The translations under genes were made by a program, and so were the position numbers. The notes under the pieces were generated by a model, which was not told the origin of the DNA, did not search any database, and was given only the letters and a program-made list of their open reading frames with translations. From an uncultured Candidatus Rokubacteria bacterium (GTDB taxonomy: Bacteria > Methylomirabilota > Methylomirabilia > Rokubacteriales > DASRDR01), in the NCBI GenBank assembly GCA_963812945.1, contig CAWEXD010000004.1, forward strand, positions 77,178 through 141,177: DNA of 64,000 nucleotides. The letters are read 5' to 3'. Positions 1 through 64,000 of this stretch are shown here, piece after piece. Positions within the stretch are counted from its first letter, which is position 1. Each line of letters begins with the position of its first letter.

Positions 1-1
1 C

Positions 2-1303
2 GACGGCTCGGTCCTGGTGGACGGGCACGACATCGTCCAGGTCGGCCCGGCTCGCGAGGTGCGCCCGCCCCGTCCCCCCGATCGCGTCATCGACGGCCGG
101 CGCCGCGTCGTGCTGCCGGGCTTCGTGGACACGCACGTCCACCTGTCGGAGCACCTGAACCGGGGCCTGCTCCTCGACGACATCCCCGTCGACCGCTACC
201 TCTCGGACTGGCTGATCCCGCTCTACTCCGTCATCACGCCGGAAGAGGAGCAGGTCTCTGCCCTTCTCGCCTGCGTCGAGATGATCCGCACCGGCACGAC
301 CACGTTCTGCGAGGCAGGCACGCTCTTCGACGTCGCGGCGGTGGCCGACGCGGTGGAGACGATCGGGATGCGGGCCGTCCTCGGGCGCTGGTCCTGGGAC
401 CTCGTCACGGGGCCGGGGCGGATGCGGCAGACGACGGCGGACGCGCTCCGGGAGAACGAGGCGATGCTGGGCGCGGTGCACGGTCGCGCCGGCGGGCGGA
501 TCCACGCCTGGCCGCTGCTCCTTGGCTTCGGCACGTGCTCGCCGGCGCTCACGCAGGGCGCCCACGCGCTGGCCGACCGGCACGGCGTCGGCTGGGGCAT
601 GATGCACTTCGCCTCGCATCCATCCCGCCGCACGTCCGACCGCGTGCCCCTGGCGGAGCTCGACGCGCTGGGCGTCCTGACCCCTCGGACAAAGCTCGCC
701 CACATGGTCTACGTCGACGAGCAGGACATCGCCCTCCTGGCGCGGCGCGGCGTCAAGGTCTCCCACTGCCCGACGGCGGGGCTCAAGCACACGAAGGGGC
801 TCAGCGCTCACGGGCGGTTCGTCGAGATGCTCGACGCCGGGGTGTGCGTCTCCCTCGGAGGCGACAGCGGCAACGGCTCGAACCACTTCGACATGCTGCG
901 CCTCATGTACCTCGCCGCCACGATCTACAAGGACGCGCGGCTCGACGTCGGCGTGATGCCCCCGGAGCGCGTCCTCGAGATGGCGACCCGGCTGGGGGCC
1001 GAGGCGCTCCTGCTCGACAGCGCCATCGGCTCGATCGAGCCCGGGAAGCGCGCCGACCTGGTCCTCCACGACCTCGACACCCCCGAGTGGCGACCGCTCC
1101 TCAACCCGGTCAACAACCTGGTCTACGCCGCGACGGGCGCCAGCGTCCGGACGGTCCTGATCGACGGCCGGGTCGTGCTCGACGAGGGGCGCCTGACCAC
1201 GCTCGACGAGCGCGCCCTCTTCGAGCGCGTGGAGGTCCTGGCCCGCCAGCAGATCGCGCGCGCGGGCCTCGCCATCGAGTCCAAGTGGCCCGTGGTCGGA
1301 TGA
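2..1303 (+). CDS. amidohydrolase-family metal-dependent hydrolase (chlorohydrolase/deaminase-like), 5' end outside window
   Basis: ORF 17..1303 stays open in frame to the window edge; N-terminal HxH metal motif (GFVDTHVHL) after a DG..DIV.VG lead-in typical of amidohydrolases; TGA at 1301-1303. Confidence 0.8.
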   Translation, partial: DGSVLVDGHDIVQVGPAREVRPPRPPDRVIDGRRRVVLPGFVDTHVHLSEHLNRGLLLDDIPVDRYLSDWLIPLYSVITPEEEQVSALLACVEMIRTGTTTFCEAGTLFDVAAVADAVETIGMRAVLGRWSWDLVTGPGRMRQTTADALRENEAMLGAVHGRAGGRIHAWPLLLGFGTCSPALTQGAHALADRHGVGWGMMHFASHPSRRTSDRVPLAELDALGVLTPRTKLAHMVYVDEQDIALLARRGVKVSHCPTAGLKHTKGLSAHGRFVEMLDAGVCVSLGGDSGNGSNHFDMLRLMYLAATIYKDARLDVGVMPPERVLEMATRLGAEALLLDSAIGSIEPGKRADLVLHDLDTPEWRPLLNPVNNLVYAATGASVRTVLIDGRVVLDEGRLTTLDERALFERVEVLARQQIARAGLAIESKWPVVG

Positions 1304-2466
1304 CGCCCGCGGCGCTGCCCCCGGATCACCCGGCGCCCGTGAACCCCCCGTCGCTCGAGCGCTGGTTCCAGCGCGTCTTCGGCGACAGCGACGGGACACA
1401 CTTCGGCTCGGGCTGGATGTCGGGCACCGCCAGCGTGTTCCTGGGCGGGCTGGCTCTCCTCGGCGTGGTGGCGTTCTGGTTCCCGGGCGCGTTCTCCTCG
1501 GCGGCGTTCCGGGCCCACTACCCGATACCGCTGCTGCGCGCGCTGCTCGAGGTCACGATCGGCCTCGCGTTCCTGCTCGGCGCCGTCTCGCTCGTCCTGC
1601 GCCGGCGCAAGGTCCTGGGGCTCGCCGGGATCGGCCTCGCCCTCGCCGCCACGCTGGCCGGCGGCGGCAGCGTGCCGATCGAGAGCCGGTTCGACCAGCA
1701 GATCACGCTCGGGCTCGACTGGTTCCTGCTGAACCTGCTCCTGCTCGCGCTGGTGTTCGTGCCGCTCGAGCGCGCCTTCGCGCGCCTGCCGCAGCAGACG
1801 ACCTTCCGGCTCGGCTGGACCACCGACGGCGCCCACTTCATGGTGAGCCACCTGGCGGTCCAGGCGCTCACCTTCATGACGCTGCTGCCGGCAACCGCGC
1901 TCGCGACCGTGTGGCAGCCCGAGGCGCTGCGGCGAGCGATCCAGGGACAGCCGCTCGCGCTGCAGGCGCTCGAGATCCTCGTGGTCGCCGACTTCACCCA
2001 GTACTGGGTGCACCGCGCCTTTCACGCGGTGCCCTGGCTCTGGCGCTTCCACGCGATCCACCACTCGAGCCGCGCCCTCGACTGGCTGGCGGGCTCGCGC
2101 CTGCACGTGCTCGACGTCGTCGTCACGCGCGGCCTAGTGATGGTGCCGGTGTTCCTGCTCGGCTTCGCGCAGCCCGCGCTCTACGCGTACCTCCTGTTCG
2201 TGTCGTTCCACGCAGTGTTCATCCATGCCAACGTCCGGTTCCGGCTCGGCTGGCTCGATCGCGTGATCGCCACGCCCCGAGCGCATCACTGGCACCATGC
2301 GGTCGCGCCGATCGACAAGAACTTCGCCGTGCACCTGCCGGTCCTCGACGCCGTGTTCGGCACGCTCCACCTGCCCGGCGACGAGTGGCCGGCCGCCTAC
2401 GGAATGGCGGGGCAGCCGGTCCCGGAGGGCTGGGGGGCACAGCTCGTACACCCGTTCCGCCGTTAG
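1300..2466 (+). CDS. fatty acid hydroxylase / sterol desaturase superfamily integral membrane protein
   Basis: ATG at 1300 overlaps upstream stop (ATGA); His boxes HRAFH, HAIHHSS, HHWHH; several hydrophobic segments; the annotated ORF start 535 is a spurious extension overlapping the amidohydrolase. Confidence 0.8.
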   Translation: MTPAALPPDHPAPVNPPSLERWFQRVFGDSDGTHFGSGWMSGTASVFLGGLALLGVVAFWFPGAFSSAAFRAHYPIPLLRALLEVTIGLAFLLGAVSLVLRRRKVLGLAGIGLALAATLAGGGSVPIESRFDQQITLGLDWFLLNLLLLALVFVPLERAFARLPQQTTFRLGWTTDGAHFMVSHLAVQALTFMTLLPATALATVWQPEALRRAIQGQPLALQALEILVVADFTQYWVHRAFHAVPWLWRFHAIHHSSRALDWLAGSRLHVLDVVVTRGLVMVPVFLLGFAQPALYAYLLFVSFHAVFIHANVRFRLGWLDRVIATPRAHHWHHAVAPIDKNFAVHLPVLDAVFGTLHLPGDEWPAAYGMAGQPVPEGWGAQLVHPFRR

Positions 2467-3540
2467 CAATCCGCGCCGCCGCCCGCGGCCCGGCGTCAGC
2501 CGGCGGAGCCCCCATTGCAGCTCCTTGCGGATGACGCGGCGGGCGATCGTGAAGGGCAGCTTCACGCCATAGACCTCTTGGACGATGCGGCACACCAGCC
2601 AGGGGATCCCCGTCACCCGGGCGACCCGCTCGATCCAGCGATACTCGGGCGTCGCCCCCATGACACGCACGGTGGGAACGACGCGCCCGAAGGTGACGAG
2701 GTCCGAAAAGGTGCTGGCGGTGGTCCCGACGAACGCGTCGGTCGCGCGCAGGAGGAGCAGGTCGACGAGGGCGTCCTGGATGGCTTCCGGCGTGCCCCGG
2801 TCCAGGCTGTGCGGCGTCGTGTGGACCAGCCGGTCTCCGTACCGGGCCCGGAAGATCTCGCGCACACCTTCACGACGCGTCGGTCTCCCCTCCGGCTCCG
2901 GCGCGCCGTCGTCGGAGCAGAGCAGGATGCCCGCCTCGGGCATCGTGGCCAGGAACCGGTCGACCGCGACGAGCATCGCCGCCGTGTTCCACGACCGGTC
3001 GGGACGAACCCGCACGAAGTCGCCGCGCCGCGCATGCACGCCGATCATGCGCGCTCGGAAGCGCCGCGCCCGGAACGCCGCCACCCGATCGGCGACGGCA
3101 GCGCACGGCTCGAGGTGCCCGAGCAGCTCCGCGCAGCGCACGGCCAGGGCGCGGTGCGCGGGGAAGCGGTCCGGGAAGGTGAGCCATTTCGCGCTCCAGC
3201 GCAGGAGGTGCCGCTCCGGGGCGACGAGGAGGTCCTCGGCCTCCCGGGCGGGGTGGTCCGGGTGGGCCGGCCGCGCCAGCTCGCGCGGGAGCTGGTCGAC
3301 GTCGATCACCGGCCAGTCGCCGGCGAACAGCTCGCGAAACGCCGCACCGCATGCCGGAGTCCGGGGCCAGATCAGCGTGAACGTTCGGCCCGAAGCCTCG
3401 GCCAGCGCCATGCCGGACAGGAGCACCCGCAGGCGATTGCTCAGACCGGCACGGGTGAACACGGTGAGCGTCCGGGGCCCGCTCGTGGTGCCCTGGGGTA
3501 ACCCCGGGGTCAGATCCTCGTCGTGACCCACGCCGCCCAC
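2134..3540 (-). CDS. fucosyltransferase-like glycosyltransferase (GT11/GT23/NodZ-like motif set)
   Basis: motif I GLSNRL, HxRRxD motif (IGVHARRGDF) and FVGTxxSTFS motif in order; GTG start chosen just upstream of the conserved region (ATG absent); first in-frame stop only at 2134, so the 3' end overlaps the desaturase gene. Confidence 0.55.
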   Translation of the reverse strand: MGGVGHDEDLTPGLPQGTTSGPRTLTVFTRAGLSNRLRVLLSGMALAEASGRTFTLIWPRTPACGAAFRELFAGDWPVIDVDQLPRELARPAHPDHPAREAEDLLVAPERHLLRWSAKWLTFPDRFPAHRALAVRCAELLGHLEPCAAVADRVAAFRARRFRARMIGVHARRGDFVRVRPDRSWNTAAMLVAVDRFLATMPEAGILLCSDDGAPEPEGRPTRREGVREIFRARYGDRLVHTTPHSLDRGTPEAIQDALVDLLLLRATDAFVGTTASTFSDLVTFGRVVPTVRVMGATPEYRWIERVARVTGIPWLVCRIVQEVYGVKLPFTIARRVIRKELQWGLRRLTPGRGRRRGLLTAERVYELCPPALRDRLPRHSVGGRPLVAGQVERAEHGVEDRQVHGEVLVDRRDRMVPVMRSGRGDHAIEPAEPEPDVGMDEHCVERHEQEVRVERGLREAEQEHRHHH

Positions 3541-3547
3541 GGTCTCG

Positions 3548-4570
3548 TCACTCGGCGCCGCCCGAGACCCCCTGGCCGGGGAGGCGCCCGAGAGTCGGGA
3601 CCGGGCGCCCCGCGGCATCGGCCAACGCGCCGGGCCGACGTTCCTGCCGGCCCAGCCGCCCGGAGCGCGCCCACGAGCGTAGGGCCCGGCCGGAACAGAC
3701 GGTGAGCACGAGCCAGGCGTTGAGCACGTGGAGCAGCCGCACCGTGACCATCGCCGGGAAGGGCAGGCGACCGGTCCAGTCCCGAGGGACCGGGCATCGC
3801 CACGACCTGAGCGGCTTGAACATGCACTCCCGGCGCGGAGCCACGCCGAGCTCGTGGAGAGACTGGTGACCAAGGGCGATCCTCAGGCTCTTCCGGTAGA
3901 CGGCGCCGAGCGTGGCCCGGGCCGCGTGGCTGACCAGGGCGTCGGGGGCATACGCGACGCGCTCGCCCGCCCTCCACAGCCTATGGCCGAACTCGCGGTC
4001 GCCGCCCGTGACGAGCTCGGCGCGGAAGGGCCCATGCCGCTCGATCAGGTGAGCGTAGACCATCATGTTCGCGGTCGCCGCATAGTGCCGATTGACGTAC
4101 GCCTGCTGGTTGAAGCGGATCGCGGAGTCCCAGTACTCGTAGACGTTCGGCCGGGCCCCTCGGTAGGTGACCACGATGCGGCCCCCCACGATGGCGGCTC
4201 CCTCGGCCCTGAGCGCGCGAACACCGCTCTCGAGCCAGGTCGGCGCGGGAACGCAGTCGGCATCGGTGAAGGCCAGGATCTCGCCACGGGCGACGCTCAG
4301 CCCGCGGTTCCGGGCGGCATACGAGGTCCGGATCCGGTCCTCCACCACCAGCAAGAGCCGAGACCCTGCGCGGGCGCGAAGGTCCTCGACCACGGCCCGG
4401 GTGCCATCCGTGGATCCGTTGTCCGCGACGATGATCTCGTAGCGGTCCGGCGGATACGTCTGGTCGAGGAGAGCCCCCAGGCACGCCCGGATCCCGGGCC
4501 GGTCGCGCAGGACCGGCACCACGACCGATACGAGCGGGTCGGAGCCCCCCCGGTCAGTCATCGTCTCCAT
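3548..4570 (-). CDS. family 2 glycosyltransferase
   Basis: ATG (METMTD) then VSVVVPVL.D, ADNGSTDGT and TDAD (DxD) GT2 motifs; stop 3548 lies 8 nt above the start of the next gene on the same strand. Confidence 0.8.
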   Translation of the reverse strand: METMTDRGGSDPLVSVVVPVLRDRPGIRACLGALLDQTYPPDRYEIIVADNGSTDGTRAVVEDLRARAGSRLLLVVEDRIRTSYAARNRGLSVARGEILAFTDADCVPAPTWLESGVRALRAEGAAIVGGRIVVTYRGARPNVYEYWDSAIRFNQQAYVNRHYAATANMMVYAHLIERHGPFRAELVTGGDREFGHRLWRAGERVAYAPDALVSHAARATLGAVYRKSLRIALGHQSLHELGVAPRRECMFKPLRSWRCPVPRDWTGRLPFPAMVTVRLLHVLNAWLVLTVCSGRALRSWARSGRLGRQERRPGALADAAGRPVPTLGRLPGQGVSGGAE

Positions 4571-4741
4571 GTGGCGGCCTCCGACCGCTGCGCGTGGCGC
4601 CGTCGCTTCACCGCCGAAGGGTCCCAACCCGGCGGACTCCCCGGCGCTGCTCCGCGATACCCTACCACGAGGCCGAGTCGATGCCGGAGAACTGCGATGC
4701 GATCCGCTCACGCCGAGCCGCGCGGGATCGACGGCGCCGTC

Positions 4742-5665
4742 TCAACCGTCCTCCCGGCGCGCCGCGAAGTACTGCCGCACGTAGGCGTGGAGGTCCGGCT
4801 TGTCCGAGCTCCATCGCCAGCAGCCGGCATCGTCGTGCGCGATGTCGTGCCCGGGATCGAATCGGAACGGGGCGAGACCGAGGTGACGGGGCCGGATGCC
4901 GCGATCCTCGAGCCGCCCGTGCCAAAGATGGAACACGTCCCCCTCCAGACAGCCGACTCGACCGGCAACCGCGCGGTGAAACCGGCTCGCCCACGGGCGG
5001 TAGCGCGCCTCCTGGGCCGGATTCATGGCGTGCGTGCCGATCACGGTCTCGGGGGTCCCGAACGCGGCGCAGGTCATGGCGGAATCGCCCCCTCCGACGA
5101 TGCAGGCATCGTAGAATCCGTGCCGCGCGAGCACCTCACGCCGGTAGGCCCACCCGAACCCGTTGACCGTTGTGCCCGGGCGCCGCTCGGAGGTGGTGCT
5201 GAGGACGGTCATGGGATCCGACCCGCGCACGACGGCGTTCGCGGACGCCTCCTGCGCGAAGATCACTGCGTCCCGGGGCGGGCGCTCGGGGGCCCACTCA
5301 CGACGGAGGTGGTGGAGGCGCGTGAACAGCTGGACGGCGGAGACGCGCTCCAGCAGTGCGGTCGCCGCGGCACCCCAGTCCTCGCGCTCGAAGATGACGT
5401 CGCAGTCCAGGCTGGCCACCACCGTGCACTCGTCGGGGAGCCGCCCGAGCGCGACGTTGAGGAGCCTCTCCTTCTGCCAGAGGACATCACGGCCTCGCAG
5501 GCGCACGAGGAGGTCCGCGTCGTCGTCGGCCAGCTCGAAGCGATCGCCGTAGCCGAGCTCCACGGCGAGCAGGGGAGCGGCGAGACGGCGCCGGAATTCC
5601 CGGAAGTTCTCGAGCCGGCGGCGGTACCCGATCGGATTGAAGTACGACGTGATCGCCCAGAGCAT
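4742..5665 (-). CDS. conserved GT-A-like protein of unknown specificity (putative glycosyltransferase)
   Basis: starts MLWAITSYFNP (same start as paralog 9131..10054); DCD (DxD-like) motif SLDCDVIF; always paired with the GT2 gene. Confidence 0.55.
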   Translation of the reverse strand: MLWAITSYFNPIGYRRRLENFREFRRRLAAPLLAVELGYGDRFELADDDADLLVRLRGRDVLWQKERLLNVALGRLPDECTVVASLDCDVIFEREDWGAAATALLERVSAVQLFTRLHHLRREWAPERPPRDAVIFAQEASANAVVRGSDPMTVLSTTSERRPGTTVNGFGWAYRREVLARHGFYDACIVGGGDSAMTCAAFGTPETVIGTHAMNPAQEARYRPWASRFHRAVAGRVGCLEGDVFHLWHGRLEDRGIRPRHLGLAPFRFDPGHDIAHDDAGCWRWSSDKPDLHAYVRQYFAARREDG

Positions 5666-5792
5666 GCGGGGCCAACGACGGCGCCGCGTGGGCAAGGGAA
5701 TCACCGGTCCCTGTCCGCCCCACTCATCGCGCCGCAGTCGCCCTGGCTCAGGGTCAGAGACACCTCCCGCGGCTCCTGGCCGCGCCGGCCGA

Positions 5793-5822
5793 AATCTACG
5801 CCGATCCTCGAATCGCCGTCAA
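5793..5822 (-). promoter_or_regulatory. sigma-70-like promoter TTGACG-N18-TAGATT upstream of GT-A/GT2 cassette 1
   Basis: -35/-10 hexamers and 18-nt spacing conserved with copy 2 while spacer sequence diverged; about 130 nt upstream of ATG 5665. Confidence 0.35.
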
Positions 5823-5972
5823 GCGGTGTGGCGCTGAGGAGCCGGCTGGTGGTGACGCGACACGGGCCGCGCCGGCAGGCCCGCAGTTTGGTGCGCCAGC
5901 GTCGGTCGTGCGAAAATCGACGCTCGCCAGCATGCTCGGGCCCATTGACGACAGCGCGGGAAGAAGGGGCGG

Positions 5973-6893
5973 ATGACGGCGGCGCCCGAGCCGGGCGCGG
6001 CCGCCGTGACGAGCGACCCCGAACGGCTCGGTCCCGACCTCGAGGCCCTCGTGGCCGCTTTGGATGCCCCCGTCCGGCGCATCGTGACGCTCACGAGGCT
6101 CCGGGCGCCGGGCGTGGAGCACGCATCGTTCCGGCTCGAGCTCCTGGACGGCCGCGTCCTCAAGGGCCGGCGCCTGCCGAGCGCGGAGCACGCGGCGCGG
6201 GTGGCGACCATCCTCGACGTCATGGACCGGCGGCACTTCCCGCCCGTGATCGCCCGTCTCGGCGAGGCCCTCCTGGAGGAGTGGCGCCCCGGGGAGCCGC
6301 TGGATCACGCGACCCTGGGCCCGGGGCCAATGCGCCAATGCGGGGGGATTCTCGGGGCCGTGCATGGCGCCGTGCCCCCGGCGGTCGAGGTCGATAAGCG
6401 GGCGCGCCCCGAAGCGCGGCTGGCCGCGGTGCGATGGCAGTCCCGCAAACTCGTCAGGGCCGGCGCGCTGTCGGCTGCCTCGCGGGATCACCTCGTCGCG
6501 CTCCTCAAGGCTCAGCTCCCCGCTGACCCGGCGATCGGGGTGATCCACCGCGATTTCTGCGCCGAGAATCTCGTGTGGGACGCATCGGGACAGCCCCATG
6601 TCGTCGACAACGAGACCATGCAGATCGGGGCGCTCGACTTCGACCTGGCCCGGACCTGGTACCGCTGGCCCATGACGGACACTCAGGCAACCGCGTTCCT
6701 CGACGGGTACTCGGCCCATCGCAGCCCGGAGAGCTTCCTGGCGAGCTTCGTCTTCTGGACCCTCGCCGTGCTCGTGGACGTGTCGCGCTATCACCTGCGC
6801 GTCGGCACGGATCGGGCGCAGGGCGCCGTCGATCTCCTGCAGGCGATCCTCGACGGCTCCCCGGCGGTCGGCCGGTGGTGCCCGGCCCGATGA
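5973..6893 (+). CDS. aminoglycoside phosphotransferase / choline-kinase-like (APH family) kinase
   Basis: catalytic loop IHRDFCAENLVWD and DFD motif; kinase-like fold phosphotransferase signature. Confidence 0.75.
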   Translation: MTAAPEPGAAAVTSDPERLGPDLEALVAALDAPVRRIVTLTRLRAPGVEHASFRLELLDGRVLKGRRLPSAEHAARVATILDVMDRRHFPPVIARLGEALLEEWRPGEPLDHATLGPGPMRQCGGILGAVHGAVPPAVEVDKRARPEARLAAVRWQSRKLVRAGALSAASRDHLVALLKAQLPADPAIGVIHRDFCAENLVWDASGQPHVVDNETMQIGALDFDLARTWYRWPMTDTQATAFLDGYSAHRSPESFLASFVFWTLAVLVDVSRYHLRVGTDRAQGAVDLLQAILDGSPAVGRWCPAR

Positions 6894-8083
6894 CCGAGCC
6901 GGGCTCGGTCGAGGACCGCCTGTCGGCTCATCGCCGTGGCCTCCGGTACGCTGACCTGGCCATCGGCGTGGCCTGCCCCGAGCCCTCGTACCTCGTCTGG
7001 CTCGAGGAGTTCCTGGCCCCGGCCTTCGAGCCCACGGCGGCCGAGGGGTGCGACCGCTGGGTGGTGCTGGACCTGGACGCGTCGCGCCATGCCGCGACCC
7101 TGGCCCGCGGCCCGAGCCCGGACGCGGTCCCGGTGCCGTGCTTCGTCCTCGACGGCGGCACCGTGTGCCATCCGGAGTGGAACGGTAGCGGCCCGGACGA
7201 GCGGATCCTGTTCGACGCGCACTATCAGGCCTTCTACTGCGTCGAGCGCCGGAGTGGGCACGTCCGGATCCTCGCGACGCCGCGGCCCAATCTCACCCGG
7301 ATCGCGCTCATGCGGGTCGTCCGGGAGCTGGCGATGGCCGCGTCTCTCGCGCGCGGCGGCCTGCTTCTTCACGGCGCCGCGTTCGCGATCGGCGGGCGCG
7401 GAGTCGTCCTCGCCGGACCGAGGCGCGCCGGAAAGTCGACCCTGCTCCTCCACGCGCTCCAGGCGGCGGGGGCCCTGTTCATCTCGAACGACCGGGTGCT
7501 GGCCCGCCAGGACCAAGGCCACGTGGTGCTGCGCGGCATGCCCACGATCGTCAACCTGCGGCCAGGCACGCTCGCCATGTTTCCCGCCGTGTCGTCCCGC
7601 ATCCGGGCGCGGGGCTATCACCCTGCCCGGACCCTGGCCCAAGCCTCTCGACCGGGCGCGCGGCCGCGAGTCCCCCGCCCGGACGGCGCCGTCACGCTAA
7701 CGCCGCTCCAGTTCTGCGAGGCGGCGCAGGTCGGAGCGCTTCCCCAGGCAGAGGCGTGGCGACTCGTCTTTCCGCGGGTGCGCGAGTCGGGGGTCGGGAT
7801 CGAGCTCGACCCGCTGGACCCCGGGACGGCGGCCCGGCGGCTCCGCGCGGCGCTGTTCGCCGCCGAGCGCCCCGGCCAGGTCGCCGAGGCCTTCGCGGGC
7901 CCGGACGGCGCGGCGGACGTCGGCGAGGCGGCCCTTCAGCGCCGCGTCCTCGACCTCGCGGCCCGGGTGCCGTGCTACGACGCCGCGCTCGGCGTCGAGG
8001 CGTACGGCGGGGCCGGAGCGGCCGACGAGTTCATCGCTCGGCTGGCCGGCCCGACACCGACCGTCGCGGGGCCCCGCTCTTAG
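6890..8083 (+). CDS. HprK C-terminal-domain-like P-loop kinase
   Basis: ATG at 6890 overlaps APH stop (ATGA); Walker A LAGPRRAGKSTLLL preceded by LLHGAAFA.GGRGV, as in the HPr kinase/phosphorylase C-domain. Confidence 0.65.
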   Translation: MTEPGSVEDRLSAHRRGLRYADLAIGVACPEPSYLVWLEEFLAPAFEPTAAEGCDRWVVLDLDASRHAATLARGPSPDAVPVPCFVLDGGTVCHPEWNGSGPDERILFDAHYQAFYCVERRSGHVRILATPRPNLTRIALMRVVRELAMAASLARGGLLLHGAAFAIGGRGVVLAGPRRAGKSTLLLHALQAAGALFISNDRVLARQDQGHVVLRGMPTIVNLRPGTLAMFPAVSSRIRARGYHPARTLAQASRPGARPRVPRPDGAVTLTPLQFCEAAQVGALPQAEAWRLVFPRVRESGVGIELDPLDPGTAARRLRAALFAAERPGQVAEAFAGPDGAADVGEAALQRRVLDLAARVPCYDAALGVEAYGGAGAADEFIARLAGPTPTVAGPRS

Positions 8084-9134
8084 CCTTCGGCCCGTCGACG
8101 GTCGTATGGCCCTCGGCGGCGCGCACCCTCGCGGCGGTGGCGGTTGACGTCGTCGCGTCCAGTCGACGGTCCTCCGAGATCAGCCGCCGGGGACGTTCCC
8201 AGGTCCCGAGACCCTGGACGAGGCAGATCATGAGCCGGAACCAGGCGTGGAGATGGTGAACCAGCCGAACCGCGACGCTGGTTGTCAGCGGCAGACGACC
8301 CGTCCAGTCCCGAGAAACCGGGCATCGCCACGACTTGATCAGCTTGAGCGCGCACTCCCCGGGCGGCACCACGCCGAGCCGGTGGAGAGGCCGCTGGCCG
8401 AGGGCCAGTCTGAGGCCCTTCCGGTAGACGGCCTCAAGCGTGGCCCGGGCGGGATGGGCGACGATCGCGTCGGGAGCATACGCGAGGCGCTCCCCAGCCT
8501 TCCACAGGCGGAATCCGAACTCACGGTCGCCACCGGAGACCAGCTCGGGCCGGAACGGTCCATGGCGCTCGATCACGCGGGCCTGGACGAACAGGTTCGC
8601 AGTCGCCGCGTAGTGGTGCCTCACGTACAACTCCTGGTTGAATCGCACCGCGGAGTCCCAGTACTCGTAGGCGTTCGGCCGGGGCCCCGCGAAGGTGACC
8701 ACGATCCGGCCCCCCACGCATGCGGCTCCTGAGGCCCGGAGCGCGCGGACACCCTGCTCGAGCCAGGTCGGAGCGGGAACGCAATCGGCATCGGTGAACG
8801 CCAGCACCTGGCCCCGGGCCACGCGAAGCCCGCGATTCCGGGCGGCATAGGAGGTCCGGACCTGGTCCTCCACCACCAGCGAGAGGCGGGCGCCCGCCCG
8901 GGCGCGAACGCGCTCGACGATGGCCCGGATGCCATCCGTGGACCCGTTGTCGGCGACGATGATCTCGTAGCGGTCCGGCGGATAGGTCTGCTGGAGTAGG
9001 GCCTCCAGGCACGTCCCGATCACGGGGCCGTCGTGCAGGACGGGCACCACGACCGACACGAACGGGTGCAAGGGACCCCGTTCCGGCAGGTGGGGGGCCG
9101 GCGGGGCCGCGCGGGATCCGTCCCCGGCGTTCAC
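8031..9134 (-). CDS. family 2 glycosyltransferase, paralog of 3548..4570 (about 80% aa identity in the GT2 domain)
   Basis: VSVVVPVLHD, ADNGSTDG, TDAD conserved; no ATG, GTG at 9134 overlaps the upstream stop (GTGA); start uncertain (TTG/GTG alternatives 9070-9134). Confidence 0.65.
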   Translation of the reverse strand: MNAGDGSRAAPPAPHLPERGPLHPFVSVVVPVLHDGPVIGTCLEALLQQTYPPDRYEIIVADNGSTDGIRAIVERVRARAGARLSLVVEDQVRTSYAARNRGLRVARGQVLAFTDADCVPAPTWLEQGVRALRASGAACVGGRIVVTFAGPRPNAYEYWDSAVRFNQELYVRHHYAATANLFVQARVIERHGPFRPELVSGGDREFGFRLWKAGERLAYAPDAIVAHPARATLEAVYRKGLRLALGQRPLHRLGVVPPGECALKLIKSWRCPVSRDWTGRLPLTTSVAVRLVHHLHAWFRLMICLVQGLGTWERPRRLISEDRRLDATTSTATAARVRAAEGHTTVDGPKAKSGAPRRSVSGRPAER

Positions 9135-10054
9135 CCGTCTTCCCGGCGCGTCTCGAAGTACTGCCGCACGTAGGCGTGAAGGTCCGGCTTGTCCGAATTC
9201 CAGCGCCAGGAGCCGGCATCGTCCAGCGCGATGTCGCTCCGGGGATCGAACCGGAAGCGGCTCAGGCCGAGATGGCGCTGACGGGTCCCGCGATCCTCGA
9301 GCCGTCCGTGCCAGAGATGGAAGAGATCCCCATCCAGGCAGCCGACCCGACTGGCGACCGAGCGGTGAAACGGGCTCGCCCACGCGCGGTAGCGCGTTTC
9401 CTGGGCCGGATTCATGCCCTGCACGTCGACGACGACCCCGGGACACCCGAACGCGGCGCAAGCCATGGCGTTATCACCGCCTCCGACAATGCACGCGTCG
9501 TAGAATCCGTGCCGCTCGACCACCTCGCGCCGGAAGGCCCAGCCGAACCCAGGGGCGACCACGCTGGCGTTGCGCTTGAACAAGGGAGCCAGGGCCACCG
9601 CGGGATCCGACCCGCGACCAATCGTGCTCGCGGATGACTCCTGCGCGAAGTCCACCGCCTCGCGGAGCGCGCGCCCGGGAACCCAATCGCGACGGAGGTA
9701 GTGGACGCGCGCGAACAGCTGGACGGCGGAGAAGCGCGCCAGCAGCGCGTGGGCGGCCGTCGCCCAGTCTTCGCGCTCGAAGATGACGTCGCAGTCCAGA
9801 CTTGCCACCGCCGTGCACCCGGTGGGGAGCCGCCCGAGCGCAACGTTGAGGAGCCGCTCCTTCTGCCAGAGGACATCACGCCCCCGCAGGCGCACGAGGA
9901 GGTCCGCGTCGTCGTGCCCCAGCTCGAACCGGTCGCCGTAGCAGAGCTCCACCGCGAGCAGGGGGACGGCGAGGCGGCGACGGAACTCCCGGAAGTTCTC
10001 GAGCCGGCGGCGGTATCCGGCGGGATTGAAGTACGAGGTGATCGCCCAGAGCAT
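9131..10054 (-). CDS. GT-A-like protein, paralog of 4742..5665
   Basis: ATG start MLWAITSYFNP; SLDCDVIF motif conserved; nucleotide similarity extends into the upstream promoter region. Confidence 0.6.
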   Translation of the reverse strand: MLWAITSYFNPAGYRRRLENFREFRRRLAVPLLAVELCYGDRFELGHDDADLLVRLRGRDVLWQKERLLNVALGRLPTGCTAVASLDCDVIFEREDWATAAHALLARFSAVQLFARVHYLRRDWVPGRALREAVDFAQESSASTIGRGSDPAVALAPLFKRNASVVAPGFGWAFRREVVERHGFYDACIVGGGDNAMACAAFGCPGVVVDVQGMNPAQETRYRAWASPFHRSVASRVGCLDGDLFHLWHGRLEDRGTRQRHLGLSRFRFDPRSDIALDDAGSWRWNSDKPDLHAYVRQYFETRREDG

Positions 10055-10190
10055 CCGGCGCGCGACTAGCGAGGGTGCTCCGCCCGGACCAGCCGCTCTA
10101 CCATGCGAAGGGGCTCGCCGTTCTTGCCGCTTCGGACCAACAACTCAGGGACTCAGGTTCCTTCCGCGGCTCCCGGCCGCGTCCAGGCGA

Positions 10191-10220
10191 AATCTACGCC
10201 GGCACCCCGGGGGCCGTCAA
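10191..10220 (-). promoter_or_regulatory. sigma-70-like promoter TTGACG-N18-TAGATT upstream of cassette 2
   Basis: same hexamers and spacing as 5793..5822; about 135 nt upstream of ATG 10054. Confidence 0.35.
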
Positions 10221-10239
10221 GGCGGGCGGCGTCGGGACG

Positions 10240-11550
10240 TCAGTATCCTTTGCCCGCAATCCTGAGCACGGAGGGCAGCCAGAGCGAGATGATGGGAAAC
10301 GCGATCAGGATCGCGAGGCGCACGACGTCGGCCACCACGAAGGGCATGACGCCGCGGAACAGCGTGGGGGTCGGCACCTGCGGCAGGAGCGCGTTGATCA
10401 CGAACAGGTTCATGCCGACCGGCGGGCTGATCAGGCCGATCTCCACCACGACCACGATGAGGATCCCGAACCACACGGGATCGAGGCCGAGGCTCACGAC
10501 GACCGGGAAGAACACCGGCACCGTCAAGAGGATCATCGACAGCTCTTCCATGGCGGTGCCGAGGATCACGTAGATCGCGCACATCGCCGCCACCACCACC
10601 GCGGGGTGGAGCGCGAAGCGCTCCACGAAGTGCTGGAGGTCCCGCGGCATCGACGTGAAGTTGATGAAGTTCGCGAACACGAGCGCGCCGATCAGGATCA
10701 TGAACAGCATCGAGGTCGTCCGCGCCGACTCCAGCAGGACGTCGCGCAACGCGCTCCAGCTGAGCGACCGGCGCGCGAGGGCGAACACGAACGCGCCGAA
10801 CGCGCCGATCCCCGCCCCTTCGGTGGCCGTGAAGATCCCCGCGTAGATGCCCCCGATCGACAGGGCGAAGAGCGCGACAACGCCCCAGACCCCTCGCAGC
10901 GCGCGCCACCGGTCGGCCCACGACGAGCGCTCGCCGGCCGGACCGGCGGCCGGCTCGCGCCAGACCATGTACTGGACCGCCAGGCACAGGAGGAACGCGG
11001 CGAGGATGCCGGGCAGCACCCCCGCGGCGAAGAGCCGGCCGATGTTGGTCTCGGTCATGATCCCGTAGATGACCATGATCGTGGACGGCGGGATCAGGAT
11101 GCCGAGCGTGCCGCCGGCGGCGATCGAGCTCGCGGCGAGCTTGTCCGAGTAGCCCAGCTGGCGCATGGGCGGGTACGCGACGCGCGTCATGGTGGCGGCC
11201 GTGGCGATCGAGGAGCCGCAGATGGCGCCGAACCCGGCGCAGGCCACGATGGTCGACATGGCGAGCCCGCCCCGCCAGTGGCCGATGAAGGTGTGGGCGG
11301 CCCGGAACAGCTCCTGCGACATCCCGGCCCGGGCCACCAGGTTGCCCATGAGGATGAAGAGGGGCACGACCGAGAGCTCGTAGTTGATCCCGGCCGCGAA
11401 CGTCGTCTGGGCCAGCTGGTCGAGCGCCGCCGGGATCCCGCGCTTCCAGGCGAACCCCGCCCCGCCCACGATCAGCATGGAGAACGCGACCGGGATGCGC
11501 GCGAAGGCGAGCCCGAGGAGGCCCGCGAAGGCGAGGAGGGTCTCGGTCAC
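10240..11550 (-). CDS. dctM: TRAP transporter large permease
   Basis: about 12 TM DctM-family sequence; GTG start overlaps dctQ stop (GTGA). Confidence 0.85.
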   Translation of the reverse strand: MTETLLAFAGLLGLAFARIPVAFSMLIVGGAGFAWKRGIPAALDQLAQTTFAAGINYELSVVPLFILMGNLVARAGMSQELFRAAHTFIGHWRGGLAMSTIVACAGFGAICGSSIATAATMTRVAYPPMRQLGYSDKLAASSIAAGGTLGILIPPSTIMVIYGIMTETNIGRLFAAGVLPGILAAFLLCLAVQYMVWREPAAGPAGERSSWADRWRALRGVWGVVALFALSIGGIYAGIFTATEGAGIGAFGAFVFALARRSLSWSALRDVLLESARTTSMLFMILIGALVFANFINFTSMPRDLQHFVERFALHPAVVVAAMCAIYVILGTAMEELSMILLTVPVFFPVVVSLGLDPVWFGILIVVVVEIGLISPPVGMNLFVINALLPQVPTPTLFRGVMPFVVADVVRLAILIAFPIISLWLPSVLRIAGKGY

Positions 11551-12134
11551 GTGGTGTAGCCGGCGGACACGGAGCGAACGCGGCGGGCGCCGGACAGATA
11601 GCCCCACACGATGACGAGGCACGCGACCGCGGCGAGCGCCGACATCACCGCGAAGACCCGGCTGAACGGGCCGTGCGGGATGTGGAGCGTCATCGTCACC
11701 TCGTGGGTCCGCATGTGGCTCGCCGAGAGCACCCACAGCCGCCACGCGACGAAGGCCAGCGCCGCGGTGCTGATCGCGTTGACCAGCACCCGTTGCCAGC
11801 GCGCGAAACCAGCGGAGACGAGGTGGTCGAGCACGTCGATGGAGACGTGACCCTCGCGCGCCGTGACGAGCGGCAGCGCGCAGAAGATCAGCATGCCCAT
11901 CAGGAACTCGGTGATCTCGTACGCGCCGTAGACGGGCCGCGTGAAGAGCTTGCGGCCCGTGACGTCGACGAAGGTGAGCACCATCATCGCGAAGAGAACG
12001 GTCGCGGCGACCGTTCCGAGCACCCGGCCGGCCCAGGAGCCGAGCCGGCCGGGGAACAGGTCGTCGAGGGGCGAGGGGGAGGTCGTCAGCCCGCCGCCGG
12101 GCGCGCCCGCCCTCTCGCCTCCCGACGCGGTCAA
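11547..12134 (-). CDS. dctQ: TRAP transporter small permease
   Basis: 4-TM small protein between dctP and dctM; N-terminal extent uncertain. Confidence 0.7.
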   Translation of the reverse strand: MTASGGERAGAPGGGLTTSPSPLDDLFPGRLGSWAGRVLGTVAATVLFAMMVLTFVDVTGRKLFTRPVYGAYEITEFLMGMLIFCALPLVTAREGHVSIDVLDHLVSAGFARWQRVLVNAISTAALAFVAWRLWVLSASHMRTHEVTMTLHIPHGPFSRVFAVMSALAAVACLVIVWGYLSGARRVRSVSAGYTT

Positions 12135-12135
12135 G

Positions 12136-13164
12136 CTACTTCTTCTCGGCCGCCACCTTCTCGACCTCGGCGCGGAAGGCCCGGATCACGTCCTTGCCGT
12201 TCAGGCCCATCTTGTCCATCTTGGCCGCGTAGTCGGCCTCGAGCTTGTCGGTGAGCTTCTTCAGCTCGCCGATGAACGCCGGCGACATCTCCTGCATCTT
12301 CCCGCCGGCCGCCTTCATCGCCTCCCGGCCCTCCTGGTCGGCCTTGTCCCAGCCGCCCCCGGCCAGGCGGGCGAAGTTCTCCTGGGACACCGACAGGATC
12401 GCGTCCTGGTCGGCCTTCGGAAGGCCGTCGAACTTCTTCTTGTTCATCGCGAACCAGAACGAGGAGCTGTAGAGCCCGCCCCGGACGTAGGTGGTGTACG
12501 GGACGAGGTTGGCGATGTTGAAGCTCTTGAGCGACTCGGTCGGGAACATGATGCCGTCGGCGATGCCCGCCGAGAGGATCTCGTACGACTTGGGGGCCGG
12601 CTGCGTGATCACGACCCCGCCGAAGGCCTCGACGATCGCCTTCGGCACGTCGCCGCCCACGCGGATCTTCTGCCCCCGGACATCGTCCGGGTTCAGGATC
12701 AGCTTCTTCGAGTGGTGCATGAGGCCAGGCCCGTGCGTCATGACCCCGAGGAGCTGCACGTCCTTGTGGATCCCGGCCTTCTCGATGTGCGACTTGTGGG
12801 TCCGCCAGAGGGCTACCCCGTTGTGCACCGCGGTCTCGCCGAGCGCCGGCAGCTCGGCGATGAGGTACGGCATGAAGCGCTCCGGCTGGTAGCCGTACGT
12901 CGACCACGCGACGTCGACCTGCCCGCTGACGACCGCGTCGTAGTGCTGGTTGGGCGCGGCGATCGGCTTGGGCAGCATGGTCACCTTCACGCGGCCCGCG
13001 GTCGCCTTCTCCACCTGCGCCGCCCACGGCTCCATCATGTACTTCACCACCGGGTGGTTGGGCGCCACCCAGTTGGACATGGTGAGCTCGGTCTGCGCCG
13101 CGGCCGACGCGCCGAGCCCGGTGAAGAGACCCCCGATGAGAATCGCCAGCACCGTGCGGATCAT
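12136..13164 (-). CDS. dctP: TRAP transporter substrate-binding protein
   Basis: ATG at 13164 preceded by GAGGAGGG SD; signal peptide MIRTVLAILIGGLFTGLGASAAAQ; DctP family body. Confidence 0.85.
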   Translation of the reverse strand: MIRTVLAILIGGLFTGLGASAAAQTELTMSNWVAPNHPVVKYMMEPWAAQVEKATAGRVKVTMLPKPIAAPNQHYDAVVSGQVDVAWSTYGYQPERFMPYLIAELPALGETAVHNGVALWRTHKSHIEKAGIHKDVQLLGVMTHGPGLMHHSKKLILNPDDVRGQKIRVGGDVPKAIVEAFGGVVITQPAPKSYEILSAGIADGIMFPTESLKSFNIANLVPYTTYVRGGLYSSSFWFAMNKKKFDGLPKADQDAILSVSQENFARLAGGGWDKADQEGREAMKAAGGKMQEMSPAFIGELKKLTDKLEADYAAKMDKMGLNGKDVIRAFRAEVEKVAAEKK

Positions 13165-13306
13165 GGATGCACCCTCCTCATCGAATGCGCGCCGGGTTTG
13201 CGGGTGCCCAAAGCGCGTCGCCACGACACCCCCGCGCCGGATCGTAGGCGAAAGAGACCACGGTTCCGGGTAGGCCGTCAAGCCGTTCGGCCCCGCGCCG
13301 ACGAGC

Positions 13307-15049
13307 CTAGGACGCGGGCGCGCCCGGCTCGCCGAGGAGCTCGGCGTGGGCCCGCTCCCGCTCCCGGTCGATCTGCTCCGGGGTCGCGCCCAGGCCCTCC
13401 AGGATCGCCACGGTGAAGGCCAGCGCCACCTCCCCTTCGCCCGAGAACGCCTCGGCCCCGGCCTGGCGGAGGGCGGGCAGCTCGCGCACATAGGTCGAAC
13501 GCGCCAGCACCTGGATCCCCGGGTTCAGCTCCCGCGCCAGGCGCACGATCTCCTCGCCACCGAGGCCGGAGGCGCTGAGGATCAGGCTCCCGGCCTCGGC
13601 GACCCCGGCGCTCCTCAGCGCCGCGCCGTCGCCTGCGTCACCGTACACCGCCGGCACCCCTGCCTCGCGCAATCGACGCACGGTCTCCAGGTTGAGCTCC
13701 ACGATGGTGGGCTCGATGTCGTTCTCCCTGAGGAGTCGGGCGACCGTCCGCCCGACCGGTCCGTAGCCCACGACGACCGCCCGGTGGCGGCTCGAGCGGC
13801 GCGGTACGCCGTCGGTCGCGGCTTCCGGAGTGGACGGGCGCTCCCCTGCCGCCGGGCGGGGCCGGCGGCGGCGCGAGAGCCACGCGTTCACGGGGTCGAC
13901 CAGCCGGTAGAGGAGCGGGTTCAGGGTGATCGAAACGATGGCCGCCGCGACGAGGGTGTTCATGGCAGCCGCCGGGAGGACGCCGCGCTGGCTACCGAGC
14001 AGCCCCAGGATGAAGGAGAACTCGCCGATCTGGGCCAGGGCGACGGCCACCGCCAGGCCGACCCTGAGCGGGTAGCCGAGCAGGCCCATGAGCGCGAGCG
14101 CGACGAGCGTCTTGCCCAAGAGGACGATCGCGAGGGTCGCGGCCACCAGCCCCGGCGCTTCCAGGAGGTGGCCCGGGTCGAACAGCATGCCCACGGAGAC
14201 GAAGAACAGGACGGCGAAGGCGTCCCGCATGGGCAGAACCTCGGACGCCGCACGGACGCTGAATTCCGAGCGCCCCACCACCGTCCCGGCGAGGAACGCC
14301 CCCAGCGCCATCGACACCCCGAACAGCGTGGCGGATCCGACCGCGATGCCCAGCGCCAGCACCAGGACGGTGAGGCTGAACAGCTCCCGGGAGCGCGTCC
14401 TTGCCATGTGCTCGAGCAGCCACGGAATGACCCGCCCGCCGACGAGCAGGGTGAAGGCGACCAGGGCGGCGATCTTCACTGCCGTCACGGCGAGGGCCAT
14501 CGACACCCGGGCCGGGCCGTCCGCCTGGGATCCGACCAGGGCCGGAAGCAACACGAGCACGACCACCGTGAACACGTCCTCGACGATCACCCAGCCGACC
14601 GCGATGTGACCGGTCGGCGTGTGGAGGTCGCGGTTGTCCGTCAGCACCCGGACCAGCACCACGGTGCTGGTCACCGAGATGGCCAGCCCGAACACGATCC
14701 CGGCGGTCCAGCTCCAGCCGAGGGCGTGGGTCACCACCGCCCCCAGCGCCGTCGCCAGGACGATCCGGCCCACGGCTCCGGGGATCGCGACGCGCCGGAC
14801 CGACCAGAGCTGCTCGAGGTGGAAGTGCAGGCCTACGCCGAACATCAGGAGGATCACGCCGATCTCGGCCAGCTGCTCCGCCAGATGCCGGTCGGCGACG
14901 AAGCCGGGGGTGTAGGGGCCGACGGCGATTCCGGCCACGAGATAGCCGACGATCGGCGACAGCCCGAGGCGCTGCGTCACGTATCCCAGGGCGAGGGCGG
15001 CGGCGAGGCCACCCGTGAGCGTCAGGATCAGGTCAAGGTTGTGCGGCAC
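13307..15049 (-). CDS. CPA2 cation:proton antiporter (Kef-type) with C-terminal RCK/TrkA-N domain
   Basis: GTG start MPHNLDLILTL; 12-13 TM Na_H exchanger body then Rossmann-like AVVVGYGPVGRTVARLL. Confidence 0.85.
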   Translation of the reverse strand: MPHNLDLILTLTGGLAAALALGYVTQRLGLSPIVGYLVAGIAVGPYTPGFVADRHLAEQLAEIGVILLMFGVGLHFHLEQLWSVRRVAIPGAVGRIVLATALGAVVTHALGWSWTAGIVFGLAISVTSTVVLVRVLTDNRDLHTPTGHIAVGWVIVEDVFTVVVLVLLPALVGSQADGPARVSMALAVTAVKIAALVAFTLLVGGRVIPWLLEHMARTRSRELFSLTVLVLALGIAVGSATLFGVSMALGAFLAGTVVGRSEFSVRAASEVLPMRDAFAVLFFVSVGMLFDPGHLLEAPGLVAATLAIVLLGKTLVALALMGLLGYPLRVGLAVAVALAQIGEFSFILGLLGSQRGVLPAAAMNTLVAAAIVSITLNPLLYRLVDPVNAWLSRRRRPRPAAGERPSTPEAATDGVPRRSSRHRAVVVGYGPVGRTVARLLRENDIEPTIVELNLETVRRLREAGVPAVYGDAGDGAALRSAGVAEAGSLILSASGLGGEEIVRLARELNPGIQVLARSTYVRELPALRQAGAEAFSGEGEVALAFTVAILEGLGATPEQIDRERERAHAELLGEPGAPAS

Positions 15050-15102
15050 GTGAGTACGGCGCCGGTCGGCCCGTCGTCCGGAGCAGCGGGGGGCTCTCGG
15101 GG

Positions 15103-15471
15103 TTAGCGCCGCCGCATGTTGAAGAAGATCTCCCGGGACTTGTGGCGTTGGTCGATGCTCGCCCGGTCCGTCGCGACCAGCACGTAGAGCATGTTCAGAG
15201 CCGCCAGGGACGATGTCACCAGGCGCCGGCTCCTCGTCCGGTTGAAGACCAGCCTGGCCGTGAGACCCTGTTGCCCCCGCAGGCGGCGGTAGAGCCGGTC
15301 GACGGCGGACTTCGTGACCAGATTGAAGTTGCCCGCCGCCCGCTTGCTGCTGGAGACGGACATCACGAAATACTGGTGGGGGCTGGACAGCACGTAGTAA
15401 TGCTGCCGCTTGCCCTGCACCTCCCCGTGGAAGGTCAAGCCCTTCGTGAGGCTCGTGACGCTCAGCTTCAT
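15103..15471 (-). CDS. hypothetical basic protein (possibly bacterial PH-like)
   Basis: 122-aa ORF 14 nt downstream of the MetE-like gene; noticeably lower GC3 than neighbours; no recognisable catalytic motif. Confidence 0.4.
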   Translation of the reverse strand: MKLSVTSLTKGLTFHGEVQGKRQHYYVLSSPHQYFVMSVSSSKRAAGNFNLVTKSAVDRLYRRLRGQQGLTARLVFNRTRSRRLVTSSLAALNMLYVLVATDRASIDQRHKSREIFFNMRRR

Positions 15472-15484
15472 GGTCGTTCCCCTC

Positions 15485-16588
15485 TCAGCCCCACACGCGG
15501 CGGGCGACGTCGACCACGAGCTCGAGCTTTCGGCGCTGCTCGGCCGGTGTCAGTGGATTGCCGGGGGCCGTGCTCGCGAAGCCGCACTGGGGGCTCAGCG
15601 CCAGCCGCTCGAGCGGCACCAGCCGCGCGGCCAGATCGATTCGCCGGTGCAGATCGTCGGGGGCCTCGAGCGCGGGCGTCTTGGTCGACACCAGACCAAG
15701 GACGACCCACCGGGAGGGCGCGACGTGGCGGAGGGGCTCGAAGCCGCCGGCGCGCGCCGTATCGTACTCGAGGAAGAAGGCGTCGACATCGAGCGCGCCG
15801 AAGGCGCGAGCGGCCACGAAGTCGTAGGCCCCCTCTCCGAGCCACTTGCCCTGGTTGTTGCCCCGGCAGACGTGAATGCCGACGGTCAGCCCGCGCGGGC
15901 GCCCGGCCAGCGCGGCGTTCACCAGGACGACGTAACGCTCGAGCATCTCGGCCGGGTCGTAGCCCTTCGCCCGGAACGCGTCGCGATGCTGTGGATCGCA
16001 GAGGAGGCCGAGCGGCACGTCGTCGAGCTGGACGTAGGTCGCGCCGAGGGCGGCGAGCTCGGCGAGCTCGGCCCGGTAGATCGCCGCCACGTCGGCGAAG
16101 AACTCCTCGAGGTCTGCATAGGCCCGGTCGGACACTCCGGGACGCCATCGCAGGAAGTGCTGCGAGGACGGGCTCGGGAGCGTGACCTTCGGGGTCCGGC
16201 GCGTAAGCGCACGCACGTAGACGAACTCCCCGGTGGCGATCCCGCGACGGCGGACCAGTCGCCCGGTCACCACCGCCGCGCGGTAGCGTAGCGGCTCGCC
16301 GCCGGCGCCTCGGAAGCTCATCTCGGCGTCCATCTCGGTGAACCCGTCGACCGCGTCGGCAAAGTGGCCGAAGTAGATGCCGCGCCGGTACTCGCCGTCG
16401 GTGATGGCTTCGAGACCCACGGCCTCCTGGAGGTCCACGGCTTCCCGGATGTGCAGGTCCTCCTCGGCCCGAAGCCCCTCCGCGGACAGCCGGCCTTCGT
16501 CCGCCGCCCGACGCGCCGCCAGCAACGCGGGTGGACGGAGAAGGCTCCCGATGTGCTCGGCCCGGAACGGAGGGGGGGATCTCAGCAC
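15485..16588 (-). CDS. cobalamin-independent methionine synthase (MetE) C-terminal-domain family protein
   Basis: standalone MetE-C-like (UROD/MetE fold) sequence, about 367 aa. Confidence 0.7.
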   Translation of the reverse strand: MLRSPPPFRAEHIGSLLRPPALLAARRAADEGRLSAEGLRAEEDLHIREAVDLQEAVGLEAITDGEYRRGIYFGHFADAVDGFTEMDAEMSFRGAGGEPLRYRAAVVTGRLVRRRGIATGEFVYVRALTRRTPKVTLPSPSSQHFLRWRPGVSDRAYADLEEFFADVAAIYRAELAELAALGATYVQLDDVPLGLLCDPQHRDAFRAKGYDPAEMLERYVVLVNAALAGRPRGLTVGIHVCRGNNQGKWLGEGAYDFVAARAFGALDVDAFFLEYDTARAGGFEPLRHVAPSRWVVLGLVSTKTPALEAPDDLHRRIDLAARLVPLERLALSPQCGFASTAPGNPLTPAEQRRKLELVVDVARRVWG

Positions 16589-16737
16589 GGTCGAGGCTCC
16601 CGGGCCGCCGGGTGGCCCGGCGAGATCCGGCCCGGCGCTACCACCGGGCGGCCGCGGCGCTCGACGGTCACGCGAACCTCGGCTTCGGGGCGGCTCATCG
16701 TCTTGCCCCCGACGGTAGCACGGGCTAGCTTATCGAG

Positions 16738-18318
16738 GTGACGCCGCGGAGCAAGCCTCCGGCCACCGTGTCCTCGCTCTTCCTCGGTGCGCTGCGCGCC
16801 GCGCCCGACCAGACCTTCCTCGCCATGGAGCAGGCCACGCTCAGCTACGCTGAGACCGCCGACTGGTCGAAGGCGCTCGCCTCCGGCCTCGTCGAGAAGG
16901 GCATCAAGCGGGGCGATCGGGTGGTCGTCGTCTCGACGAACCGGCCCGAGATGGTGGTCCTGTGGCTCGCGTGCCTGCGCCTCGGCGCCTGTTTCTGCCC
17001 GGTCAACCCCGGCTTCACCAGCGGCCAGCTGGCGAACGTCTTCCGCCGGATGGCTCCGGCGCTGGTCGTCGCGGAGCCCGGCATGGCGGCCGCCGTGGCG
17101 GACGGCATGGCTCGCAGCGAGATCGCCGGGCCCGTGGTGGCGCTCGGTCCGGCCGCGTCCGGCTGGGGCTCGTGGACCGACCTCGAGCGGGGCGACGGTG
17201 ACCCCGGATGGGCCGAGGCGCGCGAGGGCGACCTCGCGGCGATCCTGTGCACCTCGGGGACCACGGGTCCCTCGAAGGCCGTGGCGCTGTCGCACCGATG
17301 GTTCACCAAGATCTGCGAGACGACGGAGCGCTACTGGGGATTCAGCGGGCGGGACGTCTTCTACTCCCCGTTCCCCCTCTATCACATCGACGCCCTCGCC
17401 ATCACCGTCGCGCCCGCGATCCACCACGCCACGACCGCGGCGATCGGGACTCGATTCTCCGCCCGCCGGTTCTGGGAGGAGATCCGCCGCTTCGAGGCCA
17501 CGGTCTTCGACTTCATGGGCAGCACGTTGACGCTCCTGTGGAAGCGGGAGCCCCGGCCGGACGACCGGGACAACCCCGTGCGCCTCGGGTGGGGCGTGCC
17601 TCTCCCCGACTTCGCACCCGCCTTCGAGGAGCGCTTCGGCTGCGCGCTCATCGACTGCTACGGCTCGACCGACGTCGGGCTCCCCGTGTGCGGGGTGCCC
17701 GGCGAGCCGAAGCCGACGGGCGCGTGCGGCAGGGCGGCGGAGGGGTACGAGGTGGCAATCCTGTCGCCCGAGGGCGACCGGCGCCCATTCGACCAGTCCG
17801 GGGAGATCGCCGTGCGGGTCGATGACCCCCACACGCTGATGGAGGGGTATGTCGGTGATCCCGATGCCACCCTCCGCACCTGGCGAGGGCTCTGGCACCA
17901 CACGGGCGACCGCGGGCGTCTGGATGCTCGCGGCTACCTCTATTTCGAGGGCCGGATCAGCGATTCGATTCGCCGCCGGGGCGAGAACGTGTCGGCTCAG
18001 GAGCTGGAGGAGCTGATCCAAGCCCACCCGGACGTCGTCGAGGCGGCGGCGATCGGCGTGCCCTCCGAGCTGACCGAGGAGGACATCAAAGTGTCGGTGA
18101 TCGCGCGACCGGGAACGGGCCTCGCCGCGCCGGCCCTCACGGGGTGGATGGCCGACCATCTGCCCCGGTACATGACGGTGCGTTACGTCGAGCTGGTCGA
18201 CAACCTTCCGCGGACCGACACCCAGAAGGTGATGAAGGCCGCACTCCGGGCCCGGTGGCGGACGCCGGGCACGTGGGACGCCGAGCTGACCGCCTATCTG
18301 CCGGAGGAGCCCCGATGA
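16738..18318 (+). CDS. AMP-dependent acyl-CoA synthetase/ligase (ANL superfamily)
   Basis: AMP-binding motif TSGTTGPSK and YGSTD, C-terminal GEN..A.E.E motif; GTG start, exact start uncertain. Confidence 0.8.
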   Translation: MTPRSKPPATVSSLFLGALRAAPDQTFLAMEQATLSYAETADWSKALASGLVEKGIKRGDRVVVVSTNRPEMVVLWLACLRLGACFCPVNPGFTSGQLANVFRRMAPALVVAEPGMAAAVADGMARSEIAGPVVALGPAASGWGSWTDLERGDGDPGWAEAREGDLAAILCTSGTTGPSKAVALSHRWFTKICETTERYWGFSGRDVFYSPFPLYHIDALAITVAPAIHHATTAAIGTRFSARRFWEEIRRFEATVFDFMGSTLTLLWKREPRPDDRDNPVRLGWGVPLPDFAPAFEERFGCALIDCYGSTDVGLPVCGVPGEPKPTGACGRAAEGYEVAILSPEGDRRPFDQSGEIAVRVDDPHTLMEGYVGDPDATLRTWRGLWHHTGDRGRLDARGYLYFEGRISDSIRRRGENVSAQELEELIQAHPDVVEAAAIGVPSELTEEDIKVSVIARPGTGLAAPALTGWMADHLPRYMTVRYVELVDNLPRTDTQKVMKAALRARWRTPGTWDAELTAYLPEEPR

Positions 18319-19100
18319 CATTCGAGACGGTCCTGTACGACGTGCGTGAGGGCATCGCCCACGTCCGGCTCAACCGGCCGCACCGGCTGAACGCGATGGT
18401 GCCGCGGCTGATGGACGAGCTGCACAGAGCGCTCCAGACGGCCGCGGGCGACGTCACCGTGCGCGTCGTCATCCTCTCCGGAGAAGGCCGGGCCTTCTGC
18501 GCGGGTGACGACCTGAAGGAGTCGGCCGAGACGCACATGGACGCGGGTCAGGTCCGGGAGTTCGTGGACGCGATCCAGCGAGTGACGGTCGACATCCGAT
18601 CGATGTCGAAGCCCGTCATCGGCGCCATCCACGGCTACGCGGTGGGCGGCGGAAGCGAGCTGGCGCTGAGCTGCGACCTGGTGGTGGCAGCCGAGGACGC
18701 GCAGTTCGGCTTCCCGGAGACGGGGGTGGGGCTCTTCGTCGGCGGTGGCGTGACGCACCTCCTGCCGCGCGCCGTCGGGCTCGCGCGGGCCAAGGAGCTG
18801 ATCCTCACCGGTGAGTTCTTCGACGGTCGGACGGCCGAGCGGCTAGGGCTCGCGAACCGGGCGGTTCCAGCCGATCAGGTCCTGCCCGTGGCCGAGGCGC
18901 TGGCGCGGACGATCATGGCGAAGGCGCCCATCCCCGTCGTCCTGACCAAGGTCGCGCTGGAAGCCGGGGCTCAGAGCGACCTGGCCACGGCCATGGCGCT
19001 CGAGGCCACGTCGATCGTCGCCTGCTTCCTGACGGAGGACGCGCGGGAAGGCGCCCGGGCGTTCGTGGAGAAGCGACCCCCCCGGTACCGTGGCCGGTGA
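18315..19100 (+). CDS. enoyl-CoA hydratase/isomerase (crotonase family)
   Basis: ATG overlaps acyl-CoA synthetase stop (ATGA); FCAGDDL and GYAVGGGSELAL oxyanion-hole motifs. Confidence 0.85.
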   Translation: MTFETVLYDVREGIAHVRLNRPHRLNAMVPRLMDELHRALQTAAGDVTVRVVILSGEGRAFCAGDDLKESAETHMDAGQVREFVDAIQRVTVDIRSMSKPVIGAIHGYAVGGGSELALSCDLVVAAEDAQFGFPETGVGLFVGGGVTHLLPRAVGLARAKELILTGEFFDGRTAERLGLANRAVPADQVLPVAEALARTIMAKAPIPVVLTKVALEAGAQSDLATAMALEATSIVACFLTEDAREGARAFVEKRPPRYRGR

Positions 19101-19107
19101 GAAGAGC

Positions 19108-19143
19108 GGGGCGCTCGGCCGGGATCTCCCGGACCGAGCGCCC
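19108..19143. terminator. GC-rich perfect hairpin between convergent genes (bidirectional terminator candidate)
   Basis: gggcgctcggccggga-tc-tcccggaccgagcgccc, between enoyl-CoA hydratase stop and the 29-aa peptide stop. Confidence 0.45.
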
Positions 19144-19188
19144 TCGGAAACGGGGGCGACCGGGTCGCGGCCGCTCCCCGTGGGTAGT

Positions 19189-19278
19189 CTACGAGATCTT
19201 CCGCATGGGCTGCCCGCAGCAGGTGCCTGCGCTCTCGGACACGTGCCCACATTTCTCACAGCGGTACTGATTTGCCAT
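19189..19278 (-). CDS. 29-aa Cys-rich peptide (CxxC...CC, TRASH-like metal-binding motif)
   Basis: MANQYRCEKCGHVSESAGTCCGQPMRKIS; ATG preceded by strong SD GAGGAGGTG; last gene of a four-gene small-protein operon. Confidence 0.4.
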   Translation of the reverse strand: MANQYRCEKCGHVSESAGTCCGQPMRKIS

Positions 19279-19295
19279 GGCTTCCCACCTCCTCT

Positions 19296-19640
19296 TCAGT
19301 TGACCTGGATCGCTGTCACGACCTTCTGACCGCCCTTGTTCTCGACGCTCGCCTTCACGATCGCGCCGGCCTTCAGGGTGGCCAGATCGACATTGACCGA
19401 GGCCGGAATCATCAACCGGGTCCCGTCCTCGAGGAGAACCGTCCGGCCAGCGGGATCGATGCTCTTGATCTTCCCGCTGACCTCCCCTTGAGCCGGGCTC
19501 TGCGCTGGCGCTGGCGTCTTCGTCGTCGCTGGCTTCGACGCCGGCGCTGGGGGCGGCCCGGTCTGCGCCCCGACGAGCGAGACGAACACCAGAAGGAACA
19601 CGAGCCACATCCCGATCGCCGCCAAGAGGCTCTCCTTCAT
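19296..19640 (-). CDS. DUF1344-like secreted protein
   Basis: signal peptide, Pro/Ala-rich linker, then GKIKSIDPAGRTVLLEDGTRL...VTAIQV DUF1344-type beta domain. Confidence 0.6.
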   Translation of the reverse strand: MKESLLAAIGMWLVFLLVFVSLVGAQTGPPPAPASKPATTKTPAPAQSPAQGEVSGKIKSIDPAGRTVLLEDGTRLMIPASVNVDLATLKAGAIVKASVENKGGQKVVTAIQVN

Positions 19641-19654
19641 GGCATTCCCCGTGG

Positions 19655-19825
19655 TCAGACGGCTGGCGGCAATCGCCGGGTCCGGGCCATGTGGAACACC
19701 AGGAGCACCACACCCACCAGGAAGAGAACCCAGGCAATCTGCGTGGCCACCTGAGCCACTCCATAGAGCCCGAGAAGCCCGGCCACCAGGCCCACGATCA
19801 GAAACGTGAGCGCCATCGACAGCAT
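19655..19825 (-). CDS. DUF1328-family small membrane protein
   Basis: 56 aa, two TM segments (MLSMALTFLIVGLVAGLLGLYGVAQVATQIAWVLFLVGVVLL); SD GGAGGAGGG 8 nt upstream. Confidence 0.55.
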   Translation of the reverse strand: MLSMALTFLIVGLVAGLLGLYGVAQVATQIAWVLFLVGVVLLVFHMARTRRLPPAV

Positions 19826-19864
19826 CAGCTAACCCTCCTCCGCCAGTCCCGAGCTTCGGGGTGG

Positions 19865-19939
19865 CTACACCACGCCCATGAGCCACAGGATGACGATCAG
19901 ACTGAGCGGCACTCCCAGAAGCCACATGATCAGCGGCAT
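19865..19939 (-). CDS. 24-aa hydrophobic peptide (paralog of 34234..34311)
   Basis: MPLIMWLLGVPLSLIVILWLMGVV; SD AAGGGGGATG; first gene downstream of a sigma-54 promoter. Confidence 0.4.
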   Translation of the reverse strand: MPLIMWLLGVPLSLIVILWLMGVV

Positions 19940-19998
19940 TGCTACATCCCCCTTCTGCGCGTCGTCGCCGGCCGGCTGCCGGCCTTACCTGGAAGTAG

Positions 19999-20014
19999 GG
20001 CAAGACGCGTGCCG
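19999..20014 (-). promoter_or_regulatory. sigma-54 promoter (-24/-12) CGGCAC-N5-TTGCC
   Basis: GG-N10-GC spacing exact; predicted TSS about 60 nt upstream of the 19939 ATG. Confidence 0.55.
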
Positions 20015-20089
20015 GCGGCGGGGGCCTCGTAAATCGGGCTGCTGGCCCGGAATGGCTTGGATTCCTTGGGTCCGATTGGACCGAAGCTC

Positions 20090-20101
20090 GACACGGTGAC
20101 G
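20090..20101. promoter_or_regulatory. UAS half-element GACACGGTGACG (second copy GACACCGCGTCG at 20109..20120)
   Basis: identical to the right arm of 38169..38200; centre 83 nt upstream (minus orientation) of -24 GG of the promoter at 19999..20014. Confidence 0.4.
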
Positions 20102-20140
20102 CGAGGGCGACACCGCGTCGGGAGAAGTGGCTTCATCGCG

Positions 20141-20788
20141 TCAGGCCGCCGGTCGAACGGCCCGGTCTTCCTCGAGCCGTGTCTCGACGCCGGACCAGTC
20201 GATGTTTCGGAAGAACGCCTCGATGTACTGGTCGCGCTCGGTGGCCTTGTAGTCGCGCATGAACGCGTGCTCCCAGACGTCCATGACCAAGAGCGGCTTG
20301 AACCCGGCCGGCACGCCGTCCTGGTGGAGCGTGATCCAGTGATTCGTGAGGCGGTCGCTCATCGGGTCCTGGAAGAGGATCACCCAGCCGACTCCTCGCA
20401 TCTCACCGATGGCCTGGAAGTCGGTGCGCCACCGGTCCACCGACCCGAAAGATCCGGCCAGGGCGGCCGCCAGCCCCGAGCCCGACGGAGGCTTGGGATC
20501 GGCGGCGGCCCGAAGGTTGCCGAAGTAGTACTCGTGCAGGATCATCCCGTTGTACTCGAAACCCAGGCGGCGCGTCGGCTCGGCAAACTCGGGACTCTTC
20601 CCGGATGCCTTGCCCTTCGCGAGCATCTCGGCCAGCTCCTCGTTGAGGGCGTTGACCTGCTTGACGTACCCCGCGTACAGGGTGAGATGCTCCGCGACTT
20701 GAGCGTCCGAGATCCCGTCCAGGCCTTTGAGTTCGAATTCCTGCTTCCGGTAGGCCTTCGGAGTCTTGGGAGCGGTCTTGGCTGTCAT
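20141..20788 (-). CDS. sod: Fe/Mn superoxide dismutase
   Basis: ATG preceded by GGAAGGAGG; Fe/Mn-SOD signature region DVWEHAF.RDY and conserved His/Asp ligand positions. Confidence 0.9.
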   Translation of the reverse strand: MTAKTAPKTPKAYRKQEFELKGLDGISDAQVAEHLTLYAGYVKQVNALNEELAEMLAKGKASGKSPEFAEPTRRLGFEYNGMILHEYYFGNLRAAADPKPPSGSGLAAALAGSFGSVDRWRTDFQAIGEMRGVGWVILFQDPMSDRLTNHWITLHQDGVPAGFKPLLVMDVWEHAFMRDYKATERDQYIEAFFRNIDWSGVETRLEEDRAVRPAA

Positions 20789-20900
20789 CGACGTCCTCCT
20801 TCCAGAACGATGAGTCGAGTCGGACGGGACAGGGCCCGGGGCGCCTGCCGGCGCGTCCGGGCCCTGCGAGGCCGCGGGTCGTTCCTCTCGATGCTGAGCG

Positions 20901-21599
20901 TCAGCCCTGAACCTTGAGGTTGTTGACCACGCGGCGCACACCCTCGACCTGCTGCGCAAGCTCGGTCGCACGCTGTCGTGTCTTGTCGCTGTCGACGGTG
21001 CCGTTCAGCTGCACGATGCCCTGCTTCGTGTCGACGTCGACCTTAAGCAGGGTGGCCGGCGACACCCCGGCGAGCCTCGTCTTCACCGCTGCGGTGATCG
21101 ACGCGTCGCTCCACGCCTTGCTGACTTCCTTGCCCCAGTCTCGGTCATTCGGATCCGGGTACTTGTCCGCCGTGAAGCTCGGTGACCGCTCGAGAGCCTC
21201 CTTCGTCACGTCGACGTGGACCGTCCGCTTCTCGCGGTCGAGAATCACCGCGTTCCAGGGCACGGCGAAGAGCTTGTCGCCGACGCCGAGGAACCCGCCG
21301 AACGACACCACGGCGTAGGCCACGTTCCCCTTGTAGTCGACAAGCAGATCCTCGATTTTCCCCGCGTCCTTGCCGGCCAGATCCTTGACGCCGCTCCCCA
21401 CCACCGAGCTGGCCCGGTAGAGACCCGTGTGCTCGGCGAAGCGTTTCGTGTTGGTGATCGGCTCGGCGCTCTTGGACACCTGCCCCGCGACAGACTTGGG
21501 CGCTGCGGGCTTGGATGCCGACTGGGCGCTCGCGTCCGTCATCCCCAGTGCGCCGCCAAGCGCCACCGCGGTGACGAAGGCGCAAACTCGGGTCTTCAT
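20901..21599 (-). CDS. PRC-barrel plus BON domain secreted protein
   Basis: signal peptide; PRC-barrel-like middle; C-terminal BON domain nearly identical in pattern to 36992..37297 (..ATL.KVDVDT..G.V.L.G.V....I.ARATELAQ.V.GVR.VVNNLKVQ). Confidence 0.7.
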   Translation of the reverse strand: MKTRVCAFVTAVALGGALGMTDASAQSASKPAAPKSVAGQVSKSAEPITNTKRFAEHTGLYRASSVVGSGVKDLAGKDAGKIEDLLVDYKGNVAYAVVSFGGFLGVGDKLFAVPWNAVILDREKRTVHVDVTKEALERSPSFTADKYPDPNDRDWGKEVSKAWSDASITAAVKTRLAGVSPATLLKVDVDTKQGIVQLNGTVDSDKTRQRATELAQQVEGVRRVVNNLKVQG

Positions 21600-21649
21600 G
21601 ATGCGTCGACCTCCCTCGGGTTTTCGTTGAGGAACCTGTCGACGAGACG

Positions 21650-21665
21650 AGCAATGACGATGCCA
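21650..21665 (-). promoter_or_regulatory. sigma-54 promoter TGGCAT-N5-TTGCT
   Basis: predicted TSS about 40 nt upstream of the PRC/BON gene ATG 21599. Confidence 0.6.
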
Positions 21666-21805
21666 GGGCCGGCGGGCGGGGACCCCGTGCGCGAAACGGC
21701 GCGCGAGAGGCGAGACGTGCGATCCGCAGAGGTGCCAGGCTGTCAGGGGCGCGACGTCGCGTCGCGAAGGCCGGCCCGATCGAGGCGCCCGATCGAGACG
21801 AAGGA

Positions 21806-22282
21806 TCAGGCCGAGGGCGCGATCTCCCGGGCTACTCGCTGCAGCAGCTCCATGAACGGCTCGATCCTGAGCGGCTTGACCAGGTGCGCGTCGAATCCCG
21901 TGTCGCCGGCCAGCGCGCGGTCCTCGACTTCGTGATATCCGGTCAGGGCGATCAGGAACATCGGGGCACCTGCCAATCCTTCCCGGATCCGGCGGGCGAC
22001 GGCGTAGCCGTCGAGGCCCGGCAACCCGATGTCGATCACCGCCACGGCCGGGCGGTGGGCCAGCGCGTGCGCGACACCCCCGTCGCCGTCGGCTGCCTCG
22101 CTGACCGCGCACCCCCACATCTCCAGCAGCATCCGGAGAGCCCCGCGCGCGTCGTTGTCATCCTCCACGACGAGGACACGTAGCCGCCCGGCAGCCGACT
22201 CCAAGGCGGCGGAAGCGACGGTGCGCGGATCCTGAGGTGTCAATTCGGACGTCACTCTACGGGGGGCTCCGGTGGAGGTCAA
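21806..22282 (-). CDS. single-domain response regulator (CheY-like receiver)
   Basis: RVLVVEDD...DIGLPGLDG...KP receiver motifs; start uncertain (TTG at 22282 or internal GTG). Confidence 0.6.
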   Translation of the reverse strand: MTSTGAPRRVTSELTPQDPRTVASAALESAAGRLRVLVVEDDNDARGALRMLLEMWGCAVSEAADGDGGVAHALAHRPAVAVIDIGLPGLDGYAVARRIREGLAGAPMFLIALTGYHEVEDRALAGDTGFDAHLVKPLRIEPFMELLQRVAREIAPSA

Positions 22283-22462
22283 GTCTGCGACGGTTCACCC
22301 CCCGCGTTCCCCCCACCCGCGCCAGGCTGACGCGGGGACGACACCGTGACGCGCCGGGCCCGGATGGCCGCCTCGGTTCGGCGGCGGGGCCTTCGCGTGT
22401 CCGCCAGGGTCCGCCGGGTCCACGTGAAGGTGCTCTCGGCCGGCGCCTGGTATGCCGGCCCC

Positions 22463-22478
22463 TGGTATGGAAGTTGCC
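22463..22478 (+). promoter_or_regulatory. sigma-54-like promoter TGGTAT-N5-TTGCC
   Basis: GG-N10-GC; predicted TSS about 22489, 42 nt before the TTG/GGAG start of treZ; three GGTATG repeats in 22448..22490. Confidence 0.4.
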
Positions 22479-22530
22479 CCCCCGGTATGCCGTGCCCAGG
22501 CTCAGTGGCTCAACTCCGGGCTGGAGACGC

Positions 22531-24372
22531 TTGCCCATCGGAGCGGAGGTCGCCCCGGAGGGTGGCGTCCACTTCCGGGTCTGGGCGCCGCACGCCGCGC
22601 GGGTCGAGGTCGATTTGGGCGACCAGCGCGTCGCCCTCGATGCGGAGCGCGGGGGGTACCATGCGGGTCTCGCCCCGGGGGCACAGGCGGGCTCGCGGTA
22701 CGCCTACCGGCTCGATGGGGGCCGAGGGTACCCCGACCCGGCATCCCGCTTTCAGCCCGAGGGCCCGCACGGGCCCTCGGAGGTGATCGATCCCGGTCGA
22801 TTCGCGTGGACCGATGACCGCTGGTCGGGCGTGTCGCGCGAGGGCCAGGTCCTGTACGAGATGCACGTCGGAACGTTCACCGCCGCCGGGACGTGGGAGG
22901 CGGCGGCCCGTGAGCTGCCGGAATTGGGGCGGGCGGGCATCACGGTCGTGGAGGTGATGCCCGTGGCCGACTTCGTGGGCGACTTCGGCTGGGGGTACGA
23001 CGGGGTCGATCTGTTCGCCCCCACGCGGCTCTACGGGCGCCCGGACGACTTCCGGGCCTTCGTCGACCGCGCCCACGCGCTCGGTCTTGGCGTCATCTTG
23101 GACGTCGTCTACAACCACCTCGGCCCGGACGGGAACTACCTTGGCCAGTTCGCTCCCGGCTACTTCAGCACCCGGCACCGGACGGACTGGGGCCAGGCGA
23201 TTAACTTCGACGGGGCTCGCTCGGGGCCGGTGCGGGAGCTCTTCGTCGCCAACGCCGGGTATTGGGTCGAGGAGTTCCACCTGGACGGGCTCCGGCTCGA
23301 TGCCACGCAGGACATCCACGACGACTCCCCCGAGCACGTCATCACCGCCATCGCGCGGCGCGCGCGCGAGCGGGCTGGCCGGCGGACGGTGTGGCTGGTG
23401 GCCGAGAACGAGCCGCAGGACACGAGGCTCGTGCGCTCCGTCGAGGCAGGCGGGTACGGTCTGGACGCCCTCTGGAACGACGACTTCCATCACAGCGCCA
23501 TGGTTGCCCTGACCGGCCGGGCCGAGGCGTACTACAGCGACTACGCCGGGACCCCGCAGGAGCTGATCTCGGCCGTCAAGCGCGGGTACCTCTACCAGGG
23601 CCAGCGCTACGCGTGGCAGGACGAGCCGCGAGGCACGCCGGCGTGGGACGTTCCGCCGGTGGCCTTCGTGAACTTCCTCCAGAACCACGACCAGGTGGCC
23701 AACTCGCTCGCCGGCCTGCGCGGTCATCAGCTGGCCAGCCCCGGGCGATACCGGGCCCTGACGGCCCTCCTCCTGCTGGCCCCCGCCACGCCCATGCTGT
23801 TCCAGGGCCAGGAGTTCGCCGCCTCGAGCCCCTTTCTCTACTTCGCCGACCTGCCGCCCGAGCTGGCGAAGCTGTCTCGGGCCGGACGGGCCGAGTTCCT
23901 CGCCCAGTTTCCAAGCCTCGCAGGGGCCGAGGCCCAGGCAGCCCTGGCCGACCCGGCCAGCCGCCTCACGTTCGAGCGGTCGAAGCTGGATCTGACCGAG
24001 CGCGCGCGCCACGCTGACGCCTATGCCCTGCACGTCGATCTGCTCCGCCTGCGGCGCGAAGACCCCGTCTTCCAGACGCAGGGAGCCGCCGGCGTGGACG
24101 GGGCCGTACTCGGGGCCGAGGCGCTCGCTCTCAGGTTCGTCGACCCCGACCCCGGTCCGCACGATCGGCTGCTCTGTCTCAACCTGGGACGCGACCTGAC
24201 GCTGCCGGCCGTCGCGGAGCCGCTGCTCGCGCCGCCCGAGGGCGCACGGTGGACCCTCCTCTGGTCCAGCGAGGCCGTCCGCTATGGCGGCAGCGGCACG
24301 CCCGAGCTCGACCCGGCCGCGGGCTGGTTCTTGCCCGGCCATGCCGCCCTCGTCTTCGGCGCCACGCGATGA
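22531..24372 (+). CDS. treZ: malto-oligosyltrehalose trehalohydrolase (GH13)
   Basis: N-terminus GVHFRVWAP..VEV pattern and GH13 catalytic regions; TTG at 22531 with GGAG 7 nt upstream, chosen because a sigma-54-like promoter predicts a transcription start near 22489; GTG at 22492 is the alternative. Confidence 0.75.
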   Translation: MPIGAEVAPEGGVHFRVWAPHAARVEVDLGDQRVALDAERGGYHAGLAPGAQAGSRYAYRLDGGRGYPDPASRFQPEGPHGPSEVIDPGRFAWTDDRWSGVSREGQVLYEMHVGTFTAAGTWEAAARELPELGRAGITVVEVMPVADFVGDFGWGYDGVDLFAPTRLYGRPDDFRAFVDRAHALGLGVILDVVYNHLGPDGNYLGQFAPGYFSTRHRTDWGQAINFDGARSGPVRELFVANAGYWVEEFHLDGLRLDATQDIHDDSPEHVITAIARRARERAGRRTVWLVAENEPQDTRLVRSVEAGGYGLDALWNDDFHHSAMVALTGRAEAYYSDYAGTPQELISAVKRGYLYQGQRYAWQDEPRGTPAWDVPPVAFVNFLQNHDQVANSLAGLRGHQLASPGRYRALTALLLLAPATPMLFQGQEFAASSPFLYFADLPPELAKLSRAGRAEFLAQFPSLAGAEAQAALADPASRLTFERSKLDLTERARHADAYALHVDLLRLRREDPVFQTQGAAGVDGAVLGAEALALRFVDPDPGPHDRLLCLNLGRDLTLPAVAEPLLAPPEGARWTLLWSSEAVRYGGSGTPELDPAAGWFLPGHAALVFGATR

Positions 24373-26456
24373 GCGATCCGATCCGCCGCATCGCCTGGCC
24401 CGGCCGCACCGCCCCCGAGGGGACCGGGCTCGGGACTCGGGAATGGCTCGTGACCAACGGGCTCGGCGGCTACGCTTCGGGCACCGTGTCCACCGTCATG
24501 ACTCGGCGCTATCACGGGCTCCTGATCGCGGCCCTGCCCGCCCCGCTCGGGCGGATGCTGATGCTGAGTCACCTGGACGAGCAGCTGTCCCTGCCCGACG
24601 GCACGGTCGCGGCCACGGCGACCGGCTGGGAGGTCAGCGGGGCCGGCAAGCCGATCGAGGTCGCGGATCTCGCCGAGTTCCGACTGGAGATGGGCCTTCC
24701 GGTGTGGCGCTACGAGCTGGGCGAGGTCGCCTTCGAGAAACGGCTCCTCCTCCCCTATCGCCAGAACACGGTTCACGTGAGCTACCGGCTGGTCGAGGGC
24801 TCGGAACCCATTCGGCTGCAGATCCGGCCGGCGGTCCACTTTCGGCCGCACGAGCAGCCCGTGAACGCCTCGCTGGCGGCGCCCTACGCGCTCACGGTCG
24901 TCGACGACCGGTACGAGCTGCAAGGAAGCCCGGGGCTGCCGCGGCTCCGACTTCGGATGCACAGCCCGGCCGCCACCTTTCACGTCGCCTGCGAGACGAT
25001 CCGGCAGGTCCTGTATTCCATGGAGCGCAGCCGCGGCTACGAGGCGACCGGCGATCTCTGGAGCCCCGGCTACTTCGTGGTCACCCTCGGGCCGGAGGGG
25101 CCCGCCACCCTGGTGGCGTCCACCGAGCCCTGGGAAGCCATGGACGCGCTCGATCCGGAGACCGCGCTGCGGGCCGAGCTGACCCGGCGGCGCCGCCTCC
25201 GGGCGGTGGCCCACCCGCACGCGCGCACGGGCACGGCGGCCGAGCTCGTCCTGGCCGCCGACCAGTTCGTCGTGGCGCCGGCCGGCCGGGTGGCGGACAC
25301 CGCAATCACTCGCGCCACGGGCGACGAGGCGCGCACGATCATCGCGGGCTACCACTGGTTCACGGACTGGGGGCGCGACACGATGATCGCCCTCGAGGGC
25401 CTCACCCTCGTGACGGGCCGTCACGTCGAGGCCGGCTACATCCTGCGCACGTTCGCGCTCTACGTGCGGGACGGCCTGATCCCGAACATGTTCCCCGAGG
25501 GCACGCGCGAAGGGCTCTACCACACGGCGGACGCCACGTTCTGGTACTTCCACGCGATCGATCGCTACCTCCGCGCGACCGGCGATCGCGAGACGCTCCG
25601 CCTGCTTCTTCCGACGCTGCTCGAGATCGTCGAGCGCCACGTGCGGGGCACCCGGTTCGGCATCGCCGTGGATCCGGCGGACGGCCTCCTGCGGCAGGGC
25701 GCGCCCGGCTATCAGCTCACGTGGATGGACGCCAAGGTCGAGGACTGGGTCGTGACCCCGCGGCGCGGGAAAGCGGTGGAGATCAACGCGCTCTGGTACA
25801 ACGCCCTCCGCCTCCTCGAGGGGTGGGTCCGCGAGGAACGCGGGATCGAGGCGTCGGCGGCCCTGGCCGAGCGGGCGGACCAGGTGCGCGCCGCCTTCAA
25901 CGCGCGCTTCTGGCATGCAGGGGGCGGCCATCTCTACGACGTGGTCGACGGCGAGGGCGGCGACGACGCCGCCTGCCGGCCCAACCAGCTCTTCGCGATC
26001 TCGCTGCGGCATCCGGTCCTGGACGAGGCGCGATGGACGTCGGTCATGACGGTGGTCCAGGAGCGCCTCCTCACGCCGGTGGGGCTTCGCACCCTCGCGC
26101 CGGACCATCCCGACTACAAGGCGACGTATGACGGTGATCTCCGGGCCCGCGACGCCGCCTACCATCAGGGCACGGTCTGGCCCTGGCTGATCGGCCCGTT
26201 CGTGGAGGCGTGGCTCCGTGTCCACCCCACGGACCGCGCGAGAACGCGAGCGCTTTTGGAGCGGTTCACGTCGCATCTCGACGAGGCCTGCGTGGGCAGC
26301 GTCAGCGAGATCTTCGACGCCGAGGTCCCCTTCACGCCCCGCGGGTGCATCTCCCAGGGCTGGAGCGTGGCCGAGGTGCTCCGCGCCCTCATCCTCACGG
26401 CCGAATCGGGGCCACCGGATCCGCCGGCGCCGCCCCGGGAGGGAGGACAGCCATGA
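24369..26456 (+). CDS. glycogen debranching enzyme, amylo-alpha-1,6-glucosidase type (GDE N-domain plus (alpha/alpha)6 catalytic domain)
   Basis: ATG overlaps treZ stop (ATGA); GYHWFTDWGRDT and other GDE_C signatures. Confidence 0.8.
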   Translation: MSDPIRRIAWPGRTAPEGTGLGTREWLVTNGLGGYASGTVSTVMTRRYHGLLIAALPAPLGRMLMLSHLDEQLSLPDGTVAATATGWEVSGAGKPIEVADLAEFRLEMGLPVWRYELGEVAFEKRLLLPYRQNTVHVSYRLVEGSEPIRLQIRPAVHFRPHEQPVNASLAAPYALTVVDDRYELQGSPGLPRLRLRMHSPAATFHVACETIRQVLYSMERSRGYEATGDLWSPGYFVVTLGPEGPATLVASTEPWEAMDALDPETALRAELTRRRRLRAVAHPHARTGTAAELVLAADQFVVAPAGRVADTAITRATGDEARTIIAGYHWFTDWGRDTMIALEGLTLVTGRHVEAGYILRTFALYVRDGLIPNMFPEGTREGLYHTADATFWYFHAIDRYLRATGDRETLRLLLPTLLEIVERHVRGTRFGIAVDPADGLLRQGAPGYQLTWMDAKVEDWVVTPRRGKAVEINALWYNALRLLEGWVREERGIEASAALAERADQVRAAFNARFWHAGGGHLYDVVDGEGGDDAACRPNQLFAISLRHPVLDEARWTSVMTVVQERLLTPVGLRTLAPDHPDYKATYDGDLRARDAAYHQGTVWPWLIGPFVEAWLRVHPTDRARTRALLERFTSHLDEACVGSVSEIFDAEVPFTPRGCISQGWSVAEVLRALILTAESGPPDPPAPPREGGQP

Positions 26457-26830
26457 CCCAGACGATCGCCCGCGTGTTCGGCATCGTGTTCCTGCTCGTC
26501 GGGCTCCTCGGCTTCGTCACGACCCCCTTCTCGATGGAGGGCGGGCTCCTCCTGGGTCTCTTCCCCGTCAACGTCCTGCACAACCTCGTGCACCTGATCT
26601 TCGGCGCGTGGGGCCTGCTCGCGGGCAGGACCTTCGCCGGCGCCACCGCGTACTGCCGGATCGCCGGGATCGCGTACATCGCGCTGGCCGTGGTCGGTTT
26701 CCTGACGCCGACGGGGTTCGGCCTCGTTCCCCTGGGCGGGCATGACGTCTGGCTCCACGCGATCCTCGGCGTCATCCTCACGGCCGGCGGGTTCCTCGAC
26801 CAAACCCGTCCCGTGCCGATCCGTCACTGA
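26453..26830 (+). CDS. DUF4383-family membrane protein
   Basis: ATG overlaps GDE stop; SD GGGAGGGAGG; 125 aa, four hydrophobic segments, NVLHNLVHL motif. Confidence 0.6.
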   Translation: MTQTIARVFGIVFLLVGLLGFVTTPFSMEGGLLLGLFPVNVLHNLVHLIFGAWGLLAGRTFAGATAYCRIAGIAYIALAVVGFLTPTGFGLVPLGGHDVWLHAILGVILTAGGFLDQTRPVPIRH

Positions 26831-26867
26831 GCCGGCCTCCGTGAGCGCCCGCTCGCCACAGGTGCCC

Positions 26868-28133
26868 ATGACCCATTCCCCTCGTGACGGCGCCCCCGAG
26901 CTCCCGGCGGCCCGGGCCAACGAGTCGAACGCGCGCCGGCCGATCCGGGCCGGACAAGGGACTGCCGGCCGCGACGCGCACGCGCGCTCGGTGGCGTGGC
27001 GGTATGGCTCGGCGGTCGCGTCGGTGGCGGCCTGCCTGGTCGTCTCGCGCCTCCTGGATTCTCTTACCGCCGACTGGGCAGCCCCGGTCCTCTTGTTCTT
27101 CGTGCCGGTGATGTTCAGCGCATGGCACGGTGGCCTTGGCCCGGGGCTCCTCGCGACCGGGTCCGCCGCCGGCCTCATCGCCTACGGCTTCGTGGCGGGC
27201 ACCGGGGCGCTGCGCATGCCGACTCTCGGCCAGATGACCGGGCTCGCGCTGTTCATCGCGGAGGGGTGCCTCGTCACGTACCTGGCCGCGCGCGCCTACC
27301 AGGCCACCGAGAGCCGCCGGCTGTACCAAGAGGCGCAGGAGGCCAACCGGCTGCGGGACGCCTTCCTGGACACGGTCTCGCACGAGCTCCGAGCGCCGCT
27401 GTCCACGATCATCGGTTGGACGCAGGTGCTGCGGAAGGCGGCCGCCGATCGGGAGACGACCGTCAAGGCTCTGGAGAGCATCGAGCGCAGCGTGCGCGTC
27501 CAGACGAAGCTCATCGACGATCTGCTCGATCTCTCCCGCATGCTCTCCGGACGCCTCGAGCTCGAGGTCCAGGCGGTCGAGCTGGTGCCCCTGATCACCG
27601 CCGTCGCCGAGACGGTCCGGACCGCTGCCGTGGCCAAGGCGATCCGGCTCGACATCTCCCTAGACCCCGACGCCGGGCCGATCTCGGGCGACCCAGCGCG
27701 CCTCCAGCAGATCGTCTCGACGCTCGTCTCGAATGCGGTCAGGGTCACGCCGGCGAGCGGCACCGTCCGGCTTCGTCTCCAGGGCCGGGGCCAGGCGGCC
27801 GAGATCGCGGTGAGCGACACGGGCCCCGGAACCGCGCCCGAGCTCCTTCCAGACCTCTTCGAGGTGTTCCGCCGGATCGACGGACCGTGGACCCGCCAGC
27901 GCGGAGATCTGGGGCTCGGCCTGGCGATCGCCCGCCACCTGACCGAGCTTCACGGCGGAACCATCCAGGTGGAGAGCCCCGGGGTCGGGTGGGGCGCCAC
28001 GTTCACGCTGCGCTTCCCGGTCGTGGTCCCCGGAGACGGTCCGGGCCGCCTCGCGCCCACGGGGCCGGACGAGAGCCGTGAGAGCACGGCCCGCCCGCTC
28101 CCCCGGGAGTCCCTCGGGCCGCCGACTTCCTGA
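26868..28133 (+). CDS. sensor histidine kinase with N-terminal membrane sensor domain (KdpD-type DUF4118-like)
   Basis: HisKA H-box SHELRAPL, N/G1/G2 HATPase boxes (DTGPG..G.GLGL). Confidence 0.8.
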   Translation: MTHSPRDGAPELPAARANESNARRPIRAGQGTAGRDAHARSVAWRYGSAVASVAACLVVSRLLDSLTADWAAPVLLFFVPVMFSAWHGGLGPGLLATGSAAGLIAYGFVAGTGALRMPTLGQMTGLALFIAEGCLVTYLAARAYQATESRRLYQEAQEANRLRDAFLDTVSHELRAPLSTIIGWTQVLRKAAADRETTVKALESIERSVRVQTKLIDDLLDLSRMLSGRLELEVQAVELVPLITAVAETVRTAAVAKAIRLDISLDPDAGPISGDPARLQQIVSTLVSNAVRVTPASGTVRLRLQGRGQAAEIAVSDTGPGTAPELLPDLFEVFRRIDGPWTRQRGDLGLGLAIARHLTELHGGTIQVESPGVGWGATFTLRFPVVVPGDGPGRLAPTGPDESRESTARPLPRESLGPPTS

Positions 28134-28296
28134 CGCACTTGAGGTCGGACGTGCTAGTGTCCGACATCGGGATGCCGGAAGCGGATGGCGACCGCCCGAT
28201 CCCGGCGTGTGCGGACCTGGGGCCCGACCGTCGTGGTCTGGTCTCGAGGGCCCACGTGGTGGCCTGCGTGACGGCGGTCGGCCGGCCGGGGTCAGC

Positions 28297-29589
<1,293 letters not shown>

Positions 29590-29597
29590 CCGGAAAC

Positions 29598-29644
29598 AGC
29601 CTCGCCGTCCGGCTCTTCAACCGAAGAGGCCGGACGGCGAGGCT
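29598..29644. terminator. 16-bp stem hairpin between convergent genes
   Basis: agcctcgccgtccggc / gccggacggcgaggct with 15-nt loop, between 29589 and 29665. Confidence 0.5.
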
Positions 29645-29664
29645 CCCCAATCCGCGGCAGGCGC

Positions 29665-30051
29665 TCAGATGCTCGTGCGCGACGTCGCGGGGACCGGCGG
29701 CGCCGGACTGACCGTCTCGGCGCGATCCTCGTCCTCGTCCGTGACGTCCGGATCCTGATCCCGGTCGAGCTCGGCTGCATCGTCGGGCGCCTCGTTGGTC
29801 GCGAGGATCTGCACCGCGACCTCGTTTCCCGACACCTGCGCGTCACGGAGCTCGAACCACTCGAAGCCCATGGCGGCCGCGCCGCGCACGGCCTGGTCGA
29901 TGGCCGCCTTCACCGCGGCCTTGACCGACTCCTCGGAGCGGTCCGCCAGAGGCGCCGTGGTTTCGATGAGCGCCGCGCCCGCGGCGGCCGAGGGCGGACC
30001 GGAGCAGACCAGCAGTGCAAGCGCGAGCATGGCGAGGAGCGTGCGCGTCAT
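29665..30051 (-). CDS. secreted hypothetical protein (128 aa)
   Basis: ATG at 30051, signal peptide MTRTLLAMLALALLVCSG, acidic C-terminal tail; sigma-54 promoter candidate 40 nt upstream. Confidence 0.5.
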   Translation of the reverse strand: MTRTLLAMLALALLVCSGPPSAAAGAALIETTAPLADRSEESVKAAVKAAIDQAVRGAAAMGFEWFELRDAQVSGNEVAVQILATNEAPDDAAELDRDQDPDVTDEDEDRAETVSPAPPVPATSRTSI

Positions 30052-30103
30052 GGTCGGTCCGCCTTTCCCTGCGAGCCATCGGTGCGTCATGCCGAGACAC
30101 GAG

Positions 30104-30119
30104 TGCGAGTGTCGTGCCA
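30104..30119 (-). promoter_or_regulatory. sigma-54-like promoter TGGCACG-N4-TCGCA
   Basis: perfect -24 box, one mismatch in -12 (GC kept); 40 nt upstream of the 30051 ATG. Confidence 0.45.
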
Positions 30120-30185
30120 GCCACTCACACGCGCACGGACGGGCATGCGCGTGAGAAAGGGGCCGAATCGACCAGCCGCGGCCCG

Positions 30186-31871
30186 TCACGCGCCCGGCGA
30201 CGCCTGCGGCTGTCGCCGGCGCGACAGGGTGTCGCGCTCCGGCTCACGCGGCGGCGGGGCCGCCGACTGGTAGCGAGCGAACACGTCGTAGAGCTGGATC
30301 GGGTGATCGATCTCGGCCGGGAGGGGCGCGTCCGACCGTGCCAGGACGAACGTGCGAAGCTCCTCGGGTGACGGGCCCGCATGGCAGCCGACCTCGTCGA
30401 TGTAGGACACGTGCCCCTCGGGTGCGTCGATGCCATAGACGACGAGGTCGCCGGCGCTCGGCATGGCCATCAGCGCGGTGAGGTCCCGCGTGACGCTCAG
30501 GCGGTCCTCTCGCTCCGCGAAGGGACCGCCCTCGAAGTCGGCCAGGCGATGAGACTGGCCGCGCCAGAAGCAGACGGGGCCGGCCGCCGCGCGCGCGAGA
30601 ACGACGCCGACACCGGCGCTCTTCGAGAGGGCCGCGGCGAGCCCGGGCCATCGGGCCTCGATGGCCTCCAGGAGCACGGGCTCGGGGGTGTCCACAAAGT
30701 ACACGAACGCGTTCGGTCCGGCCGAGACCACCCGGATCCCGTCCCGCTCGAACGACTCGCGGTCATCGAGGTACGGGTCGAACCCGAGCTCGTGCCTGAC
30801 GGCGTCGTCCGGCGGCGGCCCTTCCGTCGGAGCCTCGGCGGAGGCCGCCGCCGGGCGCCCGGCCGGGGAGCTTCCCGGAAGCAGATCGAAGAATGCGCGC
30901 TCGAACCGCTGCCCTCCAGCCATCACGGAATAGGGGATGCTCGACGCTTGCCCGTGGTCCGCGAGGACGTAGAGATCGTAGCGGTACTCGGGCACGCGCC
31001 GGAGGACGCGCCCGATCTGACGGATCGACCGGTCGATCCCGCGCAAGGCCGCGATCGCCTGGCGAGTCCGGGGGCCGGCGGTGTGAGCGGTCTCGTCGTA
31101 GTCCAGGTAGTTGACGTAGATCGCCGGCACCCCGTCGTAAGCGTCGCGGGCAACGGCCAGCGTGAACCACTCGCGTGTCCAGACCGAGATGGCGATTCGC
31201 TTCTTGGCCACCTTCCACGTCAGAGCCCGCTGGCTCGGGTGCCGGGCCATGCGGGCCAGGGCCCGGATGAGCTCCCGGCCGGTGAGCACGACACCTCTCG
31301 CCGCGACCCACGCGACCACCACGAACGCCGAGAGCGTCCGGACCACCCCGGGCGTCCGCGGTCGCGTGAGCCGGGCGAAGCTGAAGAGGTCGTGGATGGC
31401 GCCCCCGGTGAACACGCATCCGTAGACGCTGCCATCCCGCAGGATGCCCGCCCGATCCGCGGCTTGCTCCGCCTCCACGAATGCAGCGTGTCCCGCACGA
31501 GGAAAGTGGATGTCCGTGCGTCGCCGCTTGTCGTGGTAGTGGAACCCGGGAATGTCCGGCTGGACCCCGTACATGGCGGCCATCTGGAAGGCCGGGGTGG
31601 ACGTGGGAATGCCTACCGTCATGGGCGTCAGCCGGTATCCGCCGCGATCCAGGAGGCGCCGGACATGCGGCATCTCCCCGGAGGAGAGCGCCTGCTCGAA
31701 GACGGTGCGCGAGAGCCCGTCGATCTGGACGATCAGGAGACGCCGCCGCCCGGCCGCGGGCGGGACGCCAAGCCGGAATCGCCGGACGATCCGGTCGATC
31801 GCCCGCTGGGCGTGGAGAAACAGGTCGGCGACGGTCATCGGCGCTGGCCCGGCGGGCTGTTCATCGCTCAC
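30186..31871 (-). CDS. alkaline phosphatase superfamily protein (type I phosphodiesterase/nucleotide pyrophosphatase-like)
   Basis: LIVQIDGLS metal-site lead motif and later Asp/His clusters typical of the AlkP core; GTG start 8 nt below the PBP stop. Confidence 0.6.
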   Translation of the reverse strand: MSDEQPAGPAPMTVADLFLHAQRAIDRIVRRFRLGVPPAAGRRRLLIVQIDGLSRTVFEQALSSGEMPHVRRLLDRGGYRLTPMTVGIPTSTPAFQMAAMYGVQPDIPGFHYHDKRRRTDIHFPRAGHAAFVEAEQAADRAGILRDGSVYGCVFTGGAIHDLFSFARLTRPRTPGVVRTLSAFVVVAWVAARGVVLTGRELIRALARMARHPSQRALTWKVAKKRIAISVWTREWFTLAVARDAYDGVPAIYVNYLDYDETAHTAGPRTRQAIAALRGIDRSIRQIGRVLRRVPEYRYDLYVLADHGQASSIPYSVMAGGQRFERAFFDLLPGSSPAGRPAAASAEAPTEGPPPDDAVRHELGFDPYLDDRESFERDGIRVVSAGPNAFVYFVDTPEPVLLEAIEARWPGLAAALSKSAGVGVVLARAAAGPVCFWRGQSHRLADFEGGPFAEREDRLSVTRDLTALMAMPSAGDLVVYGIDAPEGHVSYIDEVGCHAGPSPEELRTFVLARSDAPLPAEIDHPIQLYDVFARYQSAAPPPREPERDTLSRRRQPQASPGA

Positions 31872-34209
31872 CCGGCGCCGCCGTCATCGGCGGCCGGTCG
31901 CCGGGGACCCAGATCGACGCGACGGGGTGCGCCACGGGGCCACAGGGCTCGGCAAGCTCGGTCGAGGGCAAGAAGGCGTCCGGGATCGAATTGCCGCAGA
32001 CGTGGCGGACGGCAACGGTCGGTGGCACGGTGAACTCGCCCGGCTCCTCGAGGAGCGCGGCCGCCCGCATGAAGTCGGCCCAGATCGGCAATGCTCCCTG
32101 GCCGCCCGACAGGCCGAGCGGTGCACCGTCGTCGAATCCGACCCAGACCACCGTCACCAGGCGAGGCGAGTAGCCGGCGAACCACGCATCGCGCGTGTCG
32201 TTCGTGGTACCGGTCTTCCCCGCGAGGGCGCCACCGAGACCGAGGGCCCGGACCGCGGCGCCCGTACCACGGTCCACGACCCCGCGCAGCAGGTGCGTGA
32301 CGACATACGCTTCCTCGGGCAGGAGACGGGGCACTCCGCGCGGGACCGGAGAGATCCCTTCGCGTCCTTCGACTGCGCGCACGGCGTGGGGTCCCACGAG
32401 CGCGCCCCCGTTCGCGAGCGTCGCGTACGCTGTGGCGAGCTCGAGTGGCGTCACTTCGAAGCTACCCAGGGCCAGGGCGGGCACCGGGCTGATGCGGCTC
32501 GTCAAGCCGACGTCGCGCGCCGTCCGGACCACATTGCCGAGGCCGACCGCCTGGGCGATCCGGACCGCCGCAACGTTGGACGACCGCTCGAGCGCCTGTC
32601 GCACGGTGATCAGTCCATCGAACCGATCCTCGAAGTTGCGGGGGGCCCATACCCCCTGCGGGGTCTCGAGCTCGACGGGCAGATCCTCGACCACTGACGC
32701 GGGTGTCACCACGGGCGATTGCCCGGCCACCCCGCGCCGGAGGGCGGCCAGGAAGACGAAGGGCTTGAAGGCAGACCCTGGCTGCCGGCGGGCGTGAGTC
32801 ACGCGGTTGAACGCGGAGAGCTCGTAGTCTCGACCTCCCACGAGGGCCAGGATCGCGCCCGTTACAGGGTCGAGCGCCACCACCGCGGCCTGGAGCCGCC
32901 CCCCGGACGGGGAGCGACGGAGGCCCCGGTGTGCGCTCTCCAGTCGGTCCAGCCCACGGGCCACGGCCACCTCCGCCGCCCGCTGGAGACCCGTATCGAG
33001 CGTCGTGTAGATCCGCGGACTCCCGGCCCCCAGGTCGGCGCCCGTCGCCCCGCGCACGTGGTCCAGGAAGTAGGGAGCTTGGGACGGCAGGGCCGTCCCC
33101 GCCCGCACGTGAACGCGCTCGGCGGCGGCCCCCGCGAGCGCCGCCCCGTCGATCATGCCGAGCTCGTGCATCCGGCGCAGGACCACGTCGCGCCGCCGCC
33201 GCGCGCGCTCCGGATGCTCCGCCGGCGAGTAGCGATTGGGCGCCCGGATCATGCCCGCCAGGAGCGCGCTCTCGGCGAGGGTGAGACGCCGCCCGTCTTT
33301 GCCCCAATAGCTCTGTGCCGCGGCCCCTACTCCGAGAATAGCGGCCCGGCCTCGCTGGCCGAGGTAGACGGTGTTGAGGTACGCCTCCAGGATCCGCTCC
33401 TTCGGATGGCGGCGCTCGAGCGCCAGCGCCAGGGCACCCTCCCGGACCTTCCGGATCCAGGTGCGCTCCGGGCCCAGGACCAGGTTTTTCACGAGCTGCT
33501 GCGTCAGCGTGCTGGCCCCCTGCGCGATCTCGCCGCGCGAGGTGTTCACGGCCAGGGCGCGGCCGATGGCCAGGAGATCGAGGCCTTCGTGATCGAAGAA
33601 TCGGTGGTCCTCCGCCGCGAGGACCGCTCCCGGAACGAAGTGCGACATCTCCGCGAGCGCCAGCGGTCGCCGTCGCTCGAATCCCGTCTCCCCGACTCCG
33701 ACGAGGAGCTCGGGCTCGAGCTCGGCGCCGGGCATGTCCGCGCCGGTGACGTCCGCCACCCCGACGATCCGCGAGCTCTGCAGCTCCAGGCGAACGCGCA
33801 TGGCGGGGCGGGCGACGTCCTCGCGAGCCCGGAGGTGGATCTCCCATCGCTCACGGGTCCGGCGGAACTCGCCGGGCTGCGCGGGGGCCGTGGAGACCTC
33901 CCGATAACGGAGCCGATCGAGACTCTCCCCGACGGCCCCGATCGCGACACCCGGCCGAAGACGCTGGCCGGCGGCGAACACCAAAGGTGTCTCCTGGACG
34001 GCGTCGAGGTCGAGGCGGGCGGCGGTCACCTCCGCCCACCCGGCCAGGGCCGTCATCGTCGCCACCACGCCGGCCAGGACCGAGACGGCCGCGACTCGAA
34101 CGGAGCGGGGCGCCCGGTGCCATGCGTCCCGTCCCGCCCCGCCGACTCGAGCGAGAGCGCGACGGGCGCTGTTCCAGCTTCCGCTCGGACGGGATCCGGG
34201 CCGCCTCAT
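31861..34209 (-). CDS. class A penicillin-binding protein (bifunctional glycosyltransferase/transpeptidase, PBP1A-type)
   Basis: N-terminal TM anchor, GT51 motifs EDHRFFDH, GASTLTQQ, RKVRE, then transpeptidase SxxK-type region. Confidence 0.85.
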   Translation of the reverse strand: MRRPGSRPSGSWNSARRALARVGGAGRDAWHRAPRSVRVAAVSVLAGVVATMTALAGWAEVTAARLDLDAVQETPLVFAAGQRLRPGVAIGAVGESLDRLRYREVSTAPAQPGEFRRTRERWEIHLRAREDVARPAMRVRLELQSSRIVGVADVTGADMPGAELEPELLVGVGETGFERRRPLALAEMSHFVPGAVLAAEDHRFFDHEGLDLLAIGRALAVNTSRGEIAQGASTLTQQLVKNLVLGPERTWIRKVREGALALALERRHPKERILEAYLNTVYLGQRGRAAILGVGAAAQSYWGKDGRRLTLAESALLAGMIRAPNRYSPAEHPERARRRRDVVLRRMHELGMIDGAALAGAAAERVHVRAGTALPSQAPYFLDHVRGATGADLGAGSPRIYTTLDTGLQRAAEVAVARGLDRLESAHRGLRRSPSGGRLQAAVVALDPVTGAILALVGGRDYELSAFNRVTHARRQPGSAFKPFVFLAALRRGVAGQSPVVTPASVVEDLPVELETPQGVWAPRNFEDRFDGLITVRQALERSSNVAAVRIAQAVGLGNVVRTARDVGLTSRISPVPALALGSFEVTPLELATAYATLANGGALVGPHAVRAVEGREGISPVPRGVPRLLPEEAYVVTHLLRGVVDRGTGAAVRALGLGGALAGKTGTTNDTRDAWFAGYSPRLVTVVWVGFDDGAPLGLSGGQGALPIWADFMRAAALLEEPGEFTVPPTVAVRHVCGNSIPDAFLPSTELAEPCGPVAHPVASIWVPGDRPPMTAAPGER

Positions 34210-34233
34210 CGACGTCGCGTGGCCTGTGCCGGC

Positions 34234-34311
34234 CTACACGACGCCGAACAGCCAGAGAATGACAATCAGAAACACCGGGACGCCGAGCATGTAGAGAATC
34301 ACGGGGCGCAT
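34234..34311 (-). CDS. 25-aa hydrophobic peptide (paralog of 19865..19939)
   Basis: MRPVILYMLGVPVFLIVILWLFGVV; SD AAGGAGGTG; sigma-54 promoter about 32 nt upstream; only 24 nt before the PBP1A start. Confidence 0.45.
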   Translation of the reverse strand: MRPVILYMLGVPVFLIVILWLFGVV

Positions 34312-34352
34312 GGCGTACACCTCCTTCTCGCGTGTCGCACTGCTGTGGTGAA

Positions 34353-34369
34353 GGCAATCTCTATGCCGG
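34353..34369 (-). promoter_or_regulatory. sigma-54 promoter CGGCAT-N5-TTGCC
   Basis: predicted TSS about 32 nt upstream of the 34311 ATG (tiny peptide, then PBP1A). Confidence 0.5.
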
Positions 34370-34446
34370 CCACAGCCGGTTGGCCGAAGCGTGTCGGCGA
34401 TCGATGTAGCGATCGATGGAGAAGGAACCGGGCACGCCATGCGCGC

Positions 34447-34472
34447 CACGGTGTCGCGAGCGCGACACCACG
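34447..34472. promoter_or_regulatory. palindromic UAS-like element CACGGTGTCGCGAGCGCGACACCACG
   Basis: contains GTGTC/GACAC dyad words; centre about 93 nt (82 plus one helical turn) from -24 GG of the promoter at 34353..34369. Confidence 0.35.
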
Positions 34473-34687
34473 ACGCTCGTGGCTCCTTGCGCTCCGGGCG
34501 CGCGCTCCGTGGACAGTTCCCGCGGGGAGGCTCCCGCGATCGAATCAAACCCACGGCGTGACGGCACGGCTTTCGCACCTCGCAGAGCGCGATGGTGGCT
34601 CTCCCAGGCGACGCCGAGAAGAAGGTTGACGCTCCCGAAAGGCGTCCGGCCTCCCCCGACCGCCACGGCCAATCACCGAACCAGCCG

Positions 34688-36451
34688 ATGCTCCGGGGTG
34701 TTCACCCCATCGCCCTCCTGGTCGGGGTGGTCACCTGGGTCGGGGCGCTCTATCTCGGGCGCGGCTTTCTCGCGCCGGTGGCGGTCGCCGGGCTCCTCAC
34801 GTTCCTCCTGAACCCCATCGTCCGCCTCTTCGAGCGGCGCCTCCCTCGGGTCGCGGCCGTGATCCTGGTCGTGGTGCTGACCTTCTCGGTGCTGGGCGCG
34901 CTGGGCTGGATGCTCGCCGTGCAGGCCGCCAGCCTGGGCGGGGAGATCCCCGGGTACCGGGACAACCTCAAGCGGAAGATCGCCGACGTCCGGGGCGCGA
35001 GCCGCGGCAGCGTGATCGAGAAGGTGCAGACGGCGACGAAGGAGGTCGTCGAGGAGCTCCAGAAGGAGGGGAAGCCGGTCAAGCCGGCCGAGAAGCCGGT
35101 GCCCGTGGTGGTGCAGTCGCAGCCATCCTGGCAGCTCCCCGCCCTGCTGGAAATGCTCGGGAACGTGGGGCTCGTGCTCGTCCTCGTGGTCTTCATGCTG
35201 CTGGAGCGGCTGCAGCTGCGCGATCGGCTGATCCGCGTCATCGGCTTCGGTCGGATGGCCACCACGACCAAGGCGATGGACGAGGCCGCGCAGCGGATCA
35301 GTCACTACCTCACGATGCAGACCGTCATCAACGGCTCGTTCGGACTCGGCGTGGCCCTGGGAACCCTGCTGATCGGCCTCCCCCACGCCTTCGTGTGGGG
35401 CTTCCTGGCCGCCGGGCTGCGCTTCATCCCGTACGTCGGCCCCTGGGCGGGCGCGCTCCTGGTCTCCCTGGCCGGGCTTGCCGTGTTCGACGGATGGCTC
35501 CAGCCCGTGCTGATCGCCGGGCTCTTCGTCGTGCTGGAGCTCTTCACCAACCTGGTGCTGGAGACGTACCTCTACAGTCAGAGCGCGGGTGTGTCCCAGG
35601 TGGCGCTGCTCCTGGCCGTCGCGTTCTGGACCTGGATCTGGGGGGCGATCGGGCTCGCCCTGGCGACGCCCCTCACCGTTTGCCTGGTGGTCCTCGCGAA
35701 GTACGTGCCGGACCTGGAGATCGTGTCGGTGCTCATGTCGGACGAGCCCGTCATGGGGCCGGGTCTGAGCTACTACCAGCGCCTGCTCGCCCGCGACGAG
35801 AACGAGGCGGCGGCGCTCGTCGAGGACTACGTCAAGTCACATCCGGGACAGGACGTCTACGACGAGGTCTTCGTGTCGGCCCTCAACCACGCGCAGCGGG
35901 ACCATCGGCGGGGCCGGATCACCGACGCGGACCTGCGCTTCGTCGAGCAGACGACCCGGCACCTCGTCGAGGAGCTCGAGCTCCCGCGGCCCCCGGCGGA
36001 GTCGCCAGCCCGCCCGGCCTCTCTCGTCCTCGGCCTGCCCGCGCAGGAGGAAGCGGACGAGGTGGCCCTCTTGATGCTCAAGCAGCGCCTCGATCCGGGG
36101 CGTTTCGAGGTGGACGTCGCCTCCCCCGATCTCCTGGTCAGCGAGGCCATCACCCGCGTCGAGGACCGCGAGCCCGCCGCCGTCCTGATCGGCGCGCTGG
36201 CCGGCGCCGGGCACGCCGTGCACCTCCGCTCCCTGTGCAAGCGATTGCGGGCGCGGTTCCCCGATCTTCCGATCGTGGTCGGGTGGTGGGGCGCGGATGG
36301 CGGCGGCGAGGCGGCCCGTGACGTGATGATGGCAGCGGGAGCCGACCGCATGACCGTGAGCCTTGCGGACGCGTGCGCCCAAATTCAGGAGCTGGCGCTG
36401 CTGCGGCGCTCGCCAATGCCCACCGTCGCGCCGGCCCCTTCAACACTCTAG
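34688..36451 (+). CDS. AI-2E family transporter (UPF0118/PerM-like) with long C-terminal cytoplasmic extension
   Basis: 8 TM AI-2E core (about 350 aa), then about 230-aa soluble tail. Confidence 0.75.
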   Translation: MLRGVHPIALLVGVVTWVGALYLGRGFLAPVAVAGLLTFLLNPIVRLFERRLPRVAAVILVVVLTFSVLGALGWMLAVQAASLGGEIPGYRDNLKRKIADVRGASRGSVIEKVQTATKEVVEELQKEGKPVKPAEKPVPVVVQSQPSWQLPALLEMLGNVGLVLVLVVFMLLERLQLRDRLIRVIGFGRMATTTKAMDEAAQRISHYLTMQTVINGSFGLGVALGTLLIGLPHAFVWGFLAAGLRFIPYVGPWAGALLVSLAGLAVFDGWLQPVLIAGLFVVLELFTNLVLETYLYSQSAGVSQVALLLAVAFWTWIWGAIGLALATPLTVCLVVLAKYVPDLEIVSVLMSDEPVMGPGLSYYQRLLARDENEAAALVEDYVKSHPGQDVYDEVFVSALNHAQRDHRRGRITDADLRFVEQTTRHLVEELELPRPPAESPARPASLVLGLPAQEEADEVALLMLKQRLDPGRFEVDVASPDLLVSEAITRVEDREPAAVLIGALAGAGHAVHLRSLCKRLRARFPDLPIVVGWWGADGGGEAARDVMMAAGADRMTVSLADACAQIQELALLRRSPMPTVAPAPSTL

Positions 36452-36620
36452 GCTCCAGGGCCCCCCGGAGCGCGCCGTCACCGTGTCGTGTCAACGACAC
36501 CGTGGCCAGGTCGTGTGCGGTCGAACACCGTGAAGACGTCGAGACTCGCCGGCGACGACTGTCGCTCATGTGCAGGCAGGACCGACCGTTTCCCTTCGAT
36601 TGCGATCCCGACGCCTCAGC

Positions 36621-36636
36621 GGGCAGCAGTGTTGCT
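36621..36636 (+). promoter_or_regulatory. sigma-54-like promoter GGGCAG-N5-TTGCT
   Basis: GG-N10-GC; about 60 nt upstream of the csbD ATG; weaker -24 box. Confidence 0.4.
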
Positions 36637-36706
36637 ATCTCGTCTCTCGGCAGACACGCTCGCGCGGCTGCCGAACGACCCACGGGTCGCAACCAGGAGG
36701 ATACGA

Positions 36707-36943
36707 ATGAACGCGGACATCATGGACGGGAAGTGGAAGCAGATGCGCGGCCAGATGAGGGAGTGGTGGGGCAAGCTCACCGACGACGACTTCGACGTCA
36801 TCGCGGGCAAGCGCGACAAGCTCATCGGCAAGCTCCAGGAGAAGTACGGCTGGGCCAAGCACGATGCGGAGAACGAAGTGTCGCGCCGCTTCCGTGAGCT
36901 CGACGCGACCATCCAGGAGCCGTCCGGGACGTACACGCCCTAG
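36707..36943 (+). CDS. csbD: CsbD-family stress protein
   Basis: ATG with AGGAGG 6 nt upstream; GKWKQMRGQ.REWWGKLTDDD...GK.D.L.GK.QEKYGW CsbD signature. Confidence 0.75.
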   Translation: MNADIMDGKWKQMRGQMREWWGKLTDDDFDVIAGKRDKLIGKLQEKYGWAKHDAENEVSRRFRELDATIQEPSGTYTP

Positions 36944-36991
36944 GGAGGTCGTCCCAGGGCCTCTAACCGCTTGACAAGGGAGGTGACACAA

Positions 36992-37297
36992 ATGCGACAC
37001 CTGTTCCGTTCGATGCTCGCGCTGACCCTGCTCATGGCGGTCACCGCGGGCTGCACCGCCATGACCGGCAAGTCGGCCGGGGACAACGTCGACGACGTCA
37101 AGATCACCACGGCCGTGAAGACCAAGCTCGCCGGCGAGAAACCGGCGACTCTCACGAAGGTCGACGTCGACACGAACAAGGGCACCGTCTACCTGACGGG
37201 CAACGTCGAGAACACGGCAATCAAGGCGCGGGCGACCGAGCTCGCCCAGTCTGTCTCCGGCGTCCGTGAGGTCGTCAACAACCTGAAGGTCCAGTAG
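36992..37297 (+). CDS. BON-domain lipoprotein (OsmY-like)
   Basis: SD GGGAGGTG; lipobox LTLLMAVTAGC; BON domain. Confidence 0.75.
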   Translation: MRHLFRSMLALTLLMAVTAGCTAMTGKSAGDNVDDVKITTAVKTKLAGEKPATLTKVDVDTNKGTVYLTGNVENTAIKARATELAQSVSGVREVVNNLKVQ

Positions 37298-37314
37298 TCG
37301 CGTCGAGACGGGCT

Positions 37315-37347
37315 GTCCCGGTTCCCCGGTCTCCGGGGTGCCGGGAC
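37315..37347. terminator. nested hairpin after the BON lipoprotein gene
   Basis: gtcccgg..ccccggtctccgggg..ccgggac. Confidence 0.35.
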
Positions 37348-37387
37348 GGCCCAGTGCGAACCTTGGTCCACAGGGGAGGTGAAAGCG

Positions 37388-37540
37388 TTGACCACCCTAC
37401 TGTTGATCCTGCTCATCCTGCTGATCGTGGGGGCCCTGCCCGCGTGGCCGTACAGCGGCGGCTGGGGCTACTATCCGAGCGGCGGCTTGGGCCTGATCCT
37501 GCTGGTCGTCCTGGTCCTGTTCCTCAGCGGGCGCCTCTGA
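37388..37540 (+). CDS. DUF3309-family small membrane protein (50 aa)
   Basis: TTG start with GGAGGTG 6 nt upstream; TTLLLILLILLIVGALPAWPYSGGWGYYPSGGLGLILLVVLVLFL matches the DUF3309 pattern. Confidence 0.55.
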   Translation: MTTLLLILLILLIVGALPAWPYSGGWGYYPSGGLGLILLVVLVLFLSGRL

Positions 37541-37563
37541 CGACGCGGCCTGCCGACGAAGAA

Positions 37564-37591
37564 ACGGCCCTGGAGGGACCTCCAGGGCCGT
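37564..37591. terminator. 12-bp stem hairpin between convergent DUF3309 and hydrophilic-protein genes
   Basis: acggccctggag-ggac-ctccagggccgt. Confidence 0.45.
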
Positions 37592-37623
37592 CGTCCGTTG
37601 TCCTGACGCCGTCCGTCCGCGGA

Positions 37624-38010
37624 TCAGCGTTTGGTCGGCTCGGCCTCGCGTTGGCTCCGGTTCTGGCGACCTGTCGGCTGCTCGGACGGACTCGCCTCGG
37701 TGCCCAACCGGACCGGACGACCCGATTGCCGGTCGCTCCGCTCATCGTCTTGGTCACCCTCGAGCTGGACCGGGCGGCCGGACTCCCGGTCGCTCCGCTC
37801 GCCCTCGAAGAAGTCCTTGCGCTTTACTCCCGCCCCCGGGGTCGGGAGCGGCTTGTCGGTCGGATCACCCGCTGCAGGCTTCTCGAATCCCTTGCGCTGC
37901 TCGAAATCGTCGGGCATCCGGTCGCGCGCAGCGTTGTCGGGAGCGTTCGCGCCGGCACCCGGCCCGTTCAGCTTCTCGTCCGGTCGGCGATTGACTCTCT
38001 TCTTGCTCAT
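37624..38010 (-). CDS. hydrophilic, low-complexity stress-type protein with internal 14-aa repeats
   Basis: ATG at 38010 with AAGGAGG SD; no hydrophobic segment; repeats ERSDRESGRPVQLE / ERSDRQSGRPVRLG; sigma-54 promoter 70 nt upstream. Confidence 0.5.
   Translation of the reverse strand: MSKKRVNRRPDEKLNGPGAGANAPDNAARDRMPDDFEQRKGFEKPAAGDPTDKPLPTPGAGVKRKDFFEGERSDRESGRPVQLEGDQDDERSDRQSGRPVRLGTEASPSEQPTGRQNRSQREAEPTKR
37707..37805 (-). repeat. two about 42-nt direct repeats 57 nt apart inside CDS 37624..38010
   Basis: ccggaccggacgacccgattgccggtcgctccgctcatcgtc vs ctggaccgggcggccggactcccggtcgctccgctcgccctc; encode the ERSDR.SGRPV.L peptide repeats. Confidence 0.4.
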
Positions 38011-38089
38011 GCCGTGGTCCTCCTTGCGGGAATGCGACCGTCCTACGGCCAACTCCACTGGTCCGGGACGGCCATCGTGAGCGGATTGG

Positions 38090-38105
38090 TGCAAGGCAGG
38101 TGCCC
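38090..38105 (-). promoter_or_regulatory. sigma-54 promoter GGGCAC-N5-TTGCA
   Basis: 70 nt upstream of ATG 38010; divergent from the promoter at 38266. Confidence 0.6.
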
Positions 38106-38168
38106 CCGGCTGCGAACGTCCAACTCCGGTCGGGCCAAGCGCACGGCGCGGCCCGAGCGCCGGCGTGA

Positions 38169-38200
38169 CGTCACCCTGTCGTGACTCCGACACGGTGACG
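38169..38200. promoter_or_regulatory. dyad UAS-like element CGTCACCCTGTC-N8-GACACGGTGACG (candidate activator site)
   Basis: 12-bp inverted repeat with 10/12 arm complementarity, preceded by palindrome GTGACGTCAC; centre is 81-82 nt from the -24 GG of both divergent sigma-54 promoters (38090..38105 and 38266..38281). Confidence 0.5.
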
Positions 38201-38265
38201 CCCGCCGGGGGTAGCAATGCCTCGCCGCCGGCAGCGATCCGCGGCCGGCGCGCTCGTCACCGGGG

Positions 38266-38281
38266 TGGCACACGACTTGCG
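38266..38281 (+). promoter_or_regulatory. sigma-54 promoter TGGCAC-N5-TTGCG
   Basis: predicted TSS about 38291, 33 nt before the DUF883 ATG with GGAGGAAGG SD. Confidence 0.6.
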
Positions 38282-38323
38282 ACACGTCCGGGCGACCGGC
38301 AATCACCGAACGGAGGAAGGATC

Positions 38324-38701
38324 ATGGAAGAGCGAATTCGCAGAGAGACCGAGCAGCCGATCGGCGAGTGGGCGAGGTCCGAGGCCCGCGACATCACGGA
38401 CACCGCCCGCCAGCGCGTCCACGAGGCCGCCCGTGGCACGCAGGACTACGCCACCGAGGCCAAGGAATACGTGCAGGGCGCCGTCCGGCAGACGAAGGAC
38501 TACGTCGCGGGCGCGCGGGAGTACGTCGAGGACACCGTCCAGCAGACTCGCGACAAGATCAGCGAATACAGCGAGGGCGGCATCGACAGGGTCAAGCGGG
38601 ACGTCACGGGATACACGCGCGAGCAGCCGATGACCGCGCTGCTCATCGCGGCCGGCGCCGGGCTGGTGCTCGGCTGGCTGAGCGCCGCGGGCCGGCGCTG
38701 A
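38324..38701 (+). CDS. DUF883/ElaB-family membrane-anchored protein
   Basis: SD GGAGGAAGG; coiled-coil N-part, conserved C-terminal TM anchor PMTALLIAAGAGLVLGWL. Confidence 0.7.
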   Translation: MEERIRRETEQPIGEWARSEARDITDTARQRVHEAARGTQDYATEAKEYVQGAVRQTKDYVAGAREYVEDTVQQTRDKISEYSEGGIDRVKRDVTGYTREQPMTALLIAAGAGLVLGWLSAAGRR

Positions 38702-38726
38702 CGGCACCGACCGCTGGAGGGCGCCC

Positions 38727-39110
38727 GTGAGAACGCAACAGGTGGGCCTCGGCGAGCTGGCGACACGACTGATCGGCGACCTCGGCCGGCTCGTCGACCA
38801 GCGGCTCGACCTCCTCAAGGCCGAGCTCAAGCGCGACGCAGCGAACGTCGCGAGGAACGTCGGGGTGCTGGCGGCCGGAACCGTCGGCATCGGCGTCGGC
38901 GCGGCCCTCCTGCTGCTGGCTCTCGGGCTGTGGATCGGACATCTCGTGGGTTCGACACCAGGAGGTCTGGCCCTCGTGGGCGCAGGTCTCGTCCTGGCCG
39001 GCGCGGGGCTGGGCCTCCTGGCCGTGAAGAGCCTGGCACGCCAACGGCTCGCCCGGGAAACCGTCCGCGAGCTGCGAAGGGACGCCGAATGGATCCGGCA
39101 CGAAGTGTAG
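38727..39110 (+). CDS. phage-holin-family-like small membrane protein (PF07332-type)
   Basis: GTG start; two central TM helices flanked by charged regions; conserved DUF883-holin-DUF3618 gene order. Confidence 0.55.
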   Translation: MRTQQVGLGELATRLIGDLGRLVDQRLDLLKAELKRDAANVARNVGVLAAGTVGIGVGAALLLLALGLWIGHLVGSTPGGLALVGAGLVLAGAGLGLLAVKSLARQRLARETVRELRRDAEWIRHEV

Positions 39111-39640
39111 ACATCGACCGTTTGCGTCGGGATATCGACAGGACTCGCGCGGACATCGCCCAGACGACGGGCGAGCTGCGCCGGAAAGCGGGTGAGGCCA
39201 TGCAGTGGCAGACCTACATCGAGCGGTACCCGGGCCCGATGCTGGCGGCGGCGGCCTTCGTGGGGGTCGCGGTCGGCCGACGGATCGCTCGCGGGATCAG
39301 CCGGGGCGCCGACCGTGGCGACGGACACCAGTGGACGTCCGTCGCGGCAGGAATGGACTCGGTGACGCGGATCCCCGCGCGGGTCGAGACGGGAGTCGAC
39401 CGCTTCGCGGCGGCCAGCGCCTCGTGGCAACGGCTCGCCTCTCGGATCGAGGGTCTGGTCAACAGAGTGATCGACGACGTCGCCGACGCCGCGGAGCGAG
39501 CGCTGGTTCCCGCCCTGGTCGGCGGTGTCCAGGCGTTCCTCGACGGCAGGGCGGCGAGACCAGCAAATCGACCGGGCCCCGTCGCCGGCGCGGCAGTCCG
39601 AGCCGCGACCGCCACGGCCACCACGGCCGAAGGAGAATAA
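39089..39640 (+). CDS. DUF3618 domain protein
   Basis: ATG at 39089 overlapping upstream gene end; DIDRLRRDIDRTRADIAQT.GEL DUF3618-like N-terminus, one TM. Confidence 0.55.
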   Translation: MDPARSVDIDRLRRDIDRTRADIAQTTGELRRKAGEAMQWQTYIERYPGPMLAAAAFVGVAVGRRIARGISRGADRGDGHQWTSVAAGMDSVTRIPARVETGVDRFAAASASWQRLASRIEGLVNRVIDDVADAAERALVPALVGGVQAFLDGRAARPANRPGPVAGAAVRAATATATTAEGE

Positions 39641-39641
39641 C

Positions 39642-40061
39642 GTGAGCCCAACGAAGCTCGATCGACGCGTCACCCGCGAGCTGGAGCGCTTCCTCCAAAA
39701 CGAGGTGACACGCCTCCAGACGTCTCTGCGGGCCGTCATCACGGAAAACCGCACCTCCGAGAGCACGAACCTGACGGACATGTCCGTCCACGCCGCGGAG
39801 ACTCTCCACACGGAGATCCGCGTGACCCTGATGGATCGTCGGACGCAGCAACTCGTCCAGATCCAGGACGCCCTCGCGCGCCTGGCCAACGGGCACTACG
39901 GGTTCTGTCAGGAGTGCGACGCGTTCATCGGCCTGCCCCGCCTCCGGGCGCTGCCGTTCGCCCAGCGGTGCCGGGATTGCCAGGGGAACGCCGAGCGGCA
40001 GGCGCGCCGGGAGTCGGTGGCCGCCGTCCGGCAGCAGTCGCCCGAGCTCGAAGTCGCCTGA
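39642..40061 (+). CDS. DksA/TraR-family C4-type zinc-finger protein
   Basis: GTG with AAGGAG 7 nt upstream; coiled-coil then CQECDAFIG.....CRDC. Confidence 0.7.
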   Translation: MSPTKLDRRVTRELERFLQNEVTRLQTSLRAVITENRTSESTNLTDMSVHAAETLHTEIRVTLMDRRTQQLVQIQDALARLANGHYGFCQECDAFIGLPRLRALPFAQRCRDCQGNAERQARRESVAAVRQQSPELEVA

Positions 40062-40093
40062 GTCGAGCGCTCGACGACGGCGAGAGACGACGA

Positions 40094-40705
40094 ATGTTCT
40101 CGCCCGTCGCCGGGTGGCTCCACGAACATCTGTACGCGGTCGTGTTCCTGGGAGCCGTCCTCGACGCGATCGGCGTCCCCTTCCCGGGCCGGCTCATGCT
40201 GATCGCCGTGGGGTCCTTCTCGCACCCCGCGTCGGAGCCCGGCGCCAGCGCGCCGGCCCTGATCGCCCTCGCCACGGTCGGCACGGTGGCGGGCGACCAC
40301 GTCTGGTACGTCGTCGGCCGGTTCAAGGGGCGCCGTCTTTTCGAGATCTATTGCCGGCTGTTTCGGCTCTCGGAATCGAAGACACGGACGGCGGACCGTC
40401 TCCTGCGGCGGTTCGGCGGACTGGCCCTCGTCTTCGCCCGGATCGCCGCTAGCCTTCGAATCGTGGTCGCGCCGCTCGCCGTGTCGCGCGGCATGTCGTA
40501 CCGTCGCTTCCTGGCGTTCGATGTCCTGGGCGCCATGCTCTGGGTCACGGGGTTCGTCTGGCTGGGGCGAGCCGCCGGCTCGTTCGCGTCCGAAAGCGGC
40601 CTGCTGGGCGCTCTCGCGGTCATCGGCGGCCTGGGAACCGCCTGTGTCGTGGTGAGCGTGCTGGCCCGCCGCCATCTCCCCGCCAGCCCATCGTGCGCTG
40701 ACTGA
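40094..40705 (+). CDS. DedA/SNARE-associated family membrane protein
   Basis: DedA core, G..FPG..... motif region. Confidence 0.7.
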   Translation: MFSPVAGWLHEHLYAVVFLGAVLDAIGVPFPGRLMLIAVGSFSHPASEPGASAPALIALATVGTVAGDHVWYVVGRFKGRRLFEIYCRLFRLSESKTRTADRLLRRFGGLALVFARIAASLRIVVAPLAVSRGMSYRRFLAFDVLGAMLWVTGFVWLGRAAGSFASESGLLGALAVIGGLGTACVVVSVLARRHLPASPSCAD

Positions 40706-40826
40706 TCGCGAAGCCGAGGTGACGTGCGCTCGGCGACTCGCCGGAATGCCGCCCCGCCGAACCCCGGGCGGAGGCGGTCTCATCCCAGGGCAGACCCTTG
40801 CCGGGGTCGGCAGGAGGCTTGCACCC

Positions 40827-42128
40827 ATGATGAATGAGATGCACGACATCGGCTCGACCACGGTCCCCGGCCGGAGGCGTCTAGGAGCACTGTGCGCGGG
40901 CCTGATCGCCGTCGCCCTGCTCGTCACGAGCGCGTGCACTCATGTCCCGGTCCACCGGACGCTGCCGCCCATGAACCTCGGGGAGCCGGCCTTCCTCTCG
41001 ACGCTCGAAGCGCATGCGCAGGCGCCCATCGTCGGCGGCAATCGGCTGACGCTCCTCCTGAACGGGGAGCAGATCTATCCGGCGATCATGGACGCGATTC
41101 GACGAGCGCGCCGGACGATCACCTACGCCCAGTACAGCTACGAGGACGGCAAGATCGCACGGGACCTCGCCGAGGCGCTCGCCGAGCGCTGCCGAGCCGG
41201 TGTCACCGTGCACGTTCTGCTCGACAGTGTGGGCACTCTTTCGATGCCGCGGGAGTACGTCGAGCTGATGTCCCGGGACGGGTGCCAGGTCGTCACGTTC
41301 CGGCCGATCGGGCCGTTCGGGCTGGGCAGCGCCAACAACCGGAATCACCGGCGCATCCTGGTCGTCGACGGGCGGATCGGCTTCACGGGTGGGTCCGGCG
41401 TCGGCAGCAAGTGGGCGGGAAACGGCCGCGTCGCAGACCACTGGCGCGACACCGACGTCCGGATCGAGGGGCCGGTCGTCGAATACCTCCAGGGGGCGTT
41501 TGCCGAGAACTGGGTCGAGGCCACAGGTGTGGTCCTCGGCGGGGCGGACTACTTCCCCGCTCCGAACGGAGCCAAGGGCCAGACTCGCGCGCAGGTCATC
41601 CGCAGCGGCCCCCGGGCCGGAAGCTACTCGATGCACACGACGTTCCTCCTGGCGCTGTCGTCGGCCCGCCGCTCGATCAAGATCACGAATCCGTACGTCC
41701 TTCTCGACGAGCAGATGATCGAGATCCTGGTCCAGGCCGCCCGACGCGGGGTCCGGATCAGCTTCCTCGTGCCCGGCGTGATCGACCACCCGCTGGTCCG
41801 TCACGCTGGTCGGCGGCAGTTCGGGCGGCTCCTCGAGGAGGGGATCGAGATCCACGAGTACACCGCGGCGCTGCTGCATGCCAAGACGATGGTCATCGAC
41901 GGCATCTGGGCCACGGTGGGCAGCACGAACCTCGACCACCGGTCGTTCAAGCTGAACGACGAGCTGAACGTGGTGGCGTACGACCCGGGATTCGCCGCCC
42001 AGCTCGAGCGGGTCTTCGAGAACGATCTCCGTCACGCGCGGCGGGTCGACCTGGAGGCCTGGCGCGACCGGGGCATCAAAGGGCGCATGCTGGAATTCCT
42101 GGCCATCCCTTTCGAGAGCAATCTCTGA
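40827..42128 (+). CDS. cls: cardiolipin synthase (phospholipase D family, two HKD motifs)
   Basis: SD AGGAGG 9 nt upstream; N-terminal signal/anchor; HKD-1 NHRRILVVDG, HKD-2 LHAKTMVIDG..GSTNLD. Confidence 0.85.
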   Translation: MMNEMHDIGSTTVPGRRRLGALCAGLIAVALLVTSACTHVPVHRTLPPMNLGEPAFLSTLEAHAQAPIVGGNRLTLLLNGEQIYPAIMDAIRRARRTITYAQYSYEDGKIARDLAEALAERCRAGVTVHVLLDSVGTLSMPREYVELMSRDGCQVVTFRPIGPFGLGSANNRNHRRILVVDGRIGFTGGSGVGSKWAGNGRVADHWRDTDVRIEGPVVEYLQGAFAENWVEATGVVLGGADYFPAPNGAKGQTRAQVIRSGPRAGSYSMHTTFLLALSSARRSIKITNPYVLLDEQMIEILVQAARRGVRISFLVPGVIDHPLVRHAGRRQFGRLLEEGIEIHEYTAALLHAKTMVIDGIWATVGSTNLDHRSFKLNDELNVVAYDPGFAAQLERVFENDLRHARRVDLEAWRDRGIKGRMLEFLAIPFESNL

Positions 42129-42179
42129 TCGGCGACCGCGAGGTCGCCAGCCCCCGGGAGCGTCCGGGCCAGCGCCCGA

Positions 42180-43223
42180 CTACCAGGAAATCGTCTGCCC
42201 CGGGGTCAGGACCGCGACCTGCTCCTCGAGCCCCCGCTGGAGCGCCTCCCTCCACAGCCAGTCGGGCGGCTCCCGGAAAGGCTCCCGGTTCATGTCGAAG
42301 GTCCCCCAGTGCATGGGCACCAGCAGTCGCCCTCGAAGGTCCTCGAACAGCTGGATGGCCTCCGCCGGGTTCACGTGATTCGGGTGCCGAGCCTGGAAGG
42401 CACTGTAACCCCCGATCGGCACGGCGGCGAGGTCGAACGGCCCGAAGCGATCCCCGATCGCCTTGAGCCTTGGATCGTAGCCGGTGTCGCCGGCGAAGAA
42501 GAAGCGCTTGGTGCCGAGGACGGCCCACGACGCCCACAGGCGCAGGTACTGGTCGGTGAGCCCTCGGCCGGAGGAATGTTGCGCCGGCGTGCACACCAGG
42601 GTGAGCCCCTGGAACTCGACAGCCTGCCACCAGTCCAGCTCGACCACGTCCGTGATGCCGCGAGCGGCCAGCCACGCGCGAATGCCGAGCGGCACGAAGA
42701 ACCGCGGGCGGTGCTCACGCGCGAGCCGATCGACGGTCTCCGTGTCGAGGTGGTCGTAGTGGTCGTGCGAGATGACGACGGCGTGGATCGGCGGAAGGTC
42801 GGCGAACGCGACGCCCGGTGGCACGAGCCGTCGAGGGCCGGCGAAGTCGACGGGGCTGGCCCGGTCTCCCCAGTGCGGATCCGTGAGGATGTTCACACCG
42901 TCGAGCTGCACGAGGAACGTGGAATGGCCGACCCAGGTGACGGTCGGCTCCCTCCCGTTGACTCGCAGGCTCGCGCCGTCGTTGCGAACGACGGCCGCCG
43001 CCTCGCCACGCGGAGGGTGTGACTCGAAACCCCGCCGGACGAAGCGCCACGCTCGATCCCCGAGACCATAGCGATAGCCGTCGTCGAGGTTGCGGAAGCC
43101 GCGCCGGAGATGGTGGACCGGCTTCGACTCCACACCGGCGGACTCGACGCGGACGGCGGCTGCCGGCAGGCAAGCGACAAGCAGCAGCGCCACGAGCGAT
43201 GCGCGACCGGTGATTCGGAGCAC
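42180..43223 (-). CDS. secreted MBL-fold metallo-hydrolase (NAPE-PLD-like)
   Basis: GTG start with GGAGGG SD; signal peptide; ISHDHYDHLD MBL motif. Confidence 0.7.
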   Translation of the reverse strand: MLRITGRASLVALLLVACLPAAAVRVESAGVESKPVHHLRRGFRNLDDGYRYGLGDRAWRFVRRGFESHPPRGEAAAVVRNDGASLRVNGREPTVTWVGHSTFLVQLDGVNILTDPHWGDRASPVDFAGPRRLVPPGVAFADLPPIHAVVISHDHYDHLDTETVDRLAREHRPRFFVPLGIRAWLAARGITDVVELDWWQAVEFQGLTLVCTPAQHSSGRGLTDQYLRLWASWAVLGTKRFFFAGDTGYDPRLKAIGDRFGPFDLAAVPIGGYSAFQARHPNHVNPAEAIQLFEDLRGRLLVPMHWGTFDMNREPFREPPDWLWREALQRGLEEQVAVLTPGQTISW

Positions 43224-43404
43224 GTGGAGGCCCTCCAGCCGTCGAGCTCAGGCCTCCCGAGGGAGGTCCCGACTACATTTCAGCCTAGCACGTGCGATGG
43301 GGACGTGCTGCGCGACGGAGGGGCGCGGCCGGTTTTTCGACGCGTCAGCATGACGCGGGGGCGACGACATGACGTCGCGGGCTCCGGGTACACCCTCCCG
43401 CCGG

Positions 43405-43420
43405 CGGCACTCCCATTGCA
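43405..43420 (+). promoter_or_regulatory. sigma-54 promoter CGGCAC-N5-TTGCA
   Basis: predicted TSS about 43430, just ahead of the SD/ATG of the DUF748 gene. Confidence 0.55.
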
Positions 43421-43446
43421 CCTATTACGGGTCGAGGAGCATGCGC

Positions 43447-45069
43447 ATGCGCACACGCTGGACGAGCGCCGCCCGCAAGGGTCTGGCCCGAGTCGCCGGG
43501 GTCGGGCGCCGACGCTGGAAGTGGCTGGCTATCCCGGTGGCGGTCCTCGCCGTCCTCGTGGTGGGCCTGGACCACTTCCTCGACGAGCCGCTGCGCCGCC
43601 AGATGGAGCGGCGGCTCAACGCGGCGCTCCAGGGCTATACCGTCACCCTGCGGGGCCTCGACTTCCACATCGTCGGAGGCTCGCTCGACCTTCTCGATCT
43701 CGTCCTCGTCCAAGATCGCAACCCGGATCCTCCGGTGGTGAGCATCCCCAAGCTGACCGCAAGCATCCAGTGGCGAGAGCTCATCCGCGGATCGGTCGTG
43801 GCCGACTTTCTCATCGACCGCCCGACCCTCCACATCAACCGGCGTCAGCTCCAGAGCGAGGCCGAGGACCCGGTCCCCGTCGAGAAGCGCGGATGGCAGG
43901 AGGCGCTCGAGGCCATCTACCCCTTCCGGATCAACCTGTTCCGCGTAGCGGAGGGCGACATCACCTACGTGGAGGACAGCGACCGCCCGCTGCATCTCCG
44001 GCGGGTCACGTTCCGGGCCGGCAACATCCGGAACCTCCGCCTCAAGGACCACACGTACCCCTCGAACGTCTGGCTCGAGGCCATCGTCTTCGACTCGGGG
44101 CGGCTGGTCCTCGACGGTCGGGCGGACTTTCTCGCCGAGCCCCACCTCGGGCTCCGTGGCAACGTCGCGCTGAACGGAGTGGCTCTCGACTACCTCAAGC
44201 CGGTCGCCGCCCGTTACAACCTGATGATCAGCCAGGGCACCGCATCCATGAACGGCGAGGTCGAATTCGCCCCCTGGTTCAAGATGCTCCACCTCCACGA
44301 GGTGCGGCTCGACGGCCTGCACACCGATTTCGTCCACACTCCCCGGACGGCGTCGACCGAGAAGGTCGTGCGGGAGAAGGTCGGCCAGGCCGCCGAGGAG
44401 GCGTCGAACGCGCCCGGGCTGCTTCTCCGGATCGACCGGGCCTACGCGTCGCAGGCGAACGTAGGCTTCGTGAACAAGGGGGCGAGCCCGAGCTATCGCG
44501 TGTTCATCAGCGAGGTCGAGCTGGCCATGGAGAACCTCAGCAATCACTTCACGGAGGGCGAGGCGCTGGCCCTGTTGAAGGGCAAGTTCATGGGAAGCGG
44601 CGCCACCGTCGTGCGGGCGACGTTCCGTCCGGAGACCTCGGGCCCGGACTTCGACATCGACGTCCGCGTCGAGGATACCCAGATGCGCTCGATGAACGAG
44701 CTCCTGCGCGCCTACGGAAAGTTCGACGTGACCGGGGGCTGGTTCTCGCTCTACACGCAGCTCCGCATCAAGGACCGCCAGGTCACCGGGTACATCAAGC
44801 CCCTGTTCCGGGACATGGACGTCTACGATCCCCGCCAGGATCAGCACAAGAGCGCATTCCGCAAGGTGTACGAGCGCATGATCGGGGGCGTGGCCAAGCT
44901 CCTCGAGAACACGCCTCGGGACGAGGTCGCCACGAAGACCACGATCAGCGGGCGGCTCGACAGTCCCAAGACGAGCACGGCCGAGACCGTCGTCCGGCTG
45001 ATCCAGAACGCCTTCTTCGAGGCGATCCTCCCCGGGTTCGATCGCGAGCTCGCCCGGCTCCGGGCCTGA
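43447..45069 (+). CDS. DUF748 (AsmA-like) domain membrane-anchored protein
   Basis: N-terminal TM WKWLAIPVAVLAVLVVGL, long periplasmic DUF748-like body; second ATG (43447) chosen for SD spacing and predicted sigma-54 TSS about 43430 (first ATG at 43441). Confidence 0.6.
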   Translation: MRTRWTSAARKGLARVAGVGRRRWKWLAIPVAVLAVLVVGLDHFLDEPLRRQMERRLNAALQGYTVTLRGLDFHIVGGSLDLLDLVLVQDRNPDPPVVSIPKLTASIQWRELIRGSVVADFLIDRPTLHINRRQLQSEAEDPVPVEKRGWQEALEAIYPFRINLFRVAEGDITYVEDSDRPLHLRRVTFRAGNIRNLRLKDHTYPSNVWLEAIVFDSGRLVLDGRADFLAEPHLGLRGNVALNGVALDYLKPVAARYNLMISQGTASMNGEVEFAPWFKMLHLHEVRLDGLHTDFVHTPRTASTEKVVREKVGQAAEEASNAPGLLLRIDRAYASQANVGFVNKGASPSYRVFISEVELAMENLSNHFTEGEALALLKGKFMGSGATVVRATFRPETSGPDFDIDVRVEDTQMRSMNELLRAYGKFDVTGGWFSLYTQLRIKDRQVTGYIKPLFRDMDVYDPRQDQHKSAFRKVYERMIGGVAKLLENTPRDEVATKTTISGRLDSPKTSTAETVVRLIQNAFFEAILPGFDRELARLRA

Positions 45070-45077
45070 CCGGGTCG

Positions 45078-45109
45078 CGTCACCCTGTCCGTCCGGCGAC
45101 ACCGTGTCG
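45078..45109. promoter_or_regulatory. dyad UAS-like element CGTCACCCTGTC-N8-GACACCGTGTCG
   Basis: same 12-8-12 architecture and left arm as 38169..38200; centre 83 nt upstream of -24 GG of the promoter at 45176. Confidence 0.5.
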
Positions 45110-45175
45110 GAGCCCGATGCGTCCCTACCCTCTTCGGTCCCACGACAGGTGGGCCGTTCAGCGGGCGGAGCAGGC

Positions 45176-45191
45176 CGGCACAGGCCTTGCT
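45176..45191 (+). promoter_or_regulatory. sigma-54 promoter CGGCAC-N5-TTGCT
   Basis: 55 nt upstream of ATG 45256 (Zn-ribbon/PPC/TRASH operon). Confidence 0.6.
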
Positions 45192-45255
45192 CCCTTCAAG
45201 GCATCGACTACCGCTCGAGATCCGTACCTCGCAGGACAGGAAGAGGAGGCAGCCG

Positions 45256-45492
45256 ATGCCACGACGTTCGCGCCCTCGAGTTCGTGACGACTTCGGCGGT
45301 GGTGCTCTTCTGGAGCGCGCGCGCCGCTGGTCGGACTCGCACGTGACGTTCGACCGCACCACGGACGTGCCCGGCCGATGCCCTCACTGCGAGGGCCTCC
45401 TGACACGGCGTCTGGGCCCCGGCGTCCTGTGCGGGATGTGCGGCCGGCTGTGGATGGTCCGGGAGATGCTCGAGCAAGAGGCGGCTGCTTGA
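45256..45492 (+). CDS. small zinc-ribbon protein (CxxC...CxxC)
   Basis: SD GAGGAGG; CPHCEG....CGMCG; first gene of a sigma-54 transcribed four-gene operon. Confidence 0.45.
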   Translation: MPRRSRPRVRDDFGGGALLERARRWSDSHVTFDRTTDVPGRCPHCEGLLTRRLGPGVLCGMCGRLWMVREMLEQEAAA

Positions 45493-45929
45493 AGACGAAA
45501 GTCCTCCACGCGAACGGGACCCGCACGATCGCCGTCGTCTTCGAGACCGGCGAGGAGCCAATGCAGGGCCTCCTCGACGTTGCGAAGAGCGAGCGCCTCA
45601 CGGCGGGCCACTTCACGGCGATCGGCGCGTTCGAAGAGGTGACCCTCGGCTACTTCGATTGGGCGCGAAAGGACTACGCGCGGATCGCCATCCAGGAGCA
45701 GGTCGAGGTGCTGTCGCTGGTCGGCGACGTGGCGCTCGAGGGCAACGTGCCCAAGGTCCACGCCCACGTCGTCGTGGGCAAGCGCGACGGGACGGCGCAC
45801 GGGGGGCACCTTCTCGAAGCCCGGGTCCGGCCCACGCTGGAGGTCATCCTGATCCAGCCTCCCGGGCACCTGCGCCGGCGCTTCGACCCTCGGTCGAGGC
45901 TGGCGCTCATCGAGATCGAGGAGACGTGA
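45489..45929 (+). CDS. PPC-domain (DUF296) protein
   Basis: TTG start overlapping upstream stop (TTGA); PPC/DUF296 pattern (..GTRTIAVVFE.GEE....L......L.A.HFTAIGA....TLGYFD). Confidence 0.55.
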   Translation: MKTKVLHANGTRTIAVVFETGEEPMQGLLDVAKSERLTAGHFTAIGAFEEVTLGYFDWARKDYARIAIQEQVEVLSLVGDVALEGNVPKVHAHVVVGKRDGTAHGGHLLEARVRPTLEVILIQPPGHLRRRFDPRSRLALIEIEET

Positions 45930-45930
45930 G

Positions 45931-46161
45931 ATGCCACGATGCGACGTCTGCGGCAACGAGTACGACAAGACCATGTCGATCGACGCCTGGGGGCGCCGGC
46001 ACACCTTCGACTGCTTCGAGTGCGCGATCCAGCTCCTGGCACCCACCTGCGATCACTGCGGCTGCCGAATCATCGGTCACGGAGTCGAGAACGAGGAGGG
46101 CCGGATCTTCTGCTGCGCGCACTGCGCGCGCAAGGTCGGGGTGTCCGAGGTGCGCGCCTGA
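45931..46161 (+). CDS. tandem TRASH/YHS-domain metal-binding protein
   Basis: two repeats of CxxCG...(F/Y)xC(F/C)xxC: CDVCGNEYD...FDCFECAIQ and CDHCGCRI....IFCCAHCARKVG; SD GAGGAG. Confidence 0.5.
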   Translation: MPRCDVCGNEYDKTMSIDAWGRRHTFDCFECAIQLLAPTCDHCGCRIIGHGVENEEGRIFCCAHCARKVGVSEVRA

Positions 46162-46181
46162 GGCGCGACGGGAGGACGGCC

Positions 46182-46352
46182 ATGCCCGGGCGAAAGCATC
46201 TCCAGGGAGTCGGCGCCAAGGAGCAGCGCCAGTACGAGCACATCAAGGGGGCCGCGCAGAAGGAGGGCCGCTACGGGAAGCGCGCCGCCGAGATCGCCGC
46301 CCGGACGGTCATGAAGCAGCACGCGCGGAAGGGGCACCGCAAGGGCCAGTGA
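46182..46352 (+). CDS. small basic hypothetical protein (56 aa)
   Basis: ATG with GGGAGGA SD; Lys/Arg-rich, no motif recognised. Confidence 0.35.
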   Translation: MPGRKHLQGVGAKEQRQYEHIKGAAQKEGRYGKRAAEIAARTVMKQHARKGHRKGQ

Positions 46353-46426
46353 CGGCCGAGCGCGCCGGGAGCCCGGCGCAGCCGGGACCTATCCACTCAC
46401 CTCACTCACAGGGAGGCGCAAGAGCC

Positions 46427-46846
46427 ATGCGGCACATCCGCGTCACGGCATTCACGCTCGCCGCGTTGGGCGTCCTGGCGACGGCGCCGGCGGCCCAGAC
46501 CCCTCCAGTCGCGGCCACGGCCGCCGTCCCCGCGGACAGGCTCATCGGCGTGTGGCGAGGGCACTGGAGGGCGGATGACGGGGCGCAGCGCGGGGCAGTC
46601 GAGATGATCTTCGGCCACGAGCCCGGGCGCCCCACCATCGTCGCGCAGATGACCTTCCTCGACGGGAGCCGCGCGGACACGGTACGCCGCGAGGGGCGGC
46701 TGACACGCCAGGGTGCCTTCTTCGACCTGGTCGGAGGCGGCACCATGGTGCTGACGCTCTCGTCGGGCCGCCTCATCGGAGAGTTCGCCGGCGGCCCGGA
46801 CGTACCGACCCGGTTCGGGTCAGTCGAGCTGACTCGGCGCGGCTGA
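46427..46846 (+). CDS. secreted hypothetical protein
   Basis: SD GGGAGG; signal peptide MRHIRVTAFTLAALGVLATAPAAQ. Confidence 0.45.
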   Translation: MRHIRVTAFTLAALGVLATAPAAQTPPVAATAAVPADRLIGVWRGHWRADDGAQRGAVEMIFGHEPGRPTIVAQMTFLDGSRADTVRREGRLTRQGAFFDLVGGGTMVLTLSSGRLIGEFAGGPDVPTRFGSVELTRRG

Positions 46847-47602
46847 TTCCCGCGCGGGGCCCGGGGCCTTCTCCGGGGCGGCCGGGAGGCTCAGCTCGAC
46901 GATCCGGATCGGCGCGTGGTCCGGATCGAGATCGCGGAGGAGCGGCAGGCACACGTTGTAGACGGGTACCCCGCCCCGGGTTCGGGCCTCCGGCCGGCCC
47001 CGGTGCGCGTGGCCGTGAAACACGAGGTCCACCTGATAGCGGTCCAGCGGCTCCTCCAGCCGGCTCGAGCCCAGGAAGGGATACAGCTCGGGAGGCTCCC
47101 CCTCGACCGTCGCCTGGATCGGAGAGTAGTGCAGGATCGCGACGCGGCGGGCGGTGTGCAGGCGGGCCAGGGCTCTTTCGAGCTTCAGGGCCTCGTCCAC
47201 CGTCTCCCGGACGAAGCGCTTCATGATGTCCTCGCCCCAGGGCTGGAGGGCCCGCTCCCCGAAGCCCCCGCCGAGGCCCTTCACGCCGCCGATCCCGAGA
47301 CCCGCCACCTCGCAGCCGTCCCCGTCCAGGATGACGACGCCGCCGTCCCGGAGGATCTGCACGACCTCCTCGTGCTGGCCCGACTCGTAGTCGTGGTTGC
47401 CGAGGACGCCGACGGCGGGAATGCGGAGCCCGGTGGCCACCTCCCGGGCCAGCACGCGCGCCTCGTCCGGATGCCCGTAGTCGGTCAGGTCTCCGCAGAG
47501 CAGCAGGACGTCGGCGCTGGCGCTAGCCGCCGCGAAGAGGGGCTGGAGCGCGCCCTGCGACGTCTTGGTGACGTGGAGGTCACCGACGGCGGCGATGCGC
47601 AC
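46820..47602 (-). CDS. calcineurin-like metallophosphoesterase
   Basis: GTG start M/VRIAAVGDLH, then GDLTD, GNHDY, GHAH motifs; start overlaps upstream gene by about 23 nt. Confidence 0.65.
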   Translation of the reverse strand: MRIAAVGDLHVTKTSQGALQPLFAAASASADVLLLCGDLTDYGHPDEARVLAREVATGLRIPAVGVLGNHDYESGQHEEVVQILRDGGVVILDGDGCEVAGLGIGGVKGLGGGFGERALQPWGEDIMKRFVRETVDEALKLERALARLHTARRVAILHYSPIQATVEGEPPELYPFLGSSRLEEPLDRYQVDLVFHGHAHRGRPEARTRGGVPVYNVCLPLLRDLDPDHAPIRIVELSLPAAPEKAPGPARESAAPSQLD

Positions 47603-48566
47603 GGGAACCGGGGCGACGCCCGTTCGATGGGATGTCGGGCGGCACGGGGTCGGGCGGCGCCGGCATCGGGCTGGACGAGATCGCCGCCGTCCAGTTCGCG
47701 ATGTCGGCGGCCGACATCTCGCCGCGGGGCGCCAGCCGACCGTCCGCATACCCGCGCGCGGAGACGTCGACCAGGTACTGCTGCCGGGACAGGAGCGTCC
47801 CATCACACACGCGGCCGGTCTCTCCCGGCCAGTCTCGCTCACGGTCGAGCCGGCGCATCAGATTGGCCATCACCGCGTCGGGGATGCACGCCCGCTCGCC
47901 CGGGTAGATGAAGCCGAAGAGGACGAGGTGGCTCAGGAGCACCCGCCAGTGCCGGCCGAAGCGTGCCAGCAGGCGACGCCAGTCCAGATCTCGCCCGCAC
48001 GCCTGGATGAGGTGGGCGACGTCGGCCCCGTCATAGCGCTCGCGTTCCATGATGAAGGCCTTGGACCAGATCATTTCCTCCGGCGGGCACAGCCACACCG
48101 GGATGCCGAGAACCGAGCCCGGGGTGGCGTGAGTGAACCAGAGGTCGTCGACGGCGGCGACACCGTTTCCGGCGCTGAAGATGAGATCGATGTAGCGATC
48201 CCCGACGTACGCCTTGGCCAGCCAGTGTGGAAAGGTGAGCTCGCCTGCGAAGCCCGCCGCGTCCAGCACGACGAGCGCGTACTCACAGTCCTCCTTCCGG
48301 AGAAAGACGTCCAGATCCTTCGTGTCCCGGAAGATGCCGGTATGCGGCGCGAGAGCGTGAGCGCCGCCGATCAGAAACTCCACGCCGGCGCCGTGAAGCG
48401 CCTCGAGCGCGGTGCGGTAGACGCGTCGCGCCTCGGCATCAAGCTCTTCGCCGACGCCCACAGCCGGGGCCGGAGCCGGCGGCACAGCCGGAGTCAGGTG
48501 GTCACAGGACCCCGGCTCGCCGTTCCGGACGAGGTTCGCCGCTCTCACGGCGGAGTTCCGTTGCAA
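47580..48566 (-). CDS. nucleotidyltransferase-fold protein (Pol-beta superfamily minimal NTase)
   Basis: hG[GS]x9-13DhD motif: LIGGAHALAPHTGIFRDTKDLDVFL; true start probably internal (about 48461 GTG); N-terminal 35 aa doubtful. Confidence 0.55.
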   Translation of the reverse strand: MQRNSAVRAANLVRNGEPGSCDHLTPAVPPAPAPAVGVGEELDAEARRVYRTALEALHGAGVEFLIGGAHALAPHTGIFRDTKDLDVFLRKEDCEYALVVLDAAGFAGELTFPHWLAKAYVGDRYIDLIFSAGNGVAAVDDLWFTHATPGSVLGIPVWLCPPEEMIWSKAFIMERERYDGADVAHLIQACGRDLDWRRLLARFGRHWRVLLSHLVLFGFIYPGERACIPDAVMANLMRRLDRERDWPGETGRVCDGTLLSRQQYLVDVSARGYADGRLAPRGEMSAADIANWTAAISSSPMPAPPDPVPPDIPSNGRRPGSRAHRRRR

Positions 48567-48593
48567 GAGGAGCGCCTATCAGCCCGCTCGAGA

Positions 48594-49025
48594 CTAGTCG
48601 GCCGATCGCGAGACGATCCCGTCGATGGCGTCGCGGAGCTGTCCCAGCCTGAACGGCTTCTCCAGATAGCTCGCGGCGCCCAGCCGGAGCGCGCTGGTCG
48701 CCACCTGACGGCCGCCGAACGCTGTCACGAGCACGACAGGGACTTTCGGGAACTCGCGGCGCAGGATCGGCAAGAGCTCGATGCCCGTGAGTCCCGGCAT
48801 CTCCTTGTCCAGGACGATGAGGTCGAACGGTGTCCCGCGCAGCGTCTCCACCACGTGGGTGCCCCGGTCCAGCTCCGTCACCTCATGCCCGTCGAATTCG
48901 AGCGTTCGCCGGAGGAGCGCTCGCATCTCGGCGTCGTCGTCGACGATCAGCACCCGGATGGGGCGCGGACGGCCTTCGACGTCACCCGCGGTCACGGCCG
49001 TACGGGCAAGAGACACGACACTCAT
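48594..49025 (-). CDS. single-domain response regulator (receiver)
   Basis: VLIVDDD...DLIVLDKEMPGLTG...KP; immediately downstream of the NtrC-type gene. Confidence 0.75.
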   Translation of the reverse strand: MSVVSLARTAVTAGDVEGRPRPIRVLIVDDDAEMRALLRRTLEFDGHEVTELDRGTHVVETLRGTPFDLIVLDKEMPGLTGIELLPILRREFPKVPVVLVTAFGGRQVATSALRLGAASYLEKPFRLGQLRDAIDGIVSRSAD

Positions 49026-49055
49026 GCCCTCGAATACAGCAAGGACCGTGCCAGC

Positions 49056-50420
49056 TCATGGCTGCTGGTCCGTCAGCCCGGGCCCCACCCGAAGCATGTT
49101 GGCCTGCATCCGCTGCAGCGTCCGCACGCTGATTCCGAGGATGCGGGCCGCGGCTCGCTTGTCGCCGCGGACCTCGTCAAGAATCCGACGGATGTACTGG
49201 CTCTCCACCTCGGCCAGGGACGGGCGCACGCCCAGCTCGCTACTGGACCCCGGGGTGAACTCGATGCGGAGGTCGTCCCGAGTAATGACGCGGCCCTTCG
49301 TCAGCGTGGCCGCCCGCTCGACGACGTTCTCGAGCTCGCGGACGTTACCCGGCCAGCTGTGCTCGTGGAGCCACTTGACGGCCTCCTCGTCGAAGCCGTC
49401 GATCTCCTTCCCCATCCCGGCGGCCGCGCGCTTCAGGAAGTGCTCGGCCAGGAGCGGGATGTCCTCCGGCCGCTCCCGGAGGCTGGGGATCCGGATCGGG
49501 AGGACGGCCAGCCGATAGTAGAGATCCTCGCGGAACTTCCCCTGACGCACGAGGGCGGGCAGGTCCCGGTTGGTGGCGCTGATGAGACGGAGGTCCACCT
49601 TGATCTCCTCGTTGCCTCCGACGGGCCGCACGACGCGGTCCTGGAGGGCACGAAGGAGCTTCACCTGGAGGGACTGGGGCATCTCGGCGATCTCGTCGAG
49701 CAAGAGCGTCCCGCCCTCGGCTTCCACGAAGAGGCCCCGCCGCTTCCGATCGGCGCCCGTGAAGGCTCCCCTCTCGTGTCCGAACAGCTCGGACTCCAGG
49801 AGCGTCTCGGGAATGGCCGCACAGTTGACGGCGACGAACGCCCCCTCGCGGCGGCCGCTGTGCCAGTGGATGGCCCGCGAGACCAGCTCCTTGCCCGACC
49901 CGCTGTCCCCCAAGAGCAGCACCGCCGCGTCGGTGTCCGCCACCACGCGGATCTGCTCGAACACGGACTGCATCGCCTTCGAGCGGCCGATGATGTTGTC
50001 GAAGCTGTAGCGGCGCTCGACCTCGGCCCGGAGCCGGCGGTTCTCCTCACGCAGGCGCTGGTCCTCGACGGCCCGCTTGACGACCAGGGACAGCTCCGGA
50101 AGCTTGAAGGGCTTCATCAGGTAGTCGTACGCACCCTGGCGCATCGCATCGATGGCGCTCTCGAGGCTCCCGAACGCCGTCATGAGGATGACGCGGGCGC
50201 GCGGCTGGACCTTCTGCGACTCGCGCAGCACGGCCAGGCCGTCCACGGGCTCCATGACGAGGTCGGTGAGGACGACCGAGTACTCCTCGCGTCCCAGCGC
50301 CGTCTGGGCGTCCTCCCCGCCGGTGACCGTCGTCACCGACCAGCCCTCTGTCTCGAGATGGCGCCGGAGCAGCGCCACCATGTCCGCATCGTTGTCCACG
50401 ACGAGAATTCGGGATTTCAT
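49056..50420 (-). CDS. sigma-54-dependent transcriptional activator, NtrC family (REC plus AAA+ plus Fis-type HTH)
   Basis: receiver D-box, Walker A GDSGSGKE, GAFTGA sigma-54 contact loop (ERGAFTGA), C-terminal HTH; ATG overlaps HK stop. Confidence 0.9.
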   Translation of the reverse strand: MKSRILVVDNDADMVALLRRHLETEGWSVTTVTGGEDAQTALGREEYSVVLTDLVMEPVDGLAVLRESQKVQPRARVILMTAFGSLESAIDAMRQGAYDYLMKPFKLPELSLVVKRAVEDQRLREENRRLRAEVERRYSFDNIIGRSKAMQSVFEQIRVVADTDAAVLLLGDSGSGKELVSRAIHWHSGRREGAFVAVNCAAIPETLLESELFGHERGAFTGADRKRRGLFVEAEGGTLLLDEIAEMPQSLQVKLLRALQDRVVRPVGGNEEIKVDLRLISATNRDLPALVRQGKFREDLYYRLAVLPIRIPSLRERPEDIPLLAEHFLKRAAAGMGKEIDGFDEEAVKWLHEHSWPGNVRELENVVERAATLTKGRVITRDDLRIEFTPGSSSELGVRPSLAEVESQYIRRILDEVRGDKRAAARILGISVRTLQRMQANMLRVGPGLTDQQP

Positions 50421-51898
50421 GGCTGCTCCCTCCCTGCTTCCGAGCTGGCTTCGGGCAGCCAGACGGTGAAGGTGGTGCCCTCGCCGGGCATGCTCGCCAC
50501 CTGGATCTCGCTGCCGTTGGACCGGACAAGGTCGCGACAGATCGCGAGGCCGAGACCGGATCCCTCGCGAGCGGGCTTGGTGCTGAAGAAGGGGTCGAAG
50601 ATCTTGGGAAGGACATCCGCGGGGATCCCGGATCCGCTGTCTCGAACCTCGATGGCGACCCCCGGCCGTCCGTCGTCCAGCCGGTGCGCCCCGGCGACCT
50701 CGACCCGGCCGCCGGCCGGCGTCGCCTCGATGGCGTTCGTGAGCAGGTTGATCAGCACCTGCTGGAGATGGCCGGGGTCGACGAGCACCTCCGGAAGGTC
50801 GCGCGGGAGCCTGACCGCCAGGGTGACGCCGCGGGTCCGGGCGAAATGCTGGAGCAACGGTCGGAGGCCCTCGGTGACCGACCCGGGCGCGGTGGCCGTC
50901 CGCTCGGGCTCGCGCTGGCGGAAGGGATCCAGGGCCGCGCGGATCATCTTGGATATCCGGTCGATCTGGGCGATGACGACGTCGAGGTCCTCCCGGAGCG
51001 GTGAGTCCTTGGGCACGGCGCGCAGCATCAGCTCGGCGCGGCCGGCAATGATGTTGAGCGGCGTGCCCACCTCGTGCGCGATGCTCGAGCAGAGCTTGCC
51101 GGCGATCGCGAGGCTTTCCGTCTGCCGCAGGCGGCGCATCAGCTCGAGCGACCGGTCCGACTCGGCCTCCACCCGCTGGCGGGCTTCCTCCAGCCGTTCG
51201 GTCATCCGGTTGAAAGCCGTCGCGACCTGACCCAGCTCGTCGCGGCTCCGGACCGGCACCGGCGCCGGGGCCGCGCCGGACCCGACACGCTCGATCCCCT
51301 GCATCAGGTCGGCGACCGGCCGGAAGACGAGGCGCTGGAGGGCCATCCAGATGATCAGGCCCAGGAGCACGACGAGCACGCTGCCCCGCAGCGCGATCTT
51401 GTAGTTCTCGCTGAGCAGGGCCGCCTCCAGGCGGCCCGCGACGAAGGCGACTTCGAGCACTCCGTCGTCGGAGCCGGACGACGAACGGACCGGGAGAAGC
51501 ACGCTGTGCAGCCGGATGCCCGCGCTCTGGTGCTCGACGACGGCCGGCTGGCCCGTCTCCCGGACCCCCCGATGCCGATCGAGGGACACTCCAGGATCGC
51601 CCGCGAGGAGGTTCGCGTCGACCCGCCGCGCCAGGTTCCGGTCCAGCAATCGGATGCGAACGATCTCGGTCTGCTTGACGACCAGGTCGTCGGCCAGCCG
51701 CTTGACGTCGGCCAGCGTGCCGCCCCGGAGCGCGTTCTCCACCGCAAGCCGGATGGCCGTGCTCGTGACGTTGACGCGCAACTCGAACTCCGCCCGTCGC
51801 TGTGCGCGCTCGTCTCTCATGAGGACGTACGTAAACACCGCGACGACCAGGACCATCGGCACGAGCAGGAGTAGGACTAGGCGAAGTCGCAGTCCCAC
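50417..51898 (-). CDS. sensor histidine kinase (2 TM, HAMP, HisKA, HATPase)
   Basis: H-box SIAHEVGTPLN, N-box LLTNAIEA, G-boxes DSGSGI, GSGLGLAI. Confidence 0.85.
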   Translation of the reverse strand: MGLRLRLVLLLLVPMVLVVAVFTYVLMRDERAQRRAEFELRVNVTSTAIRLAVENALRGGTLADVKRLADDLVVKQTEIVRIRLLDRNLARRVDANLLAGDPGVSLDRHRGVRETGQPAVVEHQSAGIRLHSVLLPVRSSSGSDDGVLEVAFVAGRLEAALLSENYKIALRGSVLVVLLGLIIWMALQRLVFRPVADLMQGIERVGSGAAPAPVPVRSRDELGQVATAFNRMTERLEEARQRVEAESDRSLELMRRLRQTESLAIAGKLCSSIAHEVGTPLNIIAGRAELMLRAVPKDSPLREDLDVVIAQIDRISKMIRAALDPFRQREPERTATAPGSVTEGLRPLLQHFARTRGVTLAVRLPRDLPEVLVDPGHLQQVLINLLTNAIEATPAGGRVEVAGAHRLDDGRPGVAIEVRDSGSGIPADVLPKIFDPFFSTKPAREGSGLGLAICRDLVRSNGSEIQVASMPGEGTTFTVWLPEASSEAGREQP

Positions 51899-52049
51899 GG
51901 GGTCCTCAGTCTAGCACGCGTCCGACGCGCGACAGCCCGCCCCCCGAACGACAGGATGGCGTTCGTCCTCGAGCGGCCGTGTTCGCGGCGGCGTGCATTT
52001 CGCGCGCACTTGTCGCGTCACACCAGGACGCCGCGCGCGCGGCCCCGCG

Positions 52050-52065
52050 TGGCATGTGCCTTGCT
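52050..52065 (+). promoter_or_regulatory. sigma-54 promoter TGGCAT-N5-TTGCT
   Basis: about 125 nt upstream of the repeat-lipoprotein ATG 52192. Confidence 0.55.
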
Positions 52066-52191
52066 CCCCTGTCGAGCGCAGAAGGCCCCACGCGCCGATC
52101 ACCAAGTGCGGCGCGCGGGAAGCGCGTGCAGTGAACGGGACGAGTCGCGCACCGTCGCTCGAACAAGCGCGGGCATGCAGCGGAGAGATCG

Positions 52192-52512
52192 ATGATGAGG
52201 CGCTCCACTCTCGCCACTCTGGGAAGTCTCCTGATCGCGACCGTGGTCCTGGGCGGTTGCTACATGCCGCCCTCCTCGGTCCAGGCTCCACCGCCGGCGC
52301 CAGCCGCTCCCGTGGAGACGGTGCCGGCGCAACCCGGTCCCAGCTACATCTGGGTGCCGGGCGCCTACACCTGGCAGCCGGCGACGCGCACCTACGTCTG
52401 GGTGCCGGGCCACTGGACGGTTCCGCCCCGAGGCTACGTCTGGGTCCCCGGTCACTGGGAAACGCACACCACCGGGAACCAGTGGGTCGATGGCTTCTGG
52501 CGGCCGAACTGA
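52192..52512 (+). CDS. lipoprotein with YXWVPGXW (WxxGxW-type) repeats
   Basis: lipobox LGGC; three repeats YIWVPGAYTW / YVWVPGHWTV / YVWVPGHWET; sigma-54 promoter about 125 nt upstream. Confidence 0.55.
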   Translation: MMRRSTLATLGSLLIATVVLGGCYMPPSSVQAPPPAPAAPVETVPAQPGPSYIWVPGAYTWQPATRTYVWVPGHWTVPPRGYVWVPGHWETHTTGNQWVDGFWRPN

Positions 52513-52535
52513 GGACCGCGACTGAGGACCGGTGG

Positions 52536-52802
52536 ATGAAGCGTTCTGGTGTCACGTGTGAAGGACGGGGTGCACGGTCCGTGCCGGCGGGGGGTCTCGG
52601 GCCCCCGGCCGGCCACGGGGCCGCGCGTCCCCCCGGGCCCGTGATCGAGCCCGATCCACGTCTCCCAGCCAAGGGTTCCGAGGTCCGCGTGACGCGATGC
52701 CCCGTCCACGGCATCGCCTACGACGGCGAGCGCGAGATCTGTCCCGAGTGCGCCAAGGGGGAGCCTCGCGACGAGGCGACCTCACGCTCCTCGCGTCCAT
52801 GA
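52536..52802 (+). CDS. possible small zinc-ribbon protein (CPVHG...CPEC)
   Basis: in-frame ATG inside a longer GC-artefact ORF; weak SD; low confidence. Confidence 0.3.
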   Translation: MKRSGVTCEGRGARSVPAGGLGPPAGHGAARPPGPVIEPDPRLPAKGSEVRVTRCPVHGIAYDGEREICPECAKGEPRDEATSRSSRP

Positions 52803-52863
52803 CGTTCTGATTCCGGGCGGCCTATCCCGAGCGCGCCGGGCCCACGATCTTGGCGTCGGCGCC

Positions 52864-52895
52864 GTCACGTTGTCGTCGCCGCGACATGATGTCGC
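52864..52895. promoter_or_regulatory. dyad UAS-like element CGTCACGTTGTC-N8-GACATGATGTCG
   Basis: 12-8-12 architecture related to 38169 and 45078; centre about 114 nt (82 plus three turns) upstream of the candidate promoter at 52992. Confidence 0.3.
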
Positions 52896-52991
52896 CGGGG
52901 CGCGGCGCGGCGCAGAAGCTCGAATCGAGCATCGAGCGTCGTGAGGCGGCGATCGCGACGCGCCGATGCGGCCCGCGCTCGGCGCTCTCCG

Positions 52992-53007
52992 TGGAATCGC
53001 CGTTGCA
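52992..53007 (+). promoter_or_regulatory. sigma-54-like promoter candidate TGGAAT-N5-TTGCA
   Basis: perfect -12 box, degenerate -24 box; about 200 nt upstream of the glgX ATG; dyad UAS-like element 114 nt further upstream. Confidence 0.3.
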
Positions 53008-53213
53008 TTCCCCTCCGGCATGACACCCCTGCTCACCACGCGCGGACATCATCTCTCCGGCACCGGCACGACGCGGACGCGCGCCCGATCGCTCGGAATC
53101 CCATCGAGTGGATCGGCCGCGCGCACTTCCGGTCGCGAGCTCTGGGCCGTCGTCCTGGCCGGGGGATCAGGCGATCACGTCACCGGGACGCCGGACAACC
53201 CTGGCTCGGGGAC

Positions 53214-58342
<5,129 letters not shown>

Positions 58343-58392
58343 ACCGATCGTGCGGGGCTGGCGCCGCCAGCTCCTGACAGGAGGACGACATC

Positions 58393-58779
58393 ATGCCAGC
58401 CAGCTCGGCGGGGTTTCACGAGGCGGATGAGGCGCTGTCGCAGACGACGAAGGACATGCACCGGGCCATCGTCAGCCTGATGGAGGAGCTCGAGGCCATC
58501 GACTGGTACCAGCAGCGCATCGACGCCGCGGGCGACGACGAGCTGAAGGAGATCCTTCGTCACAACCGGGACGAGGAGAAGGAGCACGCCGCGATGGTGC
58601 TCGAATGGATCCGGCGCCGAGACCCGAGCTTCGACGAGGTGCTGCGGGCGTTCCTGTTCAAGGAGCAGCCCATCACCGCCCTCGAGCCGGGCTCGCCGAC
58701 GGGCAGCGGCCGGCGCGGCGCCGGCGGAGGCGCGAGCCAACCGTTCGTGAGCGTGGGATCGCTGAGAGGAGCCCAATGA
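58393..58779 (+). CDS. encapsulated ferritin-like protein (EncFtn cargo) with C-terminal encapsulin-targeting peptide
   Basis: HRAIVSLMEELEAIDWYQQRIDA..D.ELK.IL.HNRDEEKEHAAMVLEWIRR matches the EncFtn metal-binding helix motifs; C-terminal ..SVGSLRGAQ resembles family-1 cargo-loading peptides; SD CAGGAGG. Confidence 0.8.
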   Translation: MPASSAGFHEADEALSQTTKDMHRAIVSLMEELEAIDWYQQRIDAAGDDELKEILRHNRDEEKEHAAMVLEWIRRRDPSFDEVLRAFLFKEQPITALEPGSPTGSGRRGAGGGASQPFVSVGSLRGAQ

Positions 58780-59591
58780 TGGACATCCTGAGACGCGACA
58801 GCGCCCAGCTGTCTGACCGGGTCTGGAAGGAGCTGGACGAGGCGGCGGCCTCGGCGGCCAAGAACGTCATGACGGCGCGCCGGATCGCCACGTTCGACGG
58901 GCCCCGCGGTTGGGACTACATCGCGGCGCCCCTCGGCACCATGAAGGCCTGCCAGACGCAGGAGGGCAAGGCGATCGTCTGCGTGCCCGAGATCGCGCTG
59001 CTGGCGCAGCTCCGGGCCGACTTCAGCCTGCCCTGGTCGGCGGTCGAGGCCTTCGAGCGGGGCGGGCCAGCCCTCGACACCGAAACCGCGGAAACCGCCG
59101 CGCGCGAGGTCGGGCTCGCGGAGGATCGCCTCGCGTACTCCGGCCAACCGGTCGGGACCGGCTTCCTCGAGGATCCCGAGTCGCCGCGTCTCAAGCTCGG
59201 CGACTGGTCGGACCCGGCGCGGGTGATCGCCGACCTGGTGCGCGCGGTGGAGATGCTGGACCGGCTGACCGTGCCCGGGCCGTACGAGGCGGTCCTGTCG
59301 CCCGACCGGTACTACGCGTACCTGACGGCGGCGAACCGCGGCTACCCGGTGCCACGCCACACGAAGAACATCATCGCCGAGGTGCATCGGTCCCTCGTGA
59401 TGCAGGACGGCGGCGCCCTCTTCTCGATGCGCGGCGGCGATTTCGTGCTGACCGTCGGAGGCGATCTCGCGGTCGGCTATCGGTCGCACGACCGTGACGC
59501 CCTGCATCTGTTCTGCGTCGAAACCCTCGCGCCCCAGACCCTCAGCCCCGACGCGGTGTGCGTCCTGGAGGGCGCCGGTTCGCTCGCCTGA
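58776..59591 (+). CDS. family 1 encapsulin shell protein (HK97 fold)
   Basis: ATG overlaps EncFtn stop (ATGA), SD GAGAGGAG; about 271 aa with the conserved encapsulin N-terminus MMDILRRDSA.LSD..W..LD and C-terminal region. Confidence 0.8.
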   Translation: MMDILRRDSAQLSDRVWKELDEAAASAAKNVMTARRIATFDGPRGWDYIAAPLGTMKACQTQEGKAIVCVPEIALLAQLRADFSLPWSAVEAFERGGPALDTETAETAAREVGLAEDRLAYSGQPVGTGFLEDPESPRLKLGDWSDPARVIADLVRAVEMLDRLTVPGPYEAVLSPDRYYAYLTAANRGYPVPRHTKNIIAEVHRSLVMQDGGALFSMRGGDFVLTVGGDLAVGYRSHDRDALHLFCVETLAPQTLSPDAVCVLEGAGSLA

Positions 59592-59612
59592 CCTGCGAGA
59601 CTTCTTCGCGCG

Positions 59613-59624
59613 CGACACCGTGTC
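59613..59624. promoter_or_regulatory. UAS element GACACCGTGTCG (palindromic)
   Basis: identical to the right arm of 45078..45109; centre 81 nt upstream of -24 GG of the promoter at 59698. Confidence 0.4.
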
Positions 59625-59697
59625 GATCCGACGACGCGATGGCGTCCGGCCCCTGCGCGTTCCGCGGACATCGCGCCTCCTCTAGCAGCGAGTGGCG

Positions 59698-59713
59698 TGG
59701 CACACGCCTTGCT
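59698..59713 (+). promoter_or_regulatory. sigma-54 promoter TGGCAC-N5-TTGCT
   Basis: consensus match; predicted TSS about 59724. Confidence 0.6.
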
Positions 59714-59725
59714 CCACTGAAGGGC

Positions 59726-59971
59726 ATGGCACGCGCGAAGAGGGCAATCCCGAAGAGCGCAAAGAACGTGAAGCCGATGCTCGCGCCGGCCCCGCGTTCA
59801 CCGAAGGCCCCGGCGCGAGCCCGATCGAAGGATGGGTCGCCGACGGGCCAGAAGGCGCGTCGACGGCGCAGCGCCTCGGGCGCGGTCCGGAAGGACACGA
59901 TGATCCTCGCGACCGATCACGGGCCGCGAGTGGCCTGGAGCGCCGCCCGGCCGGTGTTCCAGAAACGCTAG
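59726..59971 (+). CDS. hypothetical Lys/Arg/Pro-rich basic protein (81 aa)
   Basis: ATG coincides with the predicted TSS of the sigma-54 promoter at 59698..59713 (would be leaderless); the promoter may instead serve the M48 peptidase gene. Confidence 0.3.
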   Translation: MARAKRAIPKSAKNVKPMLAPAPRSPKAPARARSKDGSPTGQKARRRRSASGAVRKDTMILATDHGPRVAWSAARPVFQKR

Positions 59972-59980
59972 GAGGCGACC

Positions 59981-60664
59981 ATGCGGAGCGCACGAATGCA
60001 CGGCCTCGTCCTCGCCCTGGCCGGGGTCCTCGTCTCCGGTTGCGCCGGGCTGCCCCTGCCCGACGGATCGGGCTCACCGCAGGAGCAGGGCTCCGGGCCG
60101 CGCCTCGCCACCGAGCCCGTCAGCCCCCAGGACGCGGCGCGGCTCCGCCGGATCGTCGAGCCGCTGGCGCGGGCCGCCGACAAGCCCCCGCAGCGCGTCT
60201 CGGTCGGCATCCTCTCCGACAAGAGCATCAATGCCGCCAACGCCGGCGGGGGCGAGTTCTACGTGACGCGGGGCCTCCTGAATAGCGCGACGGACGAGCA
60301 GCTCCTGGCGATCATGGCCCACGAGTTCGCGCACAACGACCTCGGCCACGTGGCGAAGGCGCAGGCCGTCAATGCCGGCGTCGGAATCGGCGCGGCCATC
60401 CTGGAGCAGGTCATCCCCCAGGCGGCGATCATCACGCCCATCGCGGGGACCCTGATCACTCGCGCGCACAGCCGGTCGGAGGAGCTGGAGGCCGACCGCC
60501 ACGCCGTGACGCTGCTGAAGCGCGTGGGATCGTCGAAGCGGGCGCTGGAGAACACGCTGGCCTGGCTGGCGCGCACCTCTGGCGGCGGCGAGGGCGGCGG
60601 CTGGTTCGCCACGCACCCCGGGACCAACGACCGCATCCAGGCTCTGCGGCAGCTGCCCTCCTGA
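59981..60664 (+). CDS. M48-family zinc metallopeptidase lipoprotein
   Basis: SD AGGAGG; lipobox LVSGCAG; HEFAHNDLGH (HExxH) plus downstream E. Confidence 0.75.
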   Translation: MRSARMHGLVLALAGVLVSGCAGLPLPDGSGSPQEQGSGPRLATEPVSPQDAARLRRIVEPLARAADKPPQRVSVGILSDKSINAANAGGGEFYVTRGLLNSATDEQLLAIMAHEFAHNDLGHVAKAQAVNAGVGIGAAILEQVIPQAAIITPIAGTLITRAHSRSEELEADRHAVTLLKRVGSSKRALENTLAWLARTSGGGEGGGWFATHPGTNDRIQALRQLPS

Positions 60665-60697
60665 CGGTTCGCCCACCAGGCGTCCCCCGACCGGTCG

Positions 60698-61228
60698 ATG
60701 GCAGCGCCTGAGAGGGGGAGGGCCGGCAACACGGCCGGCCCTCCCGCGCCCGGCGGGATCTCGCCGGCCCTCCGCGAGTGGATCGCCCAGCTCTTCACGC
60801 GGGTCGAGGACGTCGTCTACATCGGCCTGGGCGCGCTGCTGGCGGCGAGCGCCGTGGTGCTCCTGCTCGACGGCGTCCTGGAGTTCGGGCGCAGTCTCCT
60901 GGCCGCCACGATGCCAGGACGGGTCATCGATCTGCTCGACCGGATCCTGCTGATCCTGATGATCGTGGAGGTGCTGTACACCGTTCAGGTCTCGTTCCGG
61001 GAGCACACGCTCGCGCCCGAGCCGTTCCTGATCGTCGGGCTGATCGCCGTCACCCGCCGGATCCTCGTCCTGACGGCGGAGCTCGCCGAGCTGGCCCAGG
61101 CCGGCGGACCGGGCTTCCTCCACGCGATCCTGGAGCTCGGCCTCCTGACGCTGATGGTGCTGGTGCTCGTGGTTGCCCTGGTCCTCTTGCGGAGGCGTTC
61201 GAGCCAGGCGGTCGCCGAGCGGGCGTGA
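60698..61228 (+). CDS. PsiE-like phosphate-starvation-inducible membrane protein
   Basis: four TM helices with PsiE-type MIVEVLYTV core; start uncertain. Confidence 0.5.
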   Translation: MAAPERGRAGNTAGPPAPGGISPALREWIAQLFTRVEDVVYIGLGALLAASAVVLLLDGVLEFGRSLLAATMPGRVIDLLDRILLILMIVEVLYTVQVSFREHTLAPEPFLIVGLIAVTRRILVLTAELAELAQAGGPGFLHAILELGLLTLMVLVLVVALVLLRRRSSQAVAERA

Positions 61229-61277
61229 AGAGTCCAGCGAGGATAGCAACCCCGGAAGGAGCCCTGCCAGCCTGACG

Positions 61278-61565
61278 TCAGCGCGACGCGGTGTCGTGAC
61301 GGGACGCGGCCGGGGACGAGGTACTCGAGGGCGGATCCTGCGTGGACGGCGGGCTGGGCGGTTTCCGGCGCCGGGCGCTACGGCGCGCGGCGATGACCGT
61401 CGCGTACCCGGCGATCAGCGCCAGGAAGACGACCGGAATCAGCCCCGGCCACAGATGTCGATCGCGCTCCGCGAGTTCCGCCGGGTTCGGGTCTCCTGTA
61501 ACTGGCTGGGCGTACAGTGCCGTTGCCGCGAGGAGCAAACAATACGCCCCAAGGGCCAGGGCCAC
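61278..61565 (-). CDS. possible small two-TM membrane protein
   Basis: two hydrophobic helices within ORF 61278..61769; GTG start guessed; GC3 atypically low; weak call. Confidence 0.2.
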   Translation of the reverse strand: MALALGAYCLLLAATALYAQPVTGDPNPAELAERDRHLWPGLIPVVFLALIAGYATVIAARRSARRRKPPSPPSTQDPPSSTSSPAASRHDTASR

Positions 61566-61739
61566 CAGCGCGGCGGCGTGGCGGACGGTCCGAAGATCAC
61601 GGAGCGGTGAGCGTGGGGTGCCCGGTCGCGGGGGCACGCGCCCCGCGCGCCAAGCGCGGCTCGCTCCGAACCGGCGACGCCCCCTGATCGTTCGCTCCAC
61701 GATCTCAGTCGGTGCAAGGCACATACCCGGACGTGCGGG

Positions 61740-61755
61740 TGGCACCTTGCTTGCT
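61740..61755 (+). promoter_or_regulatory. sigma-54 promoter TGGCAC-N5-TTGCT
   Basis: consensus; TSS about 61766, then AAGGAGG and the ATG at 61783. Confidence 0.6.
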
Positions 61756-61782
61756 CCGTTTCTCGCCAAGGAGGACTACGAC

Positions 61783-62607
61783 ATGCAGGCCGTCGTCGGC
61801 GTCGTCCGGCAGTACGCTCACGCGGAGCTGATGGTCGCGGCGTTGCGGGAGATCGGAATCCCCGACCGCCGCATCAGCGTCCTGTCTCCCGGATCGTCCG
61901 AGTCGGCCGTGCGAGCCGTTCCGACCACGGACGCCGAGCAGCCGGGCATCGGCGGCACCATCGGCAGCGTCGTCGGCGGCGCGGCGGGCACCGCTGGAGG
62001 GCTGGCCGTGGCATCGCTCGCGCTCCCCGGCGTGGGGCCCGTGATCGCAGCCGGTGCAATCGCGCTGGGGCTCGTCGGCGCCGTGGCGGGCGGCGCGCTC
62101 GGGGGCCAGCTCGACGACGTCCTCTCCAAGGGACTCCCCACGGACGAGCTCTACGTCTACCGTCACGCGCTCCGAACGGGGCGCACCGTCGTGATCGCGA
62201 TGGTGGACGACGACGCCGAGGCGGAGCGAGTCCGGGGGCTCCTCACGAGCCGCGGGGCGGAGAGCGTCGACGCCGCCCGGGAGGACTGGTGGATCGGTCT
62301 GCGCGACGCCGAGGAAGCCGAGTACACGCGCCAAGGCGGCGACTTCGGGAAGGACGAGGCGGTCTACCGCTTGGGGTTCGACGCGGCGTTCCGCCAGTCC
62401 GGCCCGGTGCCGCCCTTCGACGAGGCCGGCCCGCGCCTCCGCGACCGACACGGGCCGCTCGTCGAGGCCCTGGCGTTTCGCGCGGGCTACGAGCGCGGGC
62501 GGGGCCGCAGGGCGGCGTTCGAGAAGGAGGGTGGCAGCCGTCCCCCGACGGATGGCCCGACGCTGATCGCGGCGCTCCTCGCCTTCCTCGTCGGCGGAGC
62601 GGGGTAG
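61783..62607 (+). CDS. YflT-like general stress protein (GsiB/17M family) with Gly-rich membrane-like insert
   Basis: AAGGAGG SD 8 nt upstream; N-terminus VVGVVRQYAHAELMVAALREIGIPDRRISVL and second half-domain YVYRHALRTGRTVVIAMVDDDAEAERVRGLL match the YflT repeats; sigma-54 promoter 28 nt upstream. Confidence 0.55.
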   Translation: MQAVVGVVRQYAHAELMVAALREIGIPDRRISVLSPGSSESAVRAVPTTDAEQPGIGGTIGSVVGGAAGTAGGLAVASLALPGVGPVIAAGAIALGLVGAVAGGALGGQLDDVLSKGLPTDELYVYRHALRTGRTVVIAMVDDDAEAERVRGLLTSRGAESVDAAREDWWIGLRDAEEAEYTRQGGDFGKDEAVYRLGFDAAFRQSGPVPPFDEAGPRLRDRHGPLVEALAFRAGYERGRGRRAAFEKEGGSRPPTDGPTLIAALLAFLVGGAG

Positions 62608-62675
62608 CTCGGACCGGCGCACCCCGCGCGGCTCATCCTCGAGCCGCGCGCGCCGGCGCGCGGCTCATTCGGATC

Positions 62676-64000
62676 ATGGCGGGACGGATCGAGGACTACG
62701 CGCTCATCGGGGACTGCGAGACCGCGGCACTGGTCGGGCGGGACGGCTCCGTAGACTGGCTCTGCCTCCCCCGCTTCGACTCCGCGTCCTGTTTCGCGGC
62801 CATTCTCGGAACTTCCGATCACGGCCGCTGGCTCATCGCCCCGGCCGGAGACGCCCGGTCGGTCCATCGCCGGTATCGCGACGGCAGCCTCGTCCTCGAG
62901 ACCGAGTACGAGACGGAGGACGGCACCGTCGCGCTGATCGATTGCATGCCGGTCCGGGCCGAGGCGCCCACGCTGATTAGGGTGGTGGAGGGACGTCGTG
63001 GCCGGGTGCCGATGCGGCTCGAGCTCACGATCCGGCTCGCCTACGGCTCCGTGATCCCCTGGGTACGCCGGGCGGACGAGGGCATCCTCGCGGTCGGCGG
63101 CCCCGACGCCCTCCGCCTCCGGACGCCCGTCGAGCTGCGCGGCGAAGACTTCAAGACGGTCGCCGACTTCACGGTCTCCGCGGGCCAGCGGGTACCGTTC
63201 ACGCTGACGTGGTTCCCCTCGCACCAGCCGGAGCCCGCACCGATCGATGCGCTCCGCGCCGTCGAGGCGACGACTCGCTGGTGGGAGGCGTGGTCGCAGC
63301 GCTGCAGCTTCGAAGGGCCCTGGCGGGACGCCGTCGTGCGCTCGCTGATCACGCTCAAGGCTCTCACCTACGCGCCGACCGGCGGGCTGGTGGCGTCCCC
63401 GACCACGTCGCTGCCGGAAAAGCTGGGCGGGGTGCGCAACTGGGACTATCGCTACTGCTGGCTGCGCGACGCGACGTTCGCCCTCTACGCCCTGATGATC
63501 GGCGGATACGTGGACGAGGCCCGGGCCTGGCGGGAGTGGCTCCTCCGGGCCGTCGCCGGGCAGCCCTCGCAGGCCAGGATCCTCTACGGCGTTGCGGGCG
63601 AGCGCCTGCTCCCGGAGTGGGAGCTGTCGTGGCTCCCGGGCTACGAGAAGTCGGCGCCAGTCCGGATCGGCAACGCCGCGGCGGCGCAGTTCCAGCTCGA
63701 CGTGTACGGCGAGGTGGCCGACGCGCTCCACTGCGCGCGGCGGGTCGGGCTGGAGCCCGACGAGAACGCCTGGCGGGTCGAGAAAGCCCTGGTCGCCTTC
63801 GTCGAGTCGACCTGGTCGGAGCCCGACGAGGGAATCTGGGAGGTGCGGGGGCCGCGCCGGCCGTTCACCCACTCGCGCGTGATGGCCTGGGTAGCGCTCG
63901 ATCGGGCCGTGAAGGGAGTCGAGCGCTTCGGGCTCGAGGGACCGGTGGAGCGCTGGCGCGCCGTCCGCGACGCGATCCACGCCGACGTGTGCCGGCACGG
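62676..64000 (+). CDS. glycoside hydrolase family 15 protein (glucoamylase/trehalase-like), 3' end outside window
   Basis: N-terminus IEDYALIGDCETAALVGRDGSVDWLCLPRFDS typical of bacterial GH15; open to window end. Confidence 0.8.
   Translation, partial: MAGRIEDYALIGDCETAALVGRDGSVDWLCLPRFDSASCFAAILGTSDHGRWLIAPAGDARSVHRRYRDGSLVLETEYETEDGTVALIDCMPVRAEAPTLIRVVEGRRGRVPMRLELTIRLAYGSVIPWVRRADEGILAVGGPDALRLRTPVELRGEDFKTVADFTVSAGQRVPFTLTWFPSHQPEPAPIDALRAVEATTRWWEAWSQRCSFEGPWRDAVVRSLITLKALTYAPTGGLVASPTTSLPEKLGGVRNWDYRYCWLRDATFALYALMIGGYVDEARAWREWLLRAVAGQPSQARILYGVAGERLLPEWELSWLPGYEKSAPVRIGNAAAAQFQLDVYGEVADALHCARRVGLEPDENAWRVEKALVAFVESTWSEPDEGIWEVRGPRRPFTHSRVMAWVALDRAVKGVERFGLEGPVERWRAVRDAIHADVCRH

Follow-up and report, generated by a model that had tools for sequence, protein, structure and literature searches.

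Described systems with related kinases

In pseudomycoidin tailoring, PsmK, a kinase of the HprK family, attaches one or more phosphates, and the placing of a hexose on the phosphate requires the NTP-transferase PsmN (PMC6993621, PMC8498205). Aminoglycoside nucleotidyltransferases of the ANT(2'') type served as the basis for modelling PsmN (PMC6993621). The lasso-peptide clusters of the rumen carry genes for an HPr kinase, an "uncharacterized nucleotidyltransferase" and GT2 glycosyltransferases (PMC7533575). Here we analyzed a kinase-glycosyltransferase locus in a 64,000-nt stretch of Rokubacteria DNA (the window), together with related loci. Like in the pseudomycoidin and paeninodin systems (PsmK/PadeK, PsmN), an HprK-superfamily P-loop kinase, an "uncharacterised nucleotidyltransferase", glycosyltransferases (GTs) and an ABC exporter recur at these loci (PMC6993621, PMC8498205, PMC7533575). 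Pseudomycoidin tailoring, in which an HprK-type kinase and a nucleotidyltransferase put a hexose on a phosphate, is the closest characterised analogue, and the order of one or more phosphates on a hydroxyl and then a hexose would be shared. However, the present loci possess an extra APH-fold kinase, either coupled to the HprK-like kinase or fused with it, and the latter has, in the window, no Hpr_kinase_C match and a PEPCK-like N-terminal domain. Unlike in the clusters of lasso-peptide tailoring, neither a lasso cyclase or B1/B2 protease nor PqqD or a precursor peptide recurs at these loci, and the window, in contrast to pseudomycoidin, has no nucleotidyltransferase beside the pair.

In fosfomycin producers, the sequential kinases FomA and FomB also act as a pair, FomA being an amino-acid-kinase-family enzyme and not APH-fold. 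The HprK-like protein weakly matches the P-loop core of FomB, and a scheme in which the first kinase makes a monophosphate that the second extends would fit the present pair. Nevertheless, the score of 23.8 bits against the NCBIfam cut-off of 400 excludes the protein from FomB, and the window differs from FomA/FomB systems in having no phosphonate genes.

Glycan-directed kinases with APH/protein-kinase-like folds include the WbdD kinase domain, WaaP and KdkA, and salvage pairs such as AmgK/MurU and LicA/LicC are known as well. The APH-fold kinase may resemble WbdD, WaaP and KdkA as such a fold in a glycoconjugate pathway, a likeness of fold and role rather than of sequence; moreover, some loci have ABC-2 (Wzm-type) exporters, like glycan-directed kinase systems. 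By contrast, the nearest solved relatives of the APH profile are homoserine kinase (PDB 2ppq), amicoumacin kinase (PDB 6sui) and the aminoglycoside kinases APH(2'') and APH(3').

Gene organization of the locus

Gene calling by GC3 frame analysis and an ORF list, together with Pfam, bore out the genes placed between 1300 and 10054 in a preliminary description of the window (Table 1). The hydroxylase, GT2 and APH assignments all score above the Pfam curated cut-offs. The core has four genes, arranged as two divergent operons that are each internally coupled: GT-A-like and then GT2 on the minus strand, and APH-kinase and then HprK/PEPCK-like kinase on the plus strand. Downstream of this core lies another, diverged GT-A-GT2 operon, so that the kinase genes indeed sit between two real GT cassettes. 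The reported translational coupling of the two kinase genes also holds, with a stop/start overlap (ATGA) at 6890-6893. Upstream of the APH start codon ATG is a purine-rich stretch, GGAAGAAGGGG.

Table 1. Features of the locus, in window coordinates
Feature	Position	Strand	Evidence and remarks
Membrane di-iron FA_hydroxylase-family enzyme, 388 aa	1300..2466	+	PF04116, 104 bits; His boxes HRAFH, HAIHH, HHWHH
NodZ/fucosyltransferase-like protein	2134..3519	-	Conserved part ~2497-3483; homology to L001 and L004
GT2, copy a	3548..4711	-	PF00535, 101.4 bits; probable start ATG 4570; downstream of GT-A copy a
GT-A-fold GT-like protein, copy a	4742..5704	-	Conserved part ~307 aa, likely start M14 (~5665); divergent from kinase operon
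Intergenic region, GT-A/GT2 operon vs kinase operon	5705..5972	.	Conserved nucleotide motif ~5908-5930
APH-fold kinase, 306 aa	5973..6893	+	PF01636, 66.8 bits (cut-off 23.2); first gene of kinase operon
HprK/PEPCK-fold P-loop kinase, 397 aa	6890..8083	+	ATGA-coupled to APH; HprK_rel_B best NCBIfam
GT2, copy b	8031..9134	-	PF00535, 100.9 bits
GT-A-fold GT-like protein, copy b, 307 aa	9131..10054	-	AF2 pLDDT 88.7, Foldseek

The two cassettes are diverged paralogous direct repeats, sharing amino-acid identities of 71% (GT2) and 76% (GT-A). The 3' end of GT2 copy b overlaps convergently with that of the HprK-like gene by 53 nt, and a possible GTG start of this copy overlaps the stop codon of GT-A copy b (GTGA). 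GT-A copy a has no match in Pfam or NCBIfam, and its family of 307-aa proteins comprises at least 3339 clusters, all named "hypothetical". Structural similarity search of the copy b model against the PDB using Foldseek bore out the GT-A label given previously: K4CP, PcManGT, WrtF and heparosan synthase were the top matches, together with hyaluronan synthase (E-values of 1e-6 to 1e-5), and D87-x-D89 of copy b is invariant. For both GT2 copies, the best NCBIfam match is MftF, the mycofactocin GT2 that glycosylates a small molecule. With 134 (copy a) and 138 bits (copy b) against a cut-off of 280, neither is an MftF member; moreover, no mycofactocin-type genes were found among the scanned neighbours in the window.

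The region between the divergent operons contains the motif GTGCGA(A/G)AATC(G/A)A(C/T)G..CTCGCC, which is common to the window and the loci L001 and L002, and a single sigma-70-like site on the minus strand (5822-5793). An Rfam search of 5705-5972 returned no family.

Folds and catalytic residues of the two kinases

In the APH subfamily alignment (A4), residues K64, H192-x-D194, N199 and D212 are invariant. The HprK-like protein is much more distant from curated families. At E<=0.01, Pfam-A gave only a sub-threshold AAA_14 match and neither Hpr_kinase_N nor Hpr_kinase_C, and a precomputed Pfam match to ScmC (PF27840) is flagged as weak. The best NCBIfam match is HprK-related kinase B (HprK_rel_B, TIGR04355), with 51.8 bits against a cut-off of 200, and the HPr(Ser) kinase model (hpr-ser) stays below its cut-off at 15.9 bits. 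With every score far below its cut-off, the protein falls outside all curated HprK-type families. HprK-related kinase B and ScmC, the best curated sequence matches, have a similar length of ~350-400 aa. We take the former to come from an ATP-grasp/CofD-like "GAK" system, and the latter is presumably named for a radical-SAM/PqqD peptide cassette, "SynChlorMet"; no partner genes of either cassette were seen at the present loci.

A search of PDB sequences with the family profile identified HprK/P (PDB 1jb1) as the top match, aligned over the His, P-loop (GxxxxGK[ST]) and (N/D)DR core. Residues H161, G176, G181-K182, N200-D201-R202, R137 and R145 are invariant in the family, with Asn taking the place of the first Asp in the "DD" motif of HprK. 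The AF2 model has a pLDDT of 90.9, and Foldseek matched it over its full length to ATP-dependent PEPCK (E-value of 1e-8), revealing a two-domain fold, with modest TM-scores of 0.40-0.47 and identities of 9-14%. HprK/P and PEPCK are established structural relatives. Together with the weak FomB and HPr(Ser) kinase matches, these results make the earlier HprK-like assignment remote but consistent. Unlike HprK/P, the protein has no context tie to HPr or catabolite control. Overall, both kinase families keep their catalytic residues and are, judging from this conservation, predicted to be competent.

Company of the kinase pair and its proposed function

Relatives of the HprK-like gene were collected from 85 loci. 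Of these, 52 loci from more than 10 phyla have full flanks, and 48 of the 52 are outside the clade of the window. An APH gene is adjacent to the HprK-like gene on either side, or fused to it, in 68 of the 85 loci and in 48 of the 52 full-flank loci. Fusion proteins (P0012-14; loci L045, L047 and L057) join the APH and HprK parts in one chain, and proteins of 579-1036 aa also contain an HprK-like region. The gene order is reversed in L004, indicating that the adjacency is more than inherited synteny. In four full-flank loci, however, the HprK-like gene occurs in the absence of APH, so that strict interdependence of the two kinases does not hold. The kinase pair is thus a conserved module, and it is a functional unit, as had been suggested from the window.

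At least one GT gene is located within 8 kb of the pair in 47 of the 52 full-flank loci and, without the clade of the window, in 43 of 48, these being raw co-occurrence counts. Kinase pairs lacking GT neighbours would have spoken against the preliminary description; the opposite was found across phyla. The GT families vary and include GT2, GT4, GT1/MGT, GT28 and the 307-aa GT-A family. Members of this last family lie close to the HprK-like gene in 17-18 loci, which span several phyla.

These counts bear on whether the kinase pair, GT cassettes, hydroxylase and fucosyltransferase-like gene of the window belong to separate pathways that are adjacent by chance. The hydroxylase gene, ATGA-coupled (1300-1303) to an upstream amidohydrolase gene, is found near the pair in five loci, all of Methylomirabilota/Rokubacteria (the window, L001, L002, L051 and L084); its product falls far below the OlsE cut-off (118 bits versus 475) and is not an OlsE member. 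The fucosyltransferase-like ORF extends past its conserved part to 2134, antisense to the 3' end of the hydroxylase gene. Its product has no Pfam match, is 72% identical to the L001 orthologue (337 aa), with homology stopping at residue 341, and shares 28% identity with a Pfam-NodZ protein of L004 (pairwise E-value of 2e-10) over a region spanning HxRRGD and TxxSTFS; the HARRGD and FVGTTASTFS motifs described previously are present and aligned. Such FucT/NodZ-like genes are near the pair in only four loci, and the amidohydrolase gene in three. Save for one NodZ-like gene, the company of the hydroxylase, fucosyltransferase-like and amidohydrolase genes is limited to close relatives or the phylum of the window, a distribution that would suit incidental adjacency, as would the different cassette arrangements in the window, L001 and L002. 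Against it, the GT-A gene lies beside the pair in several phyla, often divergently as in the window (e.g. L005, L031 and L044), some GT is within 8 kb in 90% of the full-flank loci, and L002 retains exactly the four-gene core. We therefore regard chance adjacency as very improbable. The hydroxylase and fucosyltransferase-like genes may tentatively be seen as feeding or decorating the kinase/GT product in this lineage. Of the earlier proposals on the substrate, that of a non-protein one is favoured, whereas the hydroxylated, fucosylated lipid finds weak and partial backing in the counts above.

Outside the window, the pair is most often accompanied by a PF14907 nucleotidyltransferase (37 of 52 full-flank loci) and an ABC exporter (18 of 52), in addition to seven ABC-2 permeases in the neighbour census. 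These partners link the module to pseudomycoidin-type phospho-glycosylation (PMC6993621), PsmN being a putative PF14907 member. Neither gene is beside the pair in the window, which makes the PsmK/PsmN analogy indirect there; the sole relative is sub-threshold and 40 kb away. Among the 275 other neighbour genes, those that recur encode natural-product-type O-methyltransferases, P450, UDP-glucose dehydrogenase, DegT, Epimerase_2 and sulfotransferase. The loci have no conserved enzyme that would form a scaffold.

We propose, with a probability of roughly one half, that the two kinases and the sugar-transfer enzymes form a phospho-glycosylation module that builds a phosphate-containing glycoconjugate, the acceptor probably being a small molecule, lipid or glycan and not a ribosomal peptide. 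The APH-type kinase would phosphorylate a hydroxyl group, and the HprK/PEPCK-like P-loop kinase would then put a second phosphate on the first or on a neighbouring position; this further phosphate is suggested by HprK-type lasso kinases, which add several, and by FomB, which NCBIfam defines as a phosphonate monophosphate kinase. Sugars would then be attached to or beside the phosphate by the GT-A and GT2 enzymes; most other lineages have a PF14907 nucleotidyltransferase and GT1, GT4 or GT28 enzymes. Elsewhere, the product would be exported by an MsbA-like or ABC-2 exporter.

Alternatively, the HprK-like kinase, aided by the APH kinase, could phosphorylate a ribosomal peptide or a particular protein on Ser/Thr, after which the GTs or nucleotidyltransferase would glycosylate the phosphate, the precursor being encoded elsewhere or too variable to recognize. 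The only characterised pairs of an HprK-type kinase and a nucleotidyltransferase act on lasso peptides (the PadeK and PsmK precedent), and the weak ScmC match, a faint Asn_synthase match on the contig of one fusion protein, a 47-aa ORF directly upstream of APH in L003, and the fused TMD-NBD ABC exporters, also typical of clusters for RiPPs (ribosomally made, modified peptides), point in the same direction. Yet clustering of small ORFs in the unmasked intergenic space of the 85 loci yielded no conserved family, although very short or variable precursors could escape it; the region 5705-5972 has no conserved small ORF, and the only upstream mini-ORF of the window is not conserved as a peptide. 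The RiPP hallmarks PqqD, lasso cyclase and protease each stay below two members in the set of 275 neighbour genes. The earlier statement that PqqD and a precursor peptide are missing holds. Taken with the closeness of the APH subfamily to small-molecule kinases, the PEPCK-type two-domain architecture and the macrolide-GT-family GT1 partners, this favours a non-protein substrate and renders peptide tailoring rather doubtful.

A little less probable still is donor activation, with APH as an anomeric sugar kinase of the NahK/AmgK type, and the second kinase and/or the nucleotidyltransferase converting its sugar phosphate into an activated donor for the neighbouring GTs. The logic of kinase, nucleotidyltransferase and transferase is established for AmgK/MurU, NahK/GlmU and LicA/LicC/LicD, the variable GTs around constant kinases and PF14907 would fit a shared unusual donor, and the sugar-nucleotide enzymes UDP-glucose dehydrogenase, DegT and Epimerase_2 are nearby. 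However, the model for PsmN was an aminoglycoside nucleotidyltransferase and not a sugar-1-phosphate nucleotidylyltransferase, the window has no nucleotidyltransferase gene beside the pair, and the second kinase would be left without an obvious role.

The least probable explanation is an island in which the APH-type and FomB-like kinases, an ANT-like nucleotidyltransferase, macrolide-GT-family GTs and an efflux ABC transporter, each similar to known enzymes of resistance, would jointly detoxify an environmental compound. The APH profile matches to amicoumacin kinase, APH(2'') and APH(3'), the weak match to the FomB resistance/self-resistance model, the ANT(2'')-based model of PsmN, the exporters, and partner GT1s matching the MGT, OleI and Mgt families would suit such inactivation. 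But all resistance-model matches are far below the cut-offs, the window partners are GT2 and GT-A rather than MGT-type, and a fused or coupled set accompanied by sugar-nucleotide genes and several GTs over more than 10 phyla would be abnormal for resistance genes. Altogether, the recurrence of the kinase pair beside sugar-transfer genes in more than 10 phyla points to an undescribed route to molecules decorated with phosphate and sugar.

Gene content and layout of the locus

The window has a G+C content of 71%, and the genes between 1300 and 10054 were called from third-position GC together with the ORF list. The layout given in the preliminary description, a translationally coupled kinase pair embedded between glycosyltransferase cassettes, was confirmed: the hydroxylase, both GT2 proteins and the APH-fold kinase match Pfam models above curated thresholds, an ATGA overlap joins the APH stop to the start of the HprK-like gene, and paralogous cassettes flank the pair. 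A second ATGA overlap links the upstream amidohydrolase gene to the hydroxylase gene, and GT2 copy b has a possible GTG start that shares bases with the stop of the 307-aa gene, copy b. The two cassettes lie in direct orientation and share 71% (GT2) and 76% (307-aa protein) amino-acid identity; at the nucleotide level, stretches of the two 307-aa genes are ~84% identical.

Features of the window with position, strand and basis of assignment
Feature	Position	Strand	Basis
Amidohydrolase	17-1303		
FA_hydroxylase-family enzyme	1300-2466	+	Pfam
FucT-like protein	2134/2497-3519	-	motifs
GT2, copy a	3548-4570/4711	-	Pfam PF00535
307-aa protein (GT-A fold), copy a	4742-5704	-	predicted structure of family
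Putative promoter or operator motif	~5908-5930		
22-aa ORF	5908-5976		
APH-fold kinase	5973-6893	+	Pfam PF01636
HprK-like P-loop protein	6890-8083	+	remote profile matches, fold
GT2, copy b	8031-9134	-	Pfam PF00535
307-aa protein (GT-A fold), copy b	9131-10054	-	predicted structure
Metallophosphoesterase	46820-47602	-	
Sub-threshold PF14907 relative	47580-48566	-	

A nucleotide motif, GTGCGA(A/G)AATC(G/A)A(C/T)G..CTCGCC, sits ~50-65 nt 5' of the APH start in the window and in the related loci L001 and L002, and probably serves as promoter or operator. An Rfam scan of positions 1-12000 returned no family. The spacing between the amidohydrolase and hydroxylase genes differs among these three loci: a 545-aa gene of no known function lies between them in L001 (1640-3277), and 545-aa and 271-aa genes in L002 (3273-5712), compared to the direct overlap in the window. 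A deletion therefore appears, from this comparison of gene order, to have occurred in the window's lineage.

Identity of the encoded enzymes

The APH-fold kinase scored 66.8 bits against PF01636 (gathering threshold 23.2). Across 28 partner sequences, the residues K64, H192, D194, N199 and D212 are invariant, corresponding to the ATP-binding Lys, the catalytic loop HxDxxxxN and the Asp that binds metal. The nearest relatives of this subfamily are small-molecule kinases, namely homoserine kinase, amicoumacin kinase, APH(2'') and APH(3').

The HprK-like protein is more remote from known families. Its sole local Pfam-A match is a sub-threshold AAA_14, and neither Hpr_kinase_C nor Hpr_kinase_N matched at E<=0.01. 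Among NCBIfam models, it scored 15.9 bits against the HPr kinase/phosphorylase equivalog TIGR00679 (cut-off 240), 51.8 bits against HprK_rel_B (TIGR04355; cut-off 200), the aligned part being 138-222 of 351, and 23.8 bits against FomB (NF000361; cut-off 400); HprK_rel_A was also matched, far below its cut-off. Precomputed matches to ScmC (PF27840) on its homologues are all marked weak. Alignment of 26 homologues revealed invariant R137, R145, H161, G176, G181-K182 and N200-D201-R202. The protein thus contains the HprK core of a His, a P-loop (G176-x4-G181-K182-S183) and N200-D201-R202, which aligns with 'H...GDSGVGKS...ADDRV' of the HprK/P structure 1jb1, with the first Asp of the HprK 'DD' motif replaced by Asn. 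The best PDB sequence match of the family profile is 1jb1 itself, over exactly this core. The AlphaFold model (pLDDT 90.9) resembles ATP-dependent PEPCK over its full length in a Foldseek search (E 1e-8, probability 1.00, ~400 aligned columns, TM-score 0.40-0.47). Given the core residues, the 1jb1 match, the PEPCK fold and the scores below all four NCBIfam cut-offs, the protein is predicted to be a P-loop kinase of the PEPCK/HprK fold, with two domains and an intact catalytic core, that falls outside these curated HprK-type families. No HPr or ptsH context was seen among its neighbour genes in the window.

The GT2 copies a and b match PF00535 at 101.4 and 100.9 bits (threshold 23.3); assignment to MftF (TIGR03965) was rejected, since both copies, at 134 and 138 bits, fall short of the cut-off of 280. 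The 307-aa protein has no sequence match in Pfam, NCBIfam or PDB, and none of its 120 listed homologues carries a precomputed Pfam match. Its model (pLDDT 88.7) adopts a GT-A fold, with Foldseek matches to K4CP, PcManGT, WrtF, heparosan synthase (HS2) and hyaluronan synthase. D87 of its DxD motif is invariant across the family, with conservation of at least 90% at C88 and D89. The family is large, with at least 3339 clusters at the 90% identity level; identities are typically 50-55%, and every cluster is labelled "hypothetical". Away from the kinases, in six other loci (L085-L090), its members usually lie near Methyltransf_24, CapK-like adenylating enzymes, TupA-type ATP-grasp proteins and a rhamnosyltransferase-like domain. 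The family is a candidate for definition as a new glycosyltransferase family.

The hydroxylase matches PF04116 at 104.3 bits (threshold 31), and its translation contains the His boxes HRAFH, HAIHH and HHWHH; at 117.6 bits against a cut-off of 475, it is not assigned to OlsE (NF052566). The FucT-like protein has no Pfam NodZ (PF05830) match at E<=0.01. It shares 28% identity with a Pfam-NodZ protein encoded at L004, another kinase-pair locus, across the HxRRGD and TxxSTFS motifs; its segments GVHARRGD and FVGTTASTFS align with the NodZ-like protein and are kept in the L001 orthologue. Conservation stops at residue 341; from there the ORF stays open as far as 2134, on the strand opposite the 3' end of the hydroxylase gene. 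This extension (2134-2497, minus strand) adds ~120 non-conserved residues beyond the end of the L001 orthologue and reflects either the loss of a stop codon or a sequencing error.

Distribution and partners of the kinase pair

A word-indexed search with the HprK-like protein yielded 59 homologue clusters, three of which are APH and HprK-like fusions of ~670 aa. An exhaustive profile search gave 785 representatives at E<=1e-30, in addition to further long fusions. The family spans at least 785 clusters at 50% identity in more than 10 phyla, mostly uncultured, with no characterised member. We examined 79 genomic loci from Methylomirabilota/Rokubacteria (the probable clade of the window), Gemmatimonadota, Binatia, Planctomycetota, Acidobacteriota, Chloroflexia, Myxococcota, Cyanobacteria, Clostridia and the cultured Haliea sp. 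E1-2-M8, plus five annotated metagenomic loci. For the locus scan, an alignment of 26 sequences proved too divergent and one of nine was used. When neighbour ORFs were clustered by single linkage, fusion proteins and over-extended ORFs pulled the core families together; this merged component was split into Louvain communities, from which HMMs were rebuilt, and gene architectures were tabulated with HMMs built on the loci.

Partners were counted within 8 kb at the 52 loci that have at least 5 kb on both sides. An APH gene is adjacent or fused at 48/52, and at least one glycosyltransferase (GT2, GT4, GT1/MGT, GT28 or the 307-aa family) is present at 47/52. The nucleotidyltransferase PF14907 ("NTP_transf_5") occurs at 37, an ABC exporter at 18 and the 307-aa GT-A family at 15 of these loci. 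With the window's own clade excluded, the counts remain 44/48 for APH, 43/48 for any glycosyltransferase and 37/48 for PF14907. Kinase pairs devoid of glycosyltransferase neighbours, which would have spoken against the association put forward earlier, are thus the exception. In several loci, L004 among them, the genes run in the reverse order, which argues against inherited synteny. The two kinases form a conserved module. That the pair lies next to the glycosyltransferase cassettes, the hydroxylase and the FucT-like gene of the window by chance, with the genes serving separate pathways, is very unlikely.

Some genomes hold two diverged pair loci with differing partner genes: L006 and L084 belong to one MAG (MFD02242.bin.2.73), and L059 and L071 lie ~30 kb apart on one contig (CAWAXD010000015.1). 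This suggests that the module diversifies within a genome. A 262-287-aa family with no Pfam or NCBIfam match adjoins a GT1/MGT-like gene and PF14907 in ten loci (L049, L050, L053, L060 at 13133-13921, L066, L069, L075, L078, L079 and L081). Four of these, the Acidobacteriota loci L049, L050, L053 and L060, also share a conserved short intergenic sequence just 5' of the HprK-like gene, ~1.2-1.3 kb upstream of its stop, which surfaced as small pseudo-ORFs such as 'RRQSYSNLSVEYIV' and could be a regulatory element. Apparently the sole isolate genome among the 79 loci, the rest being MAGs, is that of Haliea sp. E1-2-M8, whose locus L019 (NZ_JAUTDR010000023.1) contains ABC, HprK-like, PF14907, GT1 and APH genes.

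Other neighbours in the window accompany the pair far less widely. A hydroxylase gene is found near it at five loci only, all in Methylomirabilota/Rokubacteria and two of them divergent paralogous loci (L051 and L084); a FucT/NodZ-like gene is found at four loci and an amidohydrolase gene at three. L002 (67% identity) consists of exactly the four-gene core GT2←GT-A | APH→HprK-like, with neither the FucT-like gene nor the second cassette, and L001 has the cassette genes in a further, different arrangement. In this lineage, hydroxylase and FucT-like enzyme might both work on one product, in line with the earlier suggestion of a hydroxylated, fucosylated lipid, an idea supported only within the phylum.

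A proposed phospho-glycosylation module and its acceptor

The only characterised sets that combine an HprK-superfamily kinase, an "uncharacterised nucleotidyltransferase", glycosyltransferases and an ABC exporter are lasso-peptide clusters of Firmicutes. In pseudomycoidin, the kinase PsmK puts one to several phosphates on the C-terminal Ser, and the NTP-transferase PsmN is required for the phosphate to receive one or two hexoses (PMC6993621, PMC8498205). Rumen lasso clusters likewise contain genes for an HPr kinase, an 'uncharacterised nucleotidyltransferase' and GT2 (PMC7533575). FomB, a weak match of the HprK-like protein, is described in NCBIfam as a phosphonate monophosphate kinase. Based on the PsmK/PsmN chemistry and this description of FomB, we propose that the kinase pair may be a phospho-glycosylation module, all chemical steps being inferred. 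The APH-type kinase would place a phosphate on a hydroxyl, to which the HprK/PEPCK-like kinase would add a further phosphate. Glycosyltransferases would then add sugars, here GT-A and GT2 and elsewhere PF14907 together with GT1, GT4 or GT28; export of the product would fall to an MsbA-like or ABC-2 transporter in many lineages. The frequent PF14907 partner would also suit sugar-donor activation, a doubtful reading. In the window, neither a PF14907 gene nor an exporter adjoins the pair; the sole PF14907 relative, at 26.8 bits against a cut-off of 31.2, lies 40 kb from the kinases, directly 5' of a metallophosphoesterase gene that it overlaps by 23 nt.

The lasso-peptide precedents raise the possibility that the pair tailors a peptide or protein. 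The window contains none of the lasso-cluster hallmarks (precursor peptide, PqqD/B1, B2 protease, Asn-synthetase-like cyclase), and the one mini-ORF upstream of its APH gene, a 22-aa frame whose end overlaps the APH start as ATGA, shows no peptide-level conservation in L001 or L002. Every ORF of 18-130 aa within ±5 kb of 85 loci was clustered; alternative-frame ORFs of real genes swamped the first pass, and after masking of the regions that align between loci, no conserved small-ORF family remained beyond near-identical Acidobacteriota loci. Among 275 neighbour genes of 80 loci that had no other assignment, a Pfam census revealed neither PqqD, lasso cyclase, protease nor any further RiPP hallmark with two or more members. 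It returned instead seven ABC-2 permeases, four GT28, four natural-product-type O-methyltransferases, four ADH and five radical SAM proteins in all, in addition to P450, UDP-glucose dehydrogenase, GT92, sulfotransferase, DegT and Epimerase_2. The preliminary remark that neither PqqD nor a precursor peptide is evident holds, and peptide or protein tailoring seems unlikely.

A small molecule, lipid or glycan is the acceptor that we favour, given the protein folds, the census of neighbour genes and the closest relatives. Small-molecule kinases such as amicoumacin kinase and APH(2'') would also be the model for xenobiotic inactivation, which we consider most improbable. PADLOC found no anti-phage defence match for either kinase, GT-A, GT2 or PF14907, and only generic ATPase matches for the ABC exporter. 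To the phospho-glycosylation reading in its full form we give a probability of roughly 0.2: the APH and HprK/PEPCK-like pair would be a widespread, unrecognised route to phosphate-bridged glycoconjugates, in which a mono- or diphosphate is placed on a non-peptide acceptor and then glycosylated, usually with PF14907, assorted glycosyltransferases and an exporter.

Every protein involved belongs to a known superfamily, and the logic of phosphorylation followed by glycosylation has precedent. In the literature searched, we found no description of the near-obligate APH and HprK/PEPCK-like pairing, of its occurrence without RiPP machinery or of its breadth across phyla, nor of the unannotated 307-aa GT-A family, and nothing on this module turned up there for PF14907, NTP_transf_5, ScmC/SynChlorMet or FomB with HPr kinase. 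Being compact, the four-gene core would lend itself to heterologous expression. If the proposal is true, it would open a first way into the function of three families that lack annotation, the HprK-like kinase, PF14907 and the 307-aa GT-A protein. Phosphorylate-then-glycosylate tailoring, whose demonstrated cases are so far confined to a few lasso peptides of Firmicutes, would then reach non-peptide products of environmental bacteria. Such a route would not need polyprenyl-phosphate phosphoglycosyltransferases, and its products in Methylomirabilota, Acidobacteriota, Planctomycetota, Gemmatimonadota, Binatia and other groups would be metabolites or envelope lipids of a new class.

Follow-up and report, generated by a model that had tools for sequence, protein, structure and literature searches.

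The window (the whole 64-kb stretch of DNA that was analysed) carries a gene island that is bordered by the TRAP transporter genes dctPQM on one side and by a fatty-acid-hydroxylase gene on the other. We propose three transcription units for it: a promoter-like element followed by X2 and G2, a divergently oriented operon in which an APH-family kinase gene is translationally coupled to the HprK/PEPCK-fold kinase gene that follows it, and a second promoter-like element followed by X1, G1 and a fucosyltransferase-like gene (Table 1). Two of these units contain a cassette of the same build, i.e., the motif TTGACG-N18-TAGATT, a leader, a gene for the 307-aa protein X and a gene for a GT2-family glycosyltransferase. 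In agreement with the original prediction, the cassettes flank two kinase genes, encoding an APH-family (PF01636) and a HprK-related P-loop kinase. The gene calls of the source annotation give protein lengths equal to those of our models for X1, G1, X2 and G2. GC3 is 0.86–0.91 in the island compared with 0.94–0.98 in most flanking genes; we read the host genome as a high-GC, Rokubacteria/Methylomirabilota-like one and the island as small and recombination-prone.

Table 1. Features of the island, with positions in the window.
Feature	Position	Strand	Remarks
Fucosyltransferase-like ORF	2134..3540	-	GTG start at 3540, 7 nt after the G1 stop; contains HARRGDF
G1, GT2-family glycosyltransferase	3548..4570	-	340 aa, ATG start
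X1–G1 spacer, non-coding	4571..4741	-	171 nt; GGAGG at 4582-4578, 7 nt before the G1 ATG
X1, predicted GT-A-fold glycosyltransferase-like paralogue of X2	4742..5665	-	307 aa
5' leader, cassette 1	5666..5792	-	127 nt; palindrome CGCGGC-N5-GCCGCG at 5784-5768
Promoter-like element, cassette 1	5793..5822	-	TTGACG-N18-TAGATT; consensus match
APH-family (PF01636) kinase	5973..6893	+	306 aa; 66.8 bits vs. cut-off 23.2; divergent from X1
HprK/ScmC-like P-loop kinase	6890..8083	+	397 aa; 4-nt overlap of its start with the APH stop
G2, GT2-family glycosyltransferase	8031..9134	-	367 aa, GTG start
X2, predicted GT-A-fold glycosyltransferase-like protein	9131..10054	-	307 aa
5' leader, cassette 2	10055..10190	-	136 nt; palindrome CGCGGC-N5-GCCGCG at 10181-10165
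Promoter-like element, cassette 2	10191..10220	-	TTGACG-N18-TAGATT; 19 nt from the dctM stop

Comparison of 3400-6000 with 7900-10400 by blastn yielded the plus/plus matches 4717-5669 vs. 9106-10058 (82.4%, 962 columns), 3762-4539 vs. 8290-9067 (82.4%, 782 columns) and 5763-5803 vs. 10160-10201 (88%, 42 columns). Overall, the collinear minus-strand segments ~3762-5822 and ~8290-10220 share 82% DNA identity, which goes beyond short local similarity; as in a segmental duplication, the likeness lies on the same strand and extends over both genes and the upstream region. A third copy was not found anywhere in the 64-kb window. X1 and X2 align over 307 aa without gaps at 76% identity, as high as had been anticipated, and the figure of about 80% previously given for the GT2 proteins has to be lowered to 72.8% in a 276-aa core and 66% over the full length. 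X1, G1, X2 and G2 are all free of frameshifts and internal stops, and neither copy has thus the appearance of a pseudogene. The start-codon arrangements differ as described, with the spacer between X1 and G1 on the one side and a GTGA overlap of the X2 stop (TGA) with the G2 start on the other. The spacer (fold z-score +0.91) is ~80% conserved in the related locus L082, from which it differs by 1-nt indels. The 3' ends of G2 and of the P-loop kinase gene overlap by 53 nt, and the last ~35 codons of G2 bear no relation to homologues; C-terminal GT2 tails vary in all homologues of a five-sequence alignment including G1 and G2.

The upstream motif is retained in both copies, as predicted, each time with 9 of 12 consensus matches and an 18-nt spacer, 127–136 nt upstream of the X starts. 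These two elements are the only sigma-70-like matches in 7.1 kb, where 0.3 would be expected, and the only exact occurrences of TTGACG-N18-TAGATT in 64 kb, with none at all in 100 shuffles. An identical motif precedes the cassette of L083 and both cassettes of L170, L082 carries TTGACG-N18-TAATTT at the equivalent place, and the motif is degraded in L081. By spacing, position and conservation, it qualifies as a candidate sigma-70-type promoter. In an alignment, the first ~35 nt of both leaders form a conserved block holding the palindrome; for the cassette 2 leader, Rfam gave no match and folding no special structure (z-score +0.69).

Both G1 and G2 clearly belong to the GT2 family: PF00535 is matched at 101.8 and 100.8 bits, respectively (gathering cut-off 23.3), and the acidic motifs DNGS.D, D.D and GGDRE are present, with D50, D103/D105 and D191 invariant in the five-sequence alignment. 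Their best NCBIfam match is MftF (TIGR03965), but an identity as MftF was rejected at scores of 134.1 and 137.5 bits against an equivalog cut-off of 280, and both proteins are also far under the cut-off for EpsD. For X1 and X2, there was no Pfam, NCBIfam or PDB sequence match, hence no curated glycosyltransferase model, and the precomputed Pfam field is "-" in all homologues listed (n = 120). The AlphaFold2 model of X (pLDDT 88.9, pTM 0.89), however, matches K4CP, AvpGT, HAS, HS2, TarS, WrtF and GalNAc-T2 at a Foldseek probability of 1.0, with hyaluronan and heparosan synthases and ppGalNAc-T2 among the top hits and TM values of about 0.45–0.49 to K4CP and other GT-A enzymes. Moreover, the sequence matches of a GT2 profile built from G1 and G2 are largely the structural matches of X. 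With GT2 enzymes such as K4CP, MftF and EpsD, X shares the fold, the N-terminal beta-strand/"YFNP" element, DxD and GGD, and it differs from them by its own invariant WQKERLLN, HLWHG and C-terminal WRW...K...H...Y..RREDG. In a hhalign comparison of X with GT2, at a probability of only 6.4%, LDCD pairs with TDAD and RHGFYDACIVGGGD with RHGPFRAELVTGGDRE. The motifs of X are DCD (87-89), GGGD (191-194) and HLWHG (246-250); among 50 homologues, D87 is invariant, C88 and D89 are found in at least 90%, and D87, D89, H246 and H249 are all invariant or nearly so. Every invariant family residue is retained in both X copies and both GT2 copies. On the strength of its model, X can be confidently predicted to be a GT-A-fold glycosyltransferase-like protein, which upholds the earlier "GT-A-like" label.

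The X family comprises 5,282 clusters at 50% identity (E<=1e-3) in many phyla, often with several copies per genome and with all members unnamed or "hypothetical". Tandem arrays are frequent, with at least two X genes in 39 and at least three in 12 of 166 loci. Neighbouring genes include Methyltransf_24, GT4 and GFO/IDH/MocA, and X is found fused to GT4, NodZ-like, GT2 and GT8 domains.

The APH-family kinase has no equivalog-level match. Its partner scores 51.8 bits (E 6.5e-14) with TIGR04355, so far below the cut-off of 200 that membership in HprK-related kinase B was rejected, and it carries the precomputed family PF27840 ("ScmC"). Its AlphaFold2 model (pLDDT 91.9) matches PEP carboxykinases (Foldseek, E 1.6e-08), and G176, G181 and K182 are invariant in a stretch that is also covered by a weak HprK sequence match. 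The modelled fold and the Walker-A loop place it in the HprK/PEPCK-like superfamily. APH-family kinase, HprK-like kinase and X co-occur in loci of Rokubacteria, gamma-proteobacteria, Planctomycetota and Acidobacteriota, and a 670-aa APH-ScmC fusion closes a three-GT4 operon in another organism; the kinase pair travels with glycosyltransferases across phyla, occasionally as one fusion protein.

Cassette 1 also includes a third gene, the fucosyltransferase-like ORF, which adds to the earlier description. Homology to relatives stops near 2500, the remainder to 2134 being antisense to the hydroxylase gene. The ORF has no Pfam hit of its own, but a few of its homologues (45–51% identity) carry PF10250 or PF05830, and HARRGDF is presumably a fucosyltransferase HxRRGD-type motif (NodZ PF05830/O-FucT PF10250).

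All four cassette genes are intact and under purifying selection, as had been claimed, with dN/dS values of about 0.2–0.5 (X1/X2: 0.38 by NG86 and 0.20 by YN00; G1/G2: 0.49 and 0.18). In the flanking genes, omega is lower (0.01–0.19 compared with 0.2–0.5 in island genes). Locally, omega comes near 0.8–0.9 in parts of the X and GT2 genes. Residues 1-115 of X are 88% identical between the copies (omega 0.22), compared with 47% for residues 116-170 and 201-215 (omega 0.8 or more), and in the GT2 proteins divergence falls into the C-terminal third. Since the donor-binding half is kept while these segments have diverged, the second cassette most likely adds a different linkage or acts at another acceptor position, so that the product is extended or diversified. 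Residues 116-170 of X, however, are variable across the whole family and fall into the loop that is modelled with the least confidence, and their raised omega may reflect relaxed constraint instead of a change in specificity. As identical tracts between the copies reach at most 31–32 nt, recent gene conversion did not take place.

With regard to the origin of the two cassettes, X1 groups with L082 in a tree (100% bootstrap), X2 with L083 (100%) and L081 (98%), and the closest relatives elsewhere are 82% identical to X1 and 89% to X2, compared with 76% between the two. In this tree, X1 and X2 are not sister paralogues, each being nearer to genes of other genomes. Of the "old duplication" proposed originally, the age and the inclusion of the promoter in the unit therefore stand, but not the notion that the copies are each other's closest relatives. 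Because the long X1–G1 spacer (about 170 nt) is also found in L082 and a GTGA-type overlap in L081, both start-codon arrangements are inherited and no local inventions. Among loci with similar flanks, L081 (86–95% aa identity) has a single cassette, L169 (91–97%) has an extra GT2 gene instead of the second cassette, 81% identical in DNA to G2 and 76% to G1, and L170 (94–97% nt identity) has the two-cassette layout with both promoter motifs; in the comparison of the window with L170, no island genes are better conserved than X2 and G2 (97–98% aa). The chromosomal surroundings of the module are different in L001.

The X1 and X2 types would be alternative forms of one locus in related lineages, with the X1 type at the standard APH-adjacent position in this lineage, and an X2-type unit would have been gained in the dctM/kinase intergenic region, most likely by recombination with a related lineage. 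This unit would begin ~10 nt ahead of the -35 box and end ~8 codons short of the GT2 stop; owing to the poor conservation of the dctM/kinase intergenic region, these boundaries are not base-precise. Such an acquisition of a second allele is no less likely than a duplication within the genome. An ancient in-genome duplication before the split of L081, L082, L083 and L169, after which most descendants lost one copy, e.g., a tandem duplication of kinases, X and GT2 followed by loss of one kinase pair, is possible but rather unlikely. The order dctM / X2 G2 / kinases / X1 G1 would be exactly the outcome if the four-gene module had been duplicated in tandem and one kinase pair lost, the copies differ by a higher NG86 dS (0.39–0.42) than the flanking genes vs. 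L081 (0.27–0.36), and the second GT2 of L169, nearer to G2, could be the remnant of a second cassette. However, the APH-adjacent position is taken in single-cassette genomes by both types (X1 in L082, X2 in L081 and L083), so that loss is insufficient and relocation would be needed as well, and the cassette types are not distributed according to how closely the flanking genes are related, L081 being of the X2 and L169 of the X1 type.

Capture by recombination also forms part of what we consider the best explanation overall, at a probability of roughly 60%: a fast-evolving glycosylation island in which X and GT2 act in sequential transfers, the kinases phosphorylate, and the second cassette was gained by recombination. 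X and its GT2 partner would, in successive steps, each use a nucleotide sugar to add a single sugar to a common acceptor, which may be a glycan, glycolipid or glycopeptide, and the kinases would phosphorylate sugar or acceptor, with precedents in WaaP/WaaY of the LPS core and in POMK. Surface-glycan loci (O-antigen, capsule, LPS-core and protein-glycosylation islands) likewise combine mixed transferase families and kinases in a compact locus, including transferase paralogues and sugar kinases within the cluster, for which WaaP/WaaY are examples, and there, as here, close relatives show structural variants, alleles do not track flanking genes and GC3 is below that of the flanks. Unlike in such loci, no priming transferase, flippase, polymerase, chain-length gene or exporter was recognised nearby (within about 10 kb), the adjacent transporter being a TRAP importer that is also found in the single-cassette relative L081, and the duplicated unit brings its own promoter-like element. 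To our knowledge, a pair of APH and PEPCK/HprK-fold kinases does not occur in described surface-glycan loci.

A more remote function, which we consider improbable, would be the tailoring of a ribosomal peptide or protein, with the HprK-like kinase phosphorylating a serine and the transferases adding sugars to serine or phosphate, reminiscent of two lasso peptides, paeninodin, which is phosphorylated, and pseudomycoidin, which is phosphoglycosylated. The P-loop kinase shares its HprK/PEPCK superfamily with the HPr-kinase homologues of RiPP systems (the paeninodin kinase, the kinase/nucleotidyltransferase pair of pseudomycoidin, ScmC, TIGR04352/TIGR04355), PF27840 is named for ScmC, which we take to be part of a RiPP cassette, and MftF is the best NCBIfam match of G1 and G2. 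In distant loci with APH, HprK-like kinase and X, moreover, the kinase is accompanied by NTP_transf_5, a sulfotransferase and an ABC exporter, an accessory set matching that of a review (PMC8498205). Characterised HprK homologues target protein or peptide serines and not sugars, including the C-terminal serine of lasso precursors, to which a nucleotidyltransferase then adds hexoses (PMC8498205). Here, however, neither the window nor the Pfam-annotated neighbours in the syntenic locus nor the scanned ORFs of L021, L076 and, in part, L029 and L041 revealed a precursor, a lasso cyclase (Asn_synthase-like), PqqD or other leader-recognition protein or a transglutaminase-like gene, and intergenic regions contain no conserved small ORF. 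In addition, MftF and HprK_rel_B scores are far under their cut-offs, the fusions and neighbours of X are all glycan-type enzymes, and the kinase is, unlike in RiPP systems, always paired, sometimes fused, with an APH-family kinase and accompanied by glycosyltransferases.

A recent in-genome duplication, after which one or both copies diverged at an unusual pace, could be read from the adjacent copies, their equal gene order and promoter-like motif and the raised omega of the island, but it is very improbable in view of the tree (98–100% bootstrap) with closer relatives elsewhere, the large synonymous divergence and L170, which already has both copies at ~82% identity to each other. That one cassette is a decaying, non-functional remnant is scarcely credible: the native end of G2 (~8 codons) is missing, with ~35 unrelated codons running into the kinase 3' end in its stead, and omega is locally high, but all four ORFs are intact and full length, overall omega is well under 1, and the retained invariant residues, the strong conservation of X2 and G2 in L170 and the variable C-terminal tails of all homologues speak against it.

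In a glycosylation island, duplication is an ordinary route of locus diversification, although the exchange unit of promoter, leader and two transferases is unusually clear here. The modestly novel part is the unnamed GT-A family together with the paired kinases. We would only tentatively, and with rather low expectation, suggest that X is a new, very large family at the level of a CAZy family which, in some of the organisms and with the dedicated, sometimes fused kinase pair, makes a phosphorylated glycoconjugate by an undescribed route; this may be a two-step phosphorylation activating or marking the acceptor, or a phosphoglycosylation of a peptide encoded elsewhere. If so, the duplicated promoter-bearing cassettes would be interchangeable "specificity modules" swapped between related lineages. 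One biochemical characterisation of X would annotate thousands of genes, and the recurrent pair of APH and HprK/PEPCK-fold kinases beside glycosyltransferases offers a testable clue to phosphorylated glycoconjugates among uncultured phyla of the soil.

The island between dctPQM and the fatty-acid-hydroxylase gene features two versions of a two-gene cassette, X1 + G1 (cassette 1) and X2 + G2 (cassette 2), where X denotes a GT-A-fold protein and G a GT2 enzyme. The duplication of the cassette is real and was interpreted essentially correctly in the original prediction: blastn of 3400-6000 against 7900-10400 yielded three collinear, same-strand matches, i.e., 4717-5669 vs 9106-10058 (82.4% identity, 962 columns), 3762-4539 vs 8290-9067 (82.4%, 782 columns) and 5763-5803 vs 10160-10201 (88%). 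A third copy is absent from the 64-kb window (G+C ~71%), searched by DNA and protein. X1 and X2 align from end to end without gaps at 76% identity. The GT2 pair, expected to share about 80% amino acid identity, reaches 72.8% in a 276-residue core and drops to 66% over the entire length owing to unlike N-terminal extensions and C-terminal tails. As predicted, the cassettes flank two kinase genes and differ in their start codons, with the G1 ATG following a spacer of ~170 nt. The lengths of all four proteins agree with the gene calls of the source assemblies; a longer G1 starting from GTG 4711 was rejected, as the spacer aligns with that of L082 (a locus in another genome, like the other L-numbers) through 1-nt indels, GGAGG precedes ATG 4570 and the source gene call comprises 340 aa. 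Self-comparison of the window further gave an inverted pair and a near-perfect palindrome, both unrelated to the cassettes.

Features of the island and of the wider window (plain coordinates of the window)
Feature	Position	Strand	Details
Fatty-acid-hydroxylase gene	1303-2466		
Putative fucosyltransferase-like ORF	2134-3540	-	starts 7 nt past G1 stop; contains HARRGDF
G1	3548-4570	-	340 aa; ATG start, GGAGG 7 nt upstream
X1	4742-5665	-	307 aa
Leader palindrome, cassette 1	5768-5784	-	CGCGGC-N5-GCCGCG
Px1, promoter-like element	5822..5793	-	TTGACG-N18-TAGATT
Candidate kinase-operon promoter	5888-5917	+	TTGGTG-N18-GAAAAT; ~55 nt upstream of APH start
APH-family kinase	5973-6893		PF01636
HprK-like P-loop protein	6890-8083		397 aa; overlaps APH gene by 4 nt
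G2	8031-9134	-	367 aa; GTG start overlaps X2 TGA
X2	9131-10054	-	307 aa
Leader palindrome, cassette 2	10165-10181	-	CGCGGC-N5-GCCGCG
Px2, promoter-like element	10220..10191	-	TTGACG-N18-TAGATT
Inverted pair	20907-21108 vs 37090-37294		~200 nt, 73% identity, 16 kb apart
Near-perfect palindrome	29598-29644		47 nt

The promoter-like elements Px1 and Px2 were located upstream of both cassettes, as anticipated. They represent the only sigma-70-like sites in 7.1 kb (0.3 expected), and their pattern has just these two matches in the whole window and 0 in 100 shuffles. The motif is exact in L083 and before both cassettes of L170, nearly kept in L082 (TAATTT) and degraded in L081; L169 has another sequence in its place. 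The ~35 nt directly after the -10 box are 88% conserved, i.e., above coding sequence, and the palindrome just 3' of each -10 box, which falls in the best-conserved part of the leader and has kept its arms around a 4-nt spacer in L082, may form a 5' stem-loop or act as an operator. A regulatory RNA in the leaders or in the 171-nt X1-G1 spacer was rejected: fold energies were no better than those of shuffles (z -0.09, +0.69, +0.91), the sole Rfam match in 3300-10400 at E<=1 was a sub-threshold Actino-pnp at 6863-6920, outside leaders and spacer, and the entire window gave zero matches at gathering score. The candidate promoter of the kinase operon, which would be divergent from Px1, lies within sequence blocks conserved in L081, L082, L083 and L169; the scan tool gave no such site. 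The G2 and HprK-like kinase genes are convergent with 3' ends overlapping by 53 nt (8031-8083), and the two units may be subject to antisense interference.

Three relatives share the flanking genes of the window. L081 (DctM 95%, DctP 94%, amidohydrolase 90%, hydroxylase 88% aa identity) contains dctPQM, the kinases, a single X-GT2 pair with TTGA overlap and the hydroxylase. L169 (flanks 91-97% aa) comprises the kinases, an extra GT2 ("G3"), an X1-type X, a G1-type GT2 and a fucosyltransferase-like gene, and is empty between the kinases and dctM. L170 (94.5-97.4% nt) resembles the window in its two cassettes, both promoter motifs and the 53-nt overlap; its frameshifts also affect dctM, dctQ and a methionine-synthase-family gene and were therefore attributed to assembly errors. 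L081 derives from sample ERZ25039550. L169 (7803-8822) and L170 both originate from sample ERZ25039469, which contains two related populations with different island variants, one with the extra GT2 between APH and X, the other with dctM and the kinases separated by a complete second cassette.

The two cassettes have different closest relatives. For X1, G1 and APH this is L082 (82%, 80% and 84%), which has the ~170-nt X-GT2 spacer in common with cassette 1. X2 is closest to L083/L084 (89%), followed by L081 (79%), and G2 to L081 (82%), the GT2 of L084 showing 77% over the available 61-residue stretch only. Neighbor-joining supports X1 with L082 (100%), X2 with L083 (100%) and the addition of L081 to the latter (98%), and the X2-like gene of L083 occupies the standard position, divergent from APH. 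Judged from these sequences, the X1 and X2 types resemble alternative alleles at a single locus, both of which are present in the window/L170 lineage. A recent duplication is excluded, and recent gene conversion between the copies was rejected, the longest identical run being 31-32 nt. We favor that an X2-type unit would have been captured via recombination with a related lineage; an old duplication inside the genome, with later losses and rearrangement, is the less likely alternative. The extra unit begins ~10 nt ahead of the -35 box, 19 nt past the dctM stop, and stops ~8 codons short of the native GT2 stop; beyond this end, G2 reads ~35 unrelated codons overlapping the 3' end of the kinase gene. 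The insertion is not mappable to the base, as the window, L169 and L081 differ too much in the dctM/kinase intergenic region. GC3 of the island genes is 0.86-0.91 vs 0.94-0.98 in most flanking genes.

Maintenance of both copies under selection, also part of the original prediction, is borne out by dN/dS (NG86 / YN00) of 0.38 / 0.20 for X1 vs X2 and 0.49 / 0.18 for G1 vs G2 (DctM vs L081: 0.11 / 0.01). Between X1 and X2, residues 1-115 show 88% identity (omega 0.22), residues 116-170 47% (omega 0.84) and residues 201-215 47%; divergence of the GT2 enzymes is greatest in the last third. This pattern agrees with a donor site that is conserved and an acceptor side that has changed. Relaxed constraint is equally valid, since model confidence is lowest in the variable stretch, which also varies family-wide.

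The family of X could not be named from the sequence, and X indeed has zero matches in Pfam, NCBIfam and PDB sequences; none of the 120 listed homologues has an assigned Pfam family, and each is unnamed or annotated as "hypothetical protein". The AlphaFold2 model is confident (pLDDT 88.9, pTM 0.89), and Foldseek groups X with the GT-A glycosyltransferases K4CP chondroitin polymerase, AvpGT, hyaluronan and heparosan synthases, TarS, WrtF and ppGalNAc-T2, mostly the same structures as retrieved in a sequence search with the G1/G2 GT2 profile. A weak profile-profile alignment of X and GT2 (E 0.006, probability 6%) matches LDCD of X to TDAD of GT2, and RHGFYDACIVGGGD to RHGPFRAELVTGGDRE. Based on these structural and motif matches, the designation "GT-A-like" was correct. 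Invariant or near-invariant in a 50-sequence alignment are W3, N10, WQKERLL (63-69), D87-C88-D89, G191-G192-G193-D194, H246-L247-W248-H249-G250 and a C-terminal block.

When 1.84 billion representatives were searched with a profile, 5,282 clusters matched the X family at E<=1e-3 (4,393 at E<=1e-10), and the genome scan found 561 loci across Rokubacteria, Proteobacteria, Nitrospirales, Planctomycetota, Binatia, Acidobacteriota and others. A JGI metagenome scan gave no closer relatives (best match 60% identity), and P0001 was absent from the records in an exact look-up. At least two X genes, usually head to tail, occur in 39 of 166 loci examined (at least three in 12), recurrent neighbors are Methyltransf_24, GT4 and GFO/IDH/MocA oxidoreductases, and long members fuse X to GT4, NodZ-like, GT2, Glyco_tranf_2_4 or GT8 domains. 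Arrays, neighbors and fusions together point to a putative role in oligosaccharide assembly. Many members of 640-1050 aa (P0194-P0199, P0205, P0206 and similar) contain two X-like stretches or X plus unannotated domains, and Pfam families are absent from P0199, P0211, P0226 and P0238. An HD_4/DUF6817 protein, a possible further partner, is encoded directly upstream of X in the otherwise different loci L001 (8715-9989) and L085 (1150-2928). Remote homologues (31-35% identity), annotated only as hypothetical protein, reside on megaplasmids of Cupriavidus (L087, NZ_CP017750, 8992-9915) and Burkholderia contaminans (L088, 8986-9927), amid hypothetical-gene blocks near PRTRC, ParB and RES-Xre genes.

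Both G1 and G2 are ordinary members of the GT2 family (PF00535, ~101 bits); their nearest curated models, MftF and EpsD, are matched at scores far under the equivalog cut-offs. The ORF following G1, homologues of which occasionally match the O-FucT or NodZ Pfam families, probably encodes a fucosyltransferase-like third transferase of cassette 1. It extends ~115 codons beyond the end of all homologues (~2500); this extension, which runs antisense to the fatty-acid-hydroxylase gene at its 3' end, reflects either loss of a stop codon or an indel introduced by the assembly.

The HprK-like kinase best matches the curated HprK-related kinase B (52 bits, under cut-off), and the recent Pfam family PF27840 "ScmC" is assigned to its homologues. 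Its AlphaFold2 model (pLDDT 91.9) matches PEP carboxykinases (E 1.6e-08); PEPCK and HPr kinase belong to the same P-loop superfamily. A literature search on HprK-related kinase and SynChlorMet/ScmC found nothing useful. Both kinases co-occur with X in L001 (Rokubacteria), L081 and L082 as well as in Thiohalocapsa, Phycisphaera, Vicinamibacterales and Pseudomonadales loci (32-40% identity), and the small HprK-like family (59 matches) includes 670-aa APH-ScmC fusions (P0132-P0134), one of which (contig of P0133) is encoded at the end of an operon that also includes three genes for GT4 enzymes and one that is Asn_synthase-like. Co-occurrence and fusions indicate that the two kinases form a probable functional pair, which accompanies glycosyltransferases of varying family.

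The distant kinase loci additionally hold an ABC exporter, NTP_transf_5, a sulfotransferase and more GT2/GT4 genes. This accessory set resembles clusters for phosphorylated and phosphoglycosylated lasso peptides (PMC8498205), and tailoring of such a peptide represents a minor alternative; however, no cyclase, PqqD-like protein or precursor was found in the window or among the ORFs scanned in the distant loci, and six-frame translations of five homologous intergenic regions revealed no conserved small ORF as precursor-peptide gene. An anti-phage defense system was rejected, with PADLOC yielding only two matches (E ~0.002-0.003).

The gain of a cassette diversifying a glycosylation locus is an ordinary phenomenon, and in terms of donor, acceptor and product we infer the function of the putative transferases. 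Worth carrying forward are the very large GT-A family without a name, its recurrent link with a paired or fused APH and HprK/PEPCK-fold kinase, and a clean case of a promoter-bearing two-gene module that would have been exchanged among close relatives.

Follow-up and report, generated by a model that had tools for sequence, protein, structure and literature searches.

Stress-protection genes that appear to be switched on through sigma-54 in a 43-kb island of an uncultured soil bacterium (Methylomirabilota/Rokubacteria)

Results

Sigma-54-type promoters are concentrated in one island

A 43-kb island (19.2-62.6 kb) of the genome of an uncultured soil bacterium carries about 16 sigma-54-type promoters, most of them paired with a common 26-bp upstream palindrome. 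Judged from the DNA sequence, it is apparently sigma-54 that turns on stress-protection genes which in other bacteria answer to a general-stress sigma factor. We consider it likely that sigma-54 RNA polymerase transcribes about 14-16 units of the island by way of a kinase, an activator and the palindromic dyad. All positions refer to the window, i.e., the whole stretch of 64,000 nucleotides that was analysed. Orthologues of its genes are 72-97% identical, which places the organism in the Methylomirabilota (Rokubacteria).

The pattern YGGCAY-N5-TTGC occurs 10 times in the window, versus 0.38 expected and at most 3 in 100 shuffles. The sites were also graded by a -24/-12 score, in which GG and GC were obligatory and seven further consensus positions were counted. 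Eleven sites reached a score of at least 6, versus 0.56 expected from Markov simulations (about 20-fold excess), and five had a perfect score (0.02 expected), so that the full consensus is enriched 20-fold to more than 200-fold. The bare GG-N10-GC spacing is not above expectation (1714 vs. 1663 ± 39), therefore the full consensus and not the spacing rule alone carries the signal. All 11 strong sites are located in non-coding DNA, which makes up 14% of the window, between 20.0 and 61.8 kb with none in 1-19 kb, and every one of them faces a gene start codon. The first-pass annotation had proposed at least 12 units of small stress-type genes with near-consensus -24/-12 elements; each of these units was located, and the full consensus stands far above the shuffled control.

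Promoters and transcription units of the island

At the left end, CGGCACGCGTCTTGCC (19999-20014, minus strand) is predicted to drive a 24-aa peptide (19865-19939), DUF1328, DUF1344 and a 29-aa Cys peptide (to 19189). Its upstream dyad (20092-20117, 4/20 mismatches) is centred about 91 nt from the GG, and promoter and dyad were kept in 10/10 orthologous upstream regions, from loci chosen by the pattern. TGGCATCGTCATTGCT (21650-21665, minus) would drive PRC+BON (20901-21599) and probably a SOD-like gene (20141-20788); the dyad is degenerate (21736-21761, two core mismatches, about 84 nt from the GG), and the orthologue in L146 has a perfect core at 92 nt. Between a REC-only gene (21806-22204) and treZ a dyad with 5 mismatches is found (22323-22348), followed by the weak box TGGTATGGAAGTTGCC (22463-22478, plus) for treZ, a GDE debranching enzyme, DUF4383 and a DUF4118 kinase (22531-28133), possibly extending to REC-MBL (28297-29589).

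TGGCACGACACTCGCA (30104-30119, minus) precedes the gene of a secreted 128-aa protein (29665-30051), whose orthologue in L129 retains TGGCACGCCGCTCGCAC. The corresponding dyad (30206-30231, exact TGTCG-N6-CGACA core, about 100 nt from the GG) lies within the 3' end of a phosphodiesterase gene (30186-31871), which itself is assigned to the unit of a 25-aa peptide (34234-34311) and PBP1A (31861-34068) behind CGGCATAGAGATTGCC (34353-34368, minus). The dyad at 34447-34472 (4 mismatches, exact core) is common to this promoter and to the divergent, weaker CGGCACGGCTTTCGCA (34562-34577, plus) of an AI-2E-family transporter (34688-36451). A dyad with one mismatch (36479-36504) is located about 130 nt from the GG of GGGCAGCAGTGTTGCT (36621-36636, plus), which would drive csbD, BON and DUF3309 (36707-37540) and is kept as a GGCAG variant in L081, L094, L098 and L153. 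A second divergent pair consists of GGGCACCTGCCTTGCA (38090-38105, minus) for a hydrophilic 128-aa protein (37624-38010) and TGGCACACGACTTGCG (38266-38281, plus) for DUF883-like, holin-X, DUF3618-like, a DksA-type Zn finger and probably VTT/DedA (38324-40705). Both have the dyad at 38172-38197 in common (1 mismatch; 80 and 82 nt), a conserved block in alignment A1, and promoter and dyad were retained in 4/4 and 10/10 orthologous regions, respectively. The candidate upstream of PLD (40808-40823) leaves 4 nt to the ATG and is not conserved; it is probably no promoter.

In the second part of the island, CGGCACTCCCATTGCA (43405-43420, plus) is assigned to a DUF748 protein (43441-45069); upstream there is just a degenerate dyad (43346-43371), and no -24/-12 element was found before the L083 orthologue. 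CGGCACAGGCCTTGCT (45176-45191, plus), with a dyad of 3 mismatches about 83 nt from the GG (45081-45106), would drive genes for a 78-aa Zn-ribbon protein, PCC, a Cys-rich 76-aa protein and proteins of 56 and 139 aa (45256-46846), and both elements are retained in 10/10 orthologous regions. Directly after the activator's stop, the perfect-score TGGCACGGTCCTTGCT (49038-49053, minus; kept in L081, L082 and L094) precedes a unit (46820-49016, minus) in which Pfam finds a REC-only response regulator (48594-49016), NTP_transf_5 and a metallophosphoesterase. A degenerate dyad (51933-51958) lies between the kinase start and the perfect-score promoter TGGCATGTGCCTTGCT (52050-52065, plus) of a WXXGXW-repeat lipoprotein (52192-52512); its right half CGACAGGATG and the promoter are kept in L081 and L082.

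TGGAATCGCCGTTGCA (52992-53007, plus), with an exact-core dyad about 114 nt from the GG (52866-52891), would drive glgX, treY, EncFtn and encapsulin (53214-59591). The perfect-score TGGCACACGCCTTGCT (59698-59713, plus; kept in L081, L082 and L132) is assigned to a basic 81-aa ORF (59726-59971), an M48 lipoprotein peptidase (59981-60664) and PsiE (60698-61228), and its dyad (59616-59641, 2 mismatches, about 70 nt from the GG) is kept in L081. TGGCACCTTGCTTGCT (61740-61755, plus), again with a perfect score, precedes a YflT-like glycine-zipper protein (61783-62607) and has no dyad within 170 nt; an orphan dyad (61268-61293, 4 mismatches) lies 460 nt upstream of it, with no promoter at working distance. 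A minus-strand site at 61.7 kb is doubtful as a promoter. The REC-only regulator, the AI-2E transporter and, via operon structure, encapsulin/EncFtn are units beyond those listed in the first-pass annotation.

Several details of that annotation were refined. The distance to an SD-preceded start, given there as 30-125 nt, is 22-128 nt from the -12 C except for the M48 unit, where the M48 start is 269 nt away and a conserved ORF starts 14 nt after the -12 C. Of the weaker candidates, that of glgX-treY has a counterpart in L081 and L082, where the TGGAAY variant and the dyad also occur; the treZ box was not conserved in L093, the one orthologous region compared. Gene families were confirmed by Pfam (DUF1328, DUF1344, PRC+BON, CsbD, BON, DUF3309, holin-X, DksA-type Zn finger, DUF748, PCC, WXXGXW, M48, PsiE, TreZ, GlgX, TreY), whereas the matches for DUF3618 and YflT were weak.

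The upstream dyad is phased with the promoters

About 10 promoters share the dyad CACCGTGTCG-N6-CGACACGGTG, 70-130 nt upstream. With up to 4/20 mismatches 8 sites were found, all intergenic, versus 0.23 expected. This bears out the proposal of a shared enhancer-like element for most units, but not for DUF748 and YflT-like. The canonical dyad is absent at four promoters (REC, YflT-like, DUF748 and PLD), and other activators may therefore act there. The spacer is specific: with x=6, TGTCG-Nx-CGACA is present five times, while all other spacings from 2 to 11 together give one case (x=5, within a gene). When the window and seven orthologous loci were taken together, 24 of 48 strong promoters had the core with at most one mismatch at -20 to -170, compared to 2.4% of random 150-nt windows. 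Around paralogous NtrC-family genes of other phyla, 1.25 Mb of sequence contained no dyad+promoter pair, and two Methylomirabilota loci with such paralogues had none either.

The distance between dyad and promoter is helically phased (Rayleigh p ~0.003, 14 non-redundant pairs). Among 74 dereplicated pairs from metagenomes, spacings of 70-72, 80-87 and 89-98 nt were seen and none of 73-79 or 88, and 0/20000 uniform nulls equalled this phasing.

A kinase and an NtrC-type activator are encoded in the island

A single DNA-binding regulator was found in the window, an NtrC-type bacterial enhancer-binding protein (49056-50420, minus) with REC, AAA+ sigma-54 interaction domain (Pfam Sigma54_activat, 9.5e-71) and HTH_8, in which GAFTGA and Walker A are both intact. 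A sigma-54 activator is thus present inside the island itself. It scores under the cut-off of every named NCBIfam equivalog, and among solved structures Aquifex NtrC1 (4l4u) is the closest to it. The activator start is overlapped by the stop of a sensor histidine kinase gene (50417-51898, minus), whose translation shows a TM, a periplasmic domain of about 150 aa, a second TM, HAMP, HisKA and HATPase (Pfam). The gene pair is present in all orthologous loci. The degenerate dyad at 51933-51958 lies directly upstream of this operon, and in both clades of the activator the kinase/activator genes are bordered by a dyad.

Boxes and dyad are conserved while flanking DNA diverges

The orthologous loci again show the promoters, the dyad and the gene families, while the intervening sequence has diverged; alignment A1 retains both -24/-12 boxes, the dyad and the SD and nothing else. 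Upstream of internal operon genes (BON, DUF3309, DksA, Metallophos, MBL) promoter and dyad are hardly ever kept in these regions. The neighbours of orthologous activators include treZ/treY/glgX, Mrp antiporter, MscS, TrkA_C, HSP20, encapsulin and a hibernation factor.

A metagenome scan with the exact pattern yielded 89 dyad+promoter pairs on 85 contigs, counts that are not independent, as the loci were picked by the pattern itself and include many orthologous copies. Most pairs precede the same families (24-aa peptides, DUF1328, DUF883-like, Zn-ribbon, PRC+BON, REC, OtsA, MscS), and OmpA and MlaD are also among the targets. Activator homologues were detected by tblastn on 21 of the 85 contigs, which had been selected solely by DNA pattern, and on 8 of these the identity was above 60% (65-93%).

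Discussion

Enrichment, dyad, activator, conservation and the recurrence on metagenome contigs support the initial idea of a stress regulon wired to sigma-54. In the proposed mechanism a signal, presumably osmotic, desiccation or general stress, would be sensed by the periplasmic domain of the membrane kinase, which would phosphorylate the REC domain of the activator. An activator dimer would then bind the dyad CA-N3-TGTCG-N6-CGACA-N3-TG on one helix face, centred 70-130 nt upstream of the -24 GG, and the AAA+ ring would use GAFTGA to remodel closed sigma-54 complexes at TGGCAC-N5-TTGC. The predicted output of about 45 genes would comprise small membrane/periplasmic protectants (24-aa peptides, DUF1328, CsbD, BON, DUF3309, DUF883-like, PRC+BON, YflT-like), trehalose synthesis from glycogen (TreZ, GlgX, TreY), encapsulated ferritin with a SOD-like protein, envelope enzymes (PBP1A, M48 peptidase), a DksA-type factor and the REC-only regulator, which probably feeds back on the phosphorelay. 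Proximity and co-occurrence suggest that the neighbouring activator is the binder of the dyad. Sigma-54 itself is presumably present in this organism; rpoN was not seen in the window or in the Methylomirabilota sequences examined. The label 'general stress' is taken from family names, several of unknown function.

This label is where another reading has some, though the smaller, chance of being right: the island might be an envelope or osmotic-shock module like Psp, ZraSR or Cpx, whose kinase senses periplasmic or membrane perturbation and whose output repairs the cell exterior. Most products are membrane or periplasmic proteins or lipoproteins (tiny TM peptides, DUF1328, BON, PRC, PBP1A, M48, WXXGXW, DUF748), the kinase has a periplasmic sensor, OmpA, MlaD and MscS are among the metagenome targets, and control of the bacterial exterior by sigma-54 has been proposed (PMC3162934). 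However, trehalose synthesis, encapsulated ferritin, the SOD-like protein, CsbD, the DksA-type factor and PsiE are cytoplasmic functions of a general or dormancy type, and units of relatives include HSP20 and a ribosome hibernation factor. It is rather unlikely that the promoters are genuine and a regulator encoded elsewhere occupies the dyad, or that several enhancer-binding proteins share the island and the neighbouring pair controls few units. The four good promoters without dyad, the many NtrC-family paralogues of Methylomirabilota, and a second two-component system (DUF4118 kinase with REC-MBL) plus two REC-only proteins in the island would fit this. Yet no second protein with a DNA-binding domain was found in the window, the dyad is missing from the 1.25 Mb that surround paralogous activators, it borders the kinase/activator genes in both clades, and activator homologues on pattern-chosen contigs are far more frequent than expected for a single-copy gene.

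As the core TGTCG-N6-CGACA formally equals TGT-N10-ACA, and the metagenome scan also caught nif promoters of lower-GC organisms (NifW-like L147, NifB-like L111), the dyads could be NifA-type upstream activator sequences of a NifA-like regulon. This is very improbable: neither nif genes nor a GAF-domain NifA occur in the window or the orthologous loci, the activator has a REC domain and reaches 368 bits against a NifA cut-off of 529, and the conserved dyad extends further, to CA and TG at ±13. That the matches arose by chance, from the base composition of a genome with 71% G+C or from repeats would agree with the shuffle-level frequency of bare GG-N10-GC, but is refuted by the controls on enrichment, placement, pairing and conservation and retains practically no weight; the sites are exclusively intergenic, correctly oriented, paired with a phased dyad and kept while flanks diverge, and no Rfam or repeat family explains them.

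In the searchable literature we found no account of a sigma-54-wired regulon of the kind favoured here. The mechanism would follow the canonical two-component/sigma-54 scheme, its TGT-N10-ACA dyad being NifA-like, and the gene content of the island corresponds to that of sigmaS, sigmaB or EcfG regulons in other bacteria.

Sigma-54-type promoters in the island

The full -24/-12 consensus YGGCAY-N5-TTGC occurs ten times in the window (G+C content 70.8%), with 0.38 occurrences expected and a maximum of three in 100 dinucleotide shuffles. The first-pass annotation had claimed at least 12 sigma-54-driven stress units between 19189 and 62607 and had proposed shuffled sequence as a check. The claim withstands this check for the full consensus, despite the bare GG-N10-GC spacing lying at shuffle level without any enrichment (1714 vs. 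1663 ± 39). When sites were graded, with GG and GC mandatory and seven other consensus positions counted, 11 sites scored at least 6 of 7 (0.56 in simulated sequence) and five were perfect (0.02 simulated). At 16 sites, GG and GC have the exact 10-nt spacing of sigma-54 promoters within TGGCAC-N5-TTGCW, so that the 43 kb hold about 16 promoters.

All 11 strong sites are intergenic according to a codon-bias gene map (coding fraction 0.857; non-coding 14% of the window), all are oriented at a start codon and all are confined to 20.0-61.8 kb. The first 19 kb of the window holds no strong site and encodes a TRAP transporter, a Kef-type exchanger, a glycosyltransferase and acyl-CoA enzymes. Beside a GT2 glycosyltransferase in this part lie two 307-aa paralogues, 4742-5665 (-) and 9131-10054 (-), 3.5 kb apart, with nearly identical N-termini (MLWAITSYFNP.GYRRRLENFREFRRRLA.) and without a Pfam match for either.

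Transcription units and their products

Reading downstream of each site, together with a Pfam scan of the products, bore out the unit list of the first-pass annotation. The units are given here with the first G of the GG and the strand. The promoter at 20013 (-) precedes a 24-aa peptide, DUF1328, DUF1344 and a 29-aa Cys peptide; 21664 (-) precedes PRC+BON and next a SOD-like gene; 30118 (-) a secreted 128-aa protein; 34367 (-) a 25-aa peptide, PBP1A and a phosphodiesterase; 36622 (+) CsbD, BON and DUF3309; and 38104 (-) a hydrophilic 128-aa protein. These are followed by 38267 (+) with DUF883-like, holin-X, DUF3618-like and DksA-type genes, 43406 (+) with DUF748, 45177 (+) with Zn-ribbon, PCC, a Cys-rich protein and two small genes, 52051 (+) with a WXXGXW lipoprotein, 59699 (+) with the M48 peptidase and PsiE, and 61741 (+) with a YflT-like protein. 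The weaker candidates suspected for treZ and glgX-treY correspond to weaker sites at 22464 (treZ) and 52993 (glgX-treY-EncFtn-encapsulin). Absent from that earlier list were a perfect promoter at 49052 (-), which lies immediately past the activator stop codon and precedes a REC-only regulator, a weaker site at 34563 for an AI-2E transporter, and encapsulin/EncFtn, which belong to a unit through operon structure. The site at 40808-40823 (first G 40809) before PLD was left out of the promoter count because only 4 nt separate it from the ATG and it lacks conservation.

By Pfam, the products include the families CsbD, BON, DUF883-like, DUF1328, PRC, TreYZ, EncFtn, SOD-like and PsiE, a content typical of general stress responses; the YflT match is weak. 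Relatives add HSP20, OtsA and MscS. No Pfam or NCBIfam family was recognised for the 24/25-aa peptides, the hydrophilic 128-aa protein and the leader ORF of the M48 unit. The two hydrophobic peptides (MPLIMWLLGVPLSLIVILWLMGVV) are paralogous (19865-19939 (-) and 34234-34311 (-)) and each is first in a sigma-54 operon; copies 100% identical to the 24-aa peptide occur on two unrelated soil metagenome contigs (L156, L160). The first operon ends with the 29-aa Cys peptide (19192-19278 (-)), possibly a mini metal-binding protein: its similarity to the desulforedoxin-type N-terminal domain of desulfoferrodoxin (E 1.2e-4) narrowly misses the Pfam cut-off. The encapsulated ferritin and encapsulin lie downstream of treY at 58393-59591 (+). 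At an orthologous locus (L084, 16581-17990) this pair and an HSP20 gene share a dyad of their own with divergent sigma-54 promoters.

At 26841-29589 (+) a DUF4118-HisKA kinase and a REC-metallo-beta-lactamase-fold protein form a second signalling pair. It appears to be co-transcribed with treZ-GDE-DUF4383 or to lie just past these genes, which suggests a cascade within the regulon.

The distance from the -12 C to an SD-preceded start codon is 22-128 nt (30-125 nt had been estimated before), except in the M48 unit, where the distance is 269 nt. In this unit a start codon (ATG or GTG) stands 12-14 nt past the -12 C in the window (14 nt) and at three other loci (L081, L082, L132). The M48 leaders of the window (59713-59980, 269 nt) and of L081 (660-949) hold a conserved basic ORF. 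Where the sequence sufficed to read its continuation, the ORF has 81 aa in the window and 72 aa in L081, and L132 gives an 80-aa tblastn match. Relative to L081 the ORF differs by in-frame indels, with a GC3 of 0.81-0.84. The C-terminal 23 codons (MILATDHGPRVAWSAARPVFQKR) are best conserved and have their own SD. Since the start codon of this ORF falls at the predicted sigma-54 start site, the M48-unit mRNA may be leaderless. No Rfam family was found in the window; the long leaders are therefore not known riboswitches.

A phased dyad upstream of the promoters

Most promoters are preceded by the dyad CACCGTGTCG-N6-CGACACGGTG, a 26-bp candidate enhancer. Its core TGTCG-Nx-CGACA occurs five times in the window with x=6 and, for x anywhere else between 2 and 11, only once (x=5), within a gene. 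Eight dyads with at most 4 of 20 mismatches were found (0.23 simulated), all eight intergenic, which substantiates the shared enhancer-like element proposed in the first-pass annotation. Two of them, at 34447 and 38172, each lie between a divergent promoter pair. Within the window and seven orthologous loci, whose sites are not statistically independent, the core (at most one mismatch, -20 to -170) accompanies 24 of the 48 strong promoters, compared to 2.4% of random 150-nt windows.

Distances from the dyad centre to the GG cluster at about 70, 81, 91.5, 102 and 114, and 14 non-redundant pairs show helical phasing with a period of 10.75-11 (Rayleigh p ~0.003). The element is thus dyad-symmetric, located ~70-150 nt upstream of the -24 box, common to the regulon and, as judged by spacing, dependent on the helix face, as is typical of a UAS. 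A canonical dyad is missing at four promoters. Region 61228-61783 contains an orphan dyad (61268-61293) and two back-to-back -24/-12-like elements, 61713-61728 (-) and 61740-61755 (+), with no dyad between them; a possible two-TM ORF lies in the same interval on the minus strand. The element at 61713-61728 (-) was rejected as a promoter, as no convincing gene lies downstream.

The kinase-activator pair

The stop codon of a HAMP histidine kinase gene (50417-51898 (-)) overlaps the start of the activator gene (49056-50420 (-)). The activator has the REC-AAA+-HTH_8 architecture (PF00072, PF00158, PF02954; Sigma54_activat 9.5e-71), and its translation contains an intact GAFTGA loop (...ERGAFTGA...) and Walker A motif (GDSGSGKE). 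With an N-terminal receiver, a C-terminal Fis-type HTH and an adjacent cognate histidine kinase it is of the NtrC type. The top NCBIfam models are AtoC, NtrC and ZraR; it stays under the curated cut-off of all named equivalogs (AtoC, NtrC, ZraR, GlrR, NifA, PspF), with 461.8 bits vs. 714 for AtoC (the best), 435.5 vs. 558.6 for NtrC and 367.7 vs. 528.9 for NifA. The nearest solved structure is Aquifex NtrC1 (4l4u). The activator is the one protein in the window for which a DNA-binding domain was found. From proximity and co-occurrence, kinase and activator are likely the trans-factors of the dyad/promoter code.

Neither the window nor the Methylomirabilota loci examined yielded an RpoN-box ORF in a six-frame search, and the single match in all sequence collected was a Gemmata locus. 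We infer that rpoN is present in the genome because the activator carries GAFTGA.

The REC-only regulator (48594-49053 (-)) with its own sigma-54 promoter always adjoins the kinase/activator genes (L081 at 11367, L082 at 11369, and the metagenome contigs L099, L123 and L096). In the close clade its place is after the activator stop codon; in a clade of 65-68% identity it lies past the kinase gene and has a canonical dyad. It looks like a conserved feedback element, acting either as phosphate sink or as connector.

Conservation in orthologous loci and metagenomes

In a protein search the activator had more than 100 orthologues at 70-97% identity, which NCBI labels Methylomirabilota or Candidatus Rokubacteria. 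Eight loci were taken around orthologues of 94, 91, 79, 75, 74, 73 and 72% identity. The kinase-activator pair is kept in all eight, in surroundings of a similar theme: CsbD, BON, DUF3309, PLD, DUF748, encapsulin/EncFtn, M48, HSP20 and a hibernation factor, and in two loci (L087, L088) treZ/treY/glgX, Mrp antiporter, TrkA_C and MscS. In L087 (944-21329), from a Rokubacteria MAG (GCA_016193045.1), a complete Mrp Na+/H+ antiporter operon lies on one side of the pair and treZ, treY, TrkA_C, glgX, the REC-only gene and MscS on the other. This is the clearest osmotic-stress neighbourhood among the loci examined.

In the orthologous loci both elements, -24/-12 boxes and dyad, are again present, in line with the conservation expected in intergenic regions. 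In a three-genome alignment of the divergent intergenic region at 38 kb only four blocks are kept, namely two promoters, the dyad and an SD. Promoter and dyad are kept upstream of first-gene orthologues of the 24-aa peptide (10/10), DUF883-like (10/10), Zn-ribbon (10/10) and the hydrophilic protein (4/4), and are almost never found upstream of internal operon genes; this gene set was partly chosen by the pattern, and L081 and L082, not so chosen, gave the same outcome. Searching genome contigs with the activator yielded only paralogous NtrC-family genes of many phyla (at most 48% identity). The 1.25 Mb around these genes, which take in two Methylomirabilota loci, served as a negative control and contain no dyad+promoter pair and one dyad match.

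Metagenomes were scanned with the exact pattern CA-N3-TGTCG-N6-CGACA-N3-TG, N55-85, GGCAY-N5-TTGC, which permits distances of 68-98. The scan returned 89 dyad+promoter pairs on 85 contigs, nearly all of 62-75% G+C. Their distances group at 70-72, 80-87 and 89-98 and leave 73-79 and 88 empty, a periodicity matched by none of 20000 uniform nulls. First downstream genes belong to the window families: the 24-aa peptide (~10), Zn-ribbon (~10), DUF1328 (six), REC-only (six), and further DUF883-like, PRC+BON, M48 and PCC. OtsA, GlgB, MscS, OmpA and MlaD are new compared to the window. An activator homologue is present on 21 of the 85 pattern-chosen contigs and is more than 60% identical (65-93%) on eight; in the 65-68% clade the dyad+promoter lies directly past the kinase gene and drives the REC-only gene. 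Two contigs (L135 at 10919-11029, 58% G+C on a 58-kb contig, and L138) have the pair upstream of a glycine-zipper small protein. Methylomirabilis-like phylum members are a possible source of these lower-GC sequences, in which case the system would reach beyond Rokubacteria.

Interpretation and comparison with known systems

General stress responses are understood for three designs, sigmaS, sigmaB and EcfG/PhyR, and for most phyla we know of no master regulator. Rokubacteria are abundant, uncultured soil bacteria. It is possible, and we propose it only tentatively, that Methylomirabilota/Rokubacteria run a general stress and dormancy programme under sigma-54, through one kinase-activator pair and one 26-bp enhancer, and not under a sigma-70-family stress sigma. 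If true, this would be a fourth, mechanistically distinct wiring of the bacterial general stress response, with a regulon directly readable from metagenomes. Because the association with trehalose synthesis, MscS, Mrp and OtsA is conserved, osmotic or desiccation stress is the probable signal; ferritin, the SOD-like gene, HSP20, DksA, PsiE and the hibernation factor point to a possible broader dormancy programme. Sigma-54 promoters are silent without an activator, so such a stress regulon would be tightly off until signalled, a logic other than sigma-factor competition. Since both the cis-code (a -24/-12 promoter with a phased 26-bp dyad) and its likely trans-factors (one kinase, one activator) are legible in the sequence, the regulon can be counted in any MAG, tracked in soil metatranscriptomes, e.g., during drying and rewetting, and rebuilt in E. 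coli, which has sigma-54. It also gives a physiological context to families of unknown function (24-aa peptides, DUF1328, DUF3309, DUF748, the Zn-ribbon/PCC operon). Full-text literature searches found no description of this regulon.

Other readings of the boxes and the dyad were considered. ECF-type sigma recognition was rejected because the boxes are 5 nt apart and not 16-17. The dyad core is formally a NifA-type TGT-N10-ACA, since the scan pattern also matches nif promoters: a few low-GC matches (55-61% G+C) are nif promoters of other organisms (L147 3175-3288, NifW-like; L111 1918-2027, NifB-like). A single dyad of this form ~80-130 bp upstream of a sigma-54 promoter, used from one helix face, is a trait that the phased island sites share with NifA-controlled nif promoters. 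However, the input domain of the island activator is REC and not the GAF of NifA, the island dyad extends to 26 bp with conserved inner CG and outer CA/TG, and no nif genes are present in the window or in the eight orthologous loci (L081-L088). As read from sequence, the mechanism follows the canonical two-component/sigma-54 design, with a single phased enhancer of NifA-like form. The regulon content and the promoter density are unusual, the content because its families elsewhere belong to other regulons.

The pair resembles NtrB-NtrC, NtrC1 of Aquifex, ZraSR and AtoSC in that a histidine kinase and a REC-AAA+(GAFTGA)-HTH_8 activator are encoded together, with upstream dyads and -24/-12 promoters (binding of the activator to the dyad is predicted here). 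In difference to NtrC, ZraSR and AtoSC, the island activator stays below every named equivalog cut-off, its dyad sequence is another one, and its regulon comprises stress protectants and trehalose synthesis instead of nitrogen, zinc or acetoacetate metabolism. Envelope proteins predominate among the products, which fits a published proposal that the bacterial exterior is under sigma-54 control (PMC3162934).

In gene content the island resembles the sigmaS regulon of Enterobacteria, the sigmaB regulon of Bacillus and the EcfG-NepR-PhyR system of Alphaproteobacteria, with CsbD, BON/OsmY-like, DUF883 (ElaB/YqjD-like), YflT-like and DUF1328 proteins, PRC-barrel, trehalose synthesis, ferritin-type iron storage, SOD and HSP20. 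Such families (CsbD, BON etc.) belong to one of these three regulons elsewhere. However, those systems rely on factors of the sigma-70 family that are under the control of proteolysis or partner switching, whereas the island has -24/-12 promoters, the type that needs ATP-dependent activation by an enhancer-binding protein. Sigma-54 stress precedents with a dedicated activator are PspF/psp and ibpB in E. coli, HsfA/HsfB-lonD in Myxococcus and Rrp2-RpoN-RpoS in Borrelia. These cover one or few operons, or rpoS only, whereas in the island one dyad type is found at no fewer than 10 units in 43 kb, with further families in metagenomes.
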